Positions 1 through 64,000 of a stretch of DNA of 64,000 nt are shown here, in pieces. This stretch comes from Polaromonas sp. GTDB lineage: Bacteria; Pseudomonadota; Gammaproteobacteria; Burkholderiales; Burkholderiaceae_C. The translations under genes and the position numbers were made by a program. How positions within the stretch are numbered: position 1 is the stretch's first letter; each line of letters begins with the position of its first letter. The stretch is from assembly GCA_013298945.1 (NCBI GenBank), contig JAAFJR010000008.1, positions 17,293 through 81,292 of the forward strand, in the 5' to 3' direction. The notes beneath the pieces are model-generated. The model ran no database searches, was not told the DNA's origin, and worked only from the letters and a program-made list of their open reading frames with translations.

Positions 1-1009
<1,009 letters not shown>

Positions 1010-1102
1010 GGTCTGAGTCACTGTTTTTAGTGTTGTTGGTTTTATTCTACGTTATTTATAATTATGAATTAAAAATATTGTTCTGAGCTTACAATTCACA
1101 AC

Positions 1103-1888
1103 ATGCCCGCCGTTATTCAACTTAAAACCCAATCCGAAGCTACTTTAGACGCAGAAGCGCCTAATATGCAAGCGCCTGCCCACACTTTATCGACCAAAGC
1201 ACTCTATATAGAAGTCGCCGAATTGCTGCGTCAGCGCATTTTTAAACGCACAGCGGGTGATTTGGAGCCAGGCAGCTGGATTGACGAACTCAAACTCGCC
1301 GAAGAATACGGCATCAGCCGCACCCCCCTGCGTGAAGCGCTCAAAGTGCTGGCAACCGAAGGCTTGGTCACCATGAAAGTGCGGCGTGGCGCGTACGTGA
1401 CCGAGGTGTCTGAGCAAGATTTGACCAACGTGTACCACCTCTTGAGCCTGCTAGAAAGCGATGCCGCTGGCGTGGTGGCCAGCACCGCGACCGATGCGCA
1501 AATCACCGAGCTGGGCAAACTGCACGAAGCGCTGGAAGCCGCTGTGCCTGAAACAGGCAAAACCAGTAAAAGCAAACAAGGAAGTTCGCAAGTAACTACA
1601 CAAGTAACTACACAAGCTATTGATCCAGAACGGTTTTTCTCCATCAACGAGCAATTTCACATGCGCCTTTTGGAGATTGCCAACAACCGCTGGCGCGACC
1701 AAATGGTGGCCGACTTGCGCAAAGTGATGAAGCTGAACCGACACAACTCCCTGCTCAAAACCGGCCGCATCGCCGAGTCCCTAGAAGAGCACCGCGCCAT
1801 TATGCAAGCCCTTTACGCCCGTGATGCTGCGGCGACGGTGGCGGCGATGAAGGCGCATTTTAAAAGTGGGTTGGAAGCGGCGGGATAA
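1103..1888 (+). CDS. GntR-family transcriptional regulator (FadR/FCD-type C-terminal domain)
   Basis: Winged-HTH segment LAEEYGISRTPLREALKVLATEGLVTMKVRRGAYV, followed by a helical C-terminal domain. Divergent from the mutase gene. Confidence 0.85.
   Translation: MPAVIQLKTQSEATLDAEAPNMQAPAHTLSTKALYIEVAELLRQRIFKRTAGDLEPGSWIDELKLAEEYGISRTPLREALKVLATEGLVTMKVRRGAYVTEVSEQDLTNVYHLLSLLESDAAGVVASTATDAQITELGKLHEALEAAVPETGKTSKSKQGSSQVTTQVTTQAIDPERFFSINEQFHMRLLEIANNRWRDQMVADLRKVMKLNRHNSLLKTGRIAESLEEHRAIMQALYARDAAATVAAMKAHFKSGLEAAG
1589..1612 (+). repeat. perfect 12-bp tandem duplication (caagtaactaca x2) inside the GntR gene
   Basis: Read directly from the sequence. Encodes QVTTQVTT in a low-complexity linker. 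Confidence 0.9.
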
Positions 1889-1952
1889 ATCACTTAATCT
1901 TCAGCTAGAATCTTTTTATTACAAATTGTGTAATGCTAATAAAGGTTTAAGA

Positions 1953-2648
1953 ATGAAGATATCGATGAGCAGATTGCTTAGCTTGGTTTTGCTTGCTAGC
2001 ACATTATTGGCGACTGGCTGCGCTACGCGTACCAAAATGGCTTTCGAAGATGAGTCTGAAAAGCTAACACCGACCAGTAACCCCGTTTTTTTAATGACTA
2101 CAACAGTAAAGAATACTTATAAAAATTACCAACCAAAGATCATCGTAGCTAACATTGAAAAACCAGGCGCTAAAGATGCTGATGGCAGATTAAATTTTCT
2201 GATTGATAATGCCGCCAAAATTGAGTCAGACAACGCGTCAACTGGCAATACTTATTTGCTTCGCTTTCAATTACCGCCAGGTGAATACAACCTTGTTGGT
2301 ATGTTGGGCTTTGCTACATCGTTCCCCATCCGTGGCACATTCGTAGTCCCTTTGCACTCCACAATTCAAGCAGGCTCAAGTGGTGTTTACTATTTAGGCC
2401 ACGCAGAAGCCGTAGTCCGCGAACGCGTTGGTAATGAGTTCAAAGCAGGTCCATCCATACCGCTTCTAGACCAAGCCATTTCAGGTGCTTCGGGTGGTAC
2501 CTTTGATGTAGCCTTCAGCGACCAATGGGATGCTTACGAAAAAACATTCCGTGCCAAATTTAAGGCGCTCGAAGGCGTTGAAGTCAAAAAAACAATTCTT
2601 CCTGCCTTTGATCGTGCAAAAGCACAGACATGGTGGGAGAAAAATTAA
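1953..2648 (+). CDS. hypothetical lipoprotein
   Basis: Internal ATG at 1953 gives MKISMSRLLSLVLLASTLLATGCATRT, a signal peptide plus LATGC lipobox. The upstream part of ORF 1866 overlaps the GntR stop. I recognised no family. Confidence 0.6.
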   Translation: MKISMSRLLSLVLLASTLLATGCATRTKMAFEDESEKLTPTSNPVFLMTTTVKNTYKNYQPKIIVANIEKPGAKDADGRLNFLIDNAAKIESDNASTGNTYLLRFQLPPGEYNLVGMLGFATSFPIRGTFVVPLHSTIQAGSSGVYYLGHAEAVVRERVGNEFKAGPSIPLLDQAISGASGGTFDVAFSDQWDAYEKTFRAKFKALEGVEVKKTILPAFDRAKAQTWWEKN

Positions 2649-2658
2649 TCAGAAAATT

Positions 2659-2706
2659 GCTATATTTTTAATAGCTGTTTAGGCAGCAAATACGCCGGCT
2701 ACAGCC
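2659..2706 (+). repeat. 48-bp dispersed repeat, copy A (intergenic)
   Basis: gctatatttttaatagctgtttaggcagcaaatacgccggctacagcc. Matches 10 other copies in the window. Carries the TAG variant. Confidence 0.9.
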
Positions 2707-2727
2707 AAAAAACACTTCTGTAGAAGG

Positions 2728-3645
2728 CTATTTTCCAGTTTTAGAACTGCTGGATACCAAAAACACCCCCGGCAGAATCAGCAAACCGCCTATCAGGTGA
2801 TGCCAGCCGGGGGCTTCGCCTAGAACTGCCCAAGTTAAAAAAGCTGCATAGAGTGGCCCCAGATACAAAGCGACAGCGGTTCGGCTTGCGCCTAATATTT
2901 TTTGCGCCCAGCCGTAAATCCAATACGCACCCAAACCCGGCACCAAACCAGCCAAGACAATAAGCCAAAGCGCTTCTACGCCCCAAACCGTCAGGTTCGG
3001 CTGAAACAGCTCCCACACTGAAAAGGGGAGCAAGCTGGCAACGCCACCTAGGCAAATTGCGGCTAAGCGCGCAGTGGCACTCAAAGGACTTGGCCATTTT
3101 TTTTGCAAAAGTGCATAGCCCGCCCACGATACGGTGGCGGCGACTATCCATAAATCACCCACCACAAATTGCACGTTTGAGAGTGCCGCCCACTGCCCTT
3201 TCACTACAACATGCACCACGCCCAGCAAAGCCAAGCAAACGCCTGCAATTTGACGTTTGTTGATGGTTTCTCCCAGCATCCAAACCGCACCTAAGCTAAT
3301 CAACACAGGGGATGCGGCGTAAATCAGCGCAATATTCATCGCCTGTGTGGAACGCGCACCTTGGTACACCCAAGCGCCGCACACCATCATGCCCAAAGCG
3401 CCCAAGATCACGTATTGCCACCACACTTTGGCAATACTGGCACGCTGCGCCCACAACTCAGTCCGTGCTAAAACCACCAATACCAAGGCGGCCAAACCCC
3501 AGCGCCCCAACGCCAGTAAATGCGGGCCAATCACGCCGGGCGCTTTGCGGGCGACGATGTAGTTCACCGACCACAGCGCAGGGACGATCCACAGCAAAAT
3601 CAGTGCTTGTCGGGTTTGTTGTGCTGAATTTAAAGCGTCATTCAT
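2728..3645 (-). CDS. EamA/DMT-family transporter
   Basis: About 10 predicted TM helices in a duplicated EamA-like architecture. Start overlaps the dusA stop (ATGAATGA). Confidence 0.8.
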   Translation of the reverse strand: MNDALNSAQQTRQALILLWIVPALWSVNYIVARKAPGVIGPHLLALGRWGLAALVLVVLARTELWAQRASIAKVWWQYVILGALGMMVCGAWVYQGARSTQAMNIALIYAASPVLISLGAVWMLGETINKRQIAGVCLALLGVVHVVVKGQWAALSNVQFVVGDLWIVAATVSWAGYALLQKKWPSPLSATARLAAICLGGVASLLPFSVWELFQPNLTVWGVEALWLIVLAGLVPGLGAYWIYGWAQKILGASRTAVALYLGPLYAAFLTWAVLGEAPGWHHLIGGLLILPGVFLVSSSSKTGK

Positions 3646-4639
3646 GGGCTAATCTCATCACTTCTGCGGGTGCATGGTCGCGCAGCTTGTGGTCACTCCA
3701 CACCTGCCGCCAGCGCCGCGAACCGGCCAAACCGTGGCGCAAACCCAGCATGTGTCGGGCAATGGCCATCCAGTTCGTGCCATGCACGGCTTGTTCGCGC
3801 TCCATATACGTCACCATTTGCGCTTCAATAGATTCGCGGCTGGACACGGATGGTGCAGCACCAAAAAACGCTTCATCCCACGAAGCCAGTAACCACGGAT
3901 TATGGTAAGCCTCGCGTCCCACCATCACTCCATCTAAGTCTGTTAATTGCTCTGCAATTTGCACATTCGTGGTAAAGCCACCGTTGATGGCGATGTTCAG
4001 ATGCGGAAAATCTGCTTTGAGCTGATGCACGATTTCATAGCGCAGCGGTGGAATATCTCGGTTTTCTTTGGGCGACAGGCCTTTTAGCCACGCATTGCGA
4101 GCATGGACGATGAAGGTTTGACAGCCCGCATCTGCCACTTTGCTCACAAAATCGCGCACAAAACCATAGCTTTCAGGTGTATCTTCGGTTTTGTTGATGC
4201 CGATGCGGTGTTTCACGGTGATGGGCATTTTGGCAGAATCATGTACCGCATCCAGCATGGCTTTGACGCAATCGGCCACCAAATCTGGCTCGGCCATCAA
4301 ACACGCCCCAAAAGCGCCCTTTTGCACCCGCTCCGACGGGCAGCCGCAGTTAATATTGACCTCGTCATAGCCCCACTCTTCCGCCACACGGGCGGCAATC
4401 GCCAACTTATCCGGCTCGCTACCACCCAGCTGCAAGGCGAGCGGATGCTCCTCGGTGTTGTAGCGCAAATGACGCGGCACATCGCCATGCACGACAGCAC
4501 CGGCGTTGATCATCTCGGTGTAAAGCAGTGTGTTTTTGGATAACAAGCGGTGGAAATACCGGCAATGGCGGTCTGTCCAATCCATCATGGGGGCTACCGA
4601 CAATTTTCGGTGAGTTGCAAAGCTATAAATGTCAGTCAT
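3638..4639 (-). CDS. dusA: tRNA-dihydrouridine(20/20a) synthase
   Basis: N-terminus LSVAPMMDWTDRHCRYFHRLLSKNTLLYTEMI and INCGCP motif typical of DusA. Confidence 0.9.
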   Translation of the reverse strand: MTDIYSFATHRKLSVAPMMDWTDRHCRYFHRLLSKNTLLYTEMINAGAVVHGDVPRHLRYNTEEHPLALQLGGSEPDKLAIAARVAEEWGYDEVNINCGCPSERVQKGAFGACLMAEPDLVADCVKAMLDAVHDSAKMPITVKHRIGINKTEDTPESYGFVRDFVSKVADAGCQTFIVHARNAWLKGLSPKENRDIPPLRYEIVHQLKADFPHLNIAINGGFTTNVQIAEQLTDLDGVMVGREAYHNPWLLASWDEAFFGAAPSVSSRESIEAQMVTYMEREQAVHGTNWMAIARHMLGLRHGLAGSRRWRQVWSDHKLRDHAPAEVMRLAHE

Positions 4640-5071
4640 TCCTATCGATTATAGAAAGTTTGCAAAATCTTCTGCTATGCATGCAGCAATGAAGTCAAAA
4701 TTAAGTGTCATTCAATGAAAAAACATAGTCCATTCATTTTTTTATTGTCCTAAATTGAATCTAAGTTAAGAATTAAGTATATTTTTGATACACCAGATAT
4801 AAAGCACATCCACTTGAGTTTTAGGGTAGCTGACAAATACCAACTATTCTTAAGCATGTTTTTTATCCGAAGAAATACGCCTAATAAAGTACACACGAAA
4901 ATTCCAGCCTCATCATCATCAAAATAAAATTTGATAAATAAACCTAAATAATCACGAATTTACTCAGAGAAAAGCAAAATTCTTAACAAGAATGCAGCAA
5001 ACTGCACCATAATTTAGAAGCTTTACTAAGTCAACCGAGTACGAATTTTTCAAAGCCTAAAGCAACGCAAA

Positions 5072-6115
5072 ATGCATTTAACAAAAATCTTACTGGTCGA
5101 TGATCAACCTATCAGTCTGCTTTATTTAAAACAAACACTAAGTCGATTATCTGACACCTATATAACTACATGTAGTGATGCAATAAAGGCTTTAGACCTT
5201 TGCAAACATGAACCATGGGATCTGATCGTTGCTGATTATCAAATGCCTGGAATGAATGGCCTAGAGTTCATACGACAATTTAGGCAACTGAACGAGGGCG
5301 AAGATACGCCCATTTTGATGGTAACGGCCTCCACCGATCCTAGTGTTAAGTATCAATTGCTTGACCTAGGCGTTGTCGATTTCTTGCAAAAACCAGTGGA
5401 TATTTCAGAATTAACTGCACGATCAAGAAATCTAATCTCTCTTCGTAAAGCCAGACTTATATTAAAAAACCATAACCAAGAACTTAAAAAAGGTGTGCAA
5501 GAAATGACCGTCGTACTCGCAGAGCGAGAACGAGAAAGTTTGTTGGTTTTGGCTCGTGCGGCTGAATCCCGTGATCCTCAAACGGGTTCTCATCTGACAC
5601 GCATGGCTTCATACTCAAAAATAATTGCTTTGGAACTTGGTCTTTCTGAAGATGAAGCCGAAGAAATATACTTGGCTGCGCCTATGCACGATGTAGGAAA
5701 GATAGGCATCCCGGATCGAATCTTGCTCAAGGAGGGAAAGTTAACACCAGAAGAGTGGCTTGAAATGAAACGCCACACTAAATACGGTCATGATATTTTG
5801 GGGAATTCATTAACACCCATCTTGCAGTTAGGTGGAGTGATTGCTTTAAATCATCATGAAGCTTGGGACGGGAGTGGTTATCCAGATGGAAAAAAAGGCG
5901 AGGAAATTCCATTGTGTGCAAGAATAGTTGCAGTAGCTGATGTATTTGATGCACTGACGTCAGTGCGACCTTATAAAAAAGCTTGGTCTCTAGAAGAAGC
6001 TTTGGATGAATTAAACAAATTATCAGATGTCCGACTTGACGCTAATTGTGTCAAAGCATTTATGAAGTCCATCGATTCCGTTAAAGAAATAATGCAAATT
6101 CATGCTGACGTATAA
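5072..6115 (+). CDS. response regulator with HD-GYP c-di-GMP phosphodiesterase domain (RpfG-type)
   Basis: REC domain (LLVDDQP...VADYQMPGMNG...LQKP) followed by HD (MHDVGKIGIPD) and HHEAWDGSGYP motifs. Confidence 0.85.
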   Translation: MHLTKILLVDDQPISLLYLKQTLSRLSDTYITTCSDAIKALDLCKHEPWDLIVADYQMPGMNGLEFIRQFRQLNEGEDTPILMVTASTDPSVKYQLLDLGVVDFLQKPVDISELTARSRNLISLRKARLILKNHNQELKKGVQEMTVVLAERERESLLVLARAAESRDPQTGSHLTRMASYSKIIALELGLSEDEAEEIYLAAPMHDVGKIGIPDRILLKEGKLTPEEWLEMKRHTKYGHDILGNSLTPILQLGGVIALNHHEAWDGSGYPDGKKGEEIPLCARIVAVADVFDALTSVRPYKKAWSLEEALDELNKLSDVRLDANCVKAFMKSIDSVKEIMQIHADV

Positions 6116-6965
6116 AAATATTCTTGAAAGTCTGGATGTAGGTATTGCGATTCTTCGTGATGGAAAATATCTTTCAAATTTAAACATTGCTTTTAAAGAA
6201 TTTTTATCAATAGAAGAAGATATAGAAGATATAGAGTCACTGCTATCGCGAATTGACTCTGACTCCAACTCTATCGCAAAGTTTAATATTTTTTTGAATT
6301 TTCCTGAGAATTTGCAATCATCTTTTATCTTGAATCTAAATTCAGGCATTGTCCTAGGGTGTAAATTAAAACGATTATTGGCAAATGAGGAAGAGACCAT
6401 CGATCTTCTGACAATTCAAGATTTAACCAGTCAAGAATTACGGATTAGGCAACTCACTATTGAATCGCAACAAGATGAGTTAACTGGTGTAGCGAATCGC
6501 CGAAAATTCGAGTACGAATTTTCAAAATTGTATGAGTTCTTACAGCGAACAAAAATAACTGGTGCTTTGTTGATATTAGATTTGGATAATTTCAAAACTA
6601 TAAACGATCGTTTTGGACATAGTACTGGTGATCGGATTCTTCAACAAGTTTGTTTGGCGCTATCTCCGGTAATAAGAAATTACGAGATGCTTGCTCGCGT
6701 TGGTGGAGATGAGTTTGCAATTTTGGTGTCCCATTCTGGCGAGCAGGCAATTTTACGTTTAACTAAAGAAGTCCCATTGGCATTAAAATCAATCAAAATA
6801 AATGCCAATGATGAAACAAGTACAACTGAAGTTTTGAAAGTATCGATAGGTGCTTGTACATTTCCGTTATCTGATTTATCCTATAAAGAGGTATATGAAA
6901 TAGCAGACAAAAATATGTATGAGTACAAAATGAGAGCAAAAAATCTAAAACAAGAAACTCAATAA
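6102..6965 (+). CDS. GGDEF-domain diguanylate cyclase with an unrecognised N-terminal domain
   Basis: DELTGVANRR...LDLDNFKTINDRFGHSTGD...RVGGDEFAILV. Overlaps the upstream HD-GYP gene by 14 nt. Confidence 0.85.
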   Translation: MLTYKNILESLDVGIAILRDGKYLSNLNIAFKEFLSIEEDIEDIESLLSRIDSDSNSIAKFNIFLNFPENLQSSFILNLNSGIVLGCKLKRLLANEEETIDLLTIQDLTSQELRIRQLTIESQQDELTGVANRRKFEYEFSKLYEFLQRTKITGALLILDLDNFKTINDRFGHSTGDRILQQVCLALSPVIRNYEMLARVGGDEFAILVSHSGEQAILRLTKEVPLALKSIKINANDETSTTEVLKVSIGACTFPLSDLSYKEVYEIADKNMYEYKMRAKNLKQETQ

Positions 6966-7060
6966 TTACTAGCAAATTTATATAACTATAATTATAAGGA
7001 AAATTTATTAAAAATATTGTTTTTGTAAATTTTAAGAATTGCCTGAATCAAATTTTTCCA

Positions 7061-7351
7061 TGGTTATAGTCGATGATATTTTTGATGATAAAAAACAACC
7101 TTTACTTGTCGATGACAATGCCGTTAACCGGCTTCTCGCAGTTTTGTTTTAATAGATAATGTGGATTAATGCGGATACAGCAAATGATGGTTTTGAGTCA
7201 TTCGAGCTTATTAAGGTAATTTTGTGATTGCCTTCTCTGCCAGTACTTTTGAATCTGATAAAAAATCACTAAAAAAGCTGGTGTGAATGCTTTTATATCA
7301 AAGCCGTTCAAATTTGATGATTTAAAGGAAAGTTTATCAATTCCGCGCTAA
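7061..7351 (+). pseudogene. decayed receiver (REC) domain remnant
   Basis: Three frames together read LLVDDNAVNRLLAVLF** / NADTANDGFESFELIK / VIAFSASTFESDKKSLKK / AGVNAFISKPFKFDDLKESL. These are receiver-domain landmarks interrupted by stops and frameshifts, and the phospho-acceptor segment is missing. Confidence 0.7.
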
Positions 7352-7381
7352 TTGTAAAAACACATAAAGTTGTCACAACTT

Positions 7382-8683
7382 TTATGCCTTGCTAGGATCC
7401 TCAAATTTTTCAAATTTATTTCCCGAAAGGCTTGCTGCAATATATCTGCATACAACACCCATTGCTAACGCCAGTACTGCGTGCTCTAAAATATTGCTTA
7501 CTCCACCATACCAATTGATGATTACTGCGAGCAAAAGCATGTCTTGCAGGTCCTCCCTTTTTGAGGTGCCTGAGAACTTGAGCAAGGTGGCAATCCCAAG
7601 AACAAATATAGGTATAGCGAACACACCAACTAGCACATAGGAATAGACAAATACGTTGTCACCTGCGTTAGCCATAGCTGGCTCAAAAATACTGACTGGA
7701 ACCCCTATACCACCTAAGCCACGACCTAGCAGGGGTAATCCATGTTCATGCGCTAATTGTAAAGCTCTTGGCCACATATCATTCATTCGGTCGATAAATG
7801 AACCATACAAAGGGTTATCAATATCTGTACGAGCCGCTTCTTGCCAGTCCATAGTCCAGCCCATCATTGGTGGTACAAATAGCCAAAAAATACCTATGAC
7901 GAAAGTAAATCTTAATAATTTAGAGTTGTCGCGAATGAGGGCCTCGCTTGCAATCACTGTCATCATCAGAGCCAATAGAATGCCTTTAGATGTAGATAGC
8001 GATACTGCAACAGTACAAAAAATCCACAACAAAAATCGATAAAACCCTTTTGGTATTCGCAAACTTAGTAGACCAGCAGCAACTACGATTTGCCCTGCTA
8101 CGTCAAATGATGACCTGGCTAAGCCAGAGAGTCGCTGACTTCCTCCGCTTGTCTCCCACTCCCTAGCACCTTCTAGCTCAACGCCACCAACTTGATAAGA
8201 CACGCCTACCCATGGATAGGGTATGAAGCTATGCATAATAACGCCGCCCACTGCGATAAAAAACATAGCATAAAGCACCAACATTCGGTTTGACGGCTTC
8301 ACCATAAATGCTGGCGCACAAGTCAATCCAAACATAAAAGGTGCAAGTACCCACAATCCAAACACGGGTTGAACGACACTATTTGTTGTGACAATGCCGA
8401 CCAATAAGGAGAGTAAAACTAATGCAATGAATAAAAAAACACCCGAAGTTAGTTTTTGATAATAAAGCTTGTAAAACAGTATCGAAAGTGTGCATCCCAC
8501 CATCAATAGATTTGGAACATATGTCAAAGGAGCGGCTCCAACGATATCTAGTATCCAACGAACCACACCGCCATTAAGTTGCATCACCAAGAAAATAATA
8601 AGTGCAGCTCGGCACATGAACTGCCATTTTTTGATAAAACCTGGATCCAAATCACTTAGAACCCATGCGTCTAGCGAATTCAT
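7382..8683 (-). CDS. polytopic membrane protein, O-antigen polymerase/ligase (Wzy-like) family
   Basis: At least 10 TM segments and a large periplasmic loop. Located between a GT4 gene and the c-di-GMP genes in the EPS cluster. Confidence 0.6.
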   Translation of the reverse strand: MNSLDAWVLSDLDPGFIKKWQFMCRAALIIFLVMQLNGGVVRWILDIVGAAPLTYVPNLLMVGCTLSILFYKLYYQKLTSGVFLFIALVLLSLLVGIVTTNSVVQPVFGLWVLAPFMFGLTCAPAFMVKPSNRMLVLYAMFFIAVGGVIMHSFIPYPWVGVSYQVGGVELEGAREWETSGGSQRLSGLARSSFDVAGQIVVAAGLLSLRIPKGFYRFLLWIFCTVAVSLSTSKGILLALMMTVIASEALIRDNSKLLRFTFVIGIFWLFVPPMMGWTMDWQEAARTDIDNPLYGSFIDRMNDMWPRALQLAHEHGLPLLGRGLGGIGVPVSIFEPAMANAGDNVFVYSYVLVGVFAIPIFVLGIATLLKFSGTSKREDLQDMLLLAVIINWYGGVSNILEHAVLALAMGVVCRYIAASLSGNKFEKFEDPSKA

Positions 8684-8695
8684 GTGTATGCTTTT

Positions 8696-9916
8696 TTAAT
8701 CCATCAACTCTTTGAAAAGAGCTTCAAAAAGATCACATTGAACTTGAGAGCTATAATTTTTTCTTAAAGTTAGTGCTTTTTTACCTTTAGAAATAACTTC
8801 ACTTGGATTTCTGATGCAATTGTTCATTAATTTAGCAAGCTCTTGAATATCTCCGGCAGGGAAAATCCAACCACTATTTCCGTGTTCAACTCTTTCCGGC
8901 AATGCACCTCGATTGGAAACGATAGCAGGACGCCCCAAACAACCCGCCTCCATGACAACATTGCAAAAAGTTTCATGGGCTCTCGATGGTGTAATTAAAA
9001 CATCAATATTTAAATAAAATTCAGCCGCATTGACAACACCTAAAAATTCAACTGCTTCAAGTGGAACTGTCGGATCTAACCAGCGATCGCGCAATTGTTT
9101 GCCATCTCCATAACCACCTAATTTAATTTTAAAATGCCCCGCAGGCAGTAAATTTATGGCGCTTAGTAATGTATCAACACCTTTACTTTCATCAAGTCTC
9201 CCCAAGAACCCAAAGACCATAGGACGATGAATATCAAATTCATTTGATAAATCGGGCCAATTCTCTGGTAATGCGTTTGCTATTACTCTTGTATTTGTAA
9301 CATCATTGAACCATCCGAACCTTCGATGTCTATCTAAAATAATTTGAGACGGGCCTACGACAACATCAGGTGATAGAGCTAAAAAATGCCTCGCCTTTGA
9401 GTAAACTGAACACTGTGTACAAACACTTTCACATACTTTTGCGCCTTTGGTCATCGCTGTAGATGGACATATCAAGGCATGGTCATGCGTCATATGCACA
9501 ATGTTTGCACCGACTCTCTTTGCTTCAGCCCAAATTGCAACTGAAAATCCTTGCAAAGTATGCGTCATCACAATATCGGGTTGTATTTTCTCAAATACAG
9601 TTCTAACACGCGATGCCATTCTCAAATTGTAAACATCCAATACGTGCCAGAGTGCTTTTTTAATTGATGAAGCTGGCACTGGATTTTTTTGACCATCAAG
9701 TCCGTATGGATCGTATATTTGTGACAACGGTATCTGCCAAACCCTCACGCCAGAATCTGATTGATAACTGCTTTCTTTACTGCCAATCGCGCCCAATGAG
9801 ACTATAGAAACCTCATGCCCGCGAAGCATCAAATTATTGGCAAGTATTCCCGCAGTCCTCTCAGCTCCGCCAATTGCGTCTTTCCCATAGACGCTCATTA
9901 CCATAGCGATTCTCAT
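8696..9916 (-). CDS. glycosyltransferase family 4
   Basis: N-terminus MRIAMVMSVYGKDAIGGAERTAGILANNL and a C-terminal GT1/GT4 motif region (ETFCNVVMEAGCLGRPAIVS). Confidence 0.8.
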   Translation of the reverse strand: MRIAMVMSVYGKDAIGGAERTAGILANNLMLRGHEVSIVSLGAIGSKESSYQSDSGVRVWQIPLSQIYDPYGLDGQKNPVPASSIKKALWHVLDVYNLRMASRVRTVFEKIQPDIVMTHTLQGFSVAIWAEAKRVGANIVHMTHDHALICPSTAMTKGAKVCESVCTQCSVYSKARHFLALSPDVVVGPSQIILDRHRRFGWFNDVTNTRVIANALPENWPDLSNEFDIHRPMVFGFLGRLDESKGVDTLLSAINLLPAGHFKIKLGGYGDGKQLRDRWLDPTVPLEAVEFLGVVNAAEFYLNIDVLITPSRAHETFCNVVMEAGCLGRPAIVSNRGALPERVEHGNSGWIFPAGDIQELAKLMNNCIRNPSEVISKGKKALTLRKNYSSQVQCDLFEALFKELMD

Positions 9917-11154
9917 CGGGTTCCTTTATTTATCAATACAATCGCAGCAATTGAAAGCAAAAGTTCAGAAATACACAAACCAATTGCAGTACCGAATGCG
10001 CCGTAGAAATATGCACCCACGCTCGAAAAAAAACAAACTAAAACTGCCTCAAACCATTGAAAACTGGCAATGATTTTAAGACTACCTGTAGCTGACCAAT
10101 AATATGTTACTGCAGCTTTACGTAATCCATATATAAATAGCCAAATTACTAAGGTTTTTAATATCAAAGATGCGGATAAAAATGAGTTTCCGTAAAGTAA
10201 ATACAATATCCAATCTGATAATATTGCTACTAAACCACACCCTATGAATAAAATACCACCCAAGATAGCCAGTGCACGTAAACGTAATTTATCAGCACGT
10301 GCTATATTTTTATTATTTTCTTTTGCGAGCCAACCCATGAATGATTGCTCCACAAAACTTAATACATGTGCAGCTGCACGTGTCAACCTATCAGCTGCAG
10401 TAAATAATCCCGTCTGAAAAGATCCTGACAAATATCCCAATGCCAAAACAGGAACAGAGACGCTTGCGCTTGAAAAAAAACCAGAAAATATATTATGTTT
10501 GACGTCTTTTAAATATTCTCGCCATGAAATCCAATTAATTCCCTGCATTTCTGGTTTAAAGCTTCGCCACCAGCTAGGCATCAATAACAAGCCAGCTATC
10601 AGAGTTCCGCTACATGATGCAACACAAGCAATTATTAGGTCATCAGTAGATTTAACAAATAGCCAAATTATTACTGCACTGATTAAACGTCCGCACATCA
10701 AAGCAACCCCCATGCTTAGGCCTTTTTGCCGAGCAACATACCACCACTGAGGAAAAATCAATGTTCCAAGTACTAATAAAAGTGACCAACCGACCAACAA
10801 GAAAGGTAAGTCTGGAACAAAATAGCCAACCAATAATACTATGAGTATTATTGGAAGACTACATATAAACCTAGCTATAAAATTGTCAATTAAAACTTGC
10901 TGAGACGTTAGAGGATCAACAGCAATCGATGCTCTTCTTTGAGATTCAGTATTAAAACCAGCATCAACAAATACCACTGCAAGAAATACAACTGCTTGTG
11001 CAAGCATTAACTGACCAAATAGGGTTACCCCCAAACTCCGAGCTAATATTGGCAAAGTCAGCAATGGGATTATCATCCCCAGGACTTGAAATATAACCAA
11101 CCAAAGGGTAGCTTTGGCTATATTGTTGCCAGTTGCATTTTTTTCACTCATCAA
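9913..11154 (-). CDS. wzx: oligosaccharide flippase (Wzx, MOP superfamily)
   Basis: About 12 TM helices with a polysaccharide-biosynthesis-protein-like N-terminus. Has a 4-nt overlap with the downstream GT gene. Confidence 0.7.
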   Translation of the reverse strand: MMSEKNATGNNIAKATLWLVIFQVLGMIIPLLTLPILARSLGVTLFGQLMLAQAVVFLAVVFVDAGFNTESQRRASIAVDPLTSQQVLIDNFIARFICSLPIILIVLLVGYFVPDLPFLLVGWSLLLVLGTLIFPQWWYVARQKGLSMGVALMCGRLISAVIIWLFVKSTDDLIIACVASCSGTLIAGLLLMPSWWRSFKPEMQGINWISWREYLKDVKHNIFSGFFSSASVSVPVLALGYLSGSFQTGLFTAADRLTRAAAHVLSFVEQSFMGWLAKENNKNIARADKLRLRALAILGGILFIGCGLVAILSDWILYLLYGNSFLSASLILKTLVIWLFIYGLRKAAVTYYWSATGSLKIIASFQWFEAVLVCFFSSVGAYFYGAFGTAIGLCISELLLSIAAIVLINKGTR

Positions 11155-11217
11155 AATAGAATATAGTTTATTTGTGAGATTAGCATGCTATTTTTACAAT
11201 TAATATAATTTAGGTTG

Positions 11218-12417
11218 TTATTTTATTCGCAAAAAAGCAATGAAAACTTTATGCCATCTATCTCTACGTTCGAAGTCAGTGAATAAAATATCCCAAGCGA
11301 GTGCAAAAATGATTGCAAGAAAGAAGCCAATCAAAGCTCCAATGATGGCATTTACAAAAACTCGAGGCCCAGATTTCTTGGTCGGTGCTACAGCGGCATC
11401 CAGTATTGAAATCACTGAAAAATCTCTAGATTCATCTATTCTTGAAAGCGCCCTTGCCTTCGTTAGCTGCTCTAAAACATTGTTATTTATTTCTTCCTCA
11501 CGCCGTAATGGTTCAACTTTTGCACGCAATTCAGCATACGACTGAAATGGTACAAAAATTTCATCATTAACCTTGTTTAAAGTGTCTGAAATATCTGTAG
11601 TATTCCGCCTCGAACGCGTACCTGCTATTGAAGCAAGCTGTGACTTTAATGCAGCCAATTCGGTTTGCATTCTTACCACTTCTGGATGGTTGTTAGTGGC
11701 AACGACAGCCATTTTTTGAAGCTCAACTTGCCGAGTTGCAATCATGCCACGTAACTCTACGACCACAGCAGAAGAGGCTTCTTCTTGTCCTTTAAGTCGA
11801 GTTAGACCAGTTAAACGCTCCATCTCAAGTAGTGCCTTACTTGAGTTATCTAGCTTTTTTCGTGCTTCTATAATTAAGCCATCATAGAACTCTAGACGTC
11901 GCTCAGATTCTGCTCTCGCAAGTTTTCTGGCAATTGTATACATGGCATTAATCATTCCGTTTGCAATATCTGCAGCGGAATCTCCCTTTTTGTCTGTGTA
12001 GGCTAGTGTGATAATGCCATCACGCCCTACTTCAACTTTAGTTCTTTTCCCGACTAAAACTCGCAGATCATCGATGTCATCTACTCCATAATGCTTACTT
12101 AAATTAAATTGTTTAATCACATCATCTTGAACGGAACGACTAAAAAATAAACTAGCATATAAATCTGACGGATTCTTGAGGGTTAATGCAGATGCACCAA
12201 GAACAGCTGTTCCACCTATTTGATTCAACAAAGAAGATGCTGTGGCCGTATTAGTCTGGGGGGGTAGCATACGAGCATAAGCTGTAAAAACAGGCAATGA
12301 TAGATAGGAATTAACTCCAACAGCTGCTCCGACAATAAGAGGCAGCAATATTAATAACCATCTATATTTAGACAGCCGAAGCATCAACCCAGAAACACCT
12401 ACATTTGGTACGCTCAT
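11218..12417 (-). CDS. polysaccharide chain-length determinant (Wzz/GumC-type PCP) without a kinase domain
   Basis: TM helix, then a long coiled-coil periplasmic region, then a C-terminal TM helix. I prefer the start MSVPNVG at 12417 because it forms an ATGA overlap with the upstream stop. Confidence 0.7.
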   Translation of the reverse strand: MSVPNVGVSGLMLRLSKYRWLLILLPLIVGAAVGVNSYLSLPVFTAYARMLPPQTNTATASSLLNQIGGTAVLGASALTLKNPSDLYASLFFSRSVQDDVIKQFNLSKHYGVDDIDDLRVLVGKRTKVEVGRDGIITLAYTDKKGDSAADIANGMINAMYTIARKLARAESERRLEFYDGLIIEARKKLDNSSKALLEMERLTGLTRLKGQEEASSAVVVELRGMIATRQVELQKMAVVATNNHPEVVRMQTELAALKSQLASIAGTRSRRNTTDISDTLNKVNDEIFVPFQSYAELRAKVEPLRREEEINNNVLEQLTKARALSRIDESRDFSVISILDAAVAPTKKSGPRVFVNAIIGALIGFFLAIIFALAWDILFTDFERRDRWHKVFIAFLRIK

Positions 12418-14792
12418 AAGCTTGATCGCAGTATCTTTATTGCCGCGCCGCCTAAACCCAATTGATAAAAAATCTGACTCCAATCACGGAAAATTCTTGT
12501 CCAGCTTGTAGACTGTACATCTTCGGGCACAACAATGGTATCCCCAGGATTAATTTCAAGTGATCCACCACTCATCCAGCCACCTTGTTGCCGTACCGTT
12601 CCGTCTGCACGATAAACTACTAACCCTGAGCGATCTGCGTGTTGTCGCAATCCACCTGAATTATCAATATAATTTTGACTTGTCCAAGCTGAATTCCAAA
12701 GAAGACTACCCTGCCTGAATACTGAACCTACTACAGTTACAGTTGCTGGCTTTGTGGGGATAAAAATAGAATCAAGATCTTCTAGCGCTACTGAAGGTAT
12801 ATCCTTATACTGCGCTGTTGAACCTAACAAATTCAAAGGTATTCTGCCTTCAGGTTGAATATTTCTCAACCTGCCTATCAATGACTTAATCGATTCAATC
12901 TCACCAGTACTAACGACACCCTCTTCTTGCGTAGTTGCAGTTCTTGACCGGCTAGCTAGATATCGAAAATAATCCTGCTCTATACGATCGGTAATGTCCT
13001 TAAGTCGCAAGGCTTCATCTTTTTTTGCACTTTCTCTGCTAAAGATGGTACCGAACATATAAGCTTGATTTGTAATCCCACCTGCTCGAAGAATTACTTG
13101 ACTCAAAGTTTCACCTTGCCCTACAGAATAAATTCCTGGTGCTTTTACCTCACCCTCAACTTTGACTAGTTTTAATTTTTTTTCTTGTGGTTGTTTAAAA
13201 TCACTTTTTGAAAATATAACAATTGTGTCACCAGATATCAGCGTTAAGTCATTTTCCAAATCTTTTGCAAGAGCTTTTGCCAAATTAAAAGGGATGACAC
13301 TAGTTGATAATGAAACAGAATCAATTCTTTCAACGGCCGCATAATCCCACTCCATATCTGGAAAGTCTCTACGGAAATCTGTATCTCTTGAAAGCTCAGT
13401 TAAACTCATAAGATTCGAGCGTCCATTTTGCTGCATCCATGCGGCGGGCCGTATCAATCCATCTTTTGGACTCAAGACATCTGATATACGTAAACCTGAA
13501 GTCCAGGGTTGTCGTAGCGGCTGAGCAACATTTCCTCTAACCGTTATAAATTGCTCAAAACGGGGGGAAGGCGGCAATATCATAAGGATATCACCATCTT
13601 GTAATGTTTTGTCTGCCCCCAGTTGTCCTAAATTAATATTTTCTATCTGACGGCCGCCATCCTTAAGTCGCTCTAAGCGAACATTTGGTTTTTGTTGAGA
13701 TAAGCTCAATCCACCGGCAAATCCAATCACTTCGGATATTAGTGTTTTATCGCCTAAATGATAAATAGCTGGGCGCTTAACAGCTCCACCAATAGCTACG
13801 AAACCTTTAGCCGCAGGAATAAAAATAACATCACCTGGCAATAGCTGTGGGTCGCTCGTTTTATCACCCTCAATAATCAATTTATAAGCGTCTACAACTG
13901 CCACAATCTTACCCCCACGTCGCAACTCAATTTTTCTAAAATCGCCAGTAGGTAATGGACCTCCAGATGCTAATAATCCATGGAGTGCTGTTGCAGTAGA
14001 CTCGGTTGTATGAATACCTGGTTTTTTTGCAAATCCTGCAACATAAAACTGAATTTGCCTTAATGCGCCCAAAGTCACTGTCAATTCAAAATTTTTATAT
14101 TGCTTAGAAATTTGAGTATTAATCAGTGACTTAAGATCTGAAATTTTCTGACCAGCCACCATAATTTGGCCTATTTTTGGTAAGAATATTAAACCAGAAC
14201 GATCAACTTGTCCTTGAAAATCAATATCAATCTGCCCCCAAGCACGAATTAAAAGTTCATCACCAGGACCAACACGATAATCTGCAGGTATGGTCAAAGG
14301 ATCTAAAGCTGACTGCAATGATCTACCATCAAAAAGTTCAGCTCCAAAAATAGGCAACATAGAACCGAATGAACTCTGTACTAGATCGGGAAAATCATAT
14401 GGAAATTTCAATGCTGGTTGCATTGAGTTTACAACTGGAGCATCAGCTGCAGCAGTCCCACCATTGGTACCACCAACAAAATTAGTAGTTTTATTCTCTA
14501 CTTTTGTCTCAAGAGATGTAGACAACTGAAGCTGCATTGGACCCTGCTTGGTAGCAGGCCTATCTTTCAAGTCATATCCTACTCCGGACCCTGCTGGTTT
14601 TGAAAAAATGCGCGACGGCGAAAAAATTCTATTGTCTTTGGTTAAATCACCTGGTAATGGAGCCTGCAAAAGTTGCGATGCACTGCTTGTAGAGGGTTGA
14701 CTAGTATCGTTTTGTGCGATAACAAAACTTGAATAAAATACAAAAAAAACTAATGATATAGTTTGCAAAAATATTTTAAAAAAGCTTTTCAT
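12414..14792 (-). CDS. large outer-membrane polysaccharide export protein (Wza/KpsD-like with several SLBB-type modules)
   Basis: Signal peptide MKSFFKIFLQTISLVFFVFYSSFVIAQ. Poly_export-like YRVGPGDELLIRAWGQ, then repeated ...GDV/GDI...P motifs typical of SLBB domains. Confidence 0.75.
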   Translation of the reverse strand: MKSFFKIFLQTISLVFFVFYSSFVIAQNDTSQPSTSSASQLLQAPLPGDLTKDNRIFSPSRIFSKPAGSGVGYDLKDRPATKQGPMQLQLSTSLETKVENKTTNFVGGTNGGTAAADAPVVNSMQPALKFPYDFPDLVQSSFGSMLPIFGAELFDGRSLQSALDPLTIPADYRVGPGDELLIRAWGQIDIDFQGQVDRSGLIFLPKIGQIMVAGQKISDLKSLINTQISKQYKNFELTVTLGALRQIQFYVAGFAKKPGIHTTESTATALHGLLASGGPLPTGDFRKIELRRGGKIVAVVDAYKLIIEGDKTSDPQLLPGDVIFIPAAKGFVAIGGAVKRPAIYHLGDKTLISEVIGFAGGLSLSQQKPNVRLERLKDGGRQIENINLGQLGADKTLQDGDILMILPPSPRFEQFITVRGNVAQPLRQPWTSGLRISDVLSPKDGLIRPAAWMQQNGRSNLMSLTELSRDTDFRRDFPDMEWDYAAVERIDSVSLSTSVIPFNLAKALAKDLENDLTLISGDTIVIFSKSDFKQPQEKKLKLVKVEGEVKAPGIYSVGQGETLSQVILRAGGITNQAYMFGTIFSRESAKKDEALRLKDITDRIEQDYFRYLASRSRTATTQEEGVVSTGEIESIKSLIGRLRNIQPEGRIPLNLLGSTAQYKDIPSVALEDLDSIFIPTKPATVTVVGSVFRQGSLLWNSAWTSQNYIDNSGGLRQHADRSGLVVYRADGTVRQQGGWMSGGSLEINPGDTIVVPEDVQSTSWTRIFRDWSQIFYQLGLGGAAIKILRSSL

Positions 14793-14841
14793 GAATATAG
14801 CTTTTAACATATTAATTTTAAAGACTTTAATCATAATTTGT

Positions 14842-16251
14842 TTAATAAGCATTTTTACCAGTAATGACTAATTTAATTGTGCGCAATATGACATATATAT
14901 CTAGCATTGGCGTCCAATTTCTCAAATACTCTAAATCGTACTCCACTCGTTTCTCCATCTTATCAATGGTATCAGTTTCACCTCGAAACCCATGTATTTG
15001 AGCCCATCCAGTTAAACCCGGTTTAACTTTATGACGAAGCATATAGCCCTTAACAAGTCCTCTATATTGTCTGTTGTGTCCTGCAGCGTGTGGCCTGGGG
15101 CCCACGATGCTCATATCGCCCTTAAAAATATTTATCAATTGCGGTAATTCATCGATGGACGTTCGACGAATGAAAGCACCCACCTTTGTTACTCGCATGT
15201 CATTTTGAGTTGTTTGCACTACAGTTTCTCCATCACTTGAAGCATTGCTGGTTGCTTGCGTCATCGATCTGAATTTATAAATTTGAAAAGGTTGTGCGCC
15301 ATTACCCCATCTATTTTGCATAAAAAATACTGGACCTTTTGAATCAATTTTTATCCAAATTGCCACCAATATTAACAATGGCAAAAGCACTATTAAACCA
15401 ATAGAAGAACCTAAAATATCAAAAATACGTTTAATGACAGAATCAAACCCTTTGCCGGGTGAGTCAATAATCGTAAATACCGACATACTGCCAATGGGAG
15501 TCATAGCCTCCCTAATTGGGCGAAACAATAAAAAATCATGTAAGTAATGCACTGAACAAGTACTGTCTAGCAACTGCTCCAACACAAAACCGAATCTATA
15601 GCTTGCTTCAGTAGGTAAAGAAACTAATACATGGTCTACATTTTGATTCGTAATATAGTCTGCAATTGCATCTATGCGACATAGGATTTTAAAAGGAGTG
15701 TATTCGGGAATCCTATCATCTGTTCGATCTTCGAAAAAACCAAGAAAATCAACTGCTAAAAACCTTTGAGTTGAAAGGCTTTGAGCGAAAGCTACACTAG
15801 AACTGGTAACTGCAGCAATAGCGAGATTGATTGGCTTTCTTTTGAATATTTTCAATACTGAAATTTCAATAAAAATAATAGTTAATATTGAACTAAAAAT
15901 CCATAAAAATGAAGAAAAATAAATACACTGCTTCCATTTTTCACTCCAAGATCCATCAATTGCAAAAACAATATTTGCTAATAAATATATCAACAAAGAT
16001 TTACTAAGTAAATCACTAAAAACCGCAAATCGAAAACTTTTTATCTTAGTTAGCTTGTGAATATCGAAACGAACCCAAACCATCGACAGCGCTAAAACAA
16101 TTAATAATGGCCAAAGACCTTTGTCACTGCCATCAAACCAGCCATAAAACCATGCTAAACAAATAGAACAAAACGCAGGCACGACTAACTGGATAACGTA
16201 CCTAAAAGGATTACGTATCGCTAAAAAATCTGAACCAGAACCATATTGCAC
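14842..16251 (-). CDS. undecaprenyl-phosphate hexose-1-phosphate transferase (WbaP/WcaJ-type initiating enzyme)
   Basis: C-terminal bacterial sugar transferase domain: [20 protein letters not shown]...YKFRSM...[21 protein letters not shown]. Confidence 0.85.
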
Positions 16252-16399
16252 TTGATAGTCTCCAGAAAATTGACCATTCTTTGGTGTTTTTAATTAAAAA
16301 AAGCTGCCTTGACCTTGCAATCAAGTCTAACTCTTATATAGTAAAGCAATTCTAAGCAGTGTATTTCTTTTTTTCAAAAAAATCTTCAAAGCTCTAAAC

Positions 16400-17500
16400 A
16401 TGAATTCGAAAACGATTTGGGTAAATGGCCGATATCTATCACGGAAAATAACAGGCGTTGAACGGGTTGCTGGCGAAATCTTAGCGAGTCTAGCGCAACA
16501 CTATCTTGACAGACAAGGTCGCTACCAAGGGAAAAGTACTGCGCTTCAATTCAAACTTGCTGTTGAAAGCGACTCTACTTTTTCTATCCCTTCTTATGCT
16601 GAAGGTTGGGAGGTCAAACGAATTGGAAATAGAAAAGGCCACGCCTGGGAACAATTGGATTTAGCCAGTTTACCTTCGAAAGATTGGGTACTAAGCTTGT
16701 GCAATACGGGGCCAATACTGAGAGGGAATCACGTCATTTTCTTTCATGATGCTCAGGTGTATGCGATTCCGCAAAATTTTGACTGGAAATTTAGATGGTG
16801 GTACAAAGCCTTACTCAATTTTTCTGGAAGAAGAAGTAAAGCGATTCTTACAAATTCAGAATTTTCGAAATCTGAACTATCAAAATTCACTAGGATTGCA
16901 AACGAAAAATTTGAGACCATCCTTCTTGGTTGCGATCACATGCTCAGAATTACTCCAGAAATCCCACGAGAACTTTTGACTAAACTTGCCGGGAAGCCAT
17001 ATGTTTTAGCAGTTTCTAGTGCAAGCCCTAATAAAAATTTTTCAAGTGTTTTAAAGGCTCTTGAACACTTAGGATCTGATGCCCCACATTGTGTAATCGT
17101 TGGACAACAGTATTCAAAAGTATTCAAAAATTCGAAATTAAATAGTGATCGCGTAATTGAAATGGGATACGTTAGCGATGAAACACTTGCTGGACTCTAT
17201 GCAAATGCAATGTGTCTTGTGTACCCTTCTTTTTATGAGGGTTTTGGACTACCCCCATTGGAAGCAATGCTACTTGGTTGCCCAGTAATAGCCAGCAATT
17301 GCTCCTCATTACCTGAAGTTTGCGGCACTGCTGCTATATACTGCGATCCTAACGACCCTACTACTATTGCAAATTCAATTTTATATTTAACTCAAAATCC
17401 AGAAAAAGTAAGTACGATGCGAATAACAAGTAAAGTTCATGCTGAAAATTTTACCTGGCGAAAGAGTGCAACACATTTGCTTGAAGTTTTAGAAAAATAA
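16400..17500 (+). CDS. glycosyltransferase family 4
   Basis: YPSFYEGFGLPPLEAMLLGCPVIASN motif. Confidence 0.8.
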   Translation: MNSKTIWVNGRYLSRKITGVERVAGEILASLAQHYLDRQGRYQGKSTALQFKLAVESDSTFSIPSYAEGWEVKRIGNRKGHAWEQLDLASLPSKDWVLSLCNTGPILRGNHVIFFHDAQVYAIPQNFDWKFRWWYKALLNFSGRRSKAILTNSEFSKSELSKFTRIANEKFETILLGCDHMLRITPEIPRELLTKLAGKPYVLAVSSASPNKNFSSVLKALEHLGSDAPHCVIVGQQYSKVFKNSKLNSDRVIEMGYVSDETLAGLYANAMCLVYPSFYEGFGLPPLEAMLLGCPVIASNCSSLPEVCGTAAIYCDPNDPTTIANSILYLTQNPEKVSTMRITSKVHAENFTWRKSATHLLEVLEK

Positions 17501-17578
17501 GGAAGTATCCATTATTCAAATAGTAACCAATTTAATAGATTAGTAATTTTTTACACAAAACATTGCAGGAGCTAGCAA

Positions 17579-18706
17579 ATGAAAGTAGCAGTTGTTCATG
17601 ATTGGTTAGTTATTTACGGAGGTGCAGAGCGCGTGCTCGAACACATTTTGGATATGTATCCTCAAGCAGATGTGTTTTCACTTATCGATTTTGTTCCGGA
17701 GAATCAACGTCATTTTTTACGTGGAAAAAAACCAATAACAAGCTTTCTACAAAACCTACCTGGTGCGAAGAAACACTATCGAAAATTTTTACCCTTCATG
17801 CCATTTGCAATCGAGCAATTTGATTTGTCTCACTATGATTTGGTTATCTCAAGTACATATTGTGTAGCAAAAGGCGTATTAACTGGCCCAAATCAAGTGC
17901 ATGTTTCTTATTGTCACTCACCAATGAGGTACGCTTGGGATCATTATCACGAATATTTACGTGAAATGAATTTGGAAAAAGGAATAAAAAGTTGGTTTGC
18001 ACGGTGGCAGTTGCATAAGATTAGAACTTGGGATGTTCGCTCAAACAACAGCGTTGATCATTTTGTATCAAATTCAAAATTTGTCTCTCGGCGCATTTCG
18101 AAATACTATGGACGAGAAAGTGTGATTGTAAATCCGCCTGTTGACACCTCTATTTTTAAGCTTCAAAATGAAAAAGAAGACTACTATGTCACTGCAGGAA
18201 GATTTGTTCCTTTTAAACGACTAGACATAGTTGCCGAAGCTTTTAAAAGCATGCCCAACAAAAAACTATTTATTCTCGGGGATGGACCTGAATTGGAAAA
18301 AATAAAAAGCAAAGCTGGACCAAATACAGTATTCCCTGGCTTCTTACCAGCTTCTGAAGTAAATAGGTATTTATCAAAAGCAAAAGCTTTTATATTTCCC
18401 TCTGAAGAGGATTTTGGGATCGTTCCCGTTGAAGCGCAGGCATGTGGTACGCCTGTGATTGCATTTGGCAAAGGAGGAGCTTTAGAGACCGTTATGCCTA
18501 TTGGTGTTCCCGGTATGGCACCAACAGGAATGTTCTTTCAAGAGCAAACTGCGGCATCAATCGTTCAAGCAGTGAAAGATTTTGAAGCTAATGCTTCGAT
18601 GTTTATTCCTAGCGACATACATAACCATGCACAAGCTTTTGCAATACCTAAATTTAAAGAAAAATTTCAAATTGAAATTGATAATACACTACTTAAATTT
18701 CAGTAA
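17579..18706 (+). CDS. glycosyltransferase family 4
   Basis: MKVAVVHDWLVIYGGAERVLEHI N-terminus and EEDFGIVPVEAQACGTPVIAF motif. Confidence 0.8.
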   Translation: MKVAVVHDWLVIYGGAERVLEHILDMYPQADVFSLIDFVPENQRHFLRGKKPITSFLQNLPGAKKHYRKFLPFMPFAIEQFDLSHYDLVISSTYCVAKGVLTGPNQVHVSYCHSPMRYAWDHYHEYLREMNLEKGIKSWFARWQLHKIRTWDVRSNNSVDHFVSNSKFVSRRISKYYGRESVIVNPPVDTSIFKLQNEKEDYYVTAGRFVPFKRLDIVAEAFKSMPNKKLFILGDGPELEKIKSKAGPNTVFPGFLPASEVNRYLSKAKAFIFPSEEDFGIVPVEAQACGTPVIAFGKGGALETVMPIGVPGMAPTGMFFQEQTAASIVQAVKDFEANASMFIPSDIHNHAQAFAIPKFKEKFQIEIDNTLLKFQ

Positions 18707-18776
18707 ATATTTTCCATTTTTAATATTACTTTTTAAAAAATTATTCATTTAACATATTTTTATCATAAATACTATT

Positions 18777-19721
18777 ATGGCACTTTCAGATTTCACCAAT
18801 AATGTCAAACCCAACATTGCTAGAGCACCAGTTACTAAAGCTGTATTTCCTGTAGCTGGCTTGGGTACCCGTTTTTTACCAGCAACCAAAGCTCAACCAA
18901 AAGAAATGCTGCCTGTTGTTGATAAACCTTTAATTCAATATGCTATTGAAGAAGCTTATTCCGCTGGTATCCGGCACATGATTTTCGTTACGGGACGAAA
19001 TAAGAGATCAATCGAAGATCATTTTGATACAGCATATGAACTTGAAGCTGAATTGGAAACAAATAACAAACTTGCCCTTTTAAGGCTGGTACAAGACATT
19101 AAACCCGATGATATGGATTGCTCATATGTGCGTCAACCTAGATCTCTAGGATTAGGCCATGCAGTTTTATGTGCTGAGCGTATGGTAGGCAACGAACCTT
19201 TTGCGGTTTTGCTTGCAGACGATTTGATGATCAACAAACCCTCAGCAGACCAAGTTGGGGGGACTCAACTATCTGTTTTGGCTCAAATGGTAAAGCTATA
19301 CGAGCACTTGGGGACTTCCATCTTAGCCGTACAGGAAGTACCTATGGAAATGGTTAGCCGCTACGGTATTGTTGCGGGGGAGGTTGCCGAGGACAGGTTA
19401 AGCAGAGTTAATAAAATTATTGAGAAACCTAAACCTGAAAATGCACCCTCTAATTTAGCTGTTGCAGGTCGCTACATATTAACCCCTGAAATATTCAATC
19501 AAATCAGGCGGCAAACGACAGGCGTACAAGGCGAGATTCAACTTACAGATGGCATAGCGAATTTACTAAAAACACAACATGTACACGCTTACCAATACTA
19601 TGGCAAAAGATATGATTGCGGCAGCAAAGAAGGCTTCTTGGAAGCAACAGTAGAGCTTGCACTACAACATCCCGAAGTTGGAGCAACTTTCCGGAAATTT
19701 TTACAAGATATGAAGTTTTAG
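18777..19721 (+). CDS. galU: UTP--glucose-1-phosphate uridylyltransferase
   Basis: [40 protein letters not shown] signature. Confidence 0.9.
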
Positions 19722-19753
19722 GCTGTTAAATTGAATGTGGGTTTATATAGCTG

Positions 19754-20107
19754 CTAGTTTTGCTTTATTACCCACTGTTTTAAATCCGCGATGAAACCTT
19801 GGACATGAACGCTTAGTTCTTCCATTGTCTTTTTAAGCACGAGCTCATTGTCAACAACTCGCAATAAGGCATCCGCTTTTTGCATAATTTCTTCAGTTTT
19901 ATTATCTGAAAAAATCGGAATTGTTCCTTTCATGCCGTGCAAAATATTGGCTGCTTGCGCGTATTGATTTGTATTTAAATAATTTTCAAATTCTAACCAA
20001 TCGTTCTCAATAGATGAATCTAGCATAGTTAACATCTCGTGCACGAGCTCTTTGTCACCCACCCTTTCGATAGCGTCTTCTATACATAGGTATTTACTAT
20101 TTGCCAT
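19754..20107 (-). CDS. stand-alone Hpt (histidine phosphotransfer) domain protein
   Basis: Four-helix-bundle sized (117 aa) with a HGMKGT phospho-histidine motif. Confidence 0.7.
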   Translation of the reverse strand: MANSKYLCIEDAIERVGDKELVHEMLTMLDSSIENDWLEFENYLNTNQYAQAANILHGMKGTIPIFSDNKTEEIMQKADALLRVVDNELVLKKTMEELSVHVQGFIADLKQWVIKQN

Positions 20108-20229
20108 TTCGATTGTATTGGGTTTTATTGGGTTGTTTTGGTTTGGGTTATGCTTGGTTTATTTTATTGCAGTTCAAGATTTAAATAATTGCTTAGATGT
20201 TCAATCTATAATAATTTTTTAACTTCTAA

Positions 20230-20964
20230 TCATCTAAGCTGTACTGAACCATTAACCGTGACAGAGACCGTACTTTTCCCTGCTTCAACAGGCACTGAAA
20301 CGTCTGAAGTCGCCATTTTCATTGATACTTCTGCCATCCGCGGCCGGGGCATATAAGCTTGGTCACCAGCACTAACCGTTACTTCGCGTACAGTATAGCT
20401 ACCAAGACCAAAGCTTTTCGCGATATCGGCAGCTTTGGCGCGGAAGCGATCAATGGCCGTATGCTGTGCCTCGGTTTCCACTTTGGCACGCTGCTCGCGG
20501 CTGAGGCTGAACGCGACATTGGCAATCGTTAGGGTCTGAATTTTGCCGGCTGCAGCGCTGATTTTGGCGAAATCGCGCCCCTCTAACACCAGCTCTGTCG
20601 TGCCCTGCCAGCCGTTGATTTTGCCGTCTTTGCCGTAGCGCGGGTAAAGGCTGAAGTTGCCTGTGCGTACATCGAGTTGACCTGAAGCCGCCGTCTTTTT
20701 AGCCTCTATTAACGCGGCATCCAAAGCAGTTTTAAGCTGTGTTTGTACGAGGTTGGCATCAGCCGCTTCACGTGTGGTGCTCATGTTGATGGTCAAAATA
20801 TCTTGCTGCACCTCTACAGCGGCATTGGCGCTGAGTTGAACGATATTTTGCGGCTCTTGATAGCGTTGAGCATCTTGATTTATCTGAGCAAATAAGGCTG
20901 TATTCGGCGTAATTATTGCCTGAATAGCTATAATTTTAATAGCAAATAAAAAATGTTCGTTCAT
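20230..20964 (-). CDS. SIMPL/DUF541-family periplasmic protein
   Basis: LSANAAVEVQQDILTINMSTTREAADANLVQTQLKTALDAAL and C-terminal VSVTVNGSVQL, typical of DUF541. Confidence 0.75.
   Translation of the reverse strand: MNEHFLFAIKIIAIQAIITPNTALFAQINQDAQRYQEPQNIVQLSANAAVEVQQDILTINMSTTREAADANLVQTQLKTALDAALIEAKKTAASGQLDVRTGNFSLYPRYGKDGKINGWQGTTELVLEGRDFAKISAAAGKIQTLTIANVAFSLSREQRAKVETEAQHTAIDRFRAKAADIAKSFGLGSYTVREVTVSAGDQAYMPRPRMAEVSMKMATSDVSVPVEAGKSTVSVTVNGSVQLR
20896..20943 (-). repeat. 48-bp dispersed repeat, copy B (in frame in the SIMPL gene N-terminus)
   Basis: ggctgtattcggcgtaattattgcctgaatagctataattttaatagc. Encodes AIKIIAIQAIITPNTA. CAG variant. Confidence 0.9.
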
Positions 20965-21036
20965 GTTTTTTTACGTTTGGGAGGACTGCTTTTACGCAAT
21001 TTTAAATTGCGGTAAATTGCGTTTAGTTGAATGCGA

Positions 21037-21435
21037 TTACTTTTGACGCAATTGTCTGCGCAGCTCTATCAATTCCTCTTTGGTGAGGTACTTTTCGTTA
21101 ACTTTAGCTGTTGCTGTTTCTACAGGTGCTAAATTTGGTCTGCGTTGATTTTGGTCGTTTGCAAGTGCAGCTTTGGTAGTCGAAGCTGCATTTGCAGTAT
21201 TTGCAGTATTTGCAGTATTTGCAGTATTTGCAGTATTTTTGGCCTGAGCTTGTGCTTGGGCTAATTCAATGCGCTCAGTATTTCGCGCATGAAAATCCAC
21301 CACTTTAGCGGCAATCCATTCTGGGTAAAGCCAATATGGCACCTCCACGCCGGCGCGGCTGGGCAGTGGCAAGCATGCTGCCAAACATAAGCCAAGCTGA
21401 ATGCCAAATTGACGGTGAGTGCTATGAATTTTCAT
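21037..21435 (-). CDS. hypothetical secreted protein with an NTA tandem repeat
   Basis: Start MKIHSTHRQFGIQLGLCLAACLPLPSRAG looks like a signal peptide. I recognised no family. Confidence 0.5.
   Translation of the reverse strand: MKIHSTHRQFGIQLGLCLAACLPLPSRAGVEVPYWLYPEWIAAKVVDFHARNTERIELAQAQAQAKNTANTANTANTANTANAASTTKAALANDQNQRRPNLAPVETATAKVNEKYLTKEELIELRRQLRQK
21191..21235. repeat. 9-bp tandem repeat x5 (tttgcagta)
   Basis: Five perfect head-to-tail units read directly from the sequence. In frame, encoding (NTA)5. Confidence 0.95.
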
Positions 21436-21642
21436 AAAATTGATAACGTCAACTGTAATGGATTGGTGCACCAAACATCAGCGTGTGGCAAAAAAACTAT
21501 ATGCACGATTTCGCAAGAGTTGTAAGAATTTGTCAAACTAAGCCCTTAAAGACTTGAAGCTTTGGATTTAGGCTGCAAAATACGAATTTGTAAATGTAAC
21601 AGCGTTTTTTAATTTTCAAGCAACATATATGTCAGGCGCACT

Positions 21643-22389
21643 ATGAACCAAACAACCACCCAAACCACTCGCATCTTGGTCGTTGACGACGACACGCGTA
21701 TCCGTGATTTATTGCGCCGCTACTTGACGCAAGAAGGTTTCGACGTGATTTTGGCGGAAGACGGCAAGGCCATGGACAGGTTTATGCAGCGCGATGCCAT
21801 TGACCTGATCGTGCTCGACTTGATGATGCCCGGAGAAGACGGTCTGTCGATTTGCCGCCGTTTGCGCTCCGCGAACAACCGCATCCCTATCATCATGTTG
21901 ACAGCCAAGAGTGAAGATGTGGACCGCATTGTGGGCTTAGAAGTGGGCGCTGATGATTACTTGAGTAAGCCTTTCAACCCACGCGAGCTGTTGGCTCGTA
22001 TCCACGCCGTGCTGCGCCGCCGCCCTGCGACCGAAGCGCCAGGCGCACCGTCAAACGACGACACGCCGGTGCGTTTTGGCGACTACTTGTTTGATATGGC
22101 AGCCCGTAGTTTGACTAAAAATGGTGAAGATTTGCCACTCACCACCGGTGAATTTGCGATGCTGAAAACACTGGTTCGCCATCCACGCATTCCTATGTCG
22201 CGCGACAAACTGGCACAACTGGCGCGTGGACGCGAGTTCGAAGCTTTTGATCGTAGCTTGGATGTTCAAATCTCTCGTCTGCGCAAACTCATTGAAATTG
22301 ACCCGGCTAAGCCGCGCCACATTCAAACCGTCTGGGGTGTAGGCTACGTGTTTGTGCCCGATACTGAGCAATCAACTTCAGCTCACTAA
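21643..22389 (+). CDS. ompR: OmpR-family response regulator
   Basis: REC domain plus winged-helix Trans_reg_C domain (IQTVWGVGYVFVPD). Followed by an EnvZ-like kinase. Confidence 0.85.
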   Translation: MNQTTTQTTRILVVDDDTRIRDLLRRYLTQEGFDVILAEDGKAMDRFMQRDAIDLIVLDLMMPGEDGLSICRRLRSANNRIPIIMLTAKSEDVDRIVGLEVGADDYLSKPFNPRELLARIHAVLRRRPATEAPGAPSNDDTPVRFGDYLFDMAARSLTKNGEDLPLTTGEFAMLKTLVRHPRIPMSRDKLAQLARGREFEAFDRSLDVQISRLRKLIEIDPAKPRHIQTVWGVGYVFVPDTEQSTSAH

Positions 22390-22436
22390 ATCAACTTCAA
22401 AGCGCCGCAAAACGCACCCCAGCTGTGTCACGGATT

Positions 22437-22470
22437 GGCTTAAACTTAGGTCAGTACCTAAGTTTAAGCC
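22437..22470 (+). promoter_or_regulatory. perfect 14-bp stem / 6-nt loop hairpin abutting the envZ start codon
   Basis: ggcttaaacttagg tcagta cctaagtttaagcc, immediately followed by ATG at 22471. Confidence 0.6.
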
Positions 22471-24021
22471 ATGAAATTACGCCACCTCCTCCAAATTAGC
22501 CTGTTCTGGCGCACGTTTGTGCTGCTGGTGCTGCTGATTTTGGCATCTTCACTGGTTTGGTACATCAGCTTCAAGGCGCTGGAATATGAGTCACGCGCGC
22601 AACTAGCCGCTCGTCAAATCAGTTCAGCGGTCAATTTAACGCGTAGTTCCTTGGTGCATGCTGATGCCATTTACCGAACGGCGCTGATCAAAAACATCTC
22701 TGACCAAGAGGGCTTGTACATTCGACCTCGCGAGCCTGAGGACAAAATATCCACGTATGCTGTCGACAGCTATCGGCAGCTTTTAGAGCTAGAACTGAGA
22801 AAGCGTTTGGGTGCTGACACCATTGTGTCGGACCGCGTCAACGGCGTCCCTGGTTTGTGGATCAGCTTTGCAATTCAGGGCGATCCGTATTGGCTGCAAA
22901 CTGACATGGTGCGTATTGAGCCTGTCAATAGCGAGGCTTGGCTGTATTGGGTTGCTTTGGCGATTGGCATGTCACTGCTGGGCTCGCTGGTGATTGGCGG
23001 TTTGCTGAATCGACCACTTAAGCATTTATCACTCGCCACCAATCACGTACGTTTAGGCAACTTTGAGCGTGTCAAACTGAACGAGAACGTATTCACCACC
23101 GAAATCCATCAAGTTAACCGCGGCTTCAACAAAATGACGGCGCAATTGTCTAAAGTTGAGAGTGACCGAATTGTCATGCTAGCAGGTATATCGCACGACT
23201 TACGCACACCGTTGGCGAGATTGCGCTTAGAAACTGAGCTGAGTGTTGCCGACAGCGATGCCCGCCATGAAATGAGCCAAGATATTGAGCAAATCAATGC
23301 CATATTAGGTAAGTTTTTAGACTATGCGCGACCGCATGAGTCGAAGCTGCAAGCCGTTAATTTGATTAATGTGGTTTCTGCGGCGGCGAATTCCGTGAAT
23401 ATCACTGCCAAAGACGCGCAAGACATTGTTGTTTCGTACCGCATTGCCCCAGATTTGCAAGTGATGGCGGACGCTGTAGAGTTACAGCGCGTGCTCACCA
23501 ATTTGCTAGAGAACGCTCGTCGCTACGGCAAATCAACCATTTACCCTGCGCACATGCTAGAAACCAAGCATTTACCTCAGACATTACCTGTGCCGCAAAA
23601 CGCTGCGTATGCAGAGCACGACGAAGCTTGGTCACCCACGCGCCTGTTTGAAGAACCAGTTGAGATTGCCAAAGTGGATATCGATGCCAGCATTCAAGGC
23701 GACAGAGTACTTCTGACAGTGCGTGACCACGGTGCAGGCGTGTCGCCGGACGTGCTGAACCAGTTGAACGTGCCGTTCTTCAGAGCCAACGAAGCCCGCA
23801 GCAATGTGACCGGAACGGGTTTGGGTTTAGCGATTGTCGAAAAAGCCGTGCAAGGTATGCAGGGTAAACTCAGCCTGAGCAACTGGGGTACACCGCATTT
23901 TCTTGCAAGCAACGACCCAGCCGTGCCAAACAAACGCACCGCCGACCAAGATGGCGGTTTCATGGCAGAAATCAGCTTGATGCGTCCCGCCTACAAATTA
24001 GCAGCGCAAAAAGAAGTTTGA
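22471..24021 (+). CDS. envZ: EnvZ-like sensor histidine kinase
   Basis: Two TM helices, HAMP domain, H-box GISHDLRTPLARLRL, and N/G boxes (LLENARRYG, GTGLGLAIV). Confidence 0.8.
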   Translation: MKLRHLLQISLFWRTFVLLVLLILASSLVWYISFKALEYESRAQLAARQISSAVNLTRSSLVHADAIYRTALIKNISDQEGLYIRPREPEDKISTYAVDSYRQLLELELRKRLGADTIVSDRVNGVPGLWISFAIQGDPYWLQTDMVRIEPVNSEAWLYWVALAIGMSLLGSLVIGGLLNRPLKHLSLATNHVRLGNFERVKLNENVFTTEIHQVNRGFNKMTAQLSKVESDRIVMLAGISHDLRTPLARLRLETELSVADSDARHEMSQDIEQINAILGKFLDYARPHESKLQAVNLINVVSAAANSVNITAKDAQDIVVSYRIAPDLQVMADAVELQRVLTNLLENARRYGKSTIYPAHMLETKHLPQTLPVPQNAAYAEHDEAWSPTRLFEEPVEIAKVDIDASIQGDRVLLTVRDHGAGVSPDVLNQLNVPFFRANEARSNVTGTGLGLAIVEKAVQGMQGKLSLSNWGTPHFLASNDPAVPNKRTADQDGGFMAEISLMRPAYKLAAQKEV

Positions 24022-24037
24022 TTCGGCTGTCAAAAGT

Positions 24038-24520
24038 TTAGCTGTCCACATTCAACAGCACCACAGCTCGGGCTTCCATACTTTTCAGCTCGCCCACGGG
24101 GCCCAAATTCTCAGCCGTTTTGGCTTTGACATTGACTTGCGACACGGTGATGCCCAATGCCGCAGCAATCCGCTCACGCATCTCGTTGATATACGGCGCA
24201 AGCTTGGGTGCTTGGGCAATCACTGTGCTGTCGATGTTGATGATGCTGTAGCCCTTGGCTTCAATCTGCTGCCCCGTGAGTTTCAACAGCACCCAAGAAT
24301 CCGCATCTTTGAAGTCGGCACTCGTATCAGGAAAATGCCTGCCAATATCGCCCAAACTTGCCGCGCCCAACAGCGCATCCGTTATCGCATGTAGTAGCAC
24401 ATCAGCATCCGAATGCCCCAGCAAACCCGTCGAATGCGGAATTTCCACCCCGCCAATGATGAGCTTGCGCCCAGCCACCAGCGCATGCACGTCCCAGCCC
24501 TCACCAATACGAATATTCAT
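24038..24520 (-). CDS. ispF: 2-C-methyl-D-erythritol 2,4-cyclodiphosphate synthase
   Basis: [51 protein letters not shown]. The start could alternatively be at 24535. Confidence 0.9.
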
Positions 24521-24567
24521 AGCAAAATCCGTCATTCCCGCGAAGGCAGGAATCCACAGCCTTAAGT

Positions 24568-25935
24568 TTAACCCTGACCATGCCCCTTGGCTGCCAAAGC
24601 ACGCAACTTGTCCTTTTTACTCGGGCGCTTGCCCTTGATGCCACCATTTTTCGGATGATTCGGCGATTTCAGGCTTTCTTCTGTGCTTGCGTCTTGATTG
24701 ACAACAGCCGGTTTCAACGGCGGTAGCACAATTTCAGGCTCAAAGCCTTCCATCTGCTCACGAATCAAATTCAGCCCTTGGCGTTTTTCAATCAACCTGA
24801 AATGCGCTTCCGTCTCCGCACTCACAAAGCTGATCGCCACCCCGCTCTCACCCGCGCGACCGGTGCGGCCAATGCGGTGGATGTAGTCCACGCTGGAACG
24901 TGGCAGGTCGTAGTTCACCACGGCAGCCAAGTTGGCGATGTCGATGCCACGCGCGGCGACGTCTGTCGCCACCACCACCTGCCACTTCTTCGCCTTAAAG
25001 TCCGCCAGCGTCTGCGTACGATTTCCTTGGCTCAACTCACCGTGAAAAGGAACTGCATTCATCCCTGCGTTGTATAGCTTGGTTGCTACTAATTCTGCAG
25101 CGTACTTGGTCGCCACGAAAACCAGCACTTGGTCCCAATCGCTGGTTTCCACCAATTTTTTCAACAACATGGTGCGGCGTTTTGGGTCAACCTGAATCGC
25201 ACGTTGCAAAATAATGGGGTCGTTAGCTGCGGTTGATTCAACTTCAATCCGCACTGGGTCACGCAACAGCGTGTCCGCCAAGGCCTGCACGTCTTTAGGA
25301 AACGTCGCTGAAAAGAACAAGCTTTGGCGTTTTTCAGGTAACAAAGCCAAAATTGCAGCCAGCTCCTCGGCAAATCCACCGGTACGAATCGCGCCACCCG
25401 CCGAAGGATTGCCACCCATGTCGAGCAGCCTATCCGCTTCGTCAAGCACCAGCATCTGCACCGAGCCCAGTTTAAGTGCGTTGTGCGCCACCAAATCCAG
25501 CAAACGCCCTGGCGTGGCGACCACAATGTCCGCCCCGCCGCGCAAATTCATCATCTGCGGGTTGATGGAGACACCGCCAAACAGCACGGCAACTTTGAGT
25601 TGCATGGGCAAATGCTGCGCCAAACTGCGAATCGCCTCACCGGTTTGCGCCGCAAGCTCACGCGTTGGTACCAAAATCAAGGCTGATGTGTACCTCCCAG
25701 CATGGCGCACGCTGCGGGCCTTGCCTTCTTGCTGTGCCAACAGCTGCTGCAACAGCGGCAAACAAAACGCCGCCGTTTTACCAGAGCCCGTTTGCGCTGA
25801 GCCTAAAACGTCTTTACCCGCCAAAACCGCAGGAATCGCTTCGGTTTGAATGGCAGTGGGCACTTCGTAGCCTTGCAGCTTGACGGCGTTGAGGATGGCG
25901 GGCGACAAGCCCAGAGTGTCAAATGTAGATATCAT
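24568..25935 (-). CDS. rhlE: DEAD-box ATP-dependent RNA helicase (RhlE-like)
   Basis: Q-motif, [15 protein letters not shown] and [10 protein letters not shown] motifs, with a basic C-terminal tail. The start could alternatively be at 25956. Confidence 0.85.
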
Positions 25936-25990
25936 TCGCCCATTGTAACCGCTCAAATACGTAAAAACCCGTATTTAGACCCTAAAATAT

Positions 25991-26038
25991 GACTCTAGCC
26001 AGCGTATTTGCTGCCTGAACAGCTATTATATTTATAGC
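25991..26038 (-). repeat. 48-bp dispersed repeat, copy C (intergenic)
   Basis: gactctagccagcgtatttgctgcctgaacagctattatatttatagc. The only intergenic copy with CAG. Confidence 0.9.
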
Positions 26039-26054
26039 AAATTCAACGCCGCAT

Positions 26055-26816
26055 TTACGTCTTATAGCTCTCGTCCATCCGATCCAATTTGCGCAGCAAG
26101 GCAGGCCAAGCCAGTGCTGCGCCCTGCCCAGCAGTGGCTACTTTCATGATGCCCAAGTTCGCGTCGCACACCGCTTGCGGAATCAAATTCAAGGGTCCAC
26201 CCGCAGCTTGGGCGTCGATTTGGATGCGGCAGCTGTTCTCGAACGTGTACATATGCAAAAACGCGTCTTGAATCGTCTTGCCCACGGTCAAGAGGCCGTG
26301 GTTACGCAAAATCAGGTAATTGGCTTTGCCCAGATTGGCTTGCAGGCGCGGTTTTTCAGCGGCGTTCAGCGCCACGCCTTCGTAATCGTGGTAGGCCAAA
26401 GAAGCTAAAACAAAAGTCGATTGCTGGCTGAGCGGCAGCAAACCGCCCTTTTGCGCACTCACTGCAATGCCCGCCCGCGTGTGTGTGTGCAGCACGCAGC
26501 CAGCGTCTTCTCGCACTTCGTGCACACAGCTGTGAATCGTGAAACCTGCAGGATTCACGGGGTACGCAGATTCGCTCAATTTGTTGCAATTCAGGTCGAT
26601 TTTCACCAAACTGGACGCGGTGATTTCGTCAAACATCAGCCCATACGGGTTGATCAAAAAGTGATGCTCAGGTCCTGGAATGCGCGCACTCACATGCGTG
26701 AACACCAAATCGCTCCAGCCATAAGCGGCTATCAACCGGTAGCAAGCCGCCAAATCAACGCGCAATTGCCATTCTTCGGCGCTAACTTTGTCTTTGAGAG
26801 AGGGAATGTTCAACAT
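26055..26816 (-). CDS. class II aldolase/adducin-family protein
   Basis: GFTIHSCVHEVREDAGCVLHTHTRAGIAVS and LILRNHGLLTVG motifs. Confidence 0.8.
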   Translation of the reverse strand: MLNIPSLKDKVSAEEWQLRVDLAACYRLIAAYGWSDLVFTHVSARIPGPEHHFLINPYGLMFDEITASSLVKIDLNCNKLSESAYPVNPAGFTIHSCVHEVREDAGCVLHTHTRAGIAVSAQKGGLLPLSQQSTFVLASLAYHDYEGVALNAAEKPRLQANLGKANYLILRNHGLLTVGKTIQDAFLHMYTFENSCRIQIDAQAAGGPLNLIPQAVCDANLGIMKVATAGQGAALAWPALLRKLDRMDESYKT

Positions 26817-26846
26817 AGATTTTCCTTAATTCTTTTATCTTTACGC

Positions 26847-27458
26847 TTAGGCTTTATCAATAGCCGCTTTGTACACCGAATTCTTGGGCGACGCCATCAG
26901 CCGGCGCAGCATAGGCTCAAAGGTGCTGATGGGGTAAATCTCGCCTTGGGGGTCAAACGCGGGGTTGTCAAACAGTTCGACAAACTCAGCTGCACGGTCG
27001 TAATACGGGTTGCTTGTGAACATGTCGCGCATATCGCGGTTCAGGCCGATGTAGTGAAAGAAGTTGTAGCCCTGAAAAATCCCGTGGTTTTGCACCATCC
27101 ACAAGTTTGCCTCAGAGACAAAGGGCTTCAAAATGGCCGCTGCAATGTCTGGGTGGTTGAACGACCCCAGCGTGTCGCCAATGTCGTGCAGCAGCGCACA
27201 GCACACATATTCCTCATCCCGCCCCGCCTTCAGCGCCAAGGTCGCAGTTTGCAGGCAATGGCTGTAGCGGTCTATCGGGAAGCCGCCAAAGTCGCCATCC
27301 AGCAGCTTCAGGTGCTCTAAAACGCGATCCGGCAATGATTTCGCCATCTTCATCGCCTCAGGCACTATCAAACCCATCCAATCGGCTTGGGTACTGTCTT
27401 GCATGCGGGTGAAGGTGGCGCGGGCGCTTGATGTGTCGGACATGGCTTGTTTCTTCAA
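26847..27458 (-). CDS. HD-domain protein (PhnZ/MIOX-like subgroup is possible)
   Basis: HCLQTATLA...ALLHDIGD HD-type metal ligands. The subgroup assignment is by resemblance only. Confidence 0.6.
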   Translation of the reverse strand: MKKQAMSDTSSARATFTRMQDSTQADWMGLIVPEAMKMAKSLPDRVLEHLKLLDGDFGGFPIDRYSHCLQTATLALKAGRDEEYVCCALLHDIGDTLGSFNHPDIAAAILKPFVSEANLWMVQNHGIFQGYNFFHYIGLNRDMRDMFTSNPYYDRAAEFVELFDNPAFDPQGEIYPISTFEPMLRRLMASPKNSVYKAAIDKA

Positions 27459-27602
27459 TAAAATTTAAATGATGCCACCAGTGTCGCCTAAGCACAAACT
27501 TGGCGCTGTCACATTGGGCGCATGTTTAGGGCTTAGGCTATAGTGAACGTAGGAAACTTTTCCTTGCTTTTTAGTTTAAGTTTTAGCATTGGTACTTTTG
27601 AA

Positions 27603-28691
27603 ATGATCCGTAAATTCTTATTTGGTGCACCTTTATGGAGTTTTGCCGTCCCTATTACCGCTTGCTTGGTGCTAGGCGCGGTTTGGGGTCGCCCGCTGGA
27701 CTGGATGCTACTTCTGTTAGTTGCAACTGCCTTGATAGCAGCCGTTCTCGTGGCCGTACACCATGCCGAAGTCATCGCTCTGCGCGTAGGTGAACCTTTT
27801 GGCACGTTGGTTTTGGCACTAGCTATCACGATCATTGAGGTATCGCTGATCATCTCGCTGATGCTATCAGGCGGCTCGTCAACCCATGCCTTGGCCCGCG
27901 ATACCGTCTACGCCACGGTGATGATCGTTTGCAACGGCACGATTGGGCTGTGCCTGCTGATGGGTGCGCTACGGCACCGCGTGCTCACCTTTCGGGTCGA
28001 AGGCACCACGCCCGCCCTGTCCGTGTTGGCCACCCTCACCGTGTTGACGCTGGTATTGCCTTCGTTCACCTCCACCACATCGGGCCCTACCTTGTCGCCC
28101 GTGCAGCTCGGTTTTGTAGGCTTGGTTTCTCTTACGCTATATGGCGTCTTCGTTTTTGTGCAGACTGTTCGCCACCGCAGCTACTTTCTGCCTACTGACG
28201 TCGCGTCCGACGAGCAGGACGTCGCCCCGCCCTCTGCAGCTGAGGCGTGGATGAGTTTTGCCCTGCTGTTTCTCTGCTTAGTCGCCGTGGTCGGTCTGGC
28301 AAAGGCGCTGGCTCCAAACATCGAAGCTGTGGTCAAGGCCACATCGACACCCAAAGCCGTCATCGGTATCGCCATCGCGCTCATGGTCTTGCTGCCTGAA
28401 ACCTGGGCCGCTGTGCGATCCGCACGGCGCAACCGCATGCAGACCAGTTTCAATTTGGCACTGGGTTCAGCGCTCGCAACCATCGGCTTGACCATCCCAG
28501 CTGTGGCGGCTACATCACTCATTTTGGGGCTGCAACTAGACCTAGGCTTGCCTCCCAAGGAGATGGTGTTACTCATGCTGACGCTTGTAATTTCAGCCAT
28601 GACCCTAGCCGGTGGGCGCTCAACAGTGCTGCAAGGCGCGGTTCATCTAGTTTTGTTCGCAGTCTATATTTTTCTGGCCATAGTTCCCTAA
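27603..28691 (+). CDS. chaA: Ca2+/H+ antiporter (CaCA family, ChaA-like)
   Basis: Two alpha-repeat regions (GEPFGTLVLALAITIIEVSL; LPETWAAVRSA) and about 11 TM helices. Start chosen at MIRKFLFG. Confidence 0.75.
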   Translation: MIRKFLFGAPLWSFAVPITACLVLGAVWGRPLDWMLLLLVATALIAAVLVAVHHAEVIALRVGEPFGTLVLALAITIIEVSLIISLMLSGGSSTHALARDTVYATVMIVCNGTIGLCLLMGALRHRVLTFRVEGTTPALSVLATLTVLTLVLPSFTSTTSGPTLSPVQLGFVGLVSLTLYGVFVFVQTVRHRSYFLPTDVASDEQDVAPPSAAEAWMSFALLFLCLVAVVGLAKALAPNIEAVVKATSTPKAVIGIAIALMVLLPETWAAVRSARRNRMQTSFNLALGSALATIGLTIPAVAATSLILGLQLDLGLPPKEMVLLMLTLVISAMTLAGGRSTVLQGAVHLVLFAVYIFLAIVP

Positions 28692-28697
28692 GGCAAC

Positions 28698-29234
28698 ATG
28701 TACACAACCATTCTCGACTTCTGGTTTAAAGAAATCTCCCCCGCCCAGTGGTGGAAGGTAGACCCCGCGTTCGACGCCCTTATCACCAGCCGGTTTGACG
28801 ATATCCACACCCAAGCCACGCAATCCGAGCTGTTTGCTTGGCGTAGCACGCCGCATGGACGCTTGGCTGAAGTTATCGTGCTCGACCAGTTCTCCCGAAA
28901 CATCCATCGTGGTACTCGCCGCGCTTTTGAGGCCGACCCTTTAGCGTTGGCACTGGCGCAAGAAGCCCTTGTAGCGCAAGCTGTTGAAGCACTGACGCAA
29001 GCGGAAGCAACGTTTTTGCTCATGCCCTATATGCACAGCGAATCTAAGCAGATACACGCCGTAGCTGAACCTTTGTTCAAAGCCAACACCGCAGAGGGCA
29101 ACTACAACTTCGAGCTACGCCACAAAGCCATCATCGACCGCTTTGGCCGCTACCCGCACCGCAACGCGATATTGGGGCGAGAATCTACGCCAGAAGAGCT
29201 GGCATTCTTGACTGAACCAGGTTCTAGCTTTTAA
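28698..29234 (+). CDS. DUF924-family protein
   Basis: ILDFWF...WW...D..I..RF....GRLAEVIVLDQFSRNI pattern. Confidence 0.75.
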   Translation: MYTTILDFWFKEISPAQWWKVDPAFDALITSRFDDIHTQATQSELFAWRSTPHGRLAEVIVLDQFSRNIHRGTRRAFEADPLALALAQEALVAQAVEALTQAEATFLLMPYMHSESKQIHAVAEPLFKANTAEGNYNFELRHKAIIDRFGRYPHRNAILGRESTPEELAFLTEPGSSF

Positions 29235-29250
29235 TTTTTAGCATGAAATT

Positions 29251-29298
29251 GACTATAGCCGCTGTATTTATTGCCTAAGCAGCTATGAAATTAATAGC
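29251..29298 (-). repeat. 48-bp dispersed repeat, copy D (intergenic)
   Basis: gactatagccgctgtatttattgcctaagcagctatgaaattaatagc. TAG variant (TAA on this strand). Confidence 0.9.
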
Positions 29299-29325
29299 TA
29301 TTTAAATGACAAATTTAGACTAAAT

Positions 29326-29553
29326 TCAAGGCGAACGATGCAGCCTAGGCGCTGACAGCAGCTGCAAATTCTCATTCACCGCTGCTTCCACGTTTTTGTG
29401 TTTCGCCATCAAGCCACCCACAATCATGGCGGCTTTGAGTTGGTTCAGGTCTTTCACGGTGGGTGCGACTTTGATTTGCGCTATCGCCGCGTCTGTGTTG
29501 CCACTTTTGATGACTGCGAGTACTTTGGTGGCCCATTCGCCGGTTTTTGCCAT
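29326..29553 (-). CDS. small hypothetical protein (75 aa)
   Basis: AAGGA Shine-Dalgarno about 8 nt upstream of the ATG. Lies 12 nt downstream of the tex stop. I recognised no family. Confidence 0.4.
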   Translation of the reverse strand: MAKTGEWATKVLAVIKSGNTDAAIAQIKVAPTVKDLNQLKAAMIVGGLMAKHKNVEAAVNENLQLLSAPRLHRSP

Positions 29554-29564
29554 GGTTTCGTTCC

Positions 29565-32030
29565 TTATTTCCGAAGGGCTTGCAGTTTTGAGAAGGCGGA
29601 GGCCATAGCTGATGGCGCTGCGGCGGATTGATTTCCCTGATTTCCATTTCCGCGTTTCTGCTGTCCCCTGCCCGCTCCTTCAAAGCGATTCTGCCCACCA
29701 TTGTGACGTTGTTCGCCTCGTTGCGCCGGTTTTTCACCCAGTTTCATGGTCAAACCAATGCGTTTACGCTCAACATCTACCTCGACGACTTGTACTTTAA
29801 CGATATCACCGGTTTTGACGACTTCTCTGGCGTCGGTGGTGAATTTGTGGCTCAGTTGGCTGACGTGGACCAAGCCGTCCTGGTGCACACCCAGGTCGAT
29901 AAACGCGCCAAAAGCTGCGACGTTGCTGACAGTGCCCTCCAAAATCATGCCTTCACGCAGGTCTTTGATGTCTTCCACACCGTCGTTGAAGCGCGCTACT
30001 TTGAAGTCTGGGCGCGGGTCGCGACCCGGTTTTTCTAGCTCACCCAGAATGTCTTTGACGGTGATGACGCCAAACTTGTCATTGGCAAACAACTCGGGAC
30101 GCAGGGTTTTTAGCATGTCTGCCCTGCCCATCAACTCGGCAACGGGTTTTCCGGTTGTGGTGATGATTTGCTCTACCACGGGATAGGTTTCAGGGTGAAC
30201 GCCGGTCATGTCCAGCGGGTTGTCGCCGCCGCGAATGCGCAAAAAGCCGGCACATTGCTCAAAGGCTTTGGGCCCCAGGCCGGTCACTTCACTGAGTTGA
30301 CGGCGGTTTTTGAACGCGCCATTCGCCTCGCGCCAGCGCACAACCGACTTGGCGACGCTGGCAGACAGGCCGGAGACGCGACTGAGTAAGGGGACGCTGG
30401 CGGTGTTCAAGTCGACACCGACCGAGTTGACGCAGTCTTCTACCACCGAGCCCAGGCTACGTGCCAGTTCGGACTGGTTCAAGTCATGCTGGTACTGCCC
30501 CACGCCAATGGCTTTGGGGTCGATTTTGACCAACTCGGCCAACGGGTCTTGCAAGCGCCGCGCAATGCTGGCCGCACCGCGCAGGCTGACGTCCACATCG
30601 GGCATTTCCAGGCTAGCAAACTCGCTGGCGCTGTAGACGGAAGCGCCAGCCTCTGAGACCACTACTTTTTCTATAGCTATTGAGGCAACGGATACGACGG
30701 CTACAGCCGTTTTTACACTATTTTCTCGGTTTTTAGCCATCAACTTTATCAAATCACCCGCCAGTTTGTCGGTTTCGCGGCTGGCTGTGCCGTTGCCGAT
30801 GGCGATGAGATTGACACCGTGTTTCTCGCACATTTTGCTCAAAATATGCAGCGAGCCGTCCCAGTCTTTGCGCGGCTCGTGCGGGTAGATGGTGGCGGTT
30901 TCGACCAGTTTGCCAGTCGCATCGACCACGGCCACTTTCACACCGGTGCGGATGCCAGGGTCTAAGCCCATCACCACACGTGGGCCGGCGGGTGCGGCCA
31001 GCAGCAAGTCGCGCAAGTTATCAGCAAACACCTTGATGGCGACTTTTTCAGCCTCTTCCCTGAGCTTAGCGAACAAATCGCGCTCGGTAGACAGGCTGAG
31101 CTTGACGCGCCAAGTCCAGGCAACGCATTTGCGGATCAAGTCGTCAGAGGCTCTGCCGAGATGACTCCAGCCTAAATGTAGGGCAATGCGTGCTTCGGCG
31201 AGTGAGACTGGAGCAACTTTTGTAGCAATGGCTGGCTCTGGAGGCGCGGGAAGAACCAACTTAGCATCCAAAATTTCCAACCCCCGCCCACGGAACACTG
31301 CCAAAGCGCGGTGCGACGGCACGCGGCCTATCGGTTCGTCGTAGTCAAAGTAGTCGCGAAACTTGGCGACATCGGCGTTGTTTGGGTCTTTGCCGTCCAT
31401 CAGCTTGCTTTGCAGCAAGCCTGTGTCCCACAGCCAAACGCGCAAACTTTGCACCAAGGCGGCGTCTTCGGCCCAGCGCTCTGAGAGCAAGTCGCGCACG
31501 CCGTCTAAAACGGCCGCTACGGTGGAGAAATCGGGCTGTTTGTCTTCGCCATCCACTTGAGGCTTGAGCGGAATCACAAAGGCTTCGGCCTCAAGTGCTG
31601 GTGCGAGTGTCGGGTCGGCGAAAAGCTTGTCTGCCAGCGGCTCTAGCCCCGCTTCCCGTGCCATTTGACCCTTGGTGCGGCGTTTGAGTTTGAACGGAAG
31701 ATACAGGTCTTCCAGCTCTTGCTTGGTGGCGCAGTCGGCAATTGAAAGGCACAGCGCATCAGTTAACTTGCCTTGCTCATCAATAGCTTTGAGGACAACT
31801 TCGCGCCTGTCGGCAAGTTCGCGCAGGTACGAGAGGCGAAATTCTAATTCTCGTAGCTGAATATCGTCTAGCCCGCCCGTGGCTTCCTTGCGATATCGGG
31901 CGATGAAGGGGACGGTTGCGCCGCCGTCGAGTAGTTCGACGGCAGATTTGACTTGCTCGGGTTTGACTTTGATTTCTAGAGAGATCTGCGTGATTATTTG
32001 GTGGATGATATGGGAGTTGATTTGATGCAT
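29565..32030 (-). CDS. tex: transcription accessory protein Tex (YqgF/HhH/S1 domains)
   Basis: ARYRKEATGGLDD, AIGNGTASRETD and SEAGASVYSAS motifs, a C-terminal S1 domain (GTVSNVAAFGAFIDLGVHQDGLVHVSQL) and a basic tail. Confidence 0.9.
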   Translation of the reverse strand: MHQINSHIIHQIITQISLEIKVKPEQVKSAVELLDGGATVPFIARYRKEATGGLDDIQLRELEFRLSYLRELADRREVVLKAIDEQGKLTDALCLSIADCATKQELEDLYLPFKLKRRTKGQMAREAGLEPLADKLFADPTLAPALEAEAFVIPLKPQVDGEDKQPDFSTVAAVLDGVRDLLSERWAEDAALVQSLRVWLWDTGLLQSKLMDGKDPNNADVAKFRDYFDYDEPIGRVPSHRALAVFRGRGLEILDAKLVLPAPPEPAIATKVAPVSLAEARIALHLGWSHLGRASDDLIRKCVAWTWRVKLSLSTERDLFAKLREEAEKVAIKVFADNLRDLLLAAPAGPRVVMGLDPGIRTGVKVAVVDATGKLVETATIYPHEPRKDWDGSLHILSKMCEKHGVNLIAIGNGTASRETDKLAGDLIKLMAKNRENSVKTAVAVVSVASIAIEKVVVSEAGASVYSASEFASLEMPDVDVSLRGAASIARRLQDPLAELVKIDPKAIGVGQYQHDLNQSELARSLGSVVEDCVNSVGVDLNTASVPLLSRVSGLSASVAKSVVRWREANGAFKNRRQLSEVTGLGPKAFEQCAGFLRIRGGDNPLDMTGVHPETYPVVEQIITTTGKPVAELMGRADMLKTLRPELFANDKFGVITVKDILGELEKPGRDPRPDFKVARFNDGVEDIKDLREGMILEGTVSNVAAFGAFIDLGVHQDGLVHVSQLSHKFTTDAREVVKTGDIVKVQVVEVDVERKRIGLTMKLGEKPAQRGEQRHNGGQNRFEGAGRGQQKRGNGNQGNQSAAAPSAMASAFSKLQALRK
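30661..30708 (+). repeat. 48-bp dispersed repeat, copy E (in frame in tex)
   Basis: actactttttctatagctattgaggcaacggatacgacggctacagcc. On the coding strand it encodes AVAVVSVASIAIEKVV. GAG variant. Confidence 0.85.
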
Positions 32031-32072
32031 GAAACTTGAAAACTAACGAGTTGGGAGTGAAATTTTAGGCAT

Positions 32073-32102
32073 AAAAAAAGAGCTTTCCAATCTGAAAAGC
32101 TC
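32073..32102 (-). terminator. rho-independent terminator downstream of the LuxR-type regulator gene
   Basis: The minus strand reads GAGCTTT-tcagattgg-AAAGCTC followed by T7. Confidence 0.6.
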
Positions 32103-32160
32103 ATCCTGCCTAGTTTCGATTTAGCCCTATTTTACGAGGGTCTTGCCTCGAAAACCTAGT

Positions 32161-32973
32161 CTAACTGAGCAAGCCTTGGTTCTTTGCACTGCTAACTGCT
32201 TGAGCACGTGTGTGCACTTGCAATTTTCGGTAAATGTTCTTGATATGCGTGGTCACGGTTTGCGTGCTGATATTGATTCTCATGGCGATAGCACTGCTGG
32301 TGCAACCATCTGCCACCAACTCTAAAATTTCACGTTCTCTGTATGACAAAACACCATTACCAAGCATTGGAATGACTTGGTTGCGCGTGCTTTGGAAGTC
32401 AATGTGCGAGCCGTGGGTTAATTTTTTAACGAGCCGCCGCGCCAGGCTGGGCGATATAAAAGCGCCACCATTGGCAACTTGCAGTACAGCTTGCGCATAG
32501 TTGCCAAACCAAGAGTTTTTGACAATATAGCCATTTGCGCCCAAATCAAAAGCGGTGATCGCCTTTTCTTCATCATCCATCATTGACACTACAAGTGCCT
32601 CAGCAGCGGGTCGGTGCATGCGCATGTATTTCAACAGCTCAAAGCTCATGCCATCGCGCAGGTTCAAGTCTAAAAGCATTACATCGAAAGCATAGTTTGC
32701 TATCAAATTTCTACCTTCACGCATGTTACTTGCTGTCGCCACTAGCGTGGTGCGTGGGTCAGAACCCAACTCTTGACCAACGACTGTGCGCATGTGCGCA
32801 TCCTCTTCAATCAAGATCACGCGCAATGGCTGGTTAGCTTGACCCAACAAAAAGTCGGGCCACAAATTTGCAGGATTCGCAAAATATGCAAATTGACCTT
32901 GCGATGCTAGCTTGGATGCATTCGCTTCGTTTGCAGTATTTGTATTGCTAAATGTGGTTACTTGTTGATTCAT
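32161..32973 (-). CDS. NarL/FixJ-type response regulator (REC + LuxR HTH) with a ~50-aa N-terminal extension, in a CsgD-like position
   Basis: REC landmarks ILIEED, VMLLDLNLRDG and GANGYIVK. C-terminal LSYREREILELVADGCTSSAIAMRINISTQTVTTHIKNIYRKL. Divergent from the repeat-protein operon. Confidence 0.8.
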   Translation of the reverse strand: MNQQVTTFSNTNTANEANASKLASQGQFAYFANPANLWPDFLLGQANQPLRVILIEEDAHMRTVVGQELGSDPRTTLVATASNMREGRNLIANYAFDVMLLDLNLRDGMSFELLKYMRMHRPAAEALVVSMMDDEEKAITAFDLGANGYIVKNSWFGNYAQAVLQVANGGAFISPSLARRLVKKLTHGSHIDFQSTRNQVIPMLGNGVLSYREREILELVADGCTSSAIAMRINISTQTVTTHIKNIYRKLQVHTRAQAVSSAKNQGLLS

Positions 32974-33585
32974 GTCACACCCCTTTGTATACGTATCAAT
33001 TGGTTAACTTTTCACAGTTGACATGTATGAACATTAACCACTCTTGGTGACAAATGCTATGTAAATAATGCCCAAAAATAGAACCTTTTAACTTACAAAA
33101 CTATGCGTTTTAGTTAAAAACGGTACAGTAATATATTGACTAAGCAGTAAAGAGCGCTTTTTCCCAATGAAAACGCGCCAATCGAAGCGCCACCAAAAAA
33201 CACGAACAACTTCAAAAAATACAACTGGAATATCTCACCAAATAGTTAAATGTTTCATAAATTTACAAATGATTCACTACGAAACTACCTTTTTTTTAAG
33301 CTTATACCCAGCTAATACGCAAACTTTTCACAGCAATTCTCATTAAGTGCGTCAAAAAGTACACATATTTTGGGTAATAAAACACGGTATTTTTGGTAGA
33401 CGCAACGCGGTATTGAAACACCCCCCTGCAAAACGGAAACTAGCTCCAGATGAAAACAGAAGCGATGCGACAAATAAATTTTGAAAGCATTGCATCTGAT
33501 TTCATCAAAGCTTCCGAGCACCGTTGAGCCACAAGATGTTCGGGAATTTTTAAATTCATTTAAACGTTTCTTTAGGGGATTTATC

Positions 33586-34071
33586 ATGAAAAAACTTTCC
33601 GTATTAGCCTTGGCATTGTTCGCAGCATCAGCATTTGCAACAAGTGGTGGTGGTAGTGGTGGCGGCAGTGGGGGTCCTTCTGCTTCGACTGATGTTGTCA
33701 TCAGCGGTACATCAACTCAAAGCGCCACTCTCAACAGTGTGAATGTGTCTAACCGCGTTTCAGGCAACGACAACGTTGGTCAGCAAAACTTGGCATCAAA
33801 CGCTGGCGATATCGATATTCGTGGTCGTTCAACTCAAACTGTATCAGCACGTGGCGGCTCTATCACCAACACGGTGACAGGCACTGACAACGTCGCAAGC
33901 CAAAACTTGTCGTCAAACATTGGCCAAGTTTCTATCAGCGGAACGTCCACACAGACAACATCGACAACTTACGCTAACGTGAGCAACAACGTTAGCGGAC
34001 GTGACAACTCTGGCACTCAAAACATTGCATCTAACAACTCTTGCACAACTTGCGTTGGCGGACATCGTTAA
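33586..34071 (+). CDS. secreted repeat protein 1: candidate fibre/amyloid-like major subunit (3 x 39-aa Q/N/S/T repeats, Gly/Ser-rich N-terminus, CxxC tail)
   Basis: AGGGGA Shine-Dalgarno. Signal peptide MKKLSVLALALFAASAFA, then TSGGGSGGGSGGPS. Three 39-aa repeats I[SR]GxSTQ...N.V[ST]GxDN...QN[LI][AS]SNxG. Ends in SCTTCVGGHR. Confidence 0.75.
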   Translation: MKKLSVLALALFAASAFATSGGGSGGGSGGPSASTDVVISGTSTQSATLNSVNVSNRVSGNDNVGQQNLASNAGDIDIRGRSTQTVSARGGSITNTVTGTDNVASQNLSSNIGQVSISGTSTQTTSTTYANVSNNVSGRDNSGTQNIASNNSCTTCVGGHR

Positions 34072-34089
34072 TTTGAGTTATCAGAAAAA

Positions 34090-34140
34090 CTTTCAAGAAC
34101 ATGTTGCGACGTTAGAAATAGCTAGCCATGTTTTTGAAAG
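34090..34140 (+). promoter_or_regulatory. intercistronic hairpin between the two repeat-protein genes
   Basis: ctttcaagaacatg (23 nt loop) catgtttttgaaag. A 14-bp stem with one G-U pair; a T-rich tract lies farther downstream. Confidence 0.4.
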
Positions 34141-34186
34141 TTACTGAAAGTTTGAATCATTCGTTTTTTGTGTTGGGAGAACTGTT

Positions 34187-34657
34187 GTGAAAACTACTTT
34201 GTCGCTTTGTCTGTCATTGGTATTGAGTATGGTTACGTCAAACTCGGGCGCCACAGGTTATGACCCAGTTTTAATTTCTGGCTCTTCCACACAAATTGCC
34301 TCCATCAACAATTCAACTATCAGCAATACCGTATTCGGCAACGACAGTACAGCGCAACAAAACTTAGCCAGTAATGCGGGGGGCGTTGTGATTACTGGAA
34401 ATTCACTCCAAATGGTTGCAGCGTATGGTAGCTTCGCTCGAAACGAGGTTATTGGCAGCGAAAGCATGGCCAGTCAGAATTTTTCATCCAATATGGGTGA
34501 TACACAAATCAGTGGCAGATCGATGCAAATCACATCTATGCAAGGGACTTACGCCTACAACAGTGCACAAGGTCATAGCACCTATGCCATACAAAATGTC
34601 GCATCTAACAATGCTTGTTTTAGTTGCCCATCGGGAAACTGCAACTTTAGACGTTGA
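34187..34657 (+). CDS. secreted repeat protein 2: paralogue of protein 1 (candidate minor/nucleator subunit)
   Basis: GTG start 7 nt after GGGAGA. Signal peptide, then the same 3 x 39-aa repeat register (ISGSSTQ...QNLASNAGGVV / ITGNSLQ...QNFSSNMGDTQ / ISGRSMQ...QNVASNNA). Tail is CFSCPSGNC. Confidence 0.7.
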   Translation: MKTTLSLCLSLVLSMVTSNSGATGYDPVLISGSSTQIASINNSTISNTVFGNDSTAQQNLASNAGGVVITGNSLQMVAAYGSFARNEVIGSESMASQNFSSNMGDTQISGRSMQITSMQGTYAYNSAQGHSTYAIQNVASNNACFSCPSGNCNFRR

Positions 34658-34711
34658 TTGTTTTTGCTTTTTTTACAAACTCTACACATGTGTTTTTTAG
34701 AGGTGAATATC

Positions 34712-35137
34712 ATGAAAAACCATTCCAAAATCTCAGCTCTTTGCATCGCAATTTATTTGATCGCTTCTGCACCAGCTTTAGCGCAATTTGCCCCAGGCGA
34801 AGACCCCATCAATTTGACCAAAGTATCCAAAACTGAGCTGCGTCCTACTGCACCACAGCAAGTTTCTGGAAATCTTGACCCGCTTTTTGGTATGCAGGGT
34901 TGGCTGCGTGCTCGCGTAACTCGCTATGAAGCGCGGGCCTATTCTGACAATACGTCCGACAACCTTTTGACAGATAACGACGCCGTTACCACCGCTAGCG
35001 CCCAAGGCTTAAATAAAGTCTGTGTGCAAGAGGTTGGTAGCTCAACGACAAGCTCCACCGGCTTTGGAAAATACGGTCCAAAAGGCGGTGCACAAATCGT
35101 GGTTTTAAAAGGCGATTTGGTCAACATCTGCAAATAA
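34712..35137 (+). CDS. small secreted protein of unknown function (141 aa, two Cys)
   Basis: Signal peptide MKNHSKISALCIAIYLIASAPALA|Q. Shine-Dalgarno agaggtga. Positioned between the repeat proteins and the CsgG-like gene. Confidence 0.6.
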   Translation: MKNHSKISALCIAIYLIASAPALAQFAPGEDPINLTKVSKTELRPTAPQQVSGNLDPLFGMQGWLRARVTRYEARAYSDNTSDNLLTDNDAVTTASAQGLNKVCVQEVGSSTTSSTGFGKYGPKGGAQIVVLKGDLVNICK

Positions 35138-35176
35138 ATAAATTCTTATTCAAAAGTCAAACAAACAAGGCTAGCC

Positions 35177-36820
35177 ATGAATACCAACATAACAACAAAA
35201 GCACCATCGGCGACTCATGAACGTCTGCATCTACCGGTTCTACTTGCTGTGCTGACATCGTTGGTCATCACAGGCTGCGCAGCTCCCATGGATGCTCGCA
35301 AAGATACCAAGTACCAATCGATGGCCTCAGTTGCAGACAGGCCTACATCGCGTCCAACACGATCGCTCTCTAGCATGTCTGCCTCGCTCATGTGTATGGA
35401 TCATATGTTTAGACAAGCTGATTTGCCTACAACGCTCATCACTTCTAAACAAATCCCTGACGTGACGGGCAAGATTGCTGTAGCGACTAAAGACATGATC
35501 GTTACATCACTCTCGCAAATGTCGCGCTTGTCAAATGCATTTCGATACATTGATTATGAAGTCGATATTTCACGTCAAGATACGGTCCAAAACATGACCG
35601 CTATCATGTTGAACAACAACCAAATGCAGCTACAAAAACCGGCACTGTATGTATCGGGTGCAGTTTCATTTGTGGATCAAAACATCATCAATAACCACTT
35701 TGATGCAGGCACATCTGCAACGCGCTTAGAGACTGGTTATAGCAACAACCGCAACGCCACGCTGATTGGGCTTGATCTACATATGGGCGATTTCAAGACG
35801 CGCACCATTATTCCTGGCCTAGATTCAGCTAACGAAGTTGTGATTGGCAATGCCAGCCAAGGCTTAGATTTGGCAGGAAAAATTGGCAGTTATGGCGTTC
35901 AATTCAATGTGGGGCGCGATTACACACAAGGTCCTGGCGCGGCGATTCGTACCTTGGTTGACTTAGCGATGATTGAGCTGATTGGAAAATGGTCACGCCT
36001 ACCCTATTGGCGTTGTTTGACTCTGGACCAAGCGCATCCTGAGCTGCAACGTCAGCTGCGTGACTGGTATGACGCTGGTAGCCCTGCCGCACACTCAAAA
36101 CTGGTGAAAACAGCACTTTCAGGCTTAGGCTATATGAAGATGTCGCAAATTTCTGAACCAGACAACACAGCAGCTTTCAAAACCATTTTGGGCAAATACC
36201 AAGCTGATTCGGGCATGGTGGTTACAGGTGTCATAGATTTTCCGACTTATGAGCGTGTGATGCGTAATTACTCAAAGCTTGATACAGACGGCAAGCTGGT
36301 ACCCGTGGATTGGACACCAAGTGGCGAATTGAAACTTGCTGACGTGCCACGCAGCATGGATTTGCAAATCAAAAACGTCCAACTTGACAAGACTACTTTT
36401 GAAGTAGGCGACCAAATCTTCTTATCGACCAGCGTATCGCGCGCTTCTCATGTGTATTGTTATTTGCAAGAAGCTACAGGCAATATGCTGCGTTTACTGC
36501 CGAATGCAACTAACACAGAGTCCTTGATGACGGCTGATGTATCGGTGCGGATTCCTGATTGGATCAACCCAAAACCAGGCTTCATTTTGGATGCTGCTGC
36601 GCCAGGCAACGAATATGTATTCTGTATTGCTACTGACGATGATGTTCTGCCAAAGTTGCCAGAAGCGATGCAGATAGCAGCATTCAAACCGATAGCAGGT
36701 ATGTCAAACAAAGCAGATGTGGTGAATGCGTTTACACAAGTAGCGGGCGAAGGTGGCTTGAGCCAAGCGACTGTGACTTGGAAAGTCACGCCCAAGACTG
36801 TCAAGCCAGCACAAAAATAA
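35177..36820 (+). CDS. lipoprotein with CsgG-like N-terminal domain + peptidoglycan-binding-like module + DUF4384-like C-terminal domain
   Basis: Lipobox LVITGC. Segments align by eye to E. coli CsgG as I recall it (QIPDVTGKIAVATKDMIVTSLSQ...; LYVSGAVSFVDQN...LIGLDLHM...; IRTLVDLAMIELIGKW). LSGLGYM...YQADSGMVVTGVIDFPTYERV resembles PG_binding_1. FEVGDQIFLSTSVSRASHVYCYLQEATGNMLRLLPN resembles DUF4384. Confidence 0.6.
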   Translation: MNTNITTKAPSATHERLHLPVLLAVLTSLVITGCAAPMDARKDTKYQSMASVADRPTSRPTRSLSSMSASLMCMDHMFRQADLPTTLITSKQIPDVTGKIAVATKDMIVTSLSQMSRLSNAFRYIDYEVDISRQDTVQNMTAIMLNNNQMQLQKPALYVSGAVSFVDQNIINNHFDAGTSATRLETGYSNNRNATLIGLDLHMGDFKTRTIIPGLDSANEVVIGNASQGLDLAGKIGSYGVQFNVGRDYTQGPGAAIRTLVDLAMIELIGKWSRLPYWRCLTLDQAHPELQRQLRDWYDAGSPAAHSKLVKTALSGLGYMKMSQISEPDNTAAFKTILGKYQADSGMVVTGVIDFPTYERVMRNYSKLDTDGKLVPVDWTPSGELKLADVPRSMDLQIKNVQLDKTTFEVGDQIFLSTSVSRASHVYCYLQEATGNMLRLLPNATNTESLMTADVSVRIPDWINPKPGFILDAAAPGNEYVFCIATDDDVLPKLPEAMQIAAFKPIAGMSNKADVVNAFTQVAGEGGLSQATVTWKVTPKTVKPAQK

Positions 36821-36842
36821 CGACATCAGTCAATGTGCCAGT

Positions 36843-38027
36843 ATGAAACGCGATCTCTTGATTTTCGTTACAAATACGGTGTTAGCTTGTGCTGCGGCCA
36901 TGGCTTTGCTAACACCCAAATTTGCCTACAGCGTTCAAATTGACCCTTCGCCGAACGCTGTTAACGGTAATTTGAATGACAACCCGATTGAAGATCGCAT
37001 CACCCTTCCCCAAGTACCACAACAAAAACGAAGTTCTGTTCAACCTATCAAAAATCAAACGGCGCTGCAATCCGATATTGAAAATCTGAAAGCAACAGTA
37101 AATAAAGTCAACGGCGCTACATCTGCACGCCCCAATTCAGCCGCGCAGCTGCAACGACGACAAGCAGCTAATGCCGCTTGGGTTTTGGGTTTGCTATATG
37201 CAAATGGTGTTGGGGTTGATGTTGATTACAGCGAAGCACATTTACGATTTAAACAAGCACATCAACTTGGCGAACCCTTATCGACTGCTGGCTTAGCTTG
37301 GTGTGAGATTCAGGGTTGTGAGACTTGGCCATCTGCACATGCAGCCAGAATTTGGATTGCGCAACTTCGGTCCCCCAAACCTGCGCGAGCCATGTATTTG
37401 GATTGGTTGGTAGAGCAAACGTTTTCGCCACTGCAAGCAAACTCTGAAAAAAGTGCTGCGATTAACGACAAGCTAGCGCAGCAACGTCGACAACTTTTGT
37501 TAAATGCAGCCAAAATGCAGGATGTTCAAGCGTTGATAGAGCTTGGTTTTGATGCCGTAGCCAATGAGCGCTTGAAAGAGGCCTATAACTATTTTGCAAA
37601 TGCAGCACCCAATTCTGCTGTAGCAGCTCAAAACGCCAGTTTGATACAAACACGCCAAAACGAGCAACCCGTCAAATGCAATATTTCAGGTGGTGCCGAT
37701 TTGCAAGATACCGTGCTGCTGAGTTCTGCCCAAGCGTTGCACAGAGGCATCGGTTGCCCTGTGAACTATGCCGAAGCGATTCGACTGTATAACTTAGCTG
37801 CTAACAAAGGCAATATGTCTGCCAAGCGGATGTTGTCACTTATTTATTCAAAGCCAGATGCGAGCGGCAACCTCAACATTGCGTGGATGCAACAATTGGC
37901 AAATTTGAATACGGCCAATTTATCGCTCAGTATCGATGGCGCTAGTCTTGCGCCTATGCTGAAGCGAGAACCAACACCCTTGTTTGACCTGATACCGCAG
38001 AATTTGCGCATTTGGCATGGTCGTTAA
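36843..38027 (+). CDS. secreted Sel1/TPR-like repeat protein
   Basis: Signal peptide. Sel1-type units (AAWVLGLLYANGVGVDVDYSEAHLRFKQA; AQALHRGIGCPVNYAEAIRLYNLAANKGNMSAKRML). Confidence 0.7.
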   Translation: MKRDLLIFVTNTVLACAAAMALLTPKFAYSVQIDPSPNAVNGNLNDNPIEDRITLPQVPQQKRSSVQPIKNQTALQSDIENLKATVNKVNGATSARPNSAAQLQRRQAANAAWVLGLLYANGVGVDVDYSEAHLRFKQAHQLGEPLSTAGLAWCEIQGCETWPSAHAARIWIAQLRSPKPARAMYLDWLVEQTFSPLQANSEKSAAINDKLAQQRRQLLLNAAKMQDVQALIELGFDAVANERLKEAYNYFANAAPNSAVAAQNASLIQTRQNEQPVKCNISGGADLQDTVLLSSAQALHRGIGCPVNYAEAIRLYNLAANKGNMSAKRMLSLIYSKPDASGNLNIAWMQQLANLNTANLSLSIDGASLAPMLKREPTPLFDLIPQNLRIWHGR

Positions 38028-38039
38028 TGAAGGAAACGT

Positions 38040-38120
38040 GGGTGCAAGTTCGGGCCTCAAAATCTTGAAAGTAGCGCTGTACCCCTTGCCTGGGTAAATA
38101 GGCAGATCCACGCCGTAACT
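38040..38120 (-). pseudogene. internal fragment of a second, diverged D-amino-acid dehydrogenase gene
   Basis: Encodes GVDLPIYPGKGYSATFKILRPELAP, compared with GVDVPIYPGKGYSATFKILKPELAP in dadA (41132..41209). Hand alignment gives about 59/75 nt identical, with 14 of 16 mismatches in one codon phase. Confidence 0.75.
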
Positions 38121-38209
38121 ATGACTGTCATATTTCAATGACTTTCATACTTTTTATTCCCAGTCATTTTTACTCATGAAAATATCCATTAAGATTTAGA
38201 AAAAATAAT

Positions 38210-39598
38210 TCAACATTCAACGATATTGACAGCCAAACCACCGCGTGAAGTTTCTTTGTATTTGACTTTCATGTCAGCACCTGTTTCTCGCATGGTTTTG
38301 ATGACTTTGTCTAAACTCACATAATGAGAGCCGTCTCCATGCAAGGCTATTCGCGCAGCATTTATCGCTTTGACAGATGCAACAGCGTTACGTTCAATAC
38401 ACGGAATTTGTACCAAACCACCCACGGGGTCGCAGGTCAGACCTAGGTGATGCTCCATGCCAATCTCTGCCGCATTTTCTACTTGCTCGTGTGTGCCACC
38501 CATGACAGCACAGAGTGCGGCAGCCGCCATCGAGCAAGCCACGCCCACCTCCCCCTGACACCCAACCTCAGCGCCCGATATGGAAGCATTTTCTTTGTAC
38601 AAGATGCCGATAGCGGCGGCTGTGAGTAAAAAGTCCACCACCCCTTCGTCCGTTGCACCCGAAACAAAACGCTTGTAGTAATGTAGTACAGCAGGAATAA
38701 TGCCAGCAGCACCATTAGTGGGGGCAGTGACGACTCGACCTCCCGCAGCATTTTCTTCGTTCACAGCTAAAGCGTAAAGATTTACCCAGTCGAGCACTTG
38801 TAGTGGATCTGTTAGCAAAGCATCATTATTTTGGCTCAAAGCTTGAAACAGCGGTGCAGCTCGGCGCTTTACTCTGAAACCACCAGGCAGTACCCCTTCC
38901 GCCGTGCAACCTCTTAATACGCATTCTTGCATGACTTGCCAGATACGCAGAAGCCCAGCATCAATCTCAGAATCAGTACGCCAGAGCCGCTCATTACACC
39001 GCATGACCTGCGCAATGCTCATTCCTTCGCGTCGGCATACTTGCATGAGCTCATCAGCGCTGGCAAAGCGGTGCGGCAGCACGGTAGCATCGGGAGCAAT
39101 GGTTTTGTGTCGACTGCCGTTGGCGGTCAGTTCGTCAGAGACAACGAAACCGCCACCTACCGAATAAAACACCCTGTTAGATAACTCACGGCCTGCCGCG
39201 TCCATTGCTAAAAAGCGCATGCCGTTGGCATGAAACGGCAACGACGCGCGCATGAATAGCAGGTCTTCCTTTTCATTGAACGCCACGGTGTGCTTTCCCA
39301 TAAGCGTTATGCAGCAATGGCTGCGAATATCTGCCAATTGGCTTGCAATAGCATCTACCTCCACCTTGTCTGGCTCGTGGCCGCACCACCCTAACATCAC
39401 AGCCATATCACTGGCGTGACCCTTGCCAGTTGCACCTAAAGAACCATGCAGCCAGCAACGAACAGTAGCGGTGTTTTGTAATTGCCCGACTTGCTGCAAA
39501 TCCGACACGAACTGGCGGGCGGCTAGCATGGGCCCCACGGTATGGGAACTGCTAGGTCCGATGCCGATTTTGAACAGATCAAAAACTGAAATAGCCAT
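38210..39598 (-). CDS. sdaA: L-serine ammonia-lyase (Fe-S type)
   Basis: [25 protein letters not shown]-terminus and the C-terminal alpha-domain. Confidence 0.9.
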
Positions 39599-39601
39599 AG
39601 T

Positions 39602-40663
39602 TCAACGCGCCAGTTCGGTGTGCATATCAGCGAGAAAAGCATCGACAGAGGCTTCAGTTGTATCCCAGGCGCACATAAAACGACAACCACCGCCGGCAAT
39701 GAACTGGTAAAACTTCCAGCCACGCGCTTGCATGGCATCAACTGTTTTTGCAGGTAGTTGCGCAAAAACACCGTTGGCTTCGGGCGTATGGATACACATC
39801 ACACCAGGCAGCTGACACAAGCCTTGGTGAAGACGCTGTGCCATCGCATTGGCGTGGCGAGCATTGTGCAGCCACACATCGTTTTCCAGCAACCCAACCC
39901 AAGGTGCAGAAATAAAACGCATCTTGGATGCCAGCTGGCCAGCTTGCTTCACGCGCCACGCAAAGTCTTCTGAAAGTTGACGGTCAAAAAACACAACAGC
40001 TTCGCCAATGGGGAGACCATTCTTTGTGCCACCAAAACACAAGACATCTACGCCTGCACGCCAAGTGACATCAGCCGGACTGCAACCCAAGTGTGCAACT
40101 GCGTTGGCAAAACGAGCACCATCCATATGTACTTTAAGTTGGTGTTTTCTAGCCATCTGAGAAATGGCACTGACCTCATCTACACTGTAGACAGTCCCCA
40201 TTTCAGTGGCCTGTGTGATTGAAACCACCTTGGGGCGTGGATAGTGGATATCCGTACGCTTGGTAACCAGGGTGTGCACCGCATCTGGCGTGAGCTTGCC
40301 CAAGCGTGCGGCATCAGATGTGTTTTCAGCAACCAGCAGTTTTGAGCCATTCGAGAAAAATTCCGGTCCACCGCATTCGTCCGTTTCGATATGTGCCACC
40401 GGTGTGCAGATCACCGAGTGATAACTTTGGCACAATGAAGCGAGTGCAAGTGAATTAGCAGCTGTTCCGTTGAACACAAAATAGACATCGCACTCGATAT
40501 CGAACAGCTTACGCAACATGTCTGTGGAGCGCTGCGTCCAGCGATCATCACCGTAAGCGGGTTCATGGCCGCTGGCATTGGCTTCCAAAAACCAGTGCAA
40601 AGCCTCGGGGCAAGTGCCAGCATAGTTGTCGCTGGCGAATTCTTGGCGGTTAAATGTGTTCAT
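39602..40663 (-). CDS. ltaE: low-specificity threonine aldolase / beta-eliminating lyase family (PLP-dependent)
   Basis: FASDNYAG...GDD...FNGTAANSLAL...GGTKNG pattern. Confidence 0.75.
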   Translation of the reverse strand: MNTFNRQEFASDNYAGTCPEALHWFLEANASGHEPAYGDDRWTQRSTDMLRKLFDIECDVYFVFNGTAANSLALASLCQSYHSVICTPVAHIETDECGGPEFFSNGSKLLVAENTSDAARLGKLTPDAVHTLVTKRTDIHYPRPKVVSITQATEMGTVYSVDEVSAISQMARKHQLKVHMDGARFANAVAHLGCSPADVTWRAGVDVLCFGGTKNGLPIGEAVVFFDRQLSEDFAWRVKQAGQLASKMRFISAPWVGLLENDVWLHNARHANAMAQRLHQGLCQLPGVMCIHTPEANGVFAQLPAKTVDAMQARGWKFYQFIAGGGCRFMCAWDTTEASVDAFLADMHTELAR

Positions 40664-40696
40664 AGGTAGGATGATGTTAGCAATGAGGTGTTCAAA

Positions 40697-42097
40697 TTAA
40701 AAACCATAAAATTTAAATTCTGTGCCTGAATTCATGGCTTTGCCCTGCGCAATCTCGGGTACTTTGCCATCTATCAGCTCCGCTAGCGCCTTGCCCGACC
40801 CTGCACCGTGTGTCCAGCCTAGCGTGCCGTGGCCTGCGTTGACCCACAGCTTCCCAACTTTGGTCTTACCGATGACGGGAATGTTGGTCGGCGTGGCTGG
40901 GCGCAGGCCTGCCCAGTAGTTAGGCGATCCGCCCTCTTCTAAGCTACGTGTATCGCACACGCCAGGCAGCACGGTTTCTACCCGTTTGGCCAGCATGCGG
41001 CAGCGTATTTGCGACAATTCAGAATCAATCGAGTTGTCATAAGCGCTAATTTCAATGGTTCCTGCCACGCGCAGCTGGTCGCCCAAACGCGTCATCGCAC
41101 ACTTGGCTTGGTCGTCAATGACTGAGACGTTGGGCGCTAGCTCAGGTTTCAAGATTTTGAAGGTGGCGCTATAGCCTTTGCCTGGGTAAATCGGCACATC
41201 GACGCCAACGGTGCGTAAAAGTGGTGCGGTGTAAGAGCCGCAAGCGACGACAAAAGCGTCTGCTATCAGGGTTTTTACCTCAAATTCGTCATTTTTATGT
41301 CCATTTATATCCTTATTTTTACCTCTAGCCAGCGTATTCACTGCCTGAATAGCTATAGATTTAATAGTATTTTTTGACATATTCAATGCCAATACATCAT
41401 GCCCGTACAGAATCTCAGCACCTCTAGCTGCACAAACTTGCGCTAGTTTTTGCGTGAATACGCGGGCGTCGCCGCTCTCGTCGCTATCCGTATAAGTGCC
41501 ACCTACGATGTGGGAAGCAAAGGATTTCAATGCGGGCTCGATTTTTAAAATAGCATCCCGCCCAAGCACTTGCCGATTCACGCCATATTTTTGCATCAAC
41601 AAAGCAGCTTCACCAGCTGCATCGAATGCGTGTTGGTCTGTGAAATAGTGAGCGATGCCGCGTTCAAGGCGGTTGTAATCAATACCAGTCGCATCGACAA
41701 TGTCTTTCAAAGCCAGATGGCTGTATGCGCCAAGCGCGACGATTTGCTGCACATTGCACTCAAACGCGGCGTCGTTACACTGCCCCAAAAACTGCATGCC
41801 CCAACGCCATTGCTGCCAACCACCACCGAATTTGGCAGTGGGGCCAAATGTGGGCCATTGTGGGCGAAACAGCAAAGGTGCTTCTTTGCTGAACATCCAT
41901 TTCAGGGCTTTAAGCGGCGCGTCTTTGTTGGCCCATGGCTCGCAGTAGCTCACCGATATTTGCCCTGCATTGGCAAAGCTGGTTTCCAGCGCAGCGTTTG
42001 GCTGGCGGTCAATCACAATCACTTCATGACCCAATTCCAACAAATGCCACGCAGTGCTGATGCCTATGATACCTGCGCCTAAAACAATGATTTTCAT
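40697..42097 (-). CDS. dadA: D-amino-acid dehydrogenase small subunit
   Basis: MKIIVLGAGIIGISTAWHLLELGHEVIVIDR FAD fold and a DadA-like C-terminus. Start chosen at MKII rather than the 22-codon-longer ORF. Confidence 0.85.
   Translation of the reverse strand: MKIIVLGAGIIGISTAWHLLELGHEVIVIDRQPNAALETSFANAGQISVSYCEPWANKDAPLKALKWMFSKEAPLLFRPQWPTFGPTAKFGGGWQQWRWGMQFLGQCNDAAFECNVQQIVALGAYSHLALKDIVDATGIDYNRLERGIAHYFTDQHAFDAAGEAALLMQKYGVNRQVLGRDAILKIEPALKSFASHIVGGTYTDSDESGDARVFTQKLAQVCAARGAEILYGHDVLALNMSKNTIKSIAIQAVNTLARGKNKDINGHKNDEFEVKTLIADAFVVACGSYTAPLLRTVGVDVPIYPGKGYSATFKILKPELAPNVSVIDDQAKCAMTRLGDQLRVAGTIEISAYDNSIDSELSQIRCRMLAKRVETVLPGVCDTRSLEEGGSPNYWAGLRPATPTNIPVIGKTKVGKLWVNAGHGTLGWTHGAGSGKALAELIDGKVPEIAQGKAMNSGTEFKFYGF
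41321..41368 (-). repeat. 48-bp dispersed repeat, copy F (in frame in dadA)
   Basis: acctctagccagcgtattcactgcctgaatagctatagatttaatagt. Encodes TIKSIAIQAVNTLARG. CAG variant. Confidence 0.9.
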
Positions 42098-42239
42098 GCT
42101 ACAACTTTCATACTTACTTATGCCTTGCCATTTCAACTGATACAAGTGTCTGCGAAGTTGCAAAGAAATAAAAGCGACATTAAACTAACAGCAAAAATAT
42201 CAAGAACGCTAATACAAGCACTAAAAAAACAGACCCAAG

Positions 42240-43154
42240 ATGAACACATTTGACCCCGACGCCCTGGAATGCCTAGCCGCTATTGTGGAAGAAGGCGGCT
42301 TTGAACGAGCGGCGCAGCGATTGTCAATCACCCAATCAGCTGTGTCGCAGCGCCTGCGTGGGCTGGAGGCGCAAGTCGGCACGGTTTTGATCGTTCGTAG
42401 CCGCCCGCTGAAAGCTACGCAGGCTGGGCAATTGCTGCTGAAACACACAAAAATGATTCGACTATTGCGGGCGGATTTGGAGCGTGATATGAAAGAGCTC
42501 GCGCCCAGCTCGCTCGGTGGCTCGCGTGAGGAGGAGCGAATATCGATTGCCATCAACGCCGACAGCATCGCCACTTGGGCACTGGGTGCTTTAAGCAAGC
42601 TGACGACAGAGGGCCTGCCACTAGAAATCATCACCGACGACCAAGATTTCACCCAAGAATGGTTGCGTACCGGCCAAGTGTTGGGCTGCGTCACCACATT
42701 AAAACTAGCCTTGCGCGGCTGCAAGGTTGTACCACTGGGCGCGATGAACTACATCGCCGTGGCCGAGCCAGCCTACGCTACCAAGCATTACCCCGACGGC
42801 ATGACCGCCTACAACTTTCGCAGCACACCGTTCGTCGCCTTCAACCGCAAAGATGACATGCAGGGCGAATTCGTCAACCATGCGTTTGGCCTCAAACGCG
42901 TGGTGCTGAACCAGCTGTTTGTGCCAAGCTGTGAAGGCCAAGTGCGCGCGGCGTTGGCAGGCTGGGGGGCCATCGTCATGCCCGAGTTGATGGTACGGGA
43001 ACACATTGCTGCGGGTAGACTGGTCAATATCGCTCCCAGCAAGGTGTTGCCGATACAGTTGTACTGGCATTGTTGGAATTTGGAGTCTGATGTTTTAGAC
43101 GCTTTGACATGCGCATTGTTGGACGCTGCAAATGTGTCGCTTCTAAAAGCATAG
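42240..43154 (+). CDS. LysR-family regulator, ArgP/IciA-like
   Basis: The N-terminal HTH GGFERAAQRLSITQSAVSQRLRGLE closely resembles ArgP. Divergent from dadA. Confidence 0.75.
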   Translation: MNTFDPDALECLAAIVEEGGFERAAQRLSITQSAVSQRLRGLEAQVGTVLIVRSRPLKATQAGQLLLKHTKMIRLLRADLERDMKELAPSSLGGSREEERISIAINADSIATWALGALSKLTTEGLPLEIITDDQDFTQEWLRTGQVLGCVTTLKLALRGCKVVPLGAMNYIAVAEPAYATKHYPDGMTAYNFRSTPFVAFNRKDDMQGEFVNHAFGLKRVVLNQLFVPSCEGQVRAALAGWGAIVMPELMVREHIAAGRLVNIAPSKVLPIQLYWHCWNLESDVLDALTCALLDAANVSLLKA

Positions 43155-43350
43155 CTAAAACTGTATACAAAATAACTAATTCAAGAGTCATTCACAAAGC
43201 TATGCATATTATTCATTTGAATATGTCATAAAAGCTTTGAATACTAGGGTTTGCACCAAAGAGCTAGTTGTAACGAACTGCTTACAGTTCAGCAGCAACT
43301 TAAAAGACACATTTTTGTCGATGCTCTCGCACACTCTTGGAGAAATTTTT

Positions 43351-44511
43351 ATGGCTCTCGAACGCTTAAAACACCTACTCAGCTGGACATTCATCGCTTT
43401 CGCACTTGCAAATGGCTTGTCGGGCTGTAGCAGCAACAGCATTCCTGATGTGATCAAAATTGGGGCCGCGCAGCCTTTGACGGGCAACAAATCGGGTCAG
43501 GGTCAAGACTTGCTCAATGGTGTCAAACTGGCTGTTGATGAGATCAACAAAGCGGGCTTCAAGGTCAAAGGCAAATCCGTAAGCTTGGAGTTGGTAGCCG
43601 TTGATGACCGCGCAGACCCAAAAACAGGCGTAGAAGTTGCCAAGCAATTGGTTGAAGCCGGTGTGGTTGCGGTTGTGGGACACCTAAACTCTGGCGTCAG
43701 CATTCCAGCCGCGCCTATTTATGCTGAAAAGGGTATTGCTCAGCTGGCTATATCCACCAACCCAAAATTTACAGCTTTGGGGCTGCCGACCACGCTCAGA
43801 CTTGTTGGAAATGACATTTTGCAAGCCAAAGCCATTGGCAGTTATGCAGTCAACCAACTCAATGCAAGCAAATATGCTGTGGCTGATGATGGCACGACGT
43901 ACAGCAAAGGTTTGGCTGACGGTGCGTTGGCACAGCTAAAATTGGCAAAAAAAGAAGTCGTTTTTAGCGAGTCTTTTGACAAAGATACGATTGCTCTTGA
44001 TGGTTTAGCGCAAAAACTAAAAGATGGCAAAGTTGAAGTTTTCATCACGACACAAAGTGATTTTCAGGTTATTGCCTTGATTGGTGCTTTGAAAAAAATC
44101 AGTTACACCAACATCAAAATCCTAGGTGGTGATACGCTAAAGACGACGCTGATGTTTAAATCTGCTGGTGAAGTAGCAGGCATCTATGCAAGTTCGCCCA
44201 TCCTAGAAGCAGAAGAATTTGCGGCAGGAAAAGAATTTTTAGCCAAATACCGCGCAGCCTACAAAAAAGAGCCTGAGTATGCTGGTCATTACACCTACGA
44301 TGCGACTTATGCTATCGCAGCTGCCATCAAACGCGCTGAATCTGTCAAACCGGCAGACATCACGGCTGCGCTTCGCAAAATGGATCTTTATGCACCTGTC
44401 ACTGGCTCTTACAAGTTTGACGAAACGGGCGAGCAACGCTACGGTGCGATTGCCATCTACAGCTTAGGCGCTGGGAAATGGGAGTCGCTGATTCGCTCTG
44501 ATGTTTGGTGA
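43351..44511 (+). CDS. branched-chain amino-acid ABC transporter substrate-binding lipoprotein (LivK-like, orphan)
   Basis: GGAGA Shine-Dalgarno. MALERLKHLLSWTFIAFALANGLSGCSS lipobox. Peripla_BP_6-like (IKIGAAQPLTG...VVGHLNSGVSIPA). Confidence 0.8.
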   Translation: MALERLKHLLSWTFIAFALANGLSGCSSNSIPDVIKIGAAQPLTGNKSGQGQDLLNGVKLAVDEINKAGFKVKGKSVSLELVAVDDRADPKTGVEVAKQLVEAGVVAVVGHLNSGVSIPAAPIYAEKGIAQLAISTNPKFTALGLPTTLRLVGNDILQAKAIGSYAVNQLNASKYAVADDGTTYSKGLADGALAQLKLAKKEVVFSESFDKDTIALDGLAQKLKDGKVEVFITTQSDFQVIALIGALKKISYTNIKILGGDTLKTTLMFKSAGEVAGIYASSPILEAEEFAAGKEFLAKYRAAYKKEPEYAGHYTYDATYAIAAAIKRAESVKPADITAALRKMDLYAPVTGSYKFDETGEQRYGAIAIYSLGAGKWESLIRSDVW

Positions 44512-44597
44512 AAATCAAACACCCTCTTTGCTCACCGCTGTAAGAATTTGCAGCGGTACGACGACCAAAGGCAATATCCATCCCCAAGGAGTTTGCC

Positions 44598-45413
44598 ATG
44601 CAGCTTAAATTTGAGTTTAAATTTAAATCAATATTTGCTATTATTTTTATAGCTATTGAGGCAATAATTACGTCGGCTATAGCCCAATTTAACCCTCAAA
44701 ATGCTTGTAAAGCAGCATCTGGCGTTAATATCACACCTGTCGTAGAACTTTACACCTCAGAAGGCTGCAGCTCGTGCCCACCTGCTGAAAAATGGCTCAA
44801 CACTTTGAAGGGTAAAACCCCATCAAATTCAAACGCGAACCCTGCGGTGATTCAAGCTTTCCACGTCAATTATTGGGACTATATCGGCTGGCCTGACCGC
44901 TTTGCGACAGCTGCACACACAAATCGACAGCGGCAGATCTCTGCTTGGAACAAGCAAAACGGCATTTACACCCCGCAAATGGTGCTCAACGGTGGCGATT
45001 GGCGCGGCTGGGGCAGCGTTGGGCCGTTCAATGCAGCTGTGCCGTCTGCTAAAACAACCTCTACAAGCTCAATTATCCTAACTCAGACGGGCGCAGACCA
45101 GTTTGAAGCTGTGGTTAGTCCAGTTTCAGTCACAAACTCAGCTTCAGGCACGTGGTCAGCTTATTGGACTATCACTGAGCACGGCCATGTTACCAAGGTT
45201 AAAGCCGGTGAAAACAGTGGGGAGACGCTGCTGCACGATTTCGTTGTGCGCCAATACACGCCCGTAGGCGACTATAGTGCGACGACACCCCAAAAGCTGA
45301 GCTTACGCGGCGTCGCAGCCACCCCAGGGCACGAGCGACAGGTCAATTTAGTGGTTTTTGACCCCAAAACTGGCAAAACCATACAAGCCGTGTCTGCCAA
45401 CTGCTCGTCTTAA
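44598..45413 (+). CDS. DUF1223-family (thioredoxin-like) secreted protein
   Basis: AAGGAG Shine-Dalgarno 5 nt upstream. VELYTSEGCSSCPPAEKWL motif. Confidence 0.75.
   Translation: MQLKFEFKFKSIFAIIFIAIEAIITSAIAQFNPQNACKAASGVNITPVVELYTSEGCSSCPPAEKWLNTLKGKTPSNSNANPAVIQAFHVNYWDYIGWPDRFATAAHTNRQRQISAWNKQNGIYTPQMVLNGGDWRGWGSVGPFNAAVPSAKTTSTSSIILTQTGADQFEAVVSPVSVTNSASGTWSAYWTITEHGHVTKVKAGENSGETLLHDFVVRQYTPVGDYSATTPQKLSLRGVAATPGHERQVNLVVFDPKTGKTIQAVSANCSS
44637..44684 (+). repeat. 48-bp dispersed repeat, copy G (in frame in the DUF1223 gene N-terminus)
   Basis: gctattatttttatagctattgaggcaataattacgtcggctatagcc. Encodes AIIFIAIEAIITSAIA. GAG variant. Confidence 0.9.
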
Positions 45414-45458
45414 GCCGTTGATAGCGCATCACACGCTAATTTCGTATACGATGCAGTT

Positions 45459-46007
45459 ATGAAAAAACTACTTCGTACAAATTACAAAAAAACTGCCGTT
45501 GCCATCTTAGTTGGTCTTGCCGCCCTGGTAGCAGCTTGCAGCACCTCTAATGAAGCAAACTTAGCGCCCATGCCCGTCGTCGCAAATGTCGATGTTGCTA
45601 AGTATTTAGGCACTTGGCACCAAGTCGCTTGGATTCCCAATAGTTTTCAGGGCGATTGTGTATCTGACACCAAAGCCACATACACCCTTGACGGCAAAGA
45701 CCTGCGGGTGCAAAACCAGTGCAAAGATGCTGCGGGCAAAACGACCGAAGCCATTGGCATCGCCAAAATTGTTGAAGGCAGCAACAACGCCAAACTGCGT
45801 GTAAGCTTCTTCCGCCCTTTTTACGGCAACTATTGGGTGCTGGCACTGGACCCGGATTACAAATGGGTGTTAGTTGGTGAGCCCAAACGCACGTTTGGCT
45901 GGGTGCTGGCACGTGACGCTAAGTTAGACACAGCAACTGTGAGCCAAATCTTAGACCGTGCTGTAGCCTTGGGATATGACCGTTCTGCTTTTAAGATGAG
46001 TCCTTGA
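45459..46007 (+). CDS. blc: outer-membrane lipocalin
   Basis: Lipobox LVAACS and YLGTWHQVAWIPNSFQ lipocalin motif. Confidence 0.85.
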   Translation: MKKLLRTNYKKTAVAILVGLAALVAACSTSNEANLAPMPVVANVDVAKYLGTWHQVAWIPNSFQGDCVSDTKATYTLDGKDLRVQNQCKDAAGKTTEAIGIAKIVEGSNNAKLRVSFFRPFYGNYWVLALDPDYKWVLVGEPKRTFGWVLARDAKLDTATVSQILDRAVALGYDRSAFKMSP

Positions 46008-46086
46008 GTTAAGCATTTTTATCTTTTATATCTTTATAGAAGAGAATTAAAAAATAAGAGAAAAATAAGAGGGATAACATGAAAAA

Positions 46087-46125
46087 AGCCTTGTAACCGA
46101 TTGAGTTACAGGGCTTTTAATTTTT
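46087..46125 (+). terminator. rho-independent terminator after blc
   Basis: agccttgtaac-cgattga-gttacagggct followed by a T-rich run. Confidence 0.6.
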
Positions 46126-46150
46126 AGCCAAATTTTAGAGGTTCTAAAAT

Positions 46151-46240
46151 TGGCGGAGAAGGCGGGATTCGAACCCGCGGAAAGTTTTACCCTTCGCACG
46201 CTTTCCAGGCGTGTGACTTAAACCGCTCATCCACCTCTCC
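46151..46240 (-). tRNA. tRNA-Ser (anticodon GGA)
   Basis: The reverse complement GGAGAGGTGGATGAGCGGTTTAAGTCACACGCCTGGAAAGCGTGCGAAGGGTAAAACTTTCCGCGGGTTCGAATCCCGCCTTCTCCGCCA folds with a 7-bp acceptor stem, the anticodon loop CTGGAAA, a long variable arm, GGTTCGAATCC and an encoded CCA. Confidence 0.9.
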
Positions 46241-46261
46241 GTTATATTGATTTTACCCCAT

Positions 46262-46297
46262 AAAAAAGCCACCCCAGCCTAAGCAGGGGTGGCTTTT
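46262..46297 (-). terminator. rho-independent terminator downstream of the LivK-like gene
   Basis: The minus strand reads AAAAGCCACCCC-tgcttaggc-TGGGGTGGCTTTTTTA. Confidence 0.7.
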
Positions 46298-46327
46298 AAT
46301 TTAGTGCTGTCGTTAAATTAAGTTAAA

Positions 46328-47470
46328 TTAACGGATCACAGCCAAATCAACAGGCTTGCCGCCTTTGTAAGTCTTCAATGTCAAAGCGCCGTTCTTGATG
46401 TCGCCTTTTGCATCAAATGTGATCGGGCCAGTCACGCCAGCAAAGTTGGTTGTTTTAGCCAAAACCGGGAGGTACTTCGCTGGCTCAGCAGAACCTGCTT
46501 TTTCCATCGCAGCAACCATCACGTTCACAGAGTCATACACGTATGGTGCGTAGATTTGCACGTCAGCGTTGAACTTAGCTTTGAACTTTGCCTTGAATGC
46601 GTCCATGCCAGCTTTTTGCTTGCCTTCAACACCACCAGCTTCAGCGCAATAGACTTGGTCATCCGCCATTGCGTCACCAGCCAATTTAGCCAACTCAGCT
46701 GAACAGATGCCGTCGCCGCCCATGAACTTGGCGTTGATGCCGAGTGATTTCATTTGGCGCAACATAGGGCCTGCAACAGCGTCCATGCCGCCGAAGAACA
46801 CAACGTCTGGCTTCTTAGCTTTGAGGTTAGTCAAAATTGCCATGAAGTCAGTTGCTTTGTCTGTGGTGTACTCGTGGCCAACCACTTTACCTTTAGCGCC
46901 AACAACAGCTTTCTTGAACTCGTCTGCCACACCTTGGCCATAAGCTGTACGGTCGTCGATCACAGCAATTGACTTGCCTTTGAGGGTTGACACTGCGTAA
47001 CGGCCCAATGTACCGCCCAAATGCACGTCATCAGCCACAACGCGGAAGGTTGTTTTGAAGCCTTGGCGAGTGTATTTTGGGTTAGTTGCAGATGGAGAAA
47101 TTTGTGGAATGCCAGCATCGCTGTAGATTTTTGAAGCTGGGATAGAAGTACCAGAATTCAAATGACCAACCACGCCCATGACTTTAGAGTCAACCAATTT
47201 TTGAGCAACAGCAGTGCCTTGTTTTGGATCGCCAGCGTCATCTTCAGTCAACAATTCAAACTTGACAACTTTACCGCCGATTTTCACGCCTTTGGCGTTC
47301 AACTCTTCGATGGCCAACTTAGCGCCGTTTTCGTTGTCTTTACCCAAGTGAGCGATGCCACCTGATGTTGGACCAACGTGGCCAAGTTTTACTACCATGT
47401 CTTGAGCTGATACAACGCCAGCAGCCATTGCCAAAGCCGCAACAGCGACTAGTTTCATCTTCATTTGCAT
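46328..47470 (-). CDS. branched-chain amino-acid ABC transporter substrate-binding protein (LivK/LivJ-like, orphan)
   Basis: Signal peptide, then VKLGHVGPTSGGIAHLGKDNENGAKLAIEELN...VVGHLNSGTSIPAS. Confidence 0.85.
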   Translation of the reverse strand: MQMKMKLVAVAALAMAAGVVSAQDMVVKLGHVGPTSGGIAHLGKDNENGAKLAIEELNAKGVKIGGKVVKFELLTEDDAGDPKQGTAVAQKLVDSKVMGVVGHLNSGTSIPASKIYSDAGIPQISPSATNPKYTRQGFKTTFRVVADDVHLGGTLGRYAVSTLKGKSIAVIDDRTAYGQGVADEFKKAVVGAKGKVVGHEYTTDKATDFMAILTNLKAKKPDVVFFGGMDAVAGPMLRQMKSLGINAKFMGGDGICSAELAKLAGDAMADDQVYCAEAGGVEGKQKAGMDAFKAKFKAKFNADVQIYAPYVYDSVNVMVAAMEKAGSAEPAKYLPVLAKTTNFAGVTGPITFDAKGDIKNGALTLKTYKGGKPVDLAVIR

Positions 47471-47671
47471 AAATTACTCCAAGTTAAAAAATCATACCTA
47501 ATAGTTGAGAAGCCTATTCAGCCACAACGGAGCGTACGATACATCAAATTTGACCAGTTACCACTAGGGAACACACTTAGATAAAAAAATCTATGAGATT
47601 ATTTATCATTTCTGTTTGGTATATAAGTCGAATTAATGCCATATCAGTTTTTCCGTTACTTAAAAACAAGC

Positions 47672-50536
47672 TTAACTACTTTCCACTGACAACAACTTAA
47701 CGCTAGTTGTACTCTTTGCGATGCTAGGGTTATCCCTAATCAAACGTTTTAATTCAGGCACGCATGAGCCGCAATTGGTGCCACACTTCAGGCTGGCTTG
47801 CAGTTCAGTCAGTCGCCTCTCGTCTGAGCCAAAACTTTTTGCGAGTTGTTCAGTAATCGCCTTATCCGTCACGTTGAAGCAAGTACACACCGCTTTTCCG
47901 CGCGACTGCACCGCGATGGGTGCTTTGCTACCCGGAACCAACAACATGCGGCCATAGCTTTGCGCCGGCAAGCTGTCTTGCAACAGCGTCTTGACCCAAG
48001 CTTCTGAGCGCGTATCACCTGCTAGCAAAAAGGCTTCTAATTCTGCGTATTCGCGGTTGCCTGTTAATTTGATGGTGCGGTGCTGACCTTTTTTCCTATC
48101 AGCATAGCGCATCACTTGAGTGCTACCTGCAGAAACACTCAATCCAAGGACACCTTCAATCTGCTTCAAAACGTCTTCCGTGGGTGCTTCATGCCCAGCA
48201 GCTCTGAACAGCAAACCGGTTCTCGCAACGCCTTTAAAGGCTTCACCATCACCAAAAGGCACACAGCTGGCAAACGGGAACAAGCGCATCAACGCCTTCA
48301 AAGCCTCCCGAGCTGCCAATGCTTGATCGCTAGGCAGCCAAGCCACCCCCAGCAAGGTCCAAGGCAACTCAGCTTTGAGAATTTTGACGGCGGCGTGCTT
48401 TAGCTCGGGCTGCTTGGATGTGGGGCAGAACGCTGAAGTTGTGATCGTATTGACACCCGCCAGCCTTTCCCCATTGCTTCCTAGTCCACTTAAAAACTCC
48501 TCCCCCCAGTGCATGGCGATAAAGGCTTGACTCATGCCCACTTCTTTGGAGGCCTGCACAGGCAACAATATCGAGCCGCGCTTGCTGGTCACATGCACCA
48601 AATCACCTTCGCTGATCAAGCGTCGGGTCATGTCTTGAATGTTCATCTGCACCGTTGGCTCGGCCACGTGGCCAAACAACTTGCCCAAGGTGCCGGTGCG
48701 GCTCATGCCATGCCACTGGTCGCGCAGGCGGCCGGTGGTCAATGAAAACGGAAAACGCGACTCGCGCGGTTCTGCCACCGGTTTGTAGACCGTGTTGACG
48801 AATTTCGCTTTGCAATCAGCGGTAGGAAACACATTGTTTTCGTACAAGCGCTCTTTACCTACAGATTCACCTTCCCGCATCGGCCACTGCAAAGGCGTCG
48901 CCTCTAAGAGCGCATAGCTCATGCCTGTGATGTCCAAGTCGCGTCCACGGGTAGACTCGCGGTGCTCCAGCCAGACAGACTCCGGTGTCGGGTAGTCAAA
49001 CAAAGTTTGTGGTGATTTTGAAGGCAGTAACTTTTCCAAGCGGCGTGAAAACTCAGCAGCTATCGACCAATCATGCTGAGTTTCACCCGGTGCGACCACG
49101 GCGGCGCGAACGCGGGAAATACGGCGCTCTGTATTCGTCACCGTGCCCTCTTTTTCGCCCCAAGTCGTTGCAGGCAACAAAATATCGGCATAAGCGCATG
49201 TCGAGGTCGTCGAAAACGCCTCTTGCACGATCACCAACTCTGCGCGCTCCAAAGCTTTACGCACGACCGCTTGGTCTGGCATGCTTTGCGCGGGGTTGGT
49301 ACAGACAATCCACAACACTTTGATTTGCCCATCCGCAGCAGCTTGAAACATTTCAACAGCAGTTTTACCCGTAGCGGACGGCACAGAAGGCACGTTCCAC
49401 AGCTTTTGAATCTCCTCGCGATGCTGCGGATTTGCCAAATCGCGGTGCCCGCTCATCAAATTGGCCATGCCGCCGACTTCGCGCCCGCCCATGGCATTTG
49501 GTTGACCGGTGAGTGACAAGGGACCAGCGCCCGGTTTGCCGATTTGCCTGCATGCCAAATGCATGTTGATCAACGCGGCGTTTTTGGCCGTACCGCTGCT
49601 GGATTGGTTCAGACCTTGACAATACAAGCTGAGCGTCGCTTTCTGAAGCAGCGGGTCGCTTGATGCTCCTGTCGCAAACATTTGTGCTGCTTTGTACAAA
49701 TCTTCTTTTTTAATGCCACAAATGTCAGCGGTCAGCTCCGGCGTGCAGTCGCGCACCGTCGCTTTGAGTGCATCAAAACCATCGGTGTGGGCGTTGATGA
49801 AGTCGTGGTTGATCCAGCCTTCCCACAGCATGATGTGCAGCATGCCGTTGAACAGCATCACATCGGTGCCGGGTTGGATGGGTAGAAACAAATCGGCCAG
49901 CTCGACTGTGTCTGTTCGGCGTGGGTCGGCCACGATGATTTTCATCGCTGGGTTGGCTTTCTTGGCGTCTTCAATGCGCCGAAACAAAATCGGGTGCGCA
50001 AACGCTGTGTTGCTGCCGACTATGAAGATGCAGCCTGCGTGGTTCACATCGTCATAGCAGGCAGGTGGCGCATCAGCACCCAATGTTTGCTTGTAGCCCG
50101 CCACCGCGCTGCTCATGCACAGGCGGGAATTGCTGTCGATATTGTTGGTGCCTATTAAACCTTTGGCGAGCTTGTTAAAGACGTAGTAGTCCTCAGTCAG
50201 CAGCTGCCCAGAGATGTAAAACCCAACTGCATCAGGGCCGTGGTCAGCAATCACTTGGGCAAACTTCTTCACGGTGCTGTCCAAAGCCGCATCCCAAGAG
50301 ATGCGTTGAGGAGCGGCTCCCCTACTTTCGCGTTGCATAGGATGCAACAAACGGGTTTGCTGCGTCACAGCAGCGGTGGCCGTCAAATGCAGGTTTGAGC
50401 CTTTGGAGCACAAACGCCCGAAATTAGCGGGGTGCAGCGGGTCTCCCCGCACACCAGTAATCTGATCACCACTTGATTCAATAATGACGCCGCAGCCTAC
50501 GCCGCAATAAGGGCACGTTGATTTGGTTTCTGTCAT
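47672..50536 (-). CDS. nasA: assimilatory nitrate reductase catalytic subunit with a C-terminal BFD-like [2Fe-2S] extension
   Basis: N-terminal CPYCGVGCG 4Fe-4S motif, molybdopterin oxidoreductase body, and C-terminal VCTCFNVT...CGTNCGSC. Confidence 0.9.
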   Translation of the reverse strand: MTETKSTCPYCGVGCGVIIESSGDQITGVRGDPLHPANFGRLCSKGSNLHLTATAAVTQQTRLLHPMQRESRGAAPQRISWDAALDSTVKKFAQVIADHGPDAVGFYISGQLLTEDYYVFNKLAKGLIGTNNIDSNSRLCMSSAVAGYKQTLGADAPPACYDDVNHAGCIFIVGSNTAFAHPILFRRIEDAKKANPAMKIIVADPRRTDTVELADLFLPIQPGTDVMLFNGMLHIMLWEGWINHDFINAHTDGFDALKATVRDCTPELTADICGIKKEDLYKAAQMFATGASSDPLLQKATLSLYCQGLNQSSSGTAKNAALINMHLACRQIGKPGAGPLSLTGQPNAMGGREVGGMANLMSGHRDLANPQHREEIQKLWNVPSVPSATGKTAVEMFQAAADGQIKVLWIVCTNPAQSMPDQAVVRKALERAELVIVQEAFSTTSTCAYADILLPATTWGEKEGTVTNTERRISRVRAAVVAPGETQHDWSIAAEFSRRLEKLLPSKSPQTLFDYPTPESVWLEHRESTRGRDLDITGMSYALLEATPLQWPMREGESVGKERLYENNVFPTADCKAKFVNTVYKPVAEPRESRFPFSLTTGRLRDQWHGMSRTGTLGKLFGHVAEPTVQMNIQDMTRRLISEGDLVHVTSKRGSILLPVQASKEVGMSQAFIAMHWGEEFLSGLGSNGERLAGVNTITTSAFCPTSKQPELKHAAVKILKAELPWTLLGVAWLPSDQALAAREALKALMRLFPFASCVPFGDGEAFKGVARTGLLFRAAGHEAPTEDVLKQIEGVLGLSVSAGSTQVMRYADRKKGQHRTIKLTGNREYAELEAFLLAGDTRSEAWVKTLLQDSLPAQSYGRMLLVPGSKAPIAVQSRGKAVCTCFNVTDKAITEQLAKSFGSDERRLTELQASLKCGTNCGSCVPELKRLIRDNPSIAKSTTSVKLLSVESS

Positions 50537-50919
50537 GCAGCTGCGGTTGCTTTTCTTGCTGGGCCCGCCACAGGCGCGGTTAGGTCTAATGCCAAAGTGT
50601 CCAGCTCAGGTTGGTTCAAATACACCACACCGTCAGTCACCTGTACGTGGAAAGCCTGCGTACAACCTTCATCCGGCTCTTTGGCGCAGCCTGTCGCCAA
50701 ACCAATTGTCCAGTTGTGCAACGGGCAGGCAACGCTGGTGCCAAAGACGATGCCTTGGCTCAAAGGCCCGCCTTTGTGTGGGCAACGGTCTAGCAAGGCA
50801 AACACCTGGTCTTGGTCGTTGCGAAACACTGCCACATCCATTCCCTTAGCGCGCTGAACGCGGCGTGAACCCAAAACTGGGATGTCCTGCACCAGGCAGA
50901 TTTTTTTCCATTCGTTCAT
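50533..50919 (-). CDS. nirD: nitrite reductase [NAD(P)H] small subunit (Rieske-like)
   Basis: CPHKGGPLSQGIV...VACPLHNW. Has an ATGA overlap with nasA. Confidence 0.9.
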   Translation of the reverse strand: MNEWKKICLVQDIPVLGSRRVQRAKGMDVAVFRNDQDQVFALLDRCPHKGGPLSQGIVFGTSVACPLHNWTIGLATGCAKEPDEGCTQAFHVQVTDGVVYLNQPELDTLALDLTAPVAGPARKATAAA

Positions 50920-50936
50920 GATGATCTTCTTTTTTT

Positions 50937-50984
50937 ACTATAGTTTTAATAGCTACTTAGGCAATAAATACGCCGGCTACAGCC
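50937..50984 (+). repeat. 48-bp dispersed repeat, copy H (intergenic, nirB-nirD spacer)
   Basis: actatagttttaatagctacttaggcaataaatacgccggctacagcc. TAG variant. Followed by an AT-rich extension with ttgcttatattt x2. Confidence 0.9.
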
Positions 50985-51038
50985 ATATTTACACCTATTT
51001 TTGCTTATATTTGCTTATATTTACCTATATTGATCGAT

Positions 51039-53486
51039 TTATGCCGCTGTGAGCTTAGCAAACTGGCGGGTATCAACTTCGGCTTCTTTGAAGTCAAACC
51101 AAGGATCAGGCTCGCCGTCTAAGGCAAATTGCAACCGCTCCCACAGGGCTTTGCGGCCTTCGTGGTCGTCCAAGATTTTTTTCTTCACATAGTCCAAGCC
51201 CACGCGGTTGACGTAATGAACGGTGCGCTCCAAATACCAGCCTTCTTGGCGGTACAGTTCGCAGAAAGCACCGGTGTATTCCAACACTTCAGCTGCGGTT
51301 TTGACCTTCACGAAAAAGTGCGCCACCTCGGTTTTGATACCGCCGTTACCGGCAATGTACATCTCCCAACCGCTGTCCACCCCAATCACACCCACATCTT
51401 TGATGCCCGCTTCAGCGCAGTTGCGTGGGCAGCCTGACACCGCAAACTTGACCTTGTGCGGTGCGTACATGCGCCACATCGCGCGCTCTAGGTCTTTACC
51501 CATTTGGGTGGAATCTTGCGTGCCCATACGGCACCATTCAGAACCGACGCAAGTTTTGACGGTACGCAAGGCTTTGGCGTAGGCATGGCCTGAAGGCATG
51601 CCGATGTCTTTCCAGACATTGACTAAGTCTTCTTTTTTCACGCCTAGCAAGTCGATACGCTGGCCGCCAGTGACTTTGACGGTTGGAATCTTGTACTTGT
51701 CCACCGCGTCCGCAATACGGCGCAGCTCGGACGACGTTGTCTCGCCACCCCACATGCGCGGAATGACCGAGTAGGTACCATCTTTTTGAATGTTGGCATG
51801 GCTACGCTCGTTGATGAAACGGCTTTGTGGATCATCCTTCGCTTCTTTCGGCCATGAGCTGGTGACGTAGTAGTTCACTGCTGGGCGGCAGGACGAACAA
51901 CCGTTAGGCGTTTTCCAATCCATGAACTTGTACACGCCATCAATCGTCAAAATCTTGTTTTTGACAATCGCTTCCCGCACCGCTTGGTGGCCGTGATCGG
52001 TACACGCACACATGGCTTTAAGCTTAGGTGTCGCGGAATAATCACCACCTGCGGTGAACATCAAAATCTGCTCAACCAAACCGGTGCAAGAGCCGCAAGA
52101 CGCGCTAGCTTTGGTGTGCTTTTTCACCTCATCCAGCGTGAACAAACCTTTTTCTTTGATGGCTTTGCAAATCGTGCCTTTGGTCACACCATTGCAGCCA
52201 CAGACTTCGGCTTCATCGGGCATGGTTGCCGCTTTGCTGTGGCCTTCGTGACCCACGTCGCCGATATTGGATTCGCCAAACATCAGTTTGTCGCGAATGT
52301 CTGCAATGCTTCGACCATCACGCAGGAGTTTGAAGTAGTAACTGCCGTCCACGGTGTCGCCATACAGGCAAGCGCCAATCAGTTTGTCGTCTTTGATCAC
52401 CAGTTTTTTGTAAACGCCACCAAACGGGTCGCTCATAATGAGTTCTTCAGTGCCCTCGCCACCCTGGAATTCACCCGCGCTGAACAAGTCGATGCCCGTG
52501 ACTTTGAGCTTGGTTGAAGTGAGTGAACCGGTGTATCGGCCAATGCCGTGCTCGGCCAAATGATTGGCCGCAACTTTGGCTTGCTCAAAAAGAGGAGCAA
52601 CCAAGCCATAAGCAATGCCTCGATGGGCTGCGCATTCACCCACGGAGTAAATACGCGCATCGGTCACGGTTTGCAGCGTATCGGTCACGACAATGCCACG
52701 GTTGCAATGCAATCCAATCTTCTCGGCCAATTCCGTATTTGGGCGAATACCCACAGCCATCACCACCAAATCGGTAGGAATCTCGGTGCCGTCTTTGAAC
52801 TGCAATGCCATGACTCGTCCCGCTTTGCCACCATCTTTGTCTCCAATCAAAGCTTGCGTCTGGCCGCCCATGACAAACTTCAAACCACGCTCTTCCAACG
52901 ATTTTTGCAGCAAACCACCGGCGACAGAATCCAACTGACGCTCCATCAAGGTAGGCATCACGTGGATAACCGTCACTTGCATGCCGCGCAGCATCAAGCC
53001 GTTCGCGGCCTCCAAGCCCAATAAACCGCCACCGACGACGACAGCTTTTTTATACTTGGTCGACGCCTCAATCATGAGATTGGTGTCCGCAATATCGCGG
53101 TAGGCAATCACGCCTTCTAAATCTTTACCCGGAATCGGCAGCATGAAGGCGTTGGAGCCGGTGCACATCAGCAAACGGTCGTATTCAACTTCCAAGCCAT
53201 CATCCGCCGTCACGATACGGCGGGCGCGGTCAATGTTGACGACTTTTTTACCCGCGTGCAAAGTGATGTTGTTTTCGGTGTACCACTCCCAGCTGTTCAA
53301 AACGATTTCGTCCAACGTTTGCTCACCGGCCAACACAGGGCTAAGCAAAATGCGGTTGTAATTAGGTTGTGGTTCAGCACCAAAAATGGTGATGTCATAC
53401 AAATCTGGTGCAATTTTCAGAAGCTCTTCGACGGTGCGAACCCCCGCCATACCATTGCCAACCATCACTAATTTCAATTTTTTCAT
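51039..53486 (-). CDS. nirB: nitrite reductase [NAD(P)H] large subunit
   Basis: MKKLKLVMVGNGMAG FAD fold, BFD-like and sirohaem/4Fe-4S domains. The longer ORF start at 53528 lies inside the sigma-54 promoter. Confidence 0.9.
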   Translation of the reverse strand: MKKLKLVMVGNGMAGVRTVEELLKIAPDLYDITIFGAEPQPNYNRILLSPVLAGEQTLDEIVLNSWEWYTENNITLHAGKKVVNIDRARRIVTADDGLEVEYDRLLMCTGSNAFMLPIPGKDLEGVIAYRDIADTNLMIEASTKYKKAVVVGGGLLGLEAANGLMLRGMQVTVIHVMPTLMERQLDSVAGGLLQKSLEERGLKFVMGGQTQALIGDKDGGKAGRVMALQFKDGTEIPTDLVVMAVGIRPNTELAEKIGLHCNRGIVVTDTLQTVTDARIYSVGECAAHRGIAYGLVAPLFEQAKVAANHLAEHGIGRYTGSLTSTKLKVTGIDLFSAGEFQGGEGTEELIMSDPFGGVYKKLVIKDDKLIGACLYGDTVDGSYYFKLLRDGRSIADIRDKLMFGESNIGDVGHEGHSKAATMPDEAEVCGCNGVTKGTICKAIKEKGLFTLDEVKKHTKASASCGSCTGLVEQILMFTAGGDYSATPKLKAMCACTDHGHQAVREAIVKNKILTIDGVYKFMDWKTPNGCSSCRPAVNYYVTSSWPKEAKDDPQSRFINERSHANIQKDGTYSVIPRMWGGETTSSELRRIADAVDKYKIPTVKVTGGQRIDLLGVKKEDLVNVWKDIGMPSGHAYAKALRTVKTCVGSEWCRMGTQDSTQMGKDLERAMWRMYAPHKVKFAVSGCPRNCAEAGIKDVGVIGVDSGWEMYIAGNGGIKTEVAHFFVKVKTAAEVLEYTGAFCELYRQEGWYLERTVHYVNRVGLDYVKKKILDDHEGRKALWERLQFALDGEPDPWFDFKEAEVDTRQFAKLTAA

Positions 53487-53527
53487 CGTTTTCCTATGTC
53501 CATAATTGCTGCGTTGCACCATAAACA

Positions 53528-53543
53528 TGCAAACCTCGTGCCA
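53528..53543 (-). promoter_or_regulatory. sigma-54 (-24/-12) promoter for nirB-nirD-nasA
   Basis: The minus strand reads TGGCACGAGGTTTGCA, matching TGGCACG-N4-TTGCW exactly, about 40 nt upstream of the nirB ATG. Confidence 0.75.
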
Positions 53544-53618
53544 ACTTATCTATTAATTGGCTTAAAGTGGCCTTTGTATTGACATATTCTTTGGCGTACT
53601 TCTTGCTGTAACTGAAAC

Positions 53619-55376
53619 ATGAACGATATTGACATTGGCTACACCTCGCTAGCAGGCACCAAACCCATCAACGAAGACTTCGCCGGTGCGATGTTGCCCG
53701 CCAAAGACGACAAAGACATGGGTGTCATCATGGCGCTGGCTGATGGCGTGAGCATGGGTGGCATGGGCAAAGAGGCCGCGCAGACCACAGTCACCAGTTT
53801 GGTGCGTGATTACTTTTGCACACCCCCGACGTGGGATACCAGCGTCGCGCTAGACCGCATCATCGCCGCGCAAAACGCATGGCTGGTCGCTCTGAACAAG
53901 CGTCGCCCCGAACTCGGCTTCACCACCTTGACCGCTTTGGTGCTGCGCGGCCAAACCTATACCCTTGCCCACGTGGGCGACACCCGCTGCTACCTGCTGC
54001 GGGACGGGCAACTCACCCAGCTGACGCACGACCACATCGTCAACCACACCGACTTCAAACACCAACTGCTGCGCAGCGTTGGCTCGGAAGACCGCTTGGC
54101 GGTGGACTACTCGCAAGGCGAGGTGATGCTGGGCGACTGCTTCATTTTGCTGTCCGACGGGGTCTATGGCTTCCTGTCAGATGCCCGAATCAAGGCGATT
54201 TTTAAGGATATAGCCCAGCAAACCGGCACGTCTTGGCAGAGTTTGAGCGAGACTTTGGCTGAAAATTTGGTCGATGCAGCGCTCAAATCTGGCAGCAACG
54301 ACAACGCCAGTGCGCTGGTTGCCCATGTCAAAGGCTTGTCCGAAGCCACGCTAGAAGATGCCACGCTCGCCGCCTTGAACTTACCTATCCCGCCGTTGCT
54401 GAAGCCTGGTGAAAAAATCGATGGTTTTGAGGTACTGGCAAACGTAGCAGACAGCGGCATCAACGTCATTTACCAAGTCAAAGAATCTGCCACTGGCAAG
54501 CTCTACGCTCTCAAAACCCTGCACCCCAGTCGTGCCAAAGACAAAGAAGAACGCACCATGTTGGTGCATGAAGCTTGGCTAACCCAACAATTGCAAGCAA
54601 CGCGCGCTGCCGATTCTTTGGTGCATTTGAAAGCAGATCTGAGTGCTCCTTCCTCTTACTACATCGTTTACGAGTGGCATGAAGGCGAAACGTTGCAGCA
54701 GCAATTAGTCAGAGGCGCTCCCTTCGACATAACCCACGCCATCAACGCTGCCTCCCAAATCACCAAAGCGCTCAGCCACTTGCACCGCCAGCACGTGATT
54801 CACCGCGACATCAAGCCCGCCAATCTGCACCAAGGCGCTGACGGCGTGCTGCGTTTGCTGGATTTGGGTGTGGCGCTCAGCGGCAAAGAACCGAAGGCAA
54901 TGCGCGACCTGCACGCCGGAACGCCCAGCTACATCAACCCCGAACAATGGGGTGTGCATTTTAAGAATGCGAGTGACGACAGCAAAGAACTGCCCGACGC
55001 GCAAAGCGACCTCTTCGCCCTAGGCGTCACCCTGTACCAACTCTTAACCGGCAAACTCCCCTACGGCGAAGTTCTCCCCGGCCAGTCCGGCCGCTACTAC
55101 CGTGACCCCCTAGCCCCCAGCCGACACCGCCCTGAAATCCCGAAATGGCTGGACAACATCGTTCAGAAAGCCATCGCCAGAGACAAAAACCAGCGCTTTG
55201 AAACCGCAGAAGAACTCCTCCTAGCCCTAGACCGAGGCGCCTCCCGCCCCCTAAACGCCCCGTTAGCCACCCCGCTGATTCAGCGCGACCCGACGGCGGT
55301 TTGGAAGATAGGGCTGGGTATTTCAGTGCTTTTTAACCTGCTTTTGGTCTATTGGCTGCTTTTTTTGCCGAAATAG
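53619..55376 (+). CDS. bifunctional PP2C-type phosphatase / Ser-Thr protein kinase with a C-terminal TM anchor
   Basis: PP2C motifs (ALADGVSMGG, VGDTRCYLL, LLSDGVYG, GSNDNASALV). Kinase motifs (YALKTL, HRDIKPANL, DLG, GTPSYINPE). Terminal hydrophobic helix. Confidence 0.85.
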   Translation: MNDIDIGYTSLAGTKPINEDFAGAMLPAKDDKDMGVIMALADGVSMGGMGKEAAQTTVTSLVRDYFCTPPTWDTSVALDRIIAAQNAWLVALNKRRPELGFTTLTALVLRGQTYTLAHVGDTRCYLLRDGQLTQLTHDHIVNHTDFKHQLLRSVGSEDRLAVDYSQGEVMLGDCFILLSDGVYGFLSDARIKAIFKDIAQQTGTSWQSLSETLAENLVDAALKSGSNDNASALVAHVKGLSEATLEDATLAALNLPIPPLLKPGEKIDGFEVLANVADSGINVIYQVKESATGKLYALKTLHPSRAKDKEERTMLVHEAWLTQQLQATRAADSLVHLKADLSAPSSYYIVYEWHEGETLQQQLVRGAPFDITHAINAASQITKALSHLHRQHVIHRDIKPANLHQGADGVLRLLDLGVALSGKEPKAMRDLHAGTPSYINPEQWGVHFKNASDDSKELPDAQSDLFALGVTLYQLLTGKLPYGEVLPGQSGRYYRDPLAPSRHRPEIPKWLDNIVQKAIARDKNQRFETAEELLLALDRGASRPLNAPLATPLIQRDPTAVWKIGLGISVLFNLLLVYWLLFLPK

Positions 55377-55386
55377 AGGAGAATTC

Positions 55387-55434
55387 GGTTGTAGCCGGCG
55401 TATTTATTGCCTAAGAAGCTATTAAATACATAGC
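55387..55434 (-). repeat. 48-bp dispersed repeat, copy I (intergenic)
   Basis: ggttgtagccggcgtatttattgcctaagaagctattaaatacatagc. TAG variant. Confidence 0.9.
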
Positions 55435-55457
55435 ATTCCTTACCGCCACTTATGCTA

Positions 55458-55859
55458 CTACCTATTCACCATATGATCCGCCAAACCCGCAAAAGTGACT
55501 ATCAGGTGGTCGCGGAAGGCTATGTCTTCGACTTGCTCGGTCAGTGCTTGGCTCATGCACAGCATCCACTCGTTTTTGGCGCTGGTCGTCACTGCATAAG
55601 GGGCGTGGCGCATGCGCATGCGGGGGTGGCCTTTTTTGTCGGTGTACATCGTCGGGCCGCCAAACCAGCCGCTGAGGTATTCAAACAAGTTTTGCGCGCT
55701 GTTGCTCAGGCTTTCAGGATGCAGGCGGCGTACCTCATAGGCTTCGGGCAGCTCGTCCATCAGCTCGTAAAAGCGGTTAACCAAGCGTCGCACGCCGGCT
55801 TCGCCGCCTAGAAGTTCGTAGGGAATTGCTTTCGTAACTGTTGGAATCTGGTTTGTCAT
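55458..55859 (-). CDS. glbO: group II truncated haemoglobin (trHbO)
   Basis: YELLGGEAGVRRLVNRFYELMD...RRLHP...FEYLSGWFGGP...RMRH pattern. Confidence 0.8.
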   Translation of the reverse strand: MTNQIPTVTKAIPYELLGGEAGVRRLVNRFYELMDELPEAYEVRRLHPESLSNSAQNLFEYLSGWFGGPTMYTDKKGHPRMRMRHAPYAVTTSAKNEWMLCMSQALTEQVEDIAFRDHLIVTFAGLADHMVNR

Positions 55860-55882
55860 GCTGCTATTTTAAGCAGTCAAAT

Positions 55883-57103
55883 TTAACCCCGTGCCCGTCC
55901 ACCCTTCTCAGCCCATGTCCGCGTCCAGCGCAGCTGCATCACGCGCAACATGCCTAGCATGGCGATGGCGAGTACGGCGAAGAGGACAAACCCCCATAAA
56001 TACGTACCGGCATACTGCTTGGACAAACCCATGGCGTTAGGGACAATCGCGCCACCTAGAGCCCCAATTTCACCAATCATGGAGCCCGCGACCGCTGTGG
56101 TTAACGGCCAGCGCAGAGGTACGAGTTGAAACAATGCACCATTGCCCGCGCCCAATGCGGCAAAGCACAACATAAACAACAAGGTAGTGAGCGCGAGCGA
56201 TGTTCCTGCTAAACCGCAAAGCACTAAAGTGATGGAAACCATGATCAAGACGCCACTCAGGGTGGTGATACCGCCTACGCGGTCAGAAATGTAACCGCCC
56301 ACGACGCGGATAGCAGAGCCCATCAAGGCGGCAAGCATGGTGAGCTGGCCAGCTTCGATTTTTGTAACTTTGAACTGATCATAAAAATACGTAGGCAAGA
56401 AGCTGGCTAAGCCAATAAAGCCACCAAAAGTAATGACATAAATCAAGCTAAATGCCCAGCCGTCTTTTTCAAACAAGCAAGCGACATGCTGGCGCAGGCT
56501 TTGGTGCTCAACATCAGGTGGTTCTTTAGCAGCAAACCACATCACCGCCATTGGCAAGGTCATGCACAAAGCGGCTAAGCCGTACACCGTTTGCCAGCCA
56601 TAAGCCGTAGCTAACGGCGGTGCAAACAACACGGCAAGCACAGTTCCAGAATTGCCCGCACCAGCAATACCCATCGCCAAGCCTTTGTATTTAGGCGGAA
56701 ACCAGCCAGAACCCAAGCTCAGAGCAACGCCAAAACTTGCACCAGCAATGCCTAAAAGCACGCCCATAGCCAGCACATGGTTGTAACTGTTGATAAAGAA
56801 ATAACCGCCAGCTAATGCAAGCACGATCAAGCCCATCTCCACCATCGCGGCATTTTTACGGCCGATGTATTGCGCCAAAACGCCCAGCGGAAAACGCATC
56901 AAAGCGCCAGCCAAAATAGGCACAGAGACCATAAAGCCTTTTTGAGCAGCTGATAAATTAAATGCCTCAGAAATAAAGGGCGCCATCGCACCATTGAGCA
57001 CCCAGACGGCAAAGCAAAAATCAAAATATAAAAATGACGCAAACAAAGTAGGCGCGTGGCCACTTTTTAGGAATGTTCGAAAACCTGATGAATTACCCGA
57101 CAT
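55883..57103 (-). CDS. narK: MFS nitrate/nitrite transporter (NarK/NasA-type)
   Basis: 12 TM helices with an NNP-family glycine-rich motif region. Start chosen at MSGNSSGF because the longer ORF start falls inside the putative promoter. Confidence 0.8.
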   Translation of the reverse strand: MSGNSSGFRTFLKSGHAPTLFASFLYFDFCFAVWVLNGAMAPFISEAFNLSAAQKGFMVSVPILAGALMRFPLGVLAQYIGRKNAAMVEMGLIVLALAGGYFFINSYNHVLAMGVLLGIAGASFGVALSLGSGWFPPKYKGLAMGIAGAGNSGTVLAVLFAPPLATAYGWQTVYGLAALCMTLPMAVMWFAAKEPPDVEHQSLRQHVACLFEKDGWAFSLIYVITFGGFIGLASFLPTYFYDQFKVTKIEAGQLTMLAALMGSAIRVVGGYISDRVGGITTLSGVLIMVSITLVLCGLAGTSLALTTLLFMLCFAALGAGNGALFQLVPLRWPLTTAVAGSMIGEIGALGGAIVPNAMGLSKQYAGTYLWGFVLFAVLAIAMLGMLRVMQLRWTRTWAEKGGRARG

Positions 57104-57142
57104 GGTGCAAAGCCCTCTAAAAATTAACACATATCCCGACAA

Positions 57143-57158
57143 AGCGAGATTCATGCCA
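57143..57158 (-). promoter_or_regulatory. candidate sigma-54 promoter for narK-glbO
   Basis: The minus strand reads TGGCATGAATCTCGCT. GG and GC have correct spacing, but the -12 element is TCGC rather than TTGC. Confidence 0.45.
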
Positions 57159-57211
57159 ATTTTTGGTGCAGTGCACCAATTGAATCGTTTTAGCGATTGA
57201 ATTGCCCTGCT

Positions 57212-58060
57212 TTAAGCGGCTTGCTTCTCCACATGCCCTTGGCGGGTGTACAAAAAGTCAATCACCGCTTGGCGGTAGCCCGCATATTGTGGGTTTTTTG
57301 CCAAAGCGACGCGGTCGCGTGGGCGTGACAGTTCAACGGTTAGCACCTCGCCAATCGTCGCTGCGGGGCCATTGGTGAGCATCACGATTTTGTCGCTCAA
57401 CAGCACAGCTTCGTCCACATCATGCGTCACCATCACCACCGTGCTTTGGGTCTGGGCAACGATGGCCAGCAGCTCGTCCTGCAATTTGGCGCGGGTTAAG
57501 GCGTCCAATGCTCCAAAAGGTTCGTCCATCAATAGCACTTTGGGCTCCATCGCCAAGGCACGGGCGATGCCAACGCGCTGCTTCATGCCGCCTGAGATTT
57601 CACCAGGGCGCTTTTGGGCTGCGGCTGTCAGACCAACCAATTCCAAGGCTGCATCTGTGCGCGCTTTGAGTTGTACTTTGTTTTCAGACGGCGCGCCGGC
57701 ATTTTTATCGCCTGCACCAAAAACGCGCTCAACACCTAAATAGACGTTTTCAAAACATGTCAGCCATGGCAGTAAAGAGTGGTTTTGAAACACCACTGCC
57801 CGCTCAGGGCCAGGGCCTTTGATCTCGCGGTTGCCCAATAACAGTGCACCTTTGGTGGGCGTGGTCAAACCAGCAATCAGGTTCAACAGCGTTGATTTTC
57901 CGCAGCCAGAGTGTCCAATCAGCGTCACAAATTCGCCTTTGGCCACAGTCAGATTTACGTTTTGCAGCGCGCAAAAATTTCCTTTTTTGGTTTTGAAGGT
58001 TTGCTCAACGCCAGCAATGTCTATGTATTTTTTGTTCAAGTCATCAATAGTGGTACTCAT
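57212..58060 (-). CDS. nasD: nitrate/sulfonate-type ABC transporter ATP-binding protein
   Basis: Walker A GHSGCGKST, signature ISGGMKQRV, Walker B LLMDEPF. Located in the nasFED-like operon. Confidence 0.85.
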   Translation of the reverse strand: MSTTIDDLNKKYIDIAGVEQTFKTKKGNFCALQNVNLTVAKGEFVTLIGHSGCGKSTLLNLIAGLTTPTKGALLLGNREIKGPGPERAVVFQNHSLLPWLTCFENVYLGVERVFGAGDKNAGAPSENKVQLKARTDAALELVGLTAAAQKRPGEISGGMKQRVGIARALAMEPKVLLMDEPFGALDALTRAKLQDELLAIVAQTQSTVVMVTHDVDEAVLLSDKIVMLTNGPAATIGEVLTVELSRPRDRVALAKNPQYAGYRQAVIDFLYTRQGHVEKQAA

Positions 58061-58090
58061 GGTGATCTCCTTGTTTAACTGTTAAGCGGT

Positions 58091-59017
58091 TTAGTTTTTA
58101 ACTTCTTCGAATGTGAATGCGGTGGCGAGTTTGATGAGTGCATATTCCAGAATCAAACCCACAATGCCGATGACGAAAATCGCGATGATGATGTTTTTCA
58201 CATTCAGGTTGTTCCACTCGTCCCACACCCAAAAGCCGATGCCTACGCCGCCAGTCAACATCTCCGCTGCCACAATCACCAGCCAGGCCGTGCCAACGGC
58301 CAGACGCACGCCAGTCAACATATAAGGCAGGACGGACGGGAAGAGGATTTTCGTCACAATCTTCCACTCCGACAGGTTCAGCACCTTGGCCACATTCATG
58401 TAGTCTTGCGGCACGCGCTGAACGCCTACGGCAGTGTTGATGATCATGGGCCAGATGGAACAGATAAAAATCGTCCAAATCGCTGCTGGATTCGCACCTT
58501 TGAAGACCAACAAGCCAATGGGCAACCAAGCCAATGGTGACACGGGGCGCAGCAGGCTGATGAGCGGATTGAACATGCGGCTCAAAAACTCGAAACGACC
58601 AATGGCAAATCCTGCCGGAATGCCTACCGCCGCAGCCAAGCCAAAACCCAAAGCCACACGCTCTAGCGACATCAAAATATTCCAGCCCACGCCTTGGTCG
58701 TTCGGGCCTTTGCGGTAGAACGGGTCAGCGAAGATAACGACCGCTTGCTTGAAAGTGTCTATAGGTGTTGGAATACTGCCCGCAGTTAACGCAGACACCA
58801 GTGCCCACAAACCAATCAGCAAACCCAAGCCAAACAGAGGTGGCAAGACTGCCAGCCACATGGCACGCCAGTCAAATGGTGTGCGTGGCGCCTTTGGAGC
58901 ATCAGGTTTTGGCTCTGCCCGTGTTGCAGATACGGCTTTGACAACTACAGATTCAGGCCGAACAGCAACCGATTCGGAATGAGCCGCAAAGGGCGAATGA
59001 AAAACAGCGCTAACCAT
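58091..59017 (-). CDS. nasE: nitrate ABC transporter permease
   Basis: BPD_transp_1-type permease with an EAA-like loop. AAAGGAGAA Shine-Dalgarno. Confidence 0.85.
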   Translation of the reverse strand: MVSAVFHSPFAAHSESVAVRPESVVVKAVSATRAEPKPDAPKAPRTPFDWRAMWLAVLPPLFGLGLLIGLWALVSALTAGSIPTPIDTFKQAVVIFADPFYRKGPNDQGVGWNILMSLERVALGFGLAAAVGIPAGFAIGRFEFLSRMFNPLISLLRPVSPLAWLPIGLLVFKGANPAAIWTIFICSIWPMIINTAVGVQRVPQDYMNVAKVLNLSEWKIVTKILFPSVLPYMLTGVRLAVGTAWLVIVAAEMLTGGVGIGFWVWDEWNNLNVKNIIIAIFVIGIVGLILEYALIKLATAFTFEEVKN

Positions 59018-59044
59018 GGTGGTTCTCCTTTAAAACTGAACGAA

Positions 59045-60304
59045 TTACGCTTTAACTTTGAACGAATCCGCGTACTTTTTCGGGTCTTTGCCGTCCCACA
59101 CCACGCCGTCCATCAGCTTGCTGGTACGCATCATGTCTTTTGGCACCGGCGTTTTGCTGGCTGAGGCGGCGTCTTTGTACAAATCGATCTGGTTGATTTG
59201 CTTGGCCACAGTCAAATAGTCGGGATGGTCTTTGAGCAAGCCCCAGCGCTTTTGCTGCGTCAAGAACCACATGCCATCTGACAAATACGGGAAGTTGACC
59301 GCACCATCGCTGAAGAATTTCATGTGATTGGTATCGTCCCAAGTCTTACCCATGCCGTTTTGGTAGCGGCCCAAGATGCGTTGGTTGATGGCATCCACAC
59401 TGGTGTTGACGTAGCTCTTGTCAGCAATCGTCTCAGCCATCTTCAGCTTATTTTGCAAACCTGCATCAATCCATTTACTGGCTTCCAAAATTGCAGCGGT
59501 CACGGCGCGGGCGGTGTTTGGGTATTTTTTGACGAATTCGCCTGTTGTGCCCAACACTTTTTCGGGGTGATCCTTCCAGACATCTTGCGAAGTTGTGGCG
59601 GTGACGCCAATGCCGTCGATGATGGCGCGGTGGTTCCACGGCTCACCCACGCTGAAACCATCCATATTGCCGACGCGCATATTGGCCACCATTTGCGGCG
59701 GCGGTACGGTAATGACTTTGGCATCCGTCATCGGATTGATGCCATTGGCCGCCATCCAGTAATACAGCCACATGGCGTGCGTGCCAGTGGGGAAGGTTTG
59801 CGCAAAGGTGTATTCGCGCTTTTCGGTTTTCATTAACTTAGCGAGACTTGCGCCGTCAACAGCGCCTTTGTCGGCCAATTTTTTGCTCAACGTGATGGCT
59901 TGCCCATTGTTGTTCAAAGTCATCAAGACCGCCATGTCCTTTTTCGGTCCGCTCACACCGAGGTGAACACCATAGACCAAGCCATACAAGACGTGGGCAA
60001 AGTCCAACTCACCAGTTACCAGCTTGTCACGCACACCGGCCCAGCTGGCTTCTTTAGTCGGGATGATTTTGACGCCGTACTTTTTGTCTATACCTAATAC
60101 AGAGGCCATCACGACGCTGGCGCAATCTGTGAGCGGGATGAAACCGATTTTGACCTCGGTTTTCTCAGGCGCATCAGACCCAGCAGCATAAGCCACAGCG
60201 CGTAAGGCTGGGCTGACCACCAAAGCACTGGCGACAGCGGACTGCAAAACAGTGCGACGACTCAATGCCGATGCGGCTGGTGGGGTTGAAATCAAGTTAG
60301 TCAT
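59045..60304 (-). CDS. nasF: nitrate ABC transporter periplasmic binding protein (NrtA/NasF-like) with a Tat-type signal
   Basis: The N-terminal SRRTVLQSAVASALV is twin-arginine-like. NMT1/NrtA-like body. Confidence 0.85.
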   Translation of the reverse strand: MTNLISTPPAASALSRRTVLQSAVASALVVSPALRAVAYAAGSDAPEKTEVKIGFIPLTDCASVVMASVLGIDKKYGVKIIPTKEASWAGVRDKLVTGELDFAHVLYGLVYGVHLGVSGPKKDMAVLMTLNNNGQAITLSKKLADKGAVDGASLAKLMKTEKREYTFAQTFPTGTHAMWLYYWMAANGINPMTDAKVITVPPPQMVANMRVGNMDGFSVGEPWNHRAIIDGIGVTATTSQDVWKDHPEKVLGTTGEFVKKYPNTARAVTAAILEASKWIDAGLQNKLKMAETIADKSYVNTSVDAINQRILGRYQNGMGKTWDDTNHMKFFSDGAVNFPYLSDGMWFLTQQKRWGLLKDHPDYLTVAKQINQIDLYKDAASASKTPVPKDMMRTSKLMDGVVWDGKDPKKYADSFKVKA

Positions 60305-60348
60305 TTGGGTTAACTCCTTAGGTTTATAAAAAATGCAAAATTCAAACT

Positions 60349-60487
60349 CAAAACGAAAAAAGGCGTCCTCACGAAGCAGCTAGCGAATGAATCGCTAACC
60401 AGCTTGTGGGGACGCCTTTGTCCGAAAATCCTGTGCAACTTCCAACTTTGGAAACCGCTATTCAAAAAAACCGCCATTGGTTTTTTT
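60349..60487 (-). promoter_or_regulatory. nasF leader: two tandem hexaloop hairpins (ANTAR-type target) followed by an intrinsic terminator
   Basis: The RNA reads AAAAAAACC-AAUGGC-GGUUUUUUU, a 6-nt linker, then CGGUUUCC-AAAGUU-GGAAGUUG. Both loops have A1 and G4. Then GGCGUCCCCAC...GUGAGGACGCC followed by U6. Confidence 0.7.
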
Positions 60488-60504
60488 GATATTAATAACT
60501 ACGA

Positions 60505-60520
60505 AGCAATCTGCGTGCCA
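60505..60520 (-). promoter_or_regulatory. sigma-54 (-24/-12) promoter for nasFED
   Basis: The minus strand reads TGGCACGCAGATTGCT, an exact match to TGGCACG-N4-TTGCW. Confidence 0.75.
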
Positions 60521-60593
60521 ATTTTATAAAAATAAAAATCTTTCACTTGCCGAACAACACAAAACCCGTTCATCCTGAGCTTGTCGAAGGGTT

Positions 60594-61259
60594 CTAAACC
60601 AACAAATCAGCCACATCCAACATCCGCTGCGCCACCTCAACCACTTTCAAACTCTTGTCCATCGCAGTTTTGCGCAGTTTGTCGTAAGCAGCTTGCTCGT
60701 TCAAGCCTTGGCGCTGCATCAGCATGCCTTTGGCACGGTCAATCACTTTGCGGTCTTGCAACTCTACTTTGGTCTCTGCCAGCTCTTGGCGCAGAGCCTG
60801 CTCATGCTGAAAACGCGCCATCGCCACGTCTAAAATCGGGCGAATCCGCTCGCTGGACAGCCCCGCCACAATGTAAGCCGATACGCCAGCAGCTACCGCG
60901 TCTTTGACGTGGGAAGTGTCATTGTCATTGGTGAACATCACAATCGGGCGGCGTGCATCTCGGGTCGCCACCACCACATGCTCCAGCGCATCACGCGCTT
61001 GGCTTTCCGCATCCACAATGATCATGTCGGGCTGAAGCTGCGTCAAACGCTCGTTCAAAAACGTGTCTGCAGGCAGCACAGCGACCAAATTGAAGCCATT
61101 CTCAAGCAAACCAATGCGCAAACTGCGTGAGCGCTCCGCTTGGTTGATGGTATAGGCATCTGCGGGGTCAGCAATAGCTAACTCAGGGGCAATCACCACA
61201 ATGCGCAGCGCTTGCAAAGGCAGATTTGCTGGTTTAGCGAGAGATTTGCCTGTATTCAT
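60594..61259 (-). CDS. nasT: ANTAR-domain antiterminator response regulator (NasT/AmiR family)
   Basis: REC-like N-terminus and C-terminal ANTAR (LQDRKVIDRAKGMLMQRQGLNEQAAYDKLRKTAMDKSLKVVEVAQ). Confidence 0.85.
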   Translation of the reverse strand: MNTGKSLAKPANLPLQALRIVVIAPELAIADPADAYTINQAERSRSLRIGLLENGFNLVAVLPADTFLNERLTQLQPDMIIVDAESQARDALEHVVVATRDARRPIVMFTNDNDTSHVKDAVAAGVSAYIVAGLSSERIRPILDVAMARFQHEQALRQELAETKVELQDRKVIDRAKGMLMQRQGLNEQAAYDKLRKTAMDKSLKVVEVAQRMLDVADLLV

Positions 61260-61307
61260 ACTCAGAAAAATGCAACCATCGTGCCAATATGCTGCAGCGC
61301 AGCAAGT

Positions 61308-61751
61308 TTAATGCGCCGTCTGCGCCTTGCTCACCACGTCATACCTGCTTAGAGCATAGCCTCGGTCCTTGTAATGCTTCCAGCGGGTGCGAGCGGCTTG
61401 CAGGTCGGCTTCGTTTTGGCCGACGATTTCTAGCAAACGCTCAAATCGCTCAAAACCGGCGGGTAAAGCTGCACCAAGATTGAGCAAAACCTGCGATTCT
61501 GCGGCTGAATTGGGCAGATCCAAGCTCAAAACGATAGGCGAATGGGCGATGACCTCGGCTGCTGCATCTACCAAGCAATGCGGCAAAAACTCGGTTGGCG
61601 ACATTGCCCACAGTTTGGCGCTGAGCAATTTCAGTGCATCAATCTGCCCAAGAACAAGCACTTGGGCAGATTTTTTTTGTGTCGCACGCAAAAGGCGGCA
61701 GGCATAGTCCAGCTTGTCTGGCGCGTTGACGTGGAAGGCGATTTCGGTCAT
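61308..61751 (-). CDS. holC: DNA polymerase III chi subunit
   Basis: MTEIAFHVNAPDKLDYACRLL N-terminus, size, and the conserved pepA-holC neighbourhood. Confidence 0.8.
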   Translation of the reverse strand: MTEIAFHVNAPDKLDYACRLLRATQKKSAQVLVLGQIDALKLLSAKLWAMSPTEFLPHCLVDAAAEVIAHSPIVLSLDLPNSAAESQVLLNLGAALPAGFERFERLLEIVGQNEADLQAARTRWKHYKDRGYALSRYDVVSKAQTAH

Positions 61752-61757
61752 GCAAGG

Positions 61758-63320
61758 TTATGCTTTGACTGTGGTTTTTGCATTTTTAGCAGGTTTTTTT
61801 ACTATTTTTTTAATAGCTGTTGAGGCAGGTAATACGCTGGCTACAGCATTATTTGACTCTAAATCAAGCAAATAATTCAACAACAAAAGCACAGGACGAC
61901 CGGTGGAGCCTTTAACCGCCCCACTCTTCCATGCTGTGCCCGCAATATCCAAGTGCGCCCAAGGGTAGCTGGCGGTAAATTTTTGCAAAAACTTGGCAGC
62001 GGTGACTGAGCCTGCGGCACGACCTGCCACATTGGCCATGTCGGCAAAGTTGGACTTCAAGCCTTCGCCGTATTCGTCGTCCAAAGGCATGCGCCAGCAA
62101 GGGTCGCCGCTGGATTCGCCGGCTTTGAGCAAGGCATTAGCCAAATCATCGTTGGCGCTGAACAAACCGCTGCGCACCGCGCCTAGGGCAATGACGCAAG
62201 CGCCGGTCAAGGTGGCGATGTCGATGACGGCTGAAGGTTTGAAGCGTTCAGCGTAGGTCAGCGCGTCGCACAGCACCAAGCGGCCTTCGGCGTCGGTGTT
62301 GAGGTTTTCAATGGTTTGGCCGCTCATGCTGGTCACCACGTCGCCCGGTTTCACGGCTTTGCCGCTGGGCATGTTTTCGCAGGCGGGAATCAAGCCAACC
62401 ACGTTGATTTTGGGCTGAATCCCCGCCAAAGCGCGGAACGTGCCCAACACGCTAGCTGCGCCACACATGTCAAACTTCATTTCGTCCATCTCCGGCGCGG
62501 GTTTCAGCGAGATGCCACCTGTGTCAAAAGTGATGCCTTTGCCCACCAATACCGTGGGTGCAACGGCTTTAGCTGCGCCGTTGTACTTCAAAACAATAAA
62601 TCGCAGCGGCTGGTCTGAGCCCTGCGCGACGGACATGAACGAACCCATACCCAACTTGGCCACTTCCTTCAAGCCGAGTACATCAACGCTGATGTTTTTG
62701 TATTTTGACAAGCTCTTGGCCGCTTTACCCAGCAAGTCTGGCGTGGCGTGGTTGGCGGGGCGATTTCCCCACTCTTTTGCGAACTCAATACCACTCATAG
62801 CCGGCGTAATATATGCCTGAGCAGCTATTAAATCAGTAGCACTTAAAGCATCTTTATCAACCACTACGGTGATGTGCGTGAGCTTGCGCGGCTCGACTTT
62901 GGTTTTGGTGCTGGTGTAAACGTAACTGGCATCAGCTGCGCAGAGTACGGCGGCTTTAACAGCTTCTGAAGTGATTTTGTTAACTTCGCTCAAGCAAATG
63001 ACGAGTTTTTTAGCTGACGTAGACTTGATACTTGAAACTGCTGCTGTAACGGCGGTTTTGATGTTTTTGACCGAACCGTCACCAGCACCGACCAACACGG
63101 TTCGCGTAGCGGCTGCATGGCTGGAGCGGTAGACTTGCAGCAATTTACCAGTTTTAGCTTCAAAATCGCCCTCTTTCATAGCCTGGGAAATCAAATCCGT
63201 TAAATTAGCTGTGGTTTTAGACTTGGTTTGAGAAAACGACTCAGGAACAAGCACAATCAAGGCGTCGCAGGTGGTTTTGCTGGTTTGCGTTATATCTTGG
63301 GCAATGAGTTTCAGTTCCAT
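61758..63320 (-). CDS. pepA: leucyl aminopeptidase (M17)
   Basis: VGKGITFDTGGISLKP and NTDAEGRLVLCDAL motifs. Divergent from lptF, as in many proteobacteria. Confidence 0.9.
   Translation of the reverse strand: MELKLIAQDITQTSKTTCDALIVLVPESFSQTKSKTTANLTDLISQAMKEGDFEAKTGKLLQVYRSSHAAATRTVLVGAGDGSVKNIKTAVTAAVSSIKSTSAKKLVICLSEVNKITSEAVKAAVLCAADASYVYTSTKTKVEPRKLTHITVVVDKDALSATDLIAAQAYITPAMSGIEFAKEWGNRPANHATPDLLGKAAKSLSKYKNISVDVLGLKEVAKLGMGSFMSVAQGSDQPLRFIVLKYNGAAKAVAPTVLVGKGITFDTGGISLKPAPEMDEMKFDMCGAASVLGTFRALAGIQPKINVVGLIPACENMPSGKAVKPGDVVTSMSGQTIENLNTDAEGRLVLCDALTYAERFKPSAVIDIATLTGACVIALGAVRSGLFSANDDLANALLKAGESSGDPCWRMPLDDEYGEGLKSNFADMANVAGRAAGSVTAAKFLQKFTASYPWAHLDIAGTAWKSGAVKGSTGRPVLLLLNYLLDLESNNAVASVLPASTAIKKIVKKPAKNAKTTVKA
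61801..61849 (+). repeat. dispersed repeat, copy J (49 bp; forms part of the pepA 3' end)
   Basis: actattttttttaatagctgttgaggcaggtaatacgctggctacagca. On the coding strand it encodes AVASVLPASTAIKKIV. GAG variant. Confidence 0.85.
62793..62840 (-). repeat. 48-bp dispersed repeat, copy K (in frame inside pepA)
   Basis: actcatagccggcgtaatatatgcctgagcagctattaaatcagtagc. Encodes ATDLIAAQAYITPAMS. CAG variant. Confidence 0.85.
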
Positions 63321-63368
63321 CTTGGTCTTTCCCTTTTGTTTCCGTTTTAGTTTCGTAAAATAACCCTA

Positions 63369-64000
63369 ATGTTATTCCATTCTTCAGTTCGCAAAGAATT
63401 AAGCCGCACATTTGGCGCATCGTTGGTGGTGTTAATCACCGTGGTGATGACCATGATGCTGATTCGCGTGCTGTTTTTAGCCAACAAAGGCCGCGTCAAC
63501 CCCACGGATGTGCTGCTTATCATGGGCTATTTCGTCTTGGGGCATTTGCCGACGATTTTGACGCTTTGCCTGTTTATCGCCATCGTCGTCGCACTGTCGC
63601 GCATGCACAGCGACAGCGAAATGGTGATTTGGAATGCCAGCGGACGGGGTTTGACAGGTTTTATTAGCCCTTTGGTGGGTTTTGCGTGGCCAATTTGTGT
63701 GGCGATTGCCGTTTTGGCACTTGTCGTTTGGCCGTGGTCCAACGAGCAAGCGCAAAACATGCGCACCAGATTTGAGCAGCGTAGCGACTTAGACCGCATA
63801 ACGCCGGGCACGTTTCAAGAATCAGCCAACGGTAGCCGTGTGTTTTTTATTGACAAACAAGACGACAAACCTGCAAATACCAAAGGTGTGAATGACGCTA
63901 AGGGCTCCAAAGCTAAAAAGCAAAGCGTAGCGTCGTTAAAAGTTGATGGCGATGACAAGTTATCGGCAGAAGTGGAGCAATTCGCCAACAGCCGCAGCAA
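63369..64000 (+). CDS. lptF: LPS export ABC permease LptF, N-terminal ~210 codons (runs off the right edge)
   Basis: Not in the ORF track because it has no in-window stop. ATG at 63369 gives MLFHSSVRKELSRTFGASLVVLITVVMTMMLIRVL..., a YjgP/LptF-type N-terminus. Divergent from pepA. Confidence 0.8.
   Translation, partial: MLFHSSVRKELSRTFGASLVVLITVVMTMMLIRVLFLANKGRVNPTDVLLIMGYFVLGHLPTILTLCLFIAIVVALSRMHSDSEMVIWNASGRGLTGFISPLVGFAWPICVAIAVLALVVWPWSNEQAQNMRTRFEQRSDLDRITPGTFQESANGSRVFFIDKQDDKPANTKGVNDAKGSKAKKQSVASLKVDGDDKLSAEVEQFANSRS

Follow-up and report, generated by a model that had tools for sequence, protein, structure and literature searches.

Short repeated DNA motifs known from bacteria include DNA uptake sequences, named DUS in Neisseria and USS in Pasteurellaceae. 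Rickettsia palindromic elements have been described as strongly palindromic units of approximately 100–150 bp from an obligately intracellular alpha-proteobacterium (Ogata et al. 2000, as summarized in PMC10969869), while REPs are hairpins of 20–40 bp with a GTAG or CGTC tag, often arranged as inverted pairs and linked to RAYT (PMC3733652, PMC2817692, PMC3116915). In-frame genic copies of REP-type repeats have also been documented outside Rickettsia (PMC3733652; reviewed in PMC10969869), and the occurrence of such repeats within genes is thus not unprecedented. Besides, a MITE has been reported for Polaromonas sp. JS666 (Mattes 2008, as cited in PMC10969869).

In the current study, we analyzed a family of dispersed repeats in a 64-kb stretch of Polaromonas DNA, here called the window. 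All 11 copies (A to K) listed by the initial annotation were recovered by both a pattern match and an nhmmer profile scan of the window (Table 1). The pattern CTA-N8-ATAGCT-NNT-N-AGGCA-N5-TAC-N3-G-NN-TA fits the 11 copies with no mismatch, with zero matches expected from shuffles and no further site in the window at up to two mismatches, and a repeat finder returned the same copies as families D1 and D2. The profile, made from 125 copies, detected exactly these 11 (all E ≤ 6e-13); the next match (E = 0.03) echoes the left arm, which is self-palindromic, and the scan revealed no weaker relics or decayed copies in the window, i.e., the copies are all-or-none units. Both orientations occur, with five copies on the plus strand (2659, 30661, 44637, 50937 and 61801) and six on the minus strand. 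The conserved unit is, however, approximately 60 bp rather than the 48 bp originally assigned, with the family consensus AATTTGCTAT-(A/T)7-ATAGCT-NNT-N-AGGCA-ATAAATACGCCGGCTA-N-AGGCATATTT, and the palindrome GGCTnnAGCC proposed for the right end is found only in the variants of this genome, the family consensus there being GGCTAGAGGCATATTT. The least conserved position of the family is position 42 (G 56, T 27, C 26, A 16), the two ends of the unit resemble each other weakly (6–7/9, AAWTWTGCY), and A/T tracts recur every ~11 bp. The two gaps noted previously, at 4.6–20.2 kb and 32.2–38.0 kb, are indeed free of copies; both segments have a lower G+C content, and the probability of both gaps arising by chance is approximately 0.011.

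Table 1. Position, strand, location and variable base of the repeat copies in the window.
Copy	Coordinates	Strand	Location	Variable base
A	2654..2709	+	intergenic, convergent genes	T (TAG)
B	20889..20948	-	sense frame, SIMPL/DUF541 ORF 20230-20964(-)	C (CAG, Gln)
C	25984..26043	-	intergenic, flanked by two minus-strand genes	C
D	29246..29303	-	intergenic	T
E	30660..30715	+	antisense inside tex (29565-32030, -)	G (TCA, Ser)
F	41317..41371	-	sense frame, DAO/DadA-like gene (40697-42163, -)	C
G	44632..44692	+	sense frame, DUF1223 (44598-45413, +)	G (GAG, Glu)
H	50933..50991	+	intergenic, flanked by two minus-strand genes	T
I	55382..55437	-	intergenic	T
J	61798..61856	+	antisense, C-terminal tail of pepA (61758-63320, -)	G
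K	62793..62845	-	sense frame, pepA	C

As annotated, five copies are intergenic (A, C, D, H and I) and six lie in frame within ORFs (B, E, F, G, J and K). Copy A lies 11 nt past the stop of a lipoprotein ORF (1866-2648) and 22 nt ahead of the end of ORF 2728-3645(-), while copy I lies 11 nt past the stop of ORF 53619-55376(+). The neighbors of copy D are a DUF924 gene (28698-29234, +) and a 75-aa gene downstream of tex. An orthologous counterpart of copy C occurs in the related stretch L016, and copy H is the window copy nearest to the family consensus. Over the whole family, intergenic copies are located in 47 convergent, 45 tandem and 9 divergent regions, compared with 69, 182 and 81, respectively, for background intergenic regions (p = 3e-10). 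The copies prefer gene 3′ ends, with the intergenic ones favoring convergent regions over divergent ones, and their orientation relative to transcription is even (22 vs 23).

The claim of a single reading frame per orientation holds within the window, where B, F, G and K share one sense frame and E and J one antisense frame, but not in related genomes, where two further minor frames are used. The sense frame encodes a hydrophobic, helix-like peptide (A-I-x-x-I-A-x-Q-A-I-N-T-P-A) and the antisense frame A-G-V-S-I-A-S-x-A-I. Genic copies make up approximately 25–30% of the total, with about 44–59 of 174–196 copies being read in a fixed frame of a long ORF. Of 100 copies outside reading frames, 85 carry T at the variable base, while none of the 48 copies read in either main frame does (Fisher p = 6e-26); the base is C, A or G in the sense frame and mostly G in the antisense frame. 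With T at this base, a stop codon closes each of the six frames of the consensus, and a single-base difference from the intergenic consensus opens the one frame used by the genic copies.

The genic copies appear to lie inside real coding regions, as the first description implied; at least those in tex, the DadA-like gene and pepA (copy K) are internal to conserved domains or linkers. Copy E contributes TAVAVVSVASIAIEK to a loop within the YqgF-like domain of tex and is 18 nt shorter than the full copy in the related stretch L102. The Pfam Tex_YqgF match spans 144 aa against a 126-position profile, the alignment of the tex product with P. aeruginosa Tex (3BZC) contains a 17-aa gap, and the loop of the shortest element-free relatives measures 42–43 aa, that of most relatives carrying the element 53–66 aa. 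Copy K, encoding ATDLIAAQAYITPAMS, sits in the pepA linker between the N-terminal and catalytic domains, where it adds a net 4 aa compared with relatives lacking the element, and is identical at 47/48 nt to its counterpart in the related stretch L051, which also holds an orthologous copy of J (NAVASVLPASTAIKK). Copy F encodes IKSIAIQAVNTLA and is retained in 72 of the 73 distinct readable homolog segments among the best 120 homologs, at identities down to 71%. Copy G, spanning codons 14–29 of the DUF1223 gene, encodes FAIIFIAIEAIITSAIA, which forms the hydrophobic signal-peptide core of an ORF with a strong ribosome-binding site (AAGGAG, 6 nt upstream of the ATG). Likewise, copy B (codons ~8–23) supplies FAIKIIAIQAIITPNTA, the sole hydrophobic N-terminal stretch available in the SIMPL/DUF541 ORF, and the element serves as the signal-peptide core of a YcnI-like protein. 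The genic copies add little net length, and their seats are signal-peptide cores, linkers, loops and tails. Several of them are approximately length-neutral replacements and not 16-codon insertions.

Between orthologous copies, the 21 core positions diverge by 2.0%, the non-core positions by 22% and the flanks by 17.6%, compared with 42% at four-fold synonymous sites between the same species and 40% at non-core positions of random copy pairs; because the orthologous-pair counts include reciprocal pairs, independent comparisons are about half of the stated n. Orthologous sites are occupied in both species in 24 of 25 cases, so there is almost no turnover, and the exception, a site with the motif in one species only (L001/L018), indicates that maintenance is not absolute. 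Judging from these comparisons, the copies are not decaying; strong purifying selection, specific to position, acts on them in different species. The core letters are nearly unchanged across species, and the repeat thus looks like a recognized DNA signal rather than decaying junk.

What is conserved is the primary sequence together with AA/TT tracts. No stem covariation was found, pairing frequencies being equal to the independent-column expectation; none of the stem pairs checked, including 4/10, 5/9, 35/45 and 33/47, covaried, and the pairs with the highest mutual information were all adjacent AA/TT dinucleotides. Folding z-scores of the window copies range from -1.7 to +0.85, as for shuffled sequences. 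For 155 copies, every combination of boundary and length gave at most a small excess of target-site duplications over permuted flanks, and no clean empty site was found at high identity. In the ~0.69 Mb of fragments from many MAGs that were covered, the ORFs between inverted pairs are housekeeping genes, with no transposase, recombinase or RAYT (Y1 transposase) among them; neither these ORFs nor plasmid and phage records contained a parent insertion sequence, and no protein recognizing the repeat was identified. The repeat does not fit an integron attC site, as the consensus has CTTAGGCA where GTTRRRY is needed, with no complementary partner site and no stem covariation; nor does it fit a REP/RAYT palindrome, having no stem covariation and no fixed GTAG/CGTC tag.

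The repeat is present in at least 99 stretches of Polaromonas/Rhodoferax/Burkholderiaceae MAGs, and all 80 of the matching stretches listed belong to Polaromonas, Rhodoferax or Burkholderiaceae/Pseudomonadota MAGs. Among these matches, it is confined to uncultured cold-freshwater, low-G+C Polaromonas/Rhodoferax-like Comamonadaceae. Phage records gave no match, nor did a BLAST of the consensus against the plasmid records, a collection in which the presence of the JS666 plasmids is uncertain, and viral contigs gave 4 matches in 2.9 million. In agreement with the initial annotation, no named equivalent was found in Rfam, in plasmid or phage records, or in the literature searched.

Considering these findings, we propose, with a probability of roughly 0.55, that this is a clade-specific dispersed repeat of ~60 bp whose copies arrived as complete units and have since been preserved by selection acting on their DNA sequence, probably as a site recognized by a protein. 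The units would have come in either as insertions or by replacing native segments in short patches, mostly before the split of these species, and their later retention might reflect recognition of the double-stranded sequence by some protein, candidates being a nucleoid or topoisomerase-type factor, a domesticated transposase/recombinase, or an uptake machine. Among the genic copies, selection would have retained only those with a peptide suited to the host protein, i.e., as signal-peptide core, inter-domain linker, surface loop or tail. The length-neutral genic copies are a point against this proposal, as they are not predicted by simple insertion.

A miniature mobile element of purely selfish nature (a MITE, a REP or a unit of the Rickettsia-palindromic type), inserting at random, surviving where it is in frame and otherwise decaying neutrally, would account for the dispersal in both orientations, the enrichment at gene 3′ ends, the clearly lengthened Tex loop and the weak end-to-end similarity, and in-frame genic copies are known for Rickettsia palindromic elements and intragenic REPs (PMC10969869, PMC3733652). 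We nevertheless consider it unlikely, given that the core of orthologous copies diverges so much less than four-fold sites, that each core is protected in independent lineages, that the window lacks decayed copies and that sites show almost no turnover between species, together with the lack of target-site duplications at the tested boundaries, of hairpin covariation and of a nearby transposase.

Several of the same observations could also result from an uptake-signal-like sequence that molecular drive, through biased uptake and recombination of DNA, would keep at orthologous sites and that would be tolerated in the least harmful coding frames. Strand use is equal with no tie to GC skew or transcription direction, coding-region copies show a strong frame preference, as documented for known uptake sequences (PMC2817400), and the motif is missing from low-G+C, probably acquired, segments. 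The clade-specific distribution, the DNA-level conservation of orthologous copies, genic ones included, the ~11-bp spacing of A/T tracts and the several length-neutral genic copies where the native peptide already resembled the motif translation point in the same direction. However, a motif of 42–60 bp with more than 21 fixed positions differs from cores of 9–12 bp, its density is ~1 per 4–6 kb and not ~1 per kb, and its scores are bimodal (11 perfect sites and none with one or two mismatches in the window), whereas known uptake sequences form a mismatch continuum. The Tex copy is, moreover, a real gain in length, and this explanation seems to us quite improbable.

A recombination site shuffling small gene cassettes, like an integron attC or Xer-type site, appears very doubtful. 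Adjacent copies share their orientation above chance (52 vs 22, p = 6e-4), which the proposed recognition site explains only partly, via segmental duplications, and same-orientation arrays separate small accessory genes (presumably MazF, VapC, VOC, GFA, DUF1272, BrnT/A and tautomerase, as recognized by eye). Furthermore, a [copy]-gene-[copy] arrangement in L050 corresponds to one copy in L076, and the inverted pair GCTAT-N7-ATAGC looks like the core site of a recombinase, its spacer being 7 bp. On the other hand, RYYYAAC/GTTRRRY core sites are absent, the examined loci hold no integrase or recombinase, the majority of copies stand alone in core genes or at the ends of such genes, and the [gene+copy] difference fits deletion or duplication between direct repeats equally well; one locus with repeat copies shows a tandem duplication. 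An RNA-level element (terminator, mRNA 3′-end stabilizer or small RNA) is highly improbable, since enrichment right after stop codons and between convergent genes and a consensus that allows two small hairpins (z = -2.1 and -2.8) are set against stems that do not covary and have a G+C part of just 3 bp, shuffle-like folding of the window copies, balanced orientation relative to transcription and no relation in Rfam.

Compared with known systems, the repeat resembles classical MITEs (Correia, ERIC, Nezha; PMC10969869) in being a small non-coding unit capable of in-frame fusion with host ORFs, but it is much shorter than most MITEs and lacks target-site duplications, a parent insertion sequence and convincing terminal inverted repeats. 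The analogy with Rickettsia palindromic elements drawn earlier stands for the in-frame genic copies and fails for a palindromic selfish insertion, considering the missing covariation, the shuffle-like folds, the conserved core and the length-neutral copies. Both are dispersed families in which a sizeable fraction of the copies sits in frame within unrelated housekeeping genes, with the peptide in loops or at the surface and copies common to related species. Unlike those elements, this repeat is ~60 bp long without stem covariation, its hosts are beta-proteobacteria living free in fresh water, all six frames of its intergenic consensus contain stops, and its core is under strong DNA-level selection. 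REPs, too, are short and lineage-specific, reach high copy numbers, are commoner at gene 3′ ends and are inherited vertically over long times, with occasional intragenic in-frame cases documented; here, intergenic copies lean toward convergent regions, and about a quarter of all copies are intragenic. The hairpins of our repeat are, however, unsupported, most copies are singletons, no RAYT was seen, and a GTAG-like tetramer stands at a variable position, with CTACAG (reverse complement CTGTAG) in some window copies. The repeat is also 4–5 times longer and ~5 times sparser than DUS/USS, all-or-none where those are graded, and includes at least one clear insertion. Like DUS and USS, it is a sequence-level motif occurring in both orientations, found in coding regions in preferred frames, kept at orthologous positions and missing from DNA that was probably acquired recently, and, as in USS, phased A/T tracts flank the motif.

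All 11 copies of the element located by the initial annotation matched, with 0 mismatches, a motif built from their invariant columns (CTA-N8-ATAGCT-NNT-N-AGGCA-N5-TAC-N3-G-NN-TA), while no further window site was found at ≤2 mismatches and the number of matches expected in shuffled sequence was 0. A repeat finder independently recovered the copies, which align well, as two strand families. A profile HMM made from 125 copies of the window and related genomes returned precisely these 11 copies at E ≤ 6e-13, the next-best match (E = 0.03) being the palindromic left arm on the opposite strand, which indicates that every copy in the window is intact and none is decayed. The unit had been described as 48 bp long, with a right-end palindrome (GGCTnnAGCC) as a family feature. 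Both descriptions need revision, since conservation among 125 distinct copies extends ~6 nt to the left of that start and ~5 nt past that end, giving ~60 bp, and the palindrome is typical only of the copies of this genome. The consensus reads AATTTG CTAT (A/T)7 ATAGCT nnT n AGGCA atAAATACGCCGGCTA n AGgCatATTT, with an extra A/T tract ~8 nt downstream, and by our reading of the consensus and the mutual-information data A/T tracts recur at roughly 11-bp intervals. The two long copy-free segments that had been pointed out do lack the element (chance ~0.011); they are lower in G+C than the remainder of the window (about 50-55%), which is consistent with later acquisition.

Location and description of features in the window and in loci fetched from related MAGs (L handles)
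Location	Strand	Feature	Observation
Window 1866-2648		Lipoprotein gene (signal MKISMSRLLSLVLLASTLLATGC)	Between the ORF 1103-1888 orthologue and copy A
Window 4600-20200 (4.6-20.2 kb)		Copy-free segment	G+C 36-43%
Window 21166-21237		Tandem 9-bp repeat (TGCAGTATT, several units)	In small ORF 21037-21474 (-) adjoining the SIMPL gene
Window ~30640-30760		Loop of Tex YqgF-like domain, residues ~430-460	Insertion hot spot; 42-98 residues among 120 close homologs; contains N/K-rich low-complexity runs, or the 60-bp element and the second repeat family singly or together
Window 32200-38000 (32.2-38.0 kb)		Copy-free segment	G+C 43-47%
Window 38039-38114		76-nt stretch in spacer after ORF 36843-38027	79% identical to 41131-41206 inside the DadA-like gene
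Window 46154-46240	-	tRNA gene	Sole Rfam match in the window at gathering score
Window 60565-60595	-	Second family, half copy CCCTTCGACAAGCTCAGGATGAACGGG	Directly follows the response-regulator stop codon
Window 60594-61259		Response-regulator gene	ANTAR-type by eye
L016 6460-7960		Same-orientation array	Tandem duplication of DUF1272 gene plus copy
L039 3138-4124	-	IspH ORF	Element copy encodes an N-terminal extension, MNNIATQAINTPATVENT...
L050/L076		Same-orientation array	L050: copy-gene-copy with an extra tautomerase plus copy; L076: single copy
L057 2801-4048		GlcF ORF	Second family
L066 850-3540		Same-orientation array	
L078 ~5040-5150		Second family	
L087 2500-5330		Same-orientation array	

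The element appears to be confined to one lineage. A scan of species-representative genomes gave at least 99 matching stretches, and the 80 matches with listed titles all belonged to Polaromonas, Rhodoferax or unnamed Burkholderiaceae/Pseudomonadota MAGs, many of them from glacier-fed streams. Records of the window's own Tex protein were found on an NCBI contig of 86 kb and in a Logan assembly. The motif was nearly absent from viral contigs (4 pattern matches), and no BLAST match was obtained in plasmid and phage records. Polaromonas sp. JS666 reportedly carries a MITE; the consensus had no match in the plasmid collection, in which the JS666 plasmids may or may not be included. Besides, Rfam gave nothing for the element at gathering scores or at E ≤ 1, and the literature searched held no published description of it.

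Orthologues of copies C, F, J and K occur in MAGs that share 81-86% DNA identity with the window, and across all fetched loci the element was present in both species at 24 of 25 orthologous sites. Between orthologous copies, the 21 core positions diverged by 2.0%, compared with 22% at the 21 interleaved non-core positions, 17.6% in the flanks and 42% at four-fold synonymous sites of adjacent genes; reciprocal pairs inflate n about two-fold in these statistics. Because focal copies were picked by means of the motif, under neutrality the core would still be expected to diverge about half as much as the non-core positions, against roughly one tenth observed; the partner copies were taken by flank alignment, not by the motif. 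Gene conversion is rejected by inference as an explanation for the conserved core, as the interleaved non-core positions differ by 22% between orthologues and by 40% between random non-orthologous copies. With gene conversion excluded and core divergence far below the neutral expectation, a neutrally decaying selfish element is rejected. These divergence patterns indicate that the copies are of old date and that selection maintains their DNA sequence, within genes as well, and that the core of each copy is protected by the host or by some continuing drive.

The consensus can be drawn as two small hairpins. However, folding of the window copies does not surpass that of shuffled sequence (z -1.7 to +0.85), the predicted stem pairs of 157 copies pair only as often as independent columns predict, and the column pairs with high mutual information in the same copies are all adjacent AA/TT dinucleotides. 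Together these results disfavour a structural element and argue that primary sequence and A/T tracts are conserved instead.

The single variable base before AGGCA acts as a stop-codon switch. With T at this position every one of the six frames of the consensus contains a stop codon; the main sense frame is open with C, G or A, and the main antisense frame with G or A. Among 196 copies, T occurred in 85 of the 100 that lie in no long open frame and never in the 48 read in the two main frames (p = 6e-26), where the base was C (20), A (6) or G (4) in the sense frame and G (15), A (2) or C (1) in the antisense frame. The window copies obey this rule without exception. We take the pattern as direct sequence evidence that genic copies are translated, or at least must stay open.

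That the six genic copies lie in real coding regions, as previously proposed, was borne out by domain, alignment, homolog and ribosome-binding-site evidence, with the SIMPL copy B as the weakest case: it occupies the only available N-terminal segment, and no clear ribosome-binding site is visible. In tex (copy E), the Pfam Tex_YqgF match covers 144 residues for a 126-position profile, and alignment to P. aeruginosa Tex (3BZC) leaves a 17-residue gap exactly at the copy, AVVSVASIAIEK being a predicted Tex peptide. The two pepA copies fall between the N-terminal and catalytic domains (K) and within the C-terminal tail (J), with IAAQAYITPAM as a predicted PepA peptide. Of the 73 distinct homolog segments readable among the best 120 homologs (at least 71% identity), 72 retain the peptide IKSIA[IV][QKE]A[IV]NTPA of the DadA-like protein (copy F). 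The DUF1223 gene has an RBS, AAGGAG, 6 nt 5' of its ATG, and copy G encodes the hydrophobic core of its signal peptide, a role that the element likewise has in a YcnI-like protein of locus L027. An internal GTG may be the true start of the IspH ORF of a relative (L039), in which case some N-terminal 'genic' copies may lie 5' of the real start codon. The 76-nt spacer stretch with similarity to the DadA-like gene can also be aligned with its counterpart in L055 and may be the remnant of a duplicated gene fragment.

The Tex loop has 42-43 residues in the shortest element-free relatives and 53-66 in most carriers. In the tex gene of L102 a full 60-nt copy is followed by the native IEKVVV, which indicates that at least the tex copy arrived as a block; window copy E is short by 18 nt, as would fit a deletion that later joined the similar codons for IENVV and IEKVV. 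On the other hand, pepA copy K adds a net 4 residues relative to element-free relatives and stands in place of a native helix of similar sequence (AARSELAQGRALVAG vs SATDLIAAQAYITPAMSG), the tail holding copy J is also present in relatives, and the DUF1223 signal peptide with copy G is of ordinary length. The only absence found at an orthologous site concerns an E2 acetyltransferase linker (L001/L018), where one species has a perfect copy (AIQTIAAQATNTSAKGG) and its relative a segment of equal length (AIKTMAAEAVAKKSGSG) that may be a decayed copy; E. coli E2p is 12 residues shorter at the linker, which leaves the direction of this difference ambiguous. The all-or-none distribution of scores argues against gradual build-up by point mutation. 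We infer that whole units would enter either by insertion followed by trimming or by short-patch replacement where the native sequence is partly similar, as has been described for other bacteria.

No target-site duplication was evident at any plausible boundary: for all left boundaries between -14 and 0, right boundaries between 44 and 65 and duplication lengths of 2-9 nt, the excess over permuted flanks was only small. Among the fetched loci no clean empty site was found, as all candidates with a 34-50 nt length difference carry a copy in both species and have indels nearby, and the loop of the empty Tex alleles (L101, L103) is too diverged for base-level boundaries. No transposase or RAYT lay between inverted copy pairs, the ORFs there being, by eye, SmpB, ParB, IspH, a TctC-family protein, PrpD and GlcF.

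A second, unrelated and strongly palindromic repeat family, with the translations VRPE[LP]VEG...STSSART and PFDKLRxNG, was also observed. Full copies occur in frame in the Tex loop and GlcF of relatives, including the Tex homologs P0042, P0050, P0053 and P0064 and others. Systematic adjacency of the element to this family (VRPELVEG type) was rejected, with only 1 of 14 matches within 100 nt.

Intergenic copies are enriched at convergent gene ends and depleted in divergent, promoter-containing spacers (47, 45 and 9 copies in convergent, tandem and divergent regions, of which the background holds 69, 182 and 81; p = 3e-10), and window copies A, D and I begin 11-17 nt past a stop codon. In L029, a copy directly follows the orthologue of ORF 1103-1888, and synteny is broken downstream. 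No bias relative to transcription was found in tandem contexts (22 sense vs 23 antisense), nor any replication-strand bias, the mean GC skew in element orientation being 0.003 and positive in 85 of 174 cases. Neighbouring copies shared orientation above chance (52 vs 22), in part because of same-orientation arrays spaced by small accessory genes. By eye these are BrnT/A, MazF, VapC, VOC, GFA, DUF1272, thioredoxin and tautomerase genes, toxins among them. The tandem duplication in L016 and the difference between L050 and L076 are in line with this partial explanation.

Overall, the element is most likely a short dispersed repeat, specific to this lineage and mobile in origin, which is now kept for its double-stranded sequence, most probably as a protein recognition site. 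Two things would make genic copies tolerable: a single base change opens the frame, and the encoded peptides suit signal peptides, linkers, loops and tails. Placement at 3' ends and between convergent genes suggests a nucleoid or gyrase-type site as a candidate; further candidates are an uptake-type signal, a recombination site and, by analogy with REP-RAYT systems, the partner of a domesticated transposase. A more far-reaching version, which we consider unlikely at roughly one chance in five, is a genome-wide double-stranded DNA signal (a long uptake-type or self-marking sequence, or a nucleoid, topoisomerase or domesticated-transposase site) selected at hundreds of sites, genes included, which would doubly constrain stretches of tex, pepA, the DadA-like gene and several signal peptides and may spread by replacing similar native segments, not only by insertion. 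An integron attC site and DGR-type adenine-specific variation are rejected, the former because the element has no attC core-site sequences, the latter because the consensus has no adenine at the variable positions.

What these results add is evidence for strong DNA-level selection on the copies, apparently also on those within coding sequences. Maintenance of this kind inside genes would impose overlapping DNA-signal and protein constraints, and the repeat even provides the hydrophobic cores of signal peptides. Being a defined 60-mer that occupies hundreds of sites, with many related MAGs at hand, the element offers a tractable case for what sustains short bacterial repeats. It also calls for caution in the annotation and phylogenetics of these MAGs, as the repeat yields common 16-20-residue motifs in unrelated proteins.

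Among known systems, MITEs are distinguished by a target-site duplication that the element lacks, its terminal similarity being weak at best. Uptake sequences (PMC2817400) resemble it in being strand-neutral, frame-biased, conserved between orthologous sites and missing from acquired DNA, but the element is far longer, sparser and ungraded. The initial annotation had likened it to Rickettsia palindromic elements; the in-frame colonisation of genes holds and is shared with these and with intragenic REPs (PMC10969869, PMC3733652), whereas the notion of a selfish palindromic element does not. The element departs from both in palindrome, tag and size. In-frame gene colonisation by a short repeat extends from obligate intracellular Rickettsia to abundant free-living bacteria of freshwater and glacier streams.

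What the first reader, a model, noticed from the sequence alone, without database searches (positions are those of the whole stretch)
2671..62830. Genic copies of the repeat have lost a built-in stop codon (TAG becomes CAG or GAG)
- **Intergenic copies.** At the position just before GGCA, copies A, D, H and I read TAG. This is TAG in the orientation-A frame and TAA in the orientation-B frame. Copy C reads CAG.
- **Genic copies.** All six read CAG (B, F, K) or GAG (E, G, J). This gives Gln or Glu in one orientation and Ser (TCA) in the other.
- **Interpretation.** The element consensus therefore carries a stop in both usable frames. Only variants with that stop removed are found within genes. 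That is the signature expected if genic copies are truly translated and under selection. Alternatively, only stop-free variants may survive insertion into genes.
Basis: seen in the sequence. Interest (0 to 1): 0.7.

Follow-up and report, generated by a model that had tools for sequence, protein, structure and literature searches.

The report
Stop-free repeat copies translated inside genes
A short DNA repeat found throughout cold-freshwater Polaromonas-like bacteria normally carries a stop codon, and the copies that sit in frame inside real genes (two even supply the export signal of a protein) all lack that stop, which makes this a new example of a known phenomenon, not a new one.

Summary
The window has exactly 11 copies of one repeat. 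At the base before AGGCA, the five intergenic copies read T,T,T,T,C and the six copies inside ORFs read C or G.

I extended the test to 208 copies (window plus 101 stretches from related Polaromonas/Rhodoferax-type MAGs):
- T occurs in 103/138 intergenic copies and 8/59 genic copies (Fisher 7e-16; 6e-15 after removing orthologous duplicates).
- T occurs with its neighbouring bases intact in none of the 52 copies read in the two frames where it makes TAG or TAA.

The host ORFs are real genes: Tex, PepA, a DadA-like oxidoreductase, DUF1223 and SIMPL. Tex, PepA and DUF1223 each have many orthologues that keep the segment in frame. Copies B and G sit where homologues have their signal peptide.

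The association is partly true by definition, because an ORF cannot contain a stop. Three results are not:
- Frame use is far from what stop avoidance alone predicts.
- Orientation B uses only G, because C would give TGA.
- T survives in copies read in other frames.

The direction "lost" is not shown. About 24% of intergenic copies already lack T. G's GAG derives from CAG. A few old copies keep T and remove the stop by changing a neighbouring base.

This is a new repeat family of the known RPE/ERIC-like intragenic kind.

The parts
2653..2724 (+). Copy A, intergenic, between convergent ORFs 1866-2648(+) and 2728-3645(-). State T (TAG) at 2680.
20878..20949 (-). Copy B, codons 6-29 of the SIMPL/DUF541 protein gene 20230-20964(-). 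State C (CAG, Gln) at 20922. It occupies the signal-peptide position.
25973..26044 (-). Copy C, intergenic, between 24568-25956(-) and 26055-26816(-). State C at 26017. The orthologous copy in L014 has A.
29233..29304 (-). Copy D, intergenic, downstream of 28698-29234(+). State T at 29277.
30655..30726 (+). Copy E inside tex (29565-32030, -), read in the orientation-B frame as ...VKTAVAVVSVASIAIE.... State G (TCA, Ser) at 30682. It lies in a loop of the YqgF-like domain that is 25-26 aa long in orthologues with an empty site.
41303..41374 (-). Copy F inside a DadA-like FAD oxidoreductase gene (40697-42163, -; probable start at 42097). It encodes TIKSIAIQAVNTLARGKNKDIN. State C (CAG, Gln) at 41347.
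44631..44702 (+). Copy G, codons 12-35 of the DUF1223 gene 44598-45413(+). It encodes the signal peptide ...SIFAIIFIAIEAIITSAIA|QF. State G (GAG, Glu) at 44658. Orthologues have CAG.
50931..51002 (+). Copy H, intergenic, between 50533-50919(-) and 51039-53528(-). State T at 50958.
55369..55440 (-). Copy I, intergenic, starting at the stop codon of 53619-55376(+). State T at 55413.
61795..61866 (+). Copy J in the 3' end of pepA (61758-63320, -), read in the orientation-B frame as the C-terminal tail ...NNAVASVLPASTAIKKIVKK.... State G (TCA, Ser) at 61822.
62775..62846 (-). Copy K in pepA, encoding ATDLIAAQAYITPAMS at the start of the interdomain helix. State C (CAG, Gln) at 62819. The net length change against K-less orthologues is only +4 aa.

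Best explanation
**What it is.** The repeat is a short, non-autonomous dispersed element, about 72 nt (24 codons) at full length.
- It has five nearly invariant blocks: CTAT, ATAGC, AGGCA, AATAC and GGCTA.
- Variable bases lie between the blocks, and it has two weak hairpins.
- It is abundant in a clade of about 50% GC Polaromonas/Rhodoferax-like Comamonadaceae.

**Where copies sit.** Most copies lie just downstream of genes, in either orientation.

**What happens in genes.** Selection acts as a filter when a copy lands in, or replaces part of, a coding region. Survivors share three properties:
- They preserve the reading frame.
- They are read in one of two frames that encode a bland peptide rich in Ala, Ile, Val and Thr (A..IA.QAINTPA, or LAGV..AS.AIK.IA on the other strand).
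- They do not carry T at column 10. T makes TAG in one of these frames and TAA in the other.

**Source of stop-free copies.** Column 10 is one of the naturally variable positions, and about a quarter of intergenic copies are already C, A or G. Stop-free copies are therefore available without a prior gene-killing step.

**Why C in one orientation and G in the other.** In orientation A, any of C, G or A works, and C (Gln) dominates. In orientation B, C would give TGA, so G (Ser) is used.

**After fixation.** The segment evolves almost freely at the protein level. It suffers in-frame deletions but is kept open.

**Use as a signal peptide.** At the N-terminus of exported proteins, the hydrophobic peptide serves as the signal peptide.

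**Shown versus inferred.**
- Shown: the base states, the frames, that the host genes are real, the empty site in Tex, and the relaxed but open evolution.
- Inferred: the mode of spread, that the filter acts at insertion and not by later repair, and signal-peptide function.
For: **Family and distribution.** There are 11 copies in the window. A capped scan of genome contigs returned 101 stretches, all from Polaromonas, Rhodoferax or Burkholderiaceae MAGs. nhmmer finds 208 copies in these sequences.

**State by location**:
- Intergenic: T103, C22, A10, G3.
- Genic: T8, C24, G23, A4.
- Frame A1: 32 copies, C22, G6, A4, T0.
- Frame B2: 20 copies, G17. Two keep T with column 11 changed (AAA/AAG). 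One diverged copy has C.

**Fisher tests.** 7e-16 for all copies, 6e-15 after de-duplication, 2e-10 for high-confidence internal copies.

**No broken genes.** Only 1 of 115 T-copies ends a long ORF at the built-in stop.

**Frame use.** Observed counts for frames A1, A2, A3, B1, B2, B3 are 30, 2, 0, 1, 18, 4. From the openness of intergenic copies, the expected counts are about 9-12, 12-14, 0, <1, 4-5, 27.

**Real genes.**
- Tex aligns to P. aeruginosa Tex (3BZC) end to end, with a 17-aa insertion at E.
- Of 120 Tex orthologues, 118 could be read at this loop. They range from 25-26 aa (empty) to 49 aa (+24 aa = 72 nt), all in frame.
- PepA.
- All close DUF1223 orthologues start M..K..FTILFIAIQAINTPAIA|EF. 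Distant ones have ordinary signal peptides.
- SIMPL homologues have signal peptides where B lies.

**Relaxed constraint.** In element segments pN is 0.15-0.25, against 0.04-0.05 in the rest of the gene. pS is similar in both (comparisons retrieved by protein similarity only).

**Intergenic context.** Convergent 38, tandem 56, divergent 6. The median distance from a gene's 3' end is 26 nt, with no orientation bias.
Against: **Gene calls.** They come from my own crude codon-usage ORF picker, not from a validated gene finder. N-terminal copies depend on the choice of start codon.

**No mobility signature.** I found no transposase, clear terminal inverted repeats or target-site duplication.

**Replacement, not insertion.** Three of the six genic copies in the window (K, F, G) replace native sequence of nearly the same length. 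Simple transposition does not explain this.

**Possible DNA-level constraint.** In GC-rich orthologues the invariant blocks persist at synonymous sites. This hints at DNA-level constraint or gene conversion, which the selfish-insertion picture does not predict.

**Serine bias.** Orientation B uses G 15:0 over A, although A is commoner in the intergenic pool. Something beyond stop avoidance is acting, either a G subfamily or a preference for Ser.
Confidence: 0.7

Rival explanations
1. Repair after insertion. On this view T-bearing consensus copies insert into genes and create a premature stop. The gene is later rescued by a mutation that removes the stop.
For: - **Tex:** orthologous copies carry TCA, TTA, TAT and AAG at the state codon. 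The first three are one step from TAA, and AAG is two. They are up to three steps from each other. A TAA ancestor needs 5 changes and a TCA ancestor needs 6.
- **T kept, stop removed elsewhere:**
  - L108 reads TAT.
  - L107 and L102 read GCT AAG, which looks like GCC TAA shifted by one base.
  - L073 and L017 have column 11 changed.
  - L186 reads TAC in the DUF1223 signal peptide.
Against: - A mid-gene stop would have to persist in the population until it was rescued.
- All 32 frame-A1 copies differ from TAG at column 10 only. None uses TTG, TCG, TGG or TAY. This fits pre-existing polymorphism at a naturally variable column (24% non-T in intergenic copies).
- No T-copy is caught splitting a gene.
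- In neutral loop positions, two-step codon drift over pS of 0.4-0.6 is also plausible.
Confidence: 0.2
2. The association is only a bookkeeping artefact. On this view "genic" means "inside an ORF", which by definition excludes stops, and the ORFs through the repeat are chance extensions or mis-annotations.
For: The classification is ORF-based. B and G lie at ORF starts and J at an ORF end, where extension artefacts are common.
Against: - E, F and K lie deep inside Tex, the DadA-like gene and PepA, with conserved domains on both sides.
- Among the orthologues examined for Tex, PepA and DUF1223, the segment stays in frame despite many indels.
- B and G occupy exactly the signal-peptide slot of exported protein families.
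- Frame use is not what openness alone predicts.
- T-copies are not found splitting genes.
Confidence: 0.05
3. The repeat is a functional DNA or RNA motif, such as a protein-binding site, an uptake-type signal or a recombination site. On this view it is maintained or spread by conversion and not by transposition. Coding copies are the places where the motif can be written into a tolerated peptide, as with uptake sequences in Haemophilus and Neisseria.
For: - **Conservation pattern.** It is block-like: 24 columns are near-invariant and interleaved with free columns. This is not the uniform decay expected of dead transposon copies.
- **Replacement.** K, F and G replace native sequence with almost no net length change.
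- **DadA-like gene.**
  - Of about 68 orthologues fetched by protein patterns, 17 keep 16-24 of the 24 invariant columns despite GC3 of 0.73-0.90. The rest keep 3-14 of 24, nearly all 10 or fewer.
  - Synonymous third positions on invariant A/T columns stay A/T in 61/75 cells. The figure is 46/85 on variable columns and 0.20 gene-wide.
- **Other genes.** The same tendency appears in PepA K and in DUF1223.
Against: - Tex shows a clean empty site against a filled site that is 72 nt longer, in close relatives. That is insertion, not gradual conversion.
- About 24 specified bases is far more than any known uptake signal.
- Most copies (about 70%) are intergenic although most of the genome is coding.
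- The hairpins are weak, there is no covariation, and there is no Rfam match.
- The lineages are not independent. They form roughly 7-8 groups.
- Variable columns are also AT-enriched, so recent recurrent acquisition is not excluded.
Confidence: 0.2

Closest known systems
Rickettsia palindromic elements (RPE; Ogata et al. 2000, as summarised in PMC10969869)
   Same: Both are short dispersed repeats, and a large fraction of copies sit in frame inside unrelated housekeeping genes. They are translated as extra peptide segments that the protein tolerates. Orthologues with and without the insert exist.
   Different: - RPEs are about 100-150 bp and occur in obligate intracellular Alphaproteobacteria with decaying genomes.
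- This element is about 72 nt and occurs in free-living freshwater and cryosphere Betaproteobacteria. About 70% of copies are intergenic, and the consensus carries a stop that genic copies must lack.
- There is no sequence similarity (not tested against RPE sequences; no Rfam hit).
Enterobacterial ERIC/RU-1, RU-2 and RU-3 intragenic fusions (Delihas 2007, PMC2759123)
   Same: These are intergenic repeats whose ORFs are found fused in frame to genes. [quoted passage not shown] That is exactly the situation of copies G and B here.
   Different: The RU elements are 103-168 bp with long stable hairpins. Most host ORFs there are small hypothetical proteins with little phylogenetic conservation. Here the hosts include Tex, PepA and a DadA-like enzyme, and Tex, PepA and DUF1223 each have many orthologues that keep the segment.
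REP/BIME elements and REPINs mobilised by RAYT transposases
   Same: The element is very short and has a block-conserved sequence with imperfect palindromes. There are hundreds of copies by extrapolation. Copies lie mostly just downstream of genes, in both orientations, and are rare between divergent promoters.
   Different: REPs are by definition extragenic. Here about a quarter of the copies are coding. No conserved GTAG/CTAC tetranucleotide, no inverted-pair (REPIN) arrangement and no RAYT gene was seen, but these were not searched for systematically.
Motif pair ATAGCT(N)22CAAAAG of Polaromonas naphthalenivorans CJ2 (PMC5217627)
   Same: It occurs in the same genus and shares the ATAGCT block. 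It has 125 copies, of which 101 are intergenic, 18 are in genes and 34 lie between convergent genes. This is the same distribution as found here.
   Different: The right-hand block differs: CAAAAG there, against CTAGAG at the same spacing here. It was listed only as an uncharacterised statistical motif. I could not fetch that genome to test whether the two are homologous.
DNA uptake sequences (USS/DUS) inside genes of Pasteurellaceae and Neisseriaceae (own knowledge)
   Same: The motif occurs in both genes and spacers. In genes it sits in particular frames that encode tolerated peptides. Some copies replace native sequence without changing its length.
   Different: Uptake signals specify 9-12 bases, occur about once per kb and accumulate by point mutation. 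This element specifies about 24 bases over 40-70 nt, occurs about once per 6 kb, and shows at least one clean 72-nt insertion.

Membership tests
In-frame intragenic dispersed repeats (RPE/ERIC-like class) | The same short repeat is present in many unrelated intergenic and genic sites. | tested here: met
   There are 11 copies in 64 kb, with none in shuffles. There are 208 copies in the window plus 101 related stretches.
In-frame intragenic dispersed repeats (RPE/ERIC-like class) | Genic copies lie in frame inside genes that are conserved on both sides of the copy. | tested here: met
   Tex, PepA and the DAO-family gene have domains on both sides. Twenty-six stop-free high-confidence internal copies were found elsewhere.
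In-frame intragenic dispersed repeats (RPE/ERIC-like class) | Orthologues without the insert exist (empty site). | tested here: met
   The Tex loop is 25-26 aa when empty and up to 49 aa when filled, among orthologues at 81-93% identity. For K, F and G the copy replaces native sequence and there is no clean empty site.
MITE (miniature inverted-repeat transposable element) | Terminal inverted repeats | tested here: inconclusive
   Only an AT-rich AAATTT-like hexamer occurs at both ends. It is too short and too low in information to call.
MITE (miniature inverted-repeat transposable element) | Target-site duplication at the insertion | tested here: inconclusive
   In the Tex filled-versus-empty comparison, the junctions show similarity between target and element (AAAAATGC / AAATATGC; IEKVVV / IENVVK), but no clean duplication.
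MITE (miniature inverted-repeat transposable element) | A related autonomous IS with matching ends | not tested
There was no match in the plasmid collection.
REP / REPIN-RAYT system | An extragenic imperfect palindrome of 20-40 nt that forms a stable hairpin | tested here: not met
   About 28% of copies are genic. The hairpins are weak: 5 bp, and on average 5.9 of 9 pairs at about -3.5 kcal/mol. There is no covariation.
REP / REPIN-RAYT system | An associated RAYT (Y1 transposase) gene flanked by the repeats | not tested
   None was looked for systematically in the window or in the fetched loci.
Intrinsic (bidirectional) terminator | A GC-rich stem followed by a T run, placed after genes | tested here: not met
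   Copies do sit a median of 26 nt after gene ends. However, in the one 20-kb stretch I scanned (44001-64000, which holds intergenic copies H and I), only one weak 5-pair hit overlaps a copy, and the total number of hits is close to that of shuffles.
Known RNA families (Rfam 15) | A match to a curated covariance model | tested here: not met
   There was no hit on any copy at gathering scores. The window's only hit is the tRNA. There was no hit at E<=1 on copy H.
DNA uptake sequence | A short motif (about 10 nt), about one per kb, that accumulates without length change | tested here: not met
   About 24 invariant bases are specified, and there is about one copy per 6 kb. Tex shows a clean 72-nt insertion. 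Replacement without length change is seen in K, F and G, so this feature is only partly met.

The most novel reading that the evidence does not exclude
The repeat may not be mere selfish DNA. Its five invariant blocks may be kept by selection or by continual gene conversion, even inside protein-coding genes of GC-rich relatives. In those genes they persist at synonymous sites while neighbouring variable positions have drifted to G/C. On this reading the motif has a DNA- or RNA-level function, such as a binding site, a recombination site or an uptake-type signal. It would be written into proteins wherever a tolerated peptide allows, including as a ready-made signal peptide.
Probability: 0.2. 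Interest if true: 0.75.

Novelty: new member of a known kind. Interest (0 to 1): 0.5.

Why it matters
**Selection on repeats in genes.** The result gives a clean, quantified case of how selection filters a dispersed repeat that lands in genes:
- One variable base decides whether a copy can live in a gene.
- The permitted base depends on orientation.
- The frame actually used is chosen by what the peptide looks like, not only by the absence of stops.

**Scope.** In-frame repeats in conserved genes are best known from Rickettsia. This case extends them to free-living Comamonadaceae that are abundant in glacier-fed streams.

**Signal peptides.** It adds a well-supported example of a repeat serving as the signal peptide of a conserved exported protein family.

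**Annotation.** These segments disturb domain models. The YqgF model (PF14639) is missing from, or falls below threshold in, many Tex proteins that carry the insert. They could also be mistaken for assembly or frameshift problems in MAGs.

**If the motif is functional.** If the DNA-level conservation is real, the family would be a new functional genomic motif worth an experiment.

Tried and rejected
**RNA and structure**
- **Rfam.** There was no hit at gathering scores on the whole window, nor at E<=1 on copy H.
- **Structural partner for the state base.** I looked using mutual information over 188 distinct copies and alifold. There was no covarying partner and only a 5-bp consensus hairpin.
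- **Terminator or promoter role.** Consensus scans were no better than shuffles.

**Conservation tests that turned out biased**
- **Synonymous conservation, window versus L046.** This gave 0/29 synonymous differences in J and K. I rejected it as evidence because L046 was retrieved by an exact match to the repeat pattern. Comparisons retrieved by protein similarity show ordinary pS.
- **Orthologous-pair divergence of invariant columns.** The same ascertainment problem applies, so I did not use it.

**Searches that gave nothing**
- **Plasmid collection.** The 72-nt consensus gave no match.
- **PDB search for the DadA-like protein, to place copy F.** The homologues were too distant to show the insert.
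- **Literature.** I found no description of this element. There was only an unnamed motif pair in P. naphthalenivorans. The Polaromonas JS666 genome paper cited for MITEs is not held.

**Ideas rejected**
- **K as a chance resemblance.** Rejected. K matches the 20 specified pattern bases exactly, and 22 of 24 invariant columns. K-less orthologues match only 10 of 24.

Full report
**1. The observation**

A repeat search finds one family with five copies in one orientation and six in the other. A degenerate pattern built from the invariant bases finds exactly these 11 places, and none in 100 shuffles.

I call the strand that reads ...GCTAT-N7-ATAGCT-NN-T-[state]-AGGCA-N5-TACGCCGGCTA... orientation A. 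At the state base:
- A, D, H and I are T.
- B, C, F and K are C.
- E, G and J are G.

The location of each copy follows from the ORF list and from my own gene picker:
- A, C, D, H and I lie between genes.
- B, E, F and G each lie in a long ORF.
- J and K lie in the same long ORF.

B, F, G and K are read in the same orientation-A frame, as ...IA(I/A)(Q/E)A.... E and J are read in the same orientation-B frame, as ...VASxAI.... In these two frames T would give TAG and TAA respectively. Every factual statement in the finding is therefore correct. In the window alone, Fisher p = 0.015.

**2. Where the window comes from, and a larger sample**

All came from Polaromonas sp., Rhodoferax sp. or unnamed Burkholderiaceae/Pseudomonadota MAGs, many of them from glacier-fed streams and most at about 50% GC.

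A profile built from the 11 window copies finds 209 hits in these stretches plus the window. Of these, 208 could be put in register. Overall the state base is T115, C53, G26, A14.

I classified copies with a simple codon-usage gene picker trained on the long ORFs of the same sequences. By class, the state base is:

| Class | T | C | A | G |
|---|---|---|---|---|
| Intergenic, 138 copies | 103 | 22 | 10 | 3 |
| Genic, 59 copies | 8 | 24 | 4 | 23 |

Eleven further copies overlap a gene end.

Fisher tests of T versus non-T:
- All copies: 7e-16.
- After collapsing copies with similar flanks (190 clusters): 6e-15.
- Copies more than 45 codons from either gene end, in high-scoring genes: 2e-10.
- Without the window's own copies: 2e-13.

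**3. What is definitional and what is not**

A copy inside an ORF cannot contain an in-frame stop, so part of the association is built in. Four results go beyond that.

1. *Frames.* After de-duplication the genic copies use frames A1, A2, A3, B1, B2 and B3 as 30, 2, 0, 1, 18 and 4. Suppose the only filter were the absence of stops, and take the intergenic copies as the source pool. The expected counts are then about 9-12, 12-14, 0, <1, 4-5 and 27 (chi-square p of 1e-21 or lower). Copies sit overwhelmingly in the two frames that need the stop removed. These frames encode Ala/Ile/Val/Thr-rich peptides. The frames that tolerate T encode Cys/Tyr/Arg-rich peptides and are avoided.
2. *Orientation.* In A1 the state is C22, G6, A4. 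In B2 it is G in 17 of 20, because C would give TGA. This explains why E and J are G while B, F and K are C.
3. *T in other frames.* T is retained in the genic copies read in the other frames, and in two B2 copies that changed column 11 instead.
4. *No broken genes.* Only 1 of 115 T-copies ends a long, positively scoring ORF at the built-in stop. T-copies are not seen truncating genes.

**4. The host genes are real, and the segments are part of them**

- **Tex (copy E).**
  - The protein aligns over its full length with P. aeruginosa Tex (3BZC), with one 17-residue insertion exactly at copy E.
  - Of 120 orthologues listed, 118 could be read between GNGTASRET and SEAGASVYS. This loop is 25-26 residues in empty-site forms. 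It is 36-49 residues in forms with this repeat.
  - The longest form is 24 residues (72 nt) longer than the empty one. All forms are in frame.
- **PepA (copies K and J).**
  - K encodes the start of the interdomain helix. It is present in all orthologues of 70% identity or more.
  - J forms the C-terminal tail. It is still recognisable in a Rhodoferax orthologue at 68% identity.
- **DUF1223 (copy G).** Essentially every orthologue of the clade begins M..K..FTILFIAIQAINTPAIA|EF. More distant orthologues have ordinary, unrelated signal peptides of the same length.
- **SIMPL (copy B).** Homologues likewise have a signal peptide where B lies. Signal-peptide function is inferred from position and composition. 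No predictor was available.
- **Other signal-peptide cases.** Several further N-terminal copies in the related stretches look the same. One lies in a protein whose mature N-terminus resembles the Bug/TctC binding-protein family, judged by eye.
- **Evolutionary rates.** In comparisons retrieved by protein similarity, the element segments have pN of 0.15-0.25, against 0.04-0.05 for the rest of the gene. pS is comparable. They are translated and tolerated but weakly constrained, apart from staying open.

**5. Anatomy of the element**

- **Extent.** The column profile of 138 intergenic copies shows conservation from about 17 nt before the core to 54 nt after its start. That is 72 nt, the same length as the full Tex insertion.
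- **Conservation.** Twenty-four columns are nearly invariant, in five blocks (CTAT, ATAGC, AGGCA, AATAC, GGCTA). The columns between them, including the state column (75% T), are variable.
- **Structure.** There is a 5-bp hairpin (GCTAT-N7-ATAGC) and a weak second one (AAATACGCC-N7-GGCRTATTT, on average 5.9 of 9 pairs). No column covaries with the state base, and there is no Rfam match.
- **Stops.** The consensus has stops in all six frames.
- **Position.** Intergenic copies lie a median of 26 nt after a gene end, in either orientation. They are rare between divergent genes: 6, against 38 convergent and 56 tandem.

**6. Polarity: was the stop lost?**

*For a filter on pre-existing variants.*
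- About 24% of intergenic copies already lack T, and orthologous intergenic copies differ in state. The window's copy C has C and its L014 orthologue has A.
- All A1 copies differ from TAG only at this naturally variable column.
- Copy G's GAG is a later change from CAG, which nearly all its orthologues carry.

*For repair after insertion.*
- Orthologous Tex copies read TCA, TTA, TAT and AAG.
- Several old copies keep T and remove the stop next door: GCT AAG in L107 and L102, TAT in L108, TAC in L186, and AAA/AAG in L073 and L017.

A TAA ancestor for the Tex copy needs 5 steps and a TCA ancestor needs 6, which decides nothing. I therefore regard "genic copies lack the stop" as shown and "have lost it" as open. 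The filter model is the more likely of the two.

**7. Things the simple picture does not explain**

- K, F and G replace native sequence of nearly equal length, instead of adding 24 codons.
- For the DadA-like gene I fetched about 70 orthologous loci using protein patterns that lie outside the repeat, and could score 68 of them.
  - Seventeen carry an element-like segment (16-24 of 24 invariant columns) although their genes are GC-rich (GC3 0.73-0.90).
  - The others score 3-14 of 24, nearly all 10 or fewer. They read a native strand, A-I-[DE]-[ST]-V-A-V-[RQ], that resembles the left half of the element peptide.
  - In the 15 GC-rich carriers, synonymous third positions that fall on invariant A/T columns remain A/T in 61 of 75 cells. 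The figure is 46 of 85 on variable columns, and 0.20 is expected gene-wide. The lineages are not independent.
- The same tendency is seen for K in PepA and for the DUF1223 signal peptide in a Polaromonas genome with GC3 of 0.77.
- Either the invariant blocks are kept by DNA-level selection or gene conversion, or the copies are younger than the genes and recur at the same places. This is the basis of the novel reading, to which I give about 0.2.

**8. Comparison with what is known**

- In-frame residence of a dispersed repeat in conserved genes is the hallmark of the Rickettsia palindromic elements (review PMC10969869).
- The intergenic distribution resembles REP elements. However, the element fails the extragenic and stable-hairpin criteria, and no RAYT was sought.
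- A motif pair ATAGCT(N)22CAAAAG, with 125 copies and a similar genic/intergenic split, was listed without characterisation for P. naphthalenivorans CJ2 (PMC5217627). It may be a relative.
- I found no description of this element itself.

**9. Verdict**

It overstates the direction of change and overlooks the circular part, the orientation rule and the other frames.
- The element is a new family of a known kind.
- Interest is moderate. It would rise if the DNA-level conservation inside genes proves real.

**Limits**
- The gene calls are my own crude ones.
- The sample is truncated and drawn from related MAGs.
- Signal-peptide function and the mode of spread are inferred.

Noticed in passing
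window 7382-19721: This is an AT-rich block (38-40% GC, against about 50-55% elsewhere). It encodes an exopolysaccharide cluster: GT4 glycosyltransferases, a Polysacc_synt flippase, a Wzz/GNVR chain-length protein, a Poly_export/SLBB exporter and a Bac_transf initiating transferase. It contains no copy of the repeat, although the flanks do (A at 2.6 kb, B at 20.9 kb). That fits a horizontally acquired island younger than the repeat's spread.
   Followed up: partly
Tex orthologues (proteins P0162, P0170, P0173, P0184-P0208 etc.), at the position equivalent to window 30655-30726: The same Tex loop that holds copy E carries, in other lineages, one to several copies of a different repeat. It is translated as ...VRPEPVEG..STSSARTG..., which looks like a GC-rich REP-type element read in frame. 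This loop is therefore a hot spot that tolerates insertions of at least two repeat families.
   Followed up: partly
DadA-like orthologues L112-L168 (metagenome contigs), segment equivalent to window 41303-41374: In GC-rich relatives (GC3 up to 0.90), the invariant blocks of the repeat persist at synonymous sites (GCT, GTA GCT, GCA, GCT). Neighbouring variable third positions have shifted to G/C. This points to DNA-level constraint or gene conversion, or else to recurrent acquisition at one site.
   Followed up: partly
window 61795-61866 and 62775-62846; L046 1779-1809 and 2764-2794: Two copies in opposite orientation sit 985 nt apart inside the single gene pepA. The arrangement is conserved in another species-level MAG (GFS_6950). 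J-like sequence is still recognisable in the C-terminal tail of a Rhodoferax pepA at 68% identity (L104), so both copies are old.
   Followed up: yes
window 38039-38114 versus 41131-41206: A 76-nt stretch in the spacer between 36843-38027(+) and the serine dehydratase gene 38210-39598(-) is 79% identical to an internal part of the DadA-like gene 3 kb away. It looks like a leftover fragment of a second copy of that gene.
   Followed up: no
window 21166-21237, inside ORF 21037-21474(-): This is a tandem 9-nt repeat, (TGCAGTATT)n. It lies within a 145-aa ORF that has no Pfam match, next to the SIMPL gene that carries copy B.
   Followed up: no
literature: PMC5217627, Table 7: An unsupervised motif survey listed ATAGCT(N)22CAAAAG in Polaromonas naphthalenivorans CJ2, with 125 copies (101 intergenic, 18 genic, 34 between convergent genes). 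It also listed GCTTAT(N)5AAGCG in Acidovorax ebreus. Comamonadaceae may share a superfamily of such elements with a common ATAGCT block.
   Followed up: partly
Tex orthologue table: Pfam's YqgF model (PF14639) is recorded for many Tex orthologues. It is absent from most of those with the longer insert, and in the window's protein it scores below threshold (24.6 bits against a cutoff of 35). The repeat insertion degrades domain detection in annotation pipelines.
   Followed up: no
window 46151-46240 (-): tRNA-Ser (GGA), the only RNA gene detected in the window.
   Followed up: no

Follow-up and report, generated by a model that had tools for sequence, protein, structure and literature searches.

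A conserved Comamonadaceae operon with a CsgG-like lipoprotein and Gln/Asn-ladder repeat proteins as a candidate type VIII-like export system

Introduction

To our knowledge, curli and Fap are the only dedicated amyloid export systems of Gram-negative bacteria that are understood in detail. These two systems underlie most ideas on how cells safely handle aggregation-prone subunits. In curli, the outer-membrane lipoprotein CsgG carries a constriction loop (Tyr51, Asn55 and Phe56), which forms the eyelet of the pore. In the Fap subunits FapB and FapC, the signal peptide is followed by three imperfect repeats, each 38-39 residues long and with many conserved Asn and Gln, and a conserved CxxC motif lies close to the C-terminus; each repeat of FapC contributes one cross-beta layer (10.1101/2020.03.09.983882; PMC12392863). 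Another CsgG-like lipoprotein, HfaB of the Caulobacter holdfast anchor, is required for the surface display of small, amyloid-like, SDS-resistant proteins, among them the small curlin-like HfaA (PMC6707917).

The window analyzed here is a stretch of 64,000 nucleotides from Polaromonas sp. (contig JAAFJR010000008.1). We regard it as moderately probable that the locus described below is an operon, conserved in Comamonadaceae, whose products carry out export and surface assembly by a type VIII-like (CsgG-type) pathway.

Organization and conservation of the locus

Five plus-strand genes form the operon, and a regulator gene lies divergently on the minus strand. The features, with the evidence in brackets, are:

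32161..32973, minus strand: NarL/LuxR-type two-component response regulator, 270 AA (Pfam and NCBIfam)
32974..33585, no strand: AT-rich divergent regulatory spacer, 612 bp (GC 0.35-0.40)
33449-33506, no strand: inverted repeat with 20-nt arms in the presumed 5' leader (inverted-repeat search)
33586..34071, plus strand: repeat protein 1, 161 AA, presumed major exported subunit (repeats, homologue clusters, AlphaFold2)
34073..34155, plus strand: long intergenic hairpin 3' of repeat gene 1 (RNA folding)
34187..34657, plus strand: repeat protein 2, 156 AA, diverged paralogue (about 44% identity to protein 1)
34712..35137, plus strand: exported accessory protein, 141 AA, new family (homologue clusters, alignment)
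35177..36820, plus strand: outer-membrane lipoprotein, 547 AA (lipobox LVITG-C34; profile matches)
35237-36085, plus strand: CsgG-like domain of the lipoprotein, residues ~21-303 (HfaB/CsgG profile comparisons)
residues ~300-365 of the lipoprotein, plus strand: helical PG_binding_1-like region (Pfam on relatives)
36395-36637, plus strand: DUF4384 beta-sandwich of the lipoprotein, residues 407-487 (Pfam E 2.4e-13)
36843..38027, plus strand: exported Sel1/TPR-like repeat protein, 394 AA (Pfam Sel1)
38006..38114, no strand: dadA remnant of 110 bp at the right border (overlaps the final codons of the Sel1 gene)

The layout given by the original prediction was thus found again, with six genes, the 612-bp spacer, three 39-AA repeats in each of two paralogues and the dadA fragment. 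Its conservation was surveyed in 80 Comamonadaceae species genomes, of which 75 had a contig long enough to judge. The gene order of regulator, repeat gene, small Cys-Cys accessory gene, lipoprotein gene and Sel1 gene was syntenic in all 75 genomes with sufficient flank, and the expected co-occurrence of the genes was therefore borne out across this family with practically no exceptions. The closest relatives of the window locus are found in Polaromonas MAGs from glacier and stream, and the repeat family and the operon are present in Acidovorax, Hydrogenophaga, Comamonas and Alicycliphilus too. Furthermore, the core of cargo, accessory and lipoprotein genes occurs in Limnobacter, where the locus encodes an additional, unrelated second repeat protein, and in one metagenome contig. 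This core is retained in loci with lipoproteins of just 29-36% identity, whose repeat proteins match the repeat-family model with E-values of 7.9e-19 and 1.1e-6.

The GC content of the block in the window is 0.46, compared to about 0.52 in the flanks. From the dadA fragment it had been concluded that the block was inserted or rearranged, and these two possibilities fared differently. The block is ancestral beside tex and not inserted, because tex adjoins it in 25 other genomes and the GC content of the cluster equals that of the flanks across 52 related loci. The right flank, on the other hand, is rearranged, as sdaA and one further gene have come to separate the Sel1 gene from dadA. The remnant matches the interior of the full dadA (40697..42163) with 78% identity over 110 bp (E 2e-21), and L011, a close relative, has a full-length dadA directly 3' of the Sel1 gene.

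The CsgG-like lipoprotein

The sole NCBIfam match of the lipoprotein is HfaB (NF037935), with an E-value of 1.2e-6 over residues 29-270 and model positions 3-258 of 264. With 27.9 bits at near full-length coverage, it stays far below the equivalog cut-off of 300 bits, and this match indicates homology and not equivalence. It recurs in 16 of 26 close lipoprotein homologues. Pfam searches with 79 diverse relatives detected CsgG in 11 (best E 4.3e-6) and PG_binding_1 in 59, and most members of the family carry PG_binding_1/2. When the lipoprotein-family profile was compared to E. coli CsgG with hhalign, a probability of 92.5% and an E-value of 4.9e-7 were obtained over 241 columns, in a collinear alignment that covers the entire CsgG and takes in the lipobox as well as both transmembrane-hairpin segments. 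Without the signal peptide, the CsgG match scored 36, compared to at most 18 in 60 shuffles. In the segment equivalent to TM2, hydrophobic residues alternate, e.g. Y-G-V-Q-F-N-V. The CsgG alignment that had been made by eye is therefore backed by profile methods, though a direct match is missing for the single protein: the window lipoprotein alone did not match Pfam CsgG (PF03783) at E <= 1, and none of the PDB sequences were matched, also when a profile search was used. AlphaFold2 modeled the N-terminal domain with a pLDDT of about 25 and confirmed neither its fold nor an oligomer. Judged by these comparisons, the N-terminal domain appears to be a remote but real homologue of the CsgG superfamily and not a CsgG orthologue.

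Since HfaB is the single best curated-family match, an arrangement similar to the holdfast anchor (HfaA/HfaB/HfaD) has to be considered. Here, the lipoprotein would export the repeat protein to form short, cell-bound, SDS-resistant multimers which anchor a matrix polymer, such as polysaccharide or DNA, or act as an adhesin, instead of free fibres. The dependence of HfaA on HfaB for its surface display (PMC6707917) and the fusion of the lipoprotein with a PG-binding region, which suggests a fixed, envelope-spanning anchor, are consistent with such a role. However, the distance of the HfaB score from its cut-off, the NCBIfam searches, in which the other four operon proteins (repeat, accessory and Sel1 proteins) had no convincing curated-family match, and the gene tables of the examined related loci, in which no polysaccharide synthesis genes were seen, make it unlikely. 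In addition, the locus differs from HfaA/HfaB/HfaD(/HfaE) in its occurrence in Betaproteobacteria and in the other domain fusions of its lipoprotein.

The type VIII-like reading has to account for one difference within the CsgG-like domain itself. In both hhalign runs, a gap of 12 residues falls exactly at FKPYPASNFSTA, and the region of the constriction loop comprises 26-30 residues in 79/79 members (27 in 69 of them) compared to 39 in CsgG. According to these alignments, the CsgG constriction loop is absent throughout the lipoprotein family. Such a deletion would alter the properties of the pore, and the domain might not serve as a channel at all. The CsgG-like domain could then be part of a lipoprotein scaffold in the periplasm that is attached to peptidoglycan, and the repeat proteins would act within the envelope, e.g. 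by forming a beta-helical structural layer in the periplasm or at the outer membrane. Besides the family-wide loss of the loop, the PG_binding_1/2 domains in most members, the low pLDDT of the N-terminal domain, for which a barrel was not confirmed, and the lack of a direct Pfam CsgG match of the window lipoprotein are in favor of this scaffold. Nevertheless, it is an improbable explanation, slightly more so than the holdfast-like one, as the full-length CsgG alignment spans both hairpin segments with an amphipathic TM2 pattern, and the close linkage, in conserved order, with genes for small repeat proteins carrying signal peptides is what is expected for a pair of cargo and channel.

The lipoprotein family comprises 712 representative clusters (50% identity) across Proteobacteria, including Limnobacter, Buttiauxella, Xanthomonadaceae and Magnetococcales, and is currently labelled merely as 'DUF4384 domain-containing protein'.

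The repeat proteins

The start of repeat protein 1 is the ATG at 33586 inside the ORF 33481..34071, with AGGGGA just upstream. The protein consists of a signal peptide, a Gly/Ser-rich segment, three 39-AA Gln/Asn-ladder repeats and a C-terminal CTTC. Repeat protein 2 has three repeats like those of protein 1 with more aromatic residues, lacks the Gly-rich segment and ends in CFSCPSGNC. In both paralogues the repeats are ungapped. Pairs of repeats within protein 1 share 16-23 of 39 identities, and their summed identity of 56 contrasts with 12.6 +/- 3.3 in shuffled sequences, none of which reached 56 in 5000 shuffles. The repeats of the two proteins correspond one to one, with 24, 18 and 16 identities of 39, which indicates a whole-gene duplication and agrees with the description of protein 2 as a diverged paralogue. 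Among the related loci, a second paralogue is confined to the window, to L009 and to the closest Polaromonas relatives of the window (L010-L013). A role of protein 2 as nucleator would be pure analogy and is not supported; most genomes contain a single repeat gene. Similarly, the Gly-rich N-terminus of protein 1 had been taken for a CsgA-like targeting segment. It is not conserved in the repeat family, most members of which start with TGPTPAS..., and therefore it does not represent a general targeting signal like CsgA-N22.

The repeat family comprises 107 homologous clusters, all of them unnamed and lacking a Pfam domain. Searches of the repeat proteins against Pfam, NCBIfam and PDB matched no family, curlin and FapC included. 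Neither the two repeat proteins nor any of 40 family members matched Curlin_rpt (PF07012) at E <= 1, and hhalign of the repeat family against E. coli CsgA aligned the signal peptide only. The predicted distinctness from curlin in sequence is supported by these results, and the Gln/Asn/Ser-ladder repeat proteins are, as judged from sequence, a previously unnamed secreted family. Within the repeat, positions Q9, N20, G24, Q31, N32, S35 and N36 are conserved at 97-100%, and conservation rises and falls with a two-residue period within three segments of each repeat. The expectation of a beta-solenoid agrees with an all-beta AlphaFold2 model with a pLDDT of about 85 across residues 37-150, although only two of five models were confident. 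A Foldseek search with this model returned only beta-solenoids, with the CsgA fibril as the top match and many ice-binding proteins among the neighbours, none of them significant. Based on the conserved ladders and the model, fibre or amyloid formation by the repeat proteins may be inferred.

Compared to curli, the cargo is likewise small, Sec-exported, rich in Gln and Asn and built of imperfect repeats with a predicted beta-solenoid fold, and a second paralogous cargo gene is present in the window lineage. In contrast to curli, the repeats have a length of 39 AA instead of about 20 AA in curlin, and the cargo has a C-terminal CxxC. This plan of three 39-AA repeats and a CxxC is unlike CsgA/CsgB and nearly identical to that of FapB/FapC, and the tandem pair of paralogous subunit genes in the window lineage is another similarity to Fap (fapABCDEF). 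The likeness is in architecture only, since the FapB/FapC motif (gasGN-G-N-aaG-gNqQN) is not shared by the operon repeats. With the repeat-family HMM, the three FapC UK4 repeats reached -1.3 to 1.8 bits, an hhalign comparison of 120 repeat units with FapC repeats gave a probability of 0.3%, and the repeat-family profile did not match FapC in the PDB. In addition, the operon cargo has no long linkers between the repeats, the export component is CsgG-like, and the only Pfam domains detected in the five plus-strand products were DUF4384 and Sel1, so that this search indicated neither the trimeric barrel FapF, the C39 peptidase FapD, FapA nor FapE. The original claim that the operon differs from csg and Fap consequently holds for csg, and for Fap with regard to sequence but not to cargo architecture.

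That the repeat proteins are instead soluble, monomeric beta-solenoids that bind a surface and are not polymer subunits is very improbable: an ice-binding variant could draw on the cold-adapted Polaromonas host, the relatives from glacier and stream, the Thr/Ser/Asn-rich composition and the ice-binding Foldseek neighbours, and a metal-binding one on the CxxC and the His-rich C-terminal tails (8 of 91 members), but all Foldseek matches are non-significant, the operon also occurs in Acidovorax, Hydrogenophaga, Comamonas and Alicycliphilus, which are not regarded as cold specialists, the alternating invariant Gln/Asn are read as a buried ladder and not as a surface TxT array, and the dedicated CsgG-like partner would be left unexplained.

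Between the two repeat genes, the hairpin, whose stem measures about 16 bp (34088-34103 / 34127-34142), folds with -35.7 kcal/mol (z = -1.9). It may act as an attenuator or mRNA stabiliser.

Accessory proteins and regulation

The 141-AA accessory protein belongs to a family of 145 homologous clusters, each labelled 'hypothetical'. APGEDP follows the signal peptide, further motifs are KxCVQEVGS and QIVVLKGDLVNICK, and two Cys are invariant. In the related loci the gene is invariably located immediately upstream of the lipoprotein gene, and the Limnobacter homologue (E 3.4e-8) has the same position. The accessory-family profile gave a probability of 0.2% against E. coli CsgE and CsgF, in line with the prediction that the accessory proteins differ from those of csg, and Pfam and NCBIfam searches with the operon proteins detected no CsgE or CsgF and nothing relevant to CsgC. 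The Sel1 protein was matched by Pfam in two stretches (E 3.5e-6; 27.8 bits, slightly below the cut-off of 30.7), and an orthologue lies downstream of the lipoprotein gene in related Comamonadaceae loci wherever the flank reaches. It presumably serves the system in the periplasm as an adaptor or chaperone.

The regulator contains GerE (Pfam E 2.7e-19) and Response_reg (E 1.1e-14) domains, and an orthologue is found at the same position in related loci. Its best NCBIfam match is NarL (E 2e-31), while CsgD matches via the HTH only. In 61 related loci a histidine kinase is encoded beside the regulator; this partner is absent from the window and missing in this lineage. Of the proposed likeness to CsgD, the divergent LuxR-HTH gene stands, whereas the protein is an ordinary NarL-type regulator with its own kinase in those 61 loci, and orthology with CsgD is not supported. 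In 52 related loci, the GC content of the corresponding spacer lies about 15 points below that of the flanks. An Rfam search of the spacer region matched no family, and promoter-like matches in the spacer did not exceed chance.

Proposed export system

Our verdict is that the locus encodes a form of type VIII-like secretion that has not been described before, and it is a good candidate for an unstudied third kind of dedicated bacterial fibre/amyloid export system. None of the four computational tests attached to the original prediction refuted it. The CsgG-superfamily outer-membrane lipoprotein and the LuxR-HTH regulator divergent over a long AT-rich spacer are shared with curli. In contrast, the lipoprotein has twice the length of CsgG, with PG-binding-like and DUF4384 domains and no constriction loop, the Sel1 protein and the new 141-AA Cys-Cys protein take the place of the curli accessories, and the regulator is of the canonical NarL type with a partner kinase in most genomes.

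In the proposed mechanism, Sec would export one or two small repeat proteins, unfolded, into the periplasm, and the CsgG-like N-terminal domain would oligomerise into an outer-membrane pore. The PG-binding-like and DUF4384 domains would be periplasmic and tether or cap this pore, with the Sel1 protein and the disulfide-bonded 141-AA protein serving as periplasmic or surface helpers in place of CsgE, CsgF and CsgC. Outside the cell, each 39-AA repeat would form one three-strand rung of a beta-solenoid, held together by stacked Gln/Asn/Ser ladders, and subunits would stack by their ends to give a cross-beta fibre or a layer anchored to the cell, with neighbours perhaps locked via their terminal CxxC motifs. 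Expression would be switched by the NarL-type two-component regulator at the long AT-rich divergent promoter region.

A bolder and more tentative reading, which we consider possible, is that, next to Csg and Fap, there is a third family of dedicated bacterial functional-amyloid or fibre systems that has gone unrecognised, with this locus as its type example. In this family, a loop-less CsgG-superfamily lipoprotein and a Cys-Cys accessory protein would export self-stacking beta-solenoid repeat proteins. The repeat proteins of the examined related loci differ in repeat length and number, and the Comamonadaceae cargo, with 3 x 39 AA and CxxC, would have converged with the FapC plan.

Conclusion

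If the type VIII-like reading is correct, the combination of a CsgG-type channel, Fap-style cargo and wholly different helpers would be a natural experiment, revealing which parts of such pathways are essential, such as the constriction loop, the periplasmic cap or the nucleator. CsgG is a commercial nanopore, and therefore a natural variant that lacks the loop and differs in pore geometry may be of practical interest. In addition, three families of hypothetical proteins would gain a role, as would the large family of 'DUF4384' lipoproteins. Comamonadaceae are abundant in freshwater, glacier-fed streams, activated sludge and plant-associated communities, and the system would likely be a component of their biofilm matrix or adhesion.

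Organisation of the locus

The locus is best read as encoding a type VIII-like pathway for export and assembly. All six genes named in the original prediction were found in the window, in the arrangement listed here.

Genes and divergent spacer of the locus in the window
32161..32973, minus strand: response regulator with a receiver domain (Pfam E 1.1e-14) and a GerE/LuxR helix-turn-helix (E 2.7e-19)
Regulator to repeat gene 1: divergent spacer of exactly 612 bp, GC 0.35-0.40
33586..34071, plus strand: repeat protein 1, 161 aa
34187..34657, plus strand: repeat protein 2, 156 aa
34712..35137, plus strand: exported accessory protein, 141 aa
35177..36820, plus strand: lipoprotein, 547 aa, lipobox LVITG-C34
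36843..38027, plus strand: Sel1-like protein, 394 aa (Sel1 E 3.5e-6, slightly under the Pfam cut-off)

An Rfam search of the locus, in which a riboswitch was sought in the long leader, gave no match, and a promoter and terminator scan returned matches at chance level. An inverted repeat at 33449-33506, about 80-140 bp 5' of the start codon of repeat gene 1, has 20-nt arms that are 85% complementary and separated by an 18-nt spacer. It matches no Rfam family and may be an operator or a leader structure. A hairpin (34073-34155) whose stem measures about 16 bp lies inside the 115-bp gap 3' of repeat gene 1 and is followed by a T-run. Its fold z-score is only -1.9, and it may set the stoichiometry of subunits to machinery.

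Kinship of the lipoprotein with CsgG

A direct search of the lipoprotein for CsgG was negative, since DUF4384 (residues 407-487) was the only Pfam domain reported, and neither the sequence itself nor a profile of its close family matched a sequence in the PDB. The sole NCBIfam match was HfaB, the CsgG-like lipoprotein of the Caulobacter holdfast anchor, with an E-value of 1.2e-6 over residues 29-270 and model positions 3-258 of 264. HfaB was also the sole family match in 16 of 26 close homologues. A cell-bound, Hfa-like anchor is a less probable alternative to type VIII-like export and assembly.

The kinship with CsgG is carried by a broader sample of the family. A profile of the lipoprotein N-domain led to 712 representative clusters at 50% identity. 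Among 79 diverse family members, Pfam CsgG was matched in 11 (best E 4.3e-6), PG_binding_1 in 59, DUF4384 in 51 and PG_binding_2 in 17. Aligned to E. coli CsgG with hhalign, the 79-member profile covered residues 3-273 in 241 columns, with a probability of 92.5% and an E-value of 4.9e-7, and the lipoboxes of the family and of CsgG coincided. In a control without signal peptide and lipobox, CsgG scored 36.0 (E 8e-5, 178 columns), compared to at most 18.0 among 60 shuffles of the CsgG sequence and 17.4 for reversed CsgG. The profile of the close homologues is too shallow for this comparison (Neff 1.4) and gave a match of only 21 residues.

The profile alignment spans both segments that make the transmembrane hairpins of CsgG, and hydrophobic residues alternate across the lipoprotein family in the second of these. 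In contrast, the CsgG constriction loop (FKPYPASNFSTA) corresponds to a 12-residue gap, and the short form is found in all 79 members. Judged by its sequence, the lipoprotein is a remote member of the CsgG superfamily with added domains and one deletion. The channel would then be a relative of CsgG that lacks the loop and is anchored to the peptidoglycan, and pore formation and export would be its part in the pathway.

An AlphaFold2 model of the full lipoprotein, based on 26 close homologues, reached a pLDDT of only about 25 in the N-domain, so that the CsgG-like fold of this domain and its oligomer are putative. Foldseek with this low-confidence and therefore uninformative model returned generic beta-sandwich matches only. 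As another less probable alternative, the lipoprotein would be a periplasmic scaffold and not a channel.

A new family of repeat proteins

In the proposed type VIII-like pathway, the cargo would be a new repeat-protein family of solenoids with Gln/Asn ladders, which would polymerise after export. In both repeat proteins of the window, a signal peptide precedes three 39-aa repeats, which are ungapped, and the chain ends in a Cys-x-x-Cys tail. Any two repeats of protein 1 share 16-23 of 39 residues, and the summed repeat identity of 56 compares with 12.6 +/- 3.3 in 5000 composition-preserving shuffles. The repeats of proteins 1 and 2 match one to one, and therefore the paralogues stem from a whole-gene duplication. 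None of the 107 homologous clusters carries a Pfam domain or a name. A Pfam search of 40 family members revealed no meaningfully recurring family, and Curlin_rpt was absent; the family profile showed no homology to the PDB, to E. coli CsgA or to the FapC repeats.

In an alignment of 120 repeat units, Q9, G24 and N36 never vary, while N20, Q31, N32 and S35 are conserved at 97-98%. Conservation follows a two-residue period in three segments (positions 1-13, 16-24 and 29-38) that are separated by variable turns. This pattern suggests that each rung is made of three beta-strands and has one buried face, with Gln/Asn/Ser stacked in ladders. AlphaFold2 modelled repeat protein 1 as all beta, with a pLDDT of about 85 over residues 37-150, only two of five models being confident. 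Foldseek with this model found beta-solenoids only, none of them significant: the CsgA fibril came first (E 0.026, probability 0.09), followed by ice-binding proteins, SufD and FapC. Ice-binding proteins were rejected as an identity for the family on its taxonomic distribution. That the repeat proteins are soluble solenoids with a role in binding is a much less likely alternative.

Of 91 family members encoded in related loci, 64 contain three repeats, whereas five are present in 14 members. A C-terminal CxxC is present in 77 of the 91, and the remainder carry a C-x(5-9)-C-x(2-3)-C variant. The Gly-rich N-terminus of the window protein, which had been considered as a conserved targeting signal, is not general among these 91 members and was rejected in this role. 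Some members, mainly from Hydrogenophaga, have a second CxxC directly after the signal peptide (e.g. GGDTCSECPEIVIDG), and with a CxxC at each end, stacked subunits would be well suited to being locked head to tail by disulfide bonds. In eight members, the sequence ends in a Gly/His-rich tail (GHGGGHGEH) that might bind metal. The repeat genes behind the observations on the second CxxC and the His tails lie in the following related loci.

Repeat genes with a second CxxC or a Gly/His-rich tail
L016, L017 and L054, about 5925-6437
L023, 5752-6393
L056, 4316-4870

The original prediction had also set the cargo apart from the Pseudomonas Fap system, and this separation is contradicted by the architecture. 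FapB and FapC contain three imperfect 38-39-residue repeats with conserved Asn/Gln and a CxxC near the C-terminus, and the cryo-EM structure of FapC shows one cross-beta layer per repeat (10.1101/2020.03.09.983882; PMC12392863). The plan of the repeat proteins matches this architecture, whereas sequence similarity is undetectable. For this reason, the likeness is attributed to convergence or very remote kinship and not to membership. The repeat proteins are thus a new sequence family with a Fap-like plan and a predicted beta-solenoid fold.

The accessory protein belongs to a family of 145 clusters, all described as 'hypothetical', with the invariant motifs APGEDP, KxCVQEVGS and VVLxGDLVNxC and two invariant Cys. 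No similarity to CsgE or CsgF was found, and the precomputed tag PF27850 is attached to one homologue. Accessory roles in the pathway would fall to this 141-aa protein and to the Sel1 protein.

Conservation and distribution of the operon

When one genome was scanned for each species, 187 genomes were found to encode a relative of the lipoprotein, of which the best 80 were examined. Almost all of these are labelled Comamonadaceae or unclassified Proteobacteria and include Polaromonas, Hydrogenophaga, Acidovorax, Simplicispira, Comamonas, Alicycliphilus, Limnohabitans, Variovorax, Caenimonas and other genera; three carry the names Synechococcus, Bosea and Pantoea. The nearest relative, at 94%, is from a Polaromonas MAG. 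Among the carriers that can be cultured are Hydrogenophaga taeniospiralis NBRC 102512, Acidovorax facilis DSM 649, Polaromonas jejuensis and Paracidovorax wautersii. Local HMM searches recovered the order regulator (minus), repeat gene, accessory, lipoprotein and Sel1 (plus) in 75 of the 80 loci. The remaining five are cut by contig ends, and all loci with enough flank show the same order. Among the 80 loci, the second repeat paralogue is confined to the window, to the Polaromonas loci closest to it and to a single further contig.

The core of cargo, accessory and lipoprotein extends to more distant relatives. Limnobacter alexandrii has a lipoprotein of 36% identity, ahead of which lie an accessory homologue (E 3.4e-8) and a cargo-family member with two repeats (E 7.9e-19). 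On a metagenomic contig whose lipoprotein is 29% identical, the place of the cargo is taken by a 236-aa protein whose repeats measure about 32 aa (E 1.1e-6), and that of the accessory by a Cys...Cys protein of 101 aa. Further lipoprotein family members, annotated only as DUF4384 proteins, occur in Buttiauxella, Xanthomonadaceae and Magnetococcales.

Some neighbours of these distant homologues differ from the genes of the window. The Limnobacter locus (L091) also encodes a secreted 306-aa protein (5324-6244) whose repeats, each about 33 aa long (GSNxQ...VVNxAALAAK...), are unrelated to the 39-aa family. Downstream (10176-15272) it carries genes for a WD40 protein, an ECF sigma factor, a caspase-like Peptidase_C14 and a protein with an OmpA domain. 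The papers found on DUF4384 mostly concern caspase homologues and bacterial kinases, and the domain may be a shared periplasmic module. Near another distant lipoprotein homologue (L092, 9708-10931), a DUF2807 protein is encoded. DUF2807 is described in Pfam as beta-helical and adhesin-head-like, and this neighbour would hint at more kinds of beta-helical cargo.

Genomic context and history

The gene tex adjoins the cluster not only in the window but also in 25 other loci, and in 52 loci the cluster and its flanks have equal GC content (mean difference -0.004). The cluster is therefore considered ancestral, and the recent insertion of the block proposed in the original prediction was rejected. 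A GC drop of 4-6 points is seen in the window (operon 33586-38027, 0.46 vs 0.52 in the flanks) and in the Polaromonas loci L011 and L064. The divergent spacer lies about 15 GC points under the flanks everywhere in the 52 related loci.

The dadA remnant at the right border is real: it covers 110 bp (38006-38114), its left edge lying within the 3' end of the Sel1 gene, and the full dadA of the window follows 2.6 kb beyond it (40697-42163). In the close Polaromonas relative L011 (region 8642-11256), an intact dadA stands directly after the Sel1 gene. Therefore, sdaA and the adjacent 353-aa gene (38210..40663) were inserted in the lineage of the window, and this right-border insertion came with a partial duplication of dadA.

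The regulator had been regarded as an analogue of CsgD, which was not borne out, and its NCBIfam matches led to the rejection of CsgD orthology. In 61 related loci, tex and the regulator are separated by a HisKA_3/HATPase histidine kinase (e.g. 5417-6667 in L007). This partner kinase is absent from the window (32031-32160) and from its nearest relatives L011-L013, leaving an orphan response regulator. The sub-lineage without the kinase is the same one that carries the duplicated repeat gene.

No published account of the system was found in the searched literature on DUF4384 with CsgG, on CsgG-like lipoproteins and on Comamonadaceae amyloids. The outline of a curli-like locus has held, while the N-terminal signal, the CsgD analogy, the insertion and the distance from Fap have not, and the finding is more general than the original prediction could see.
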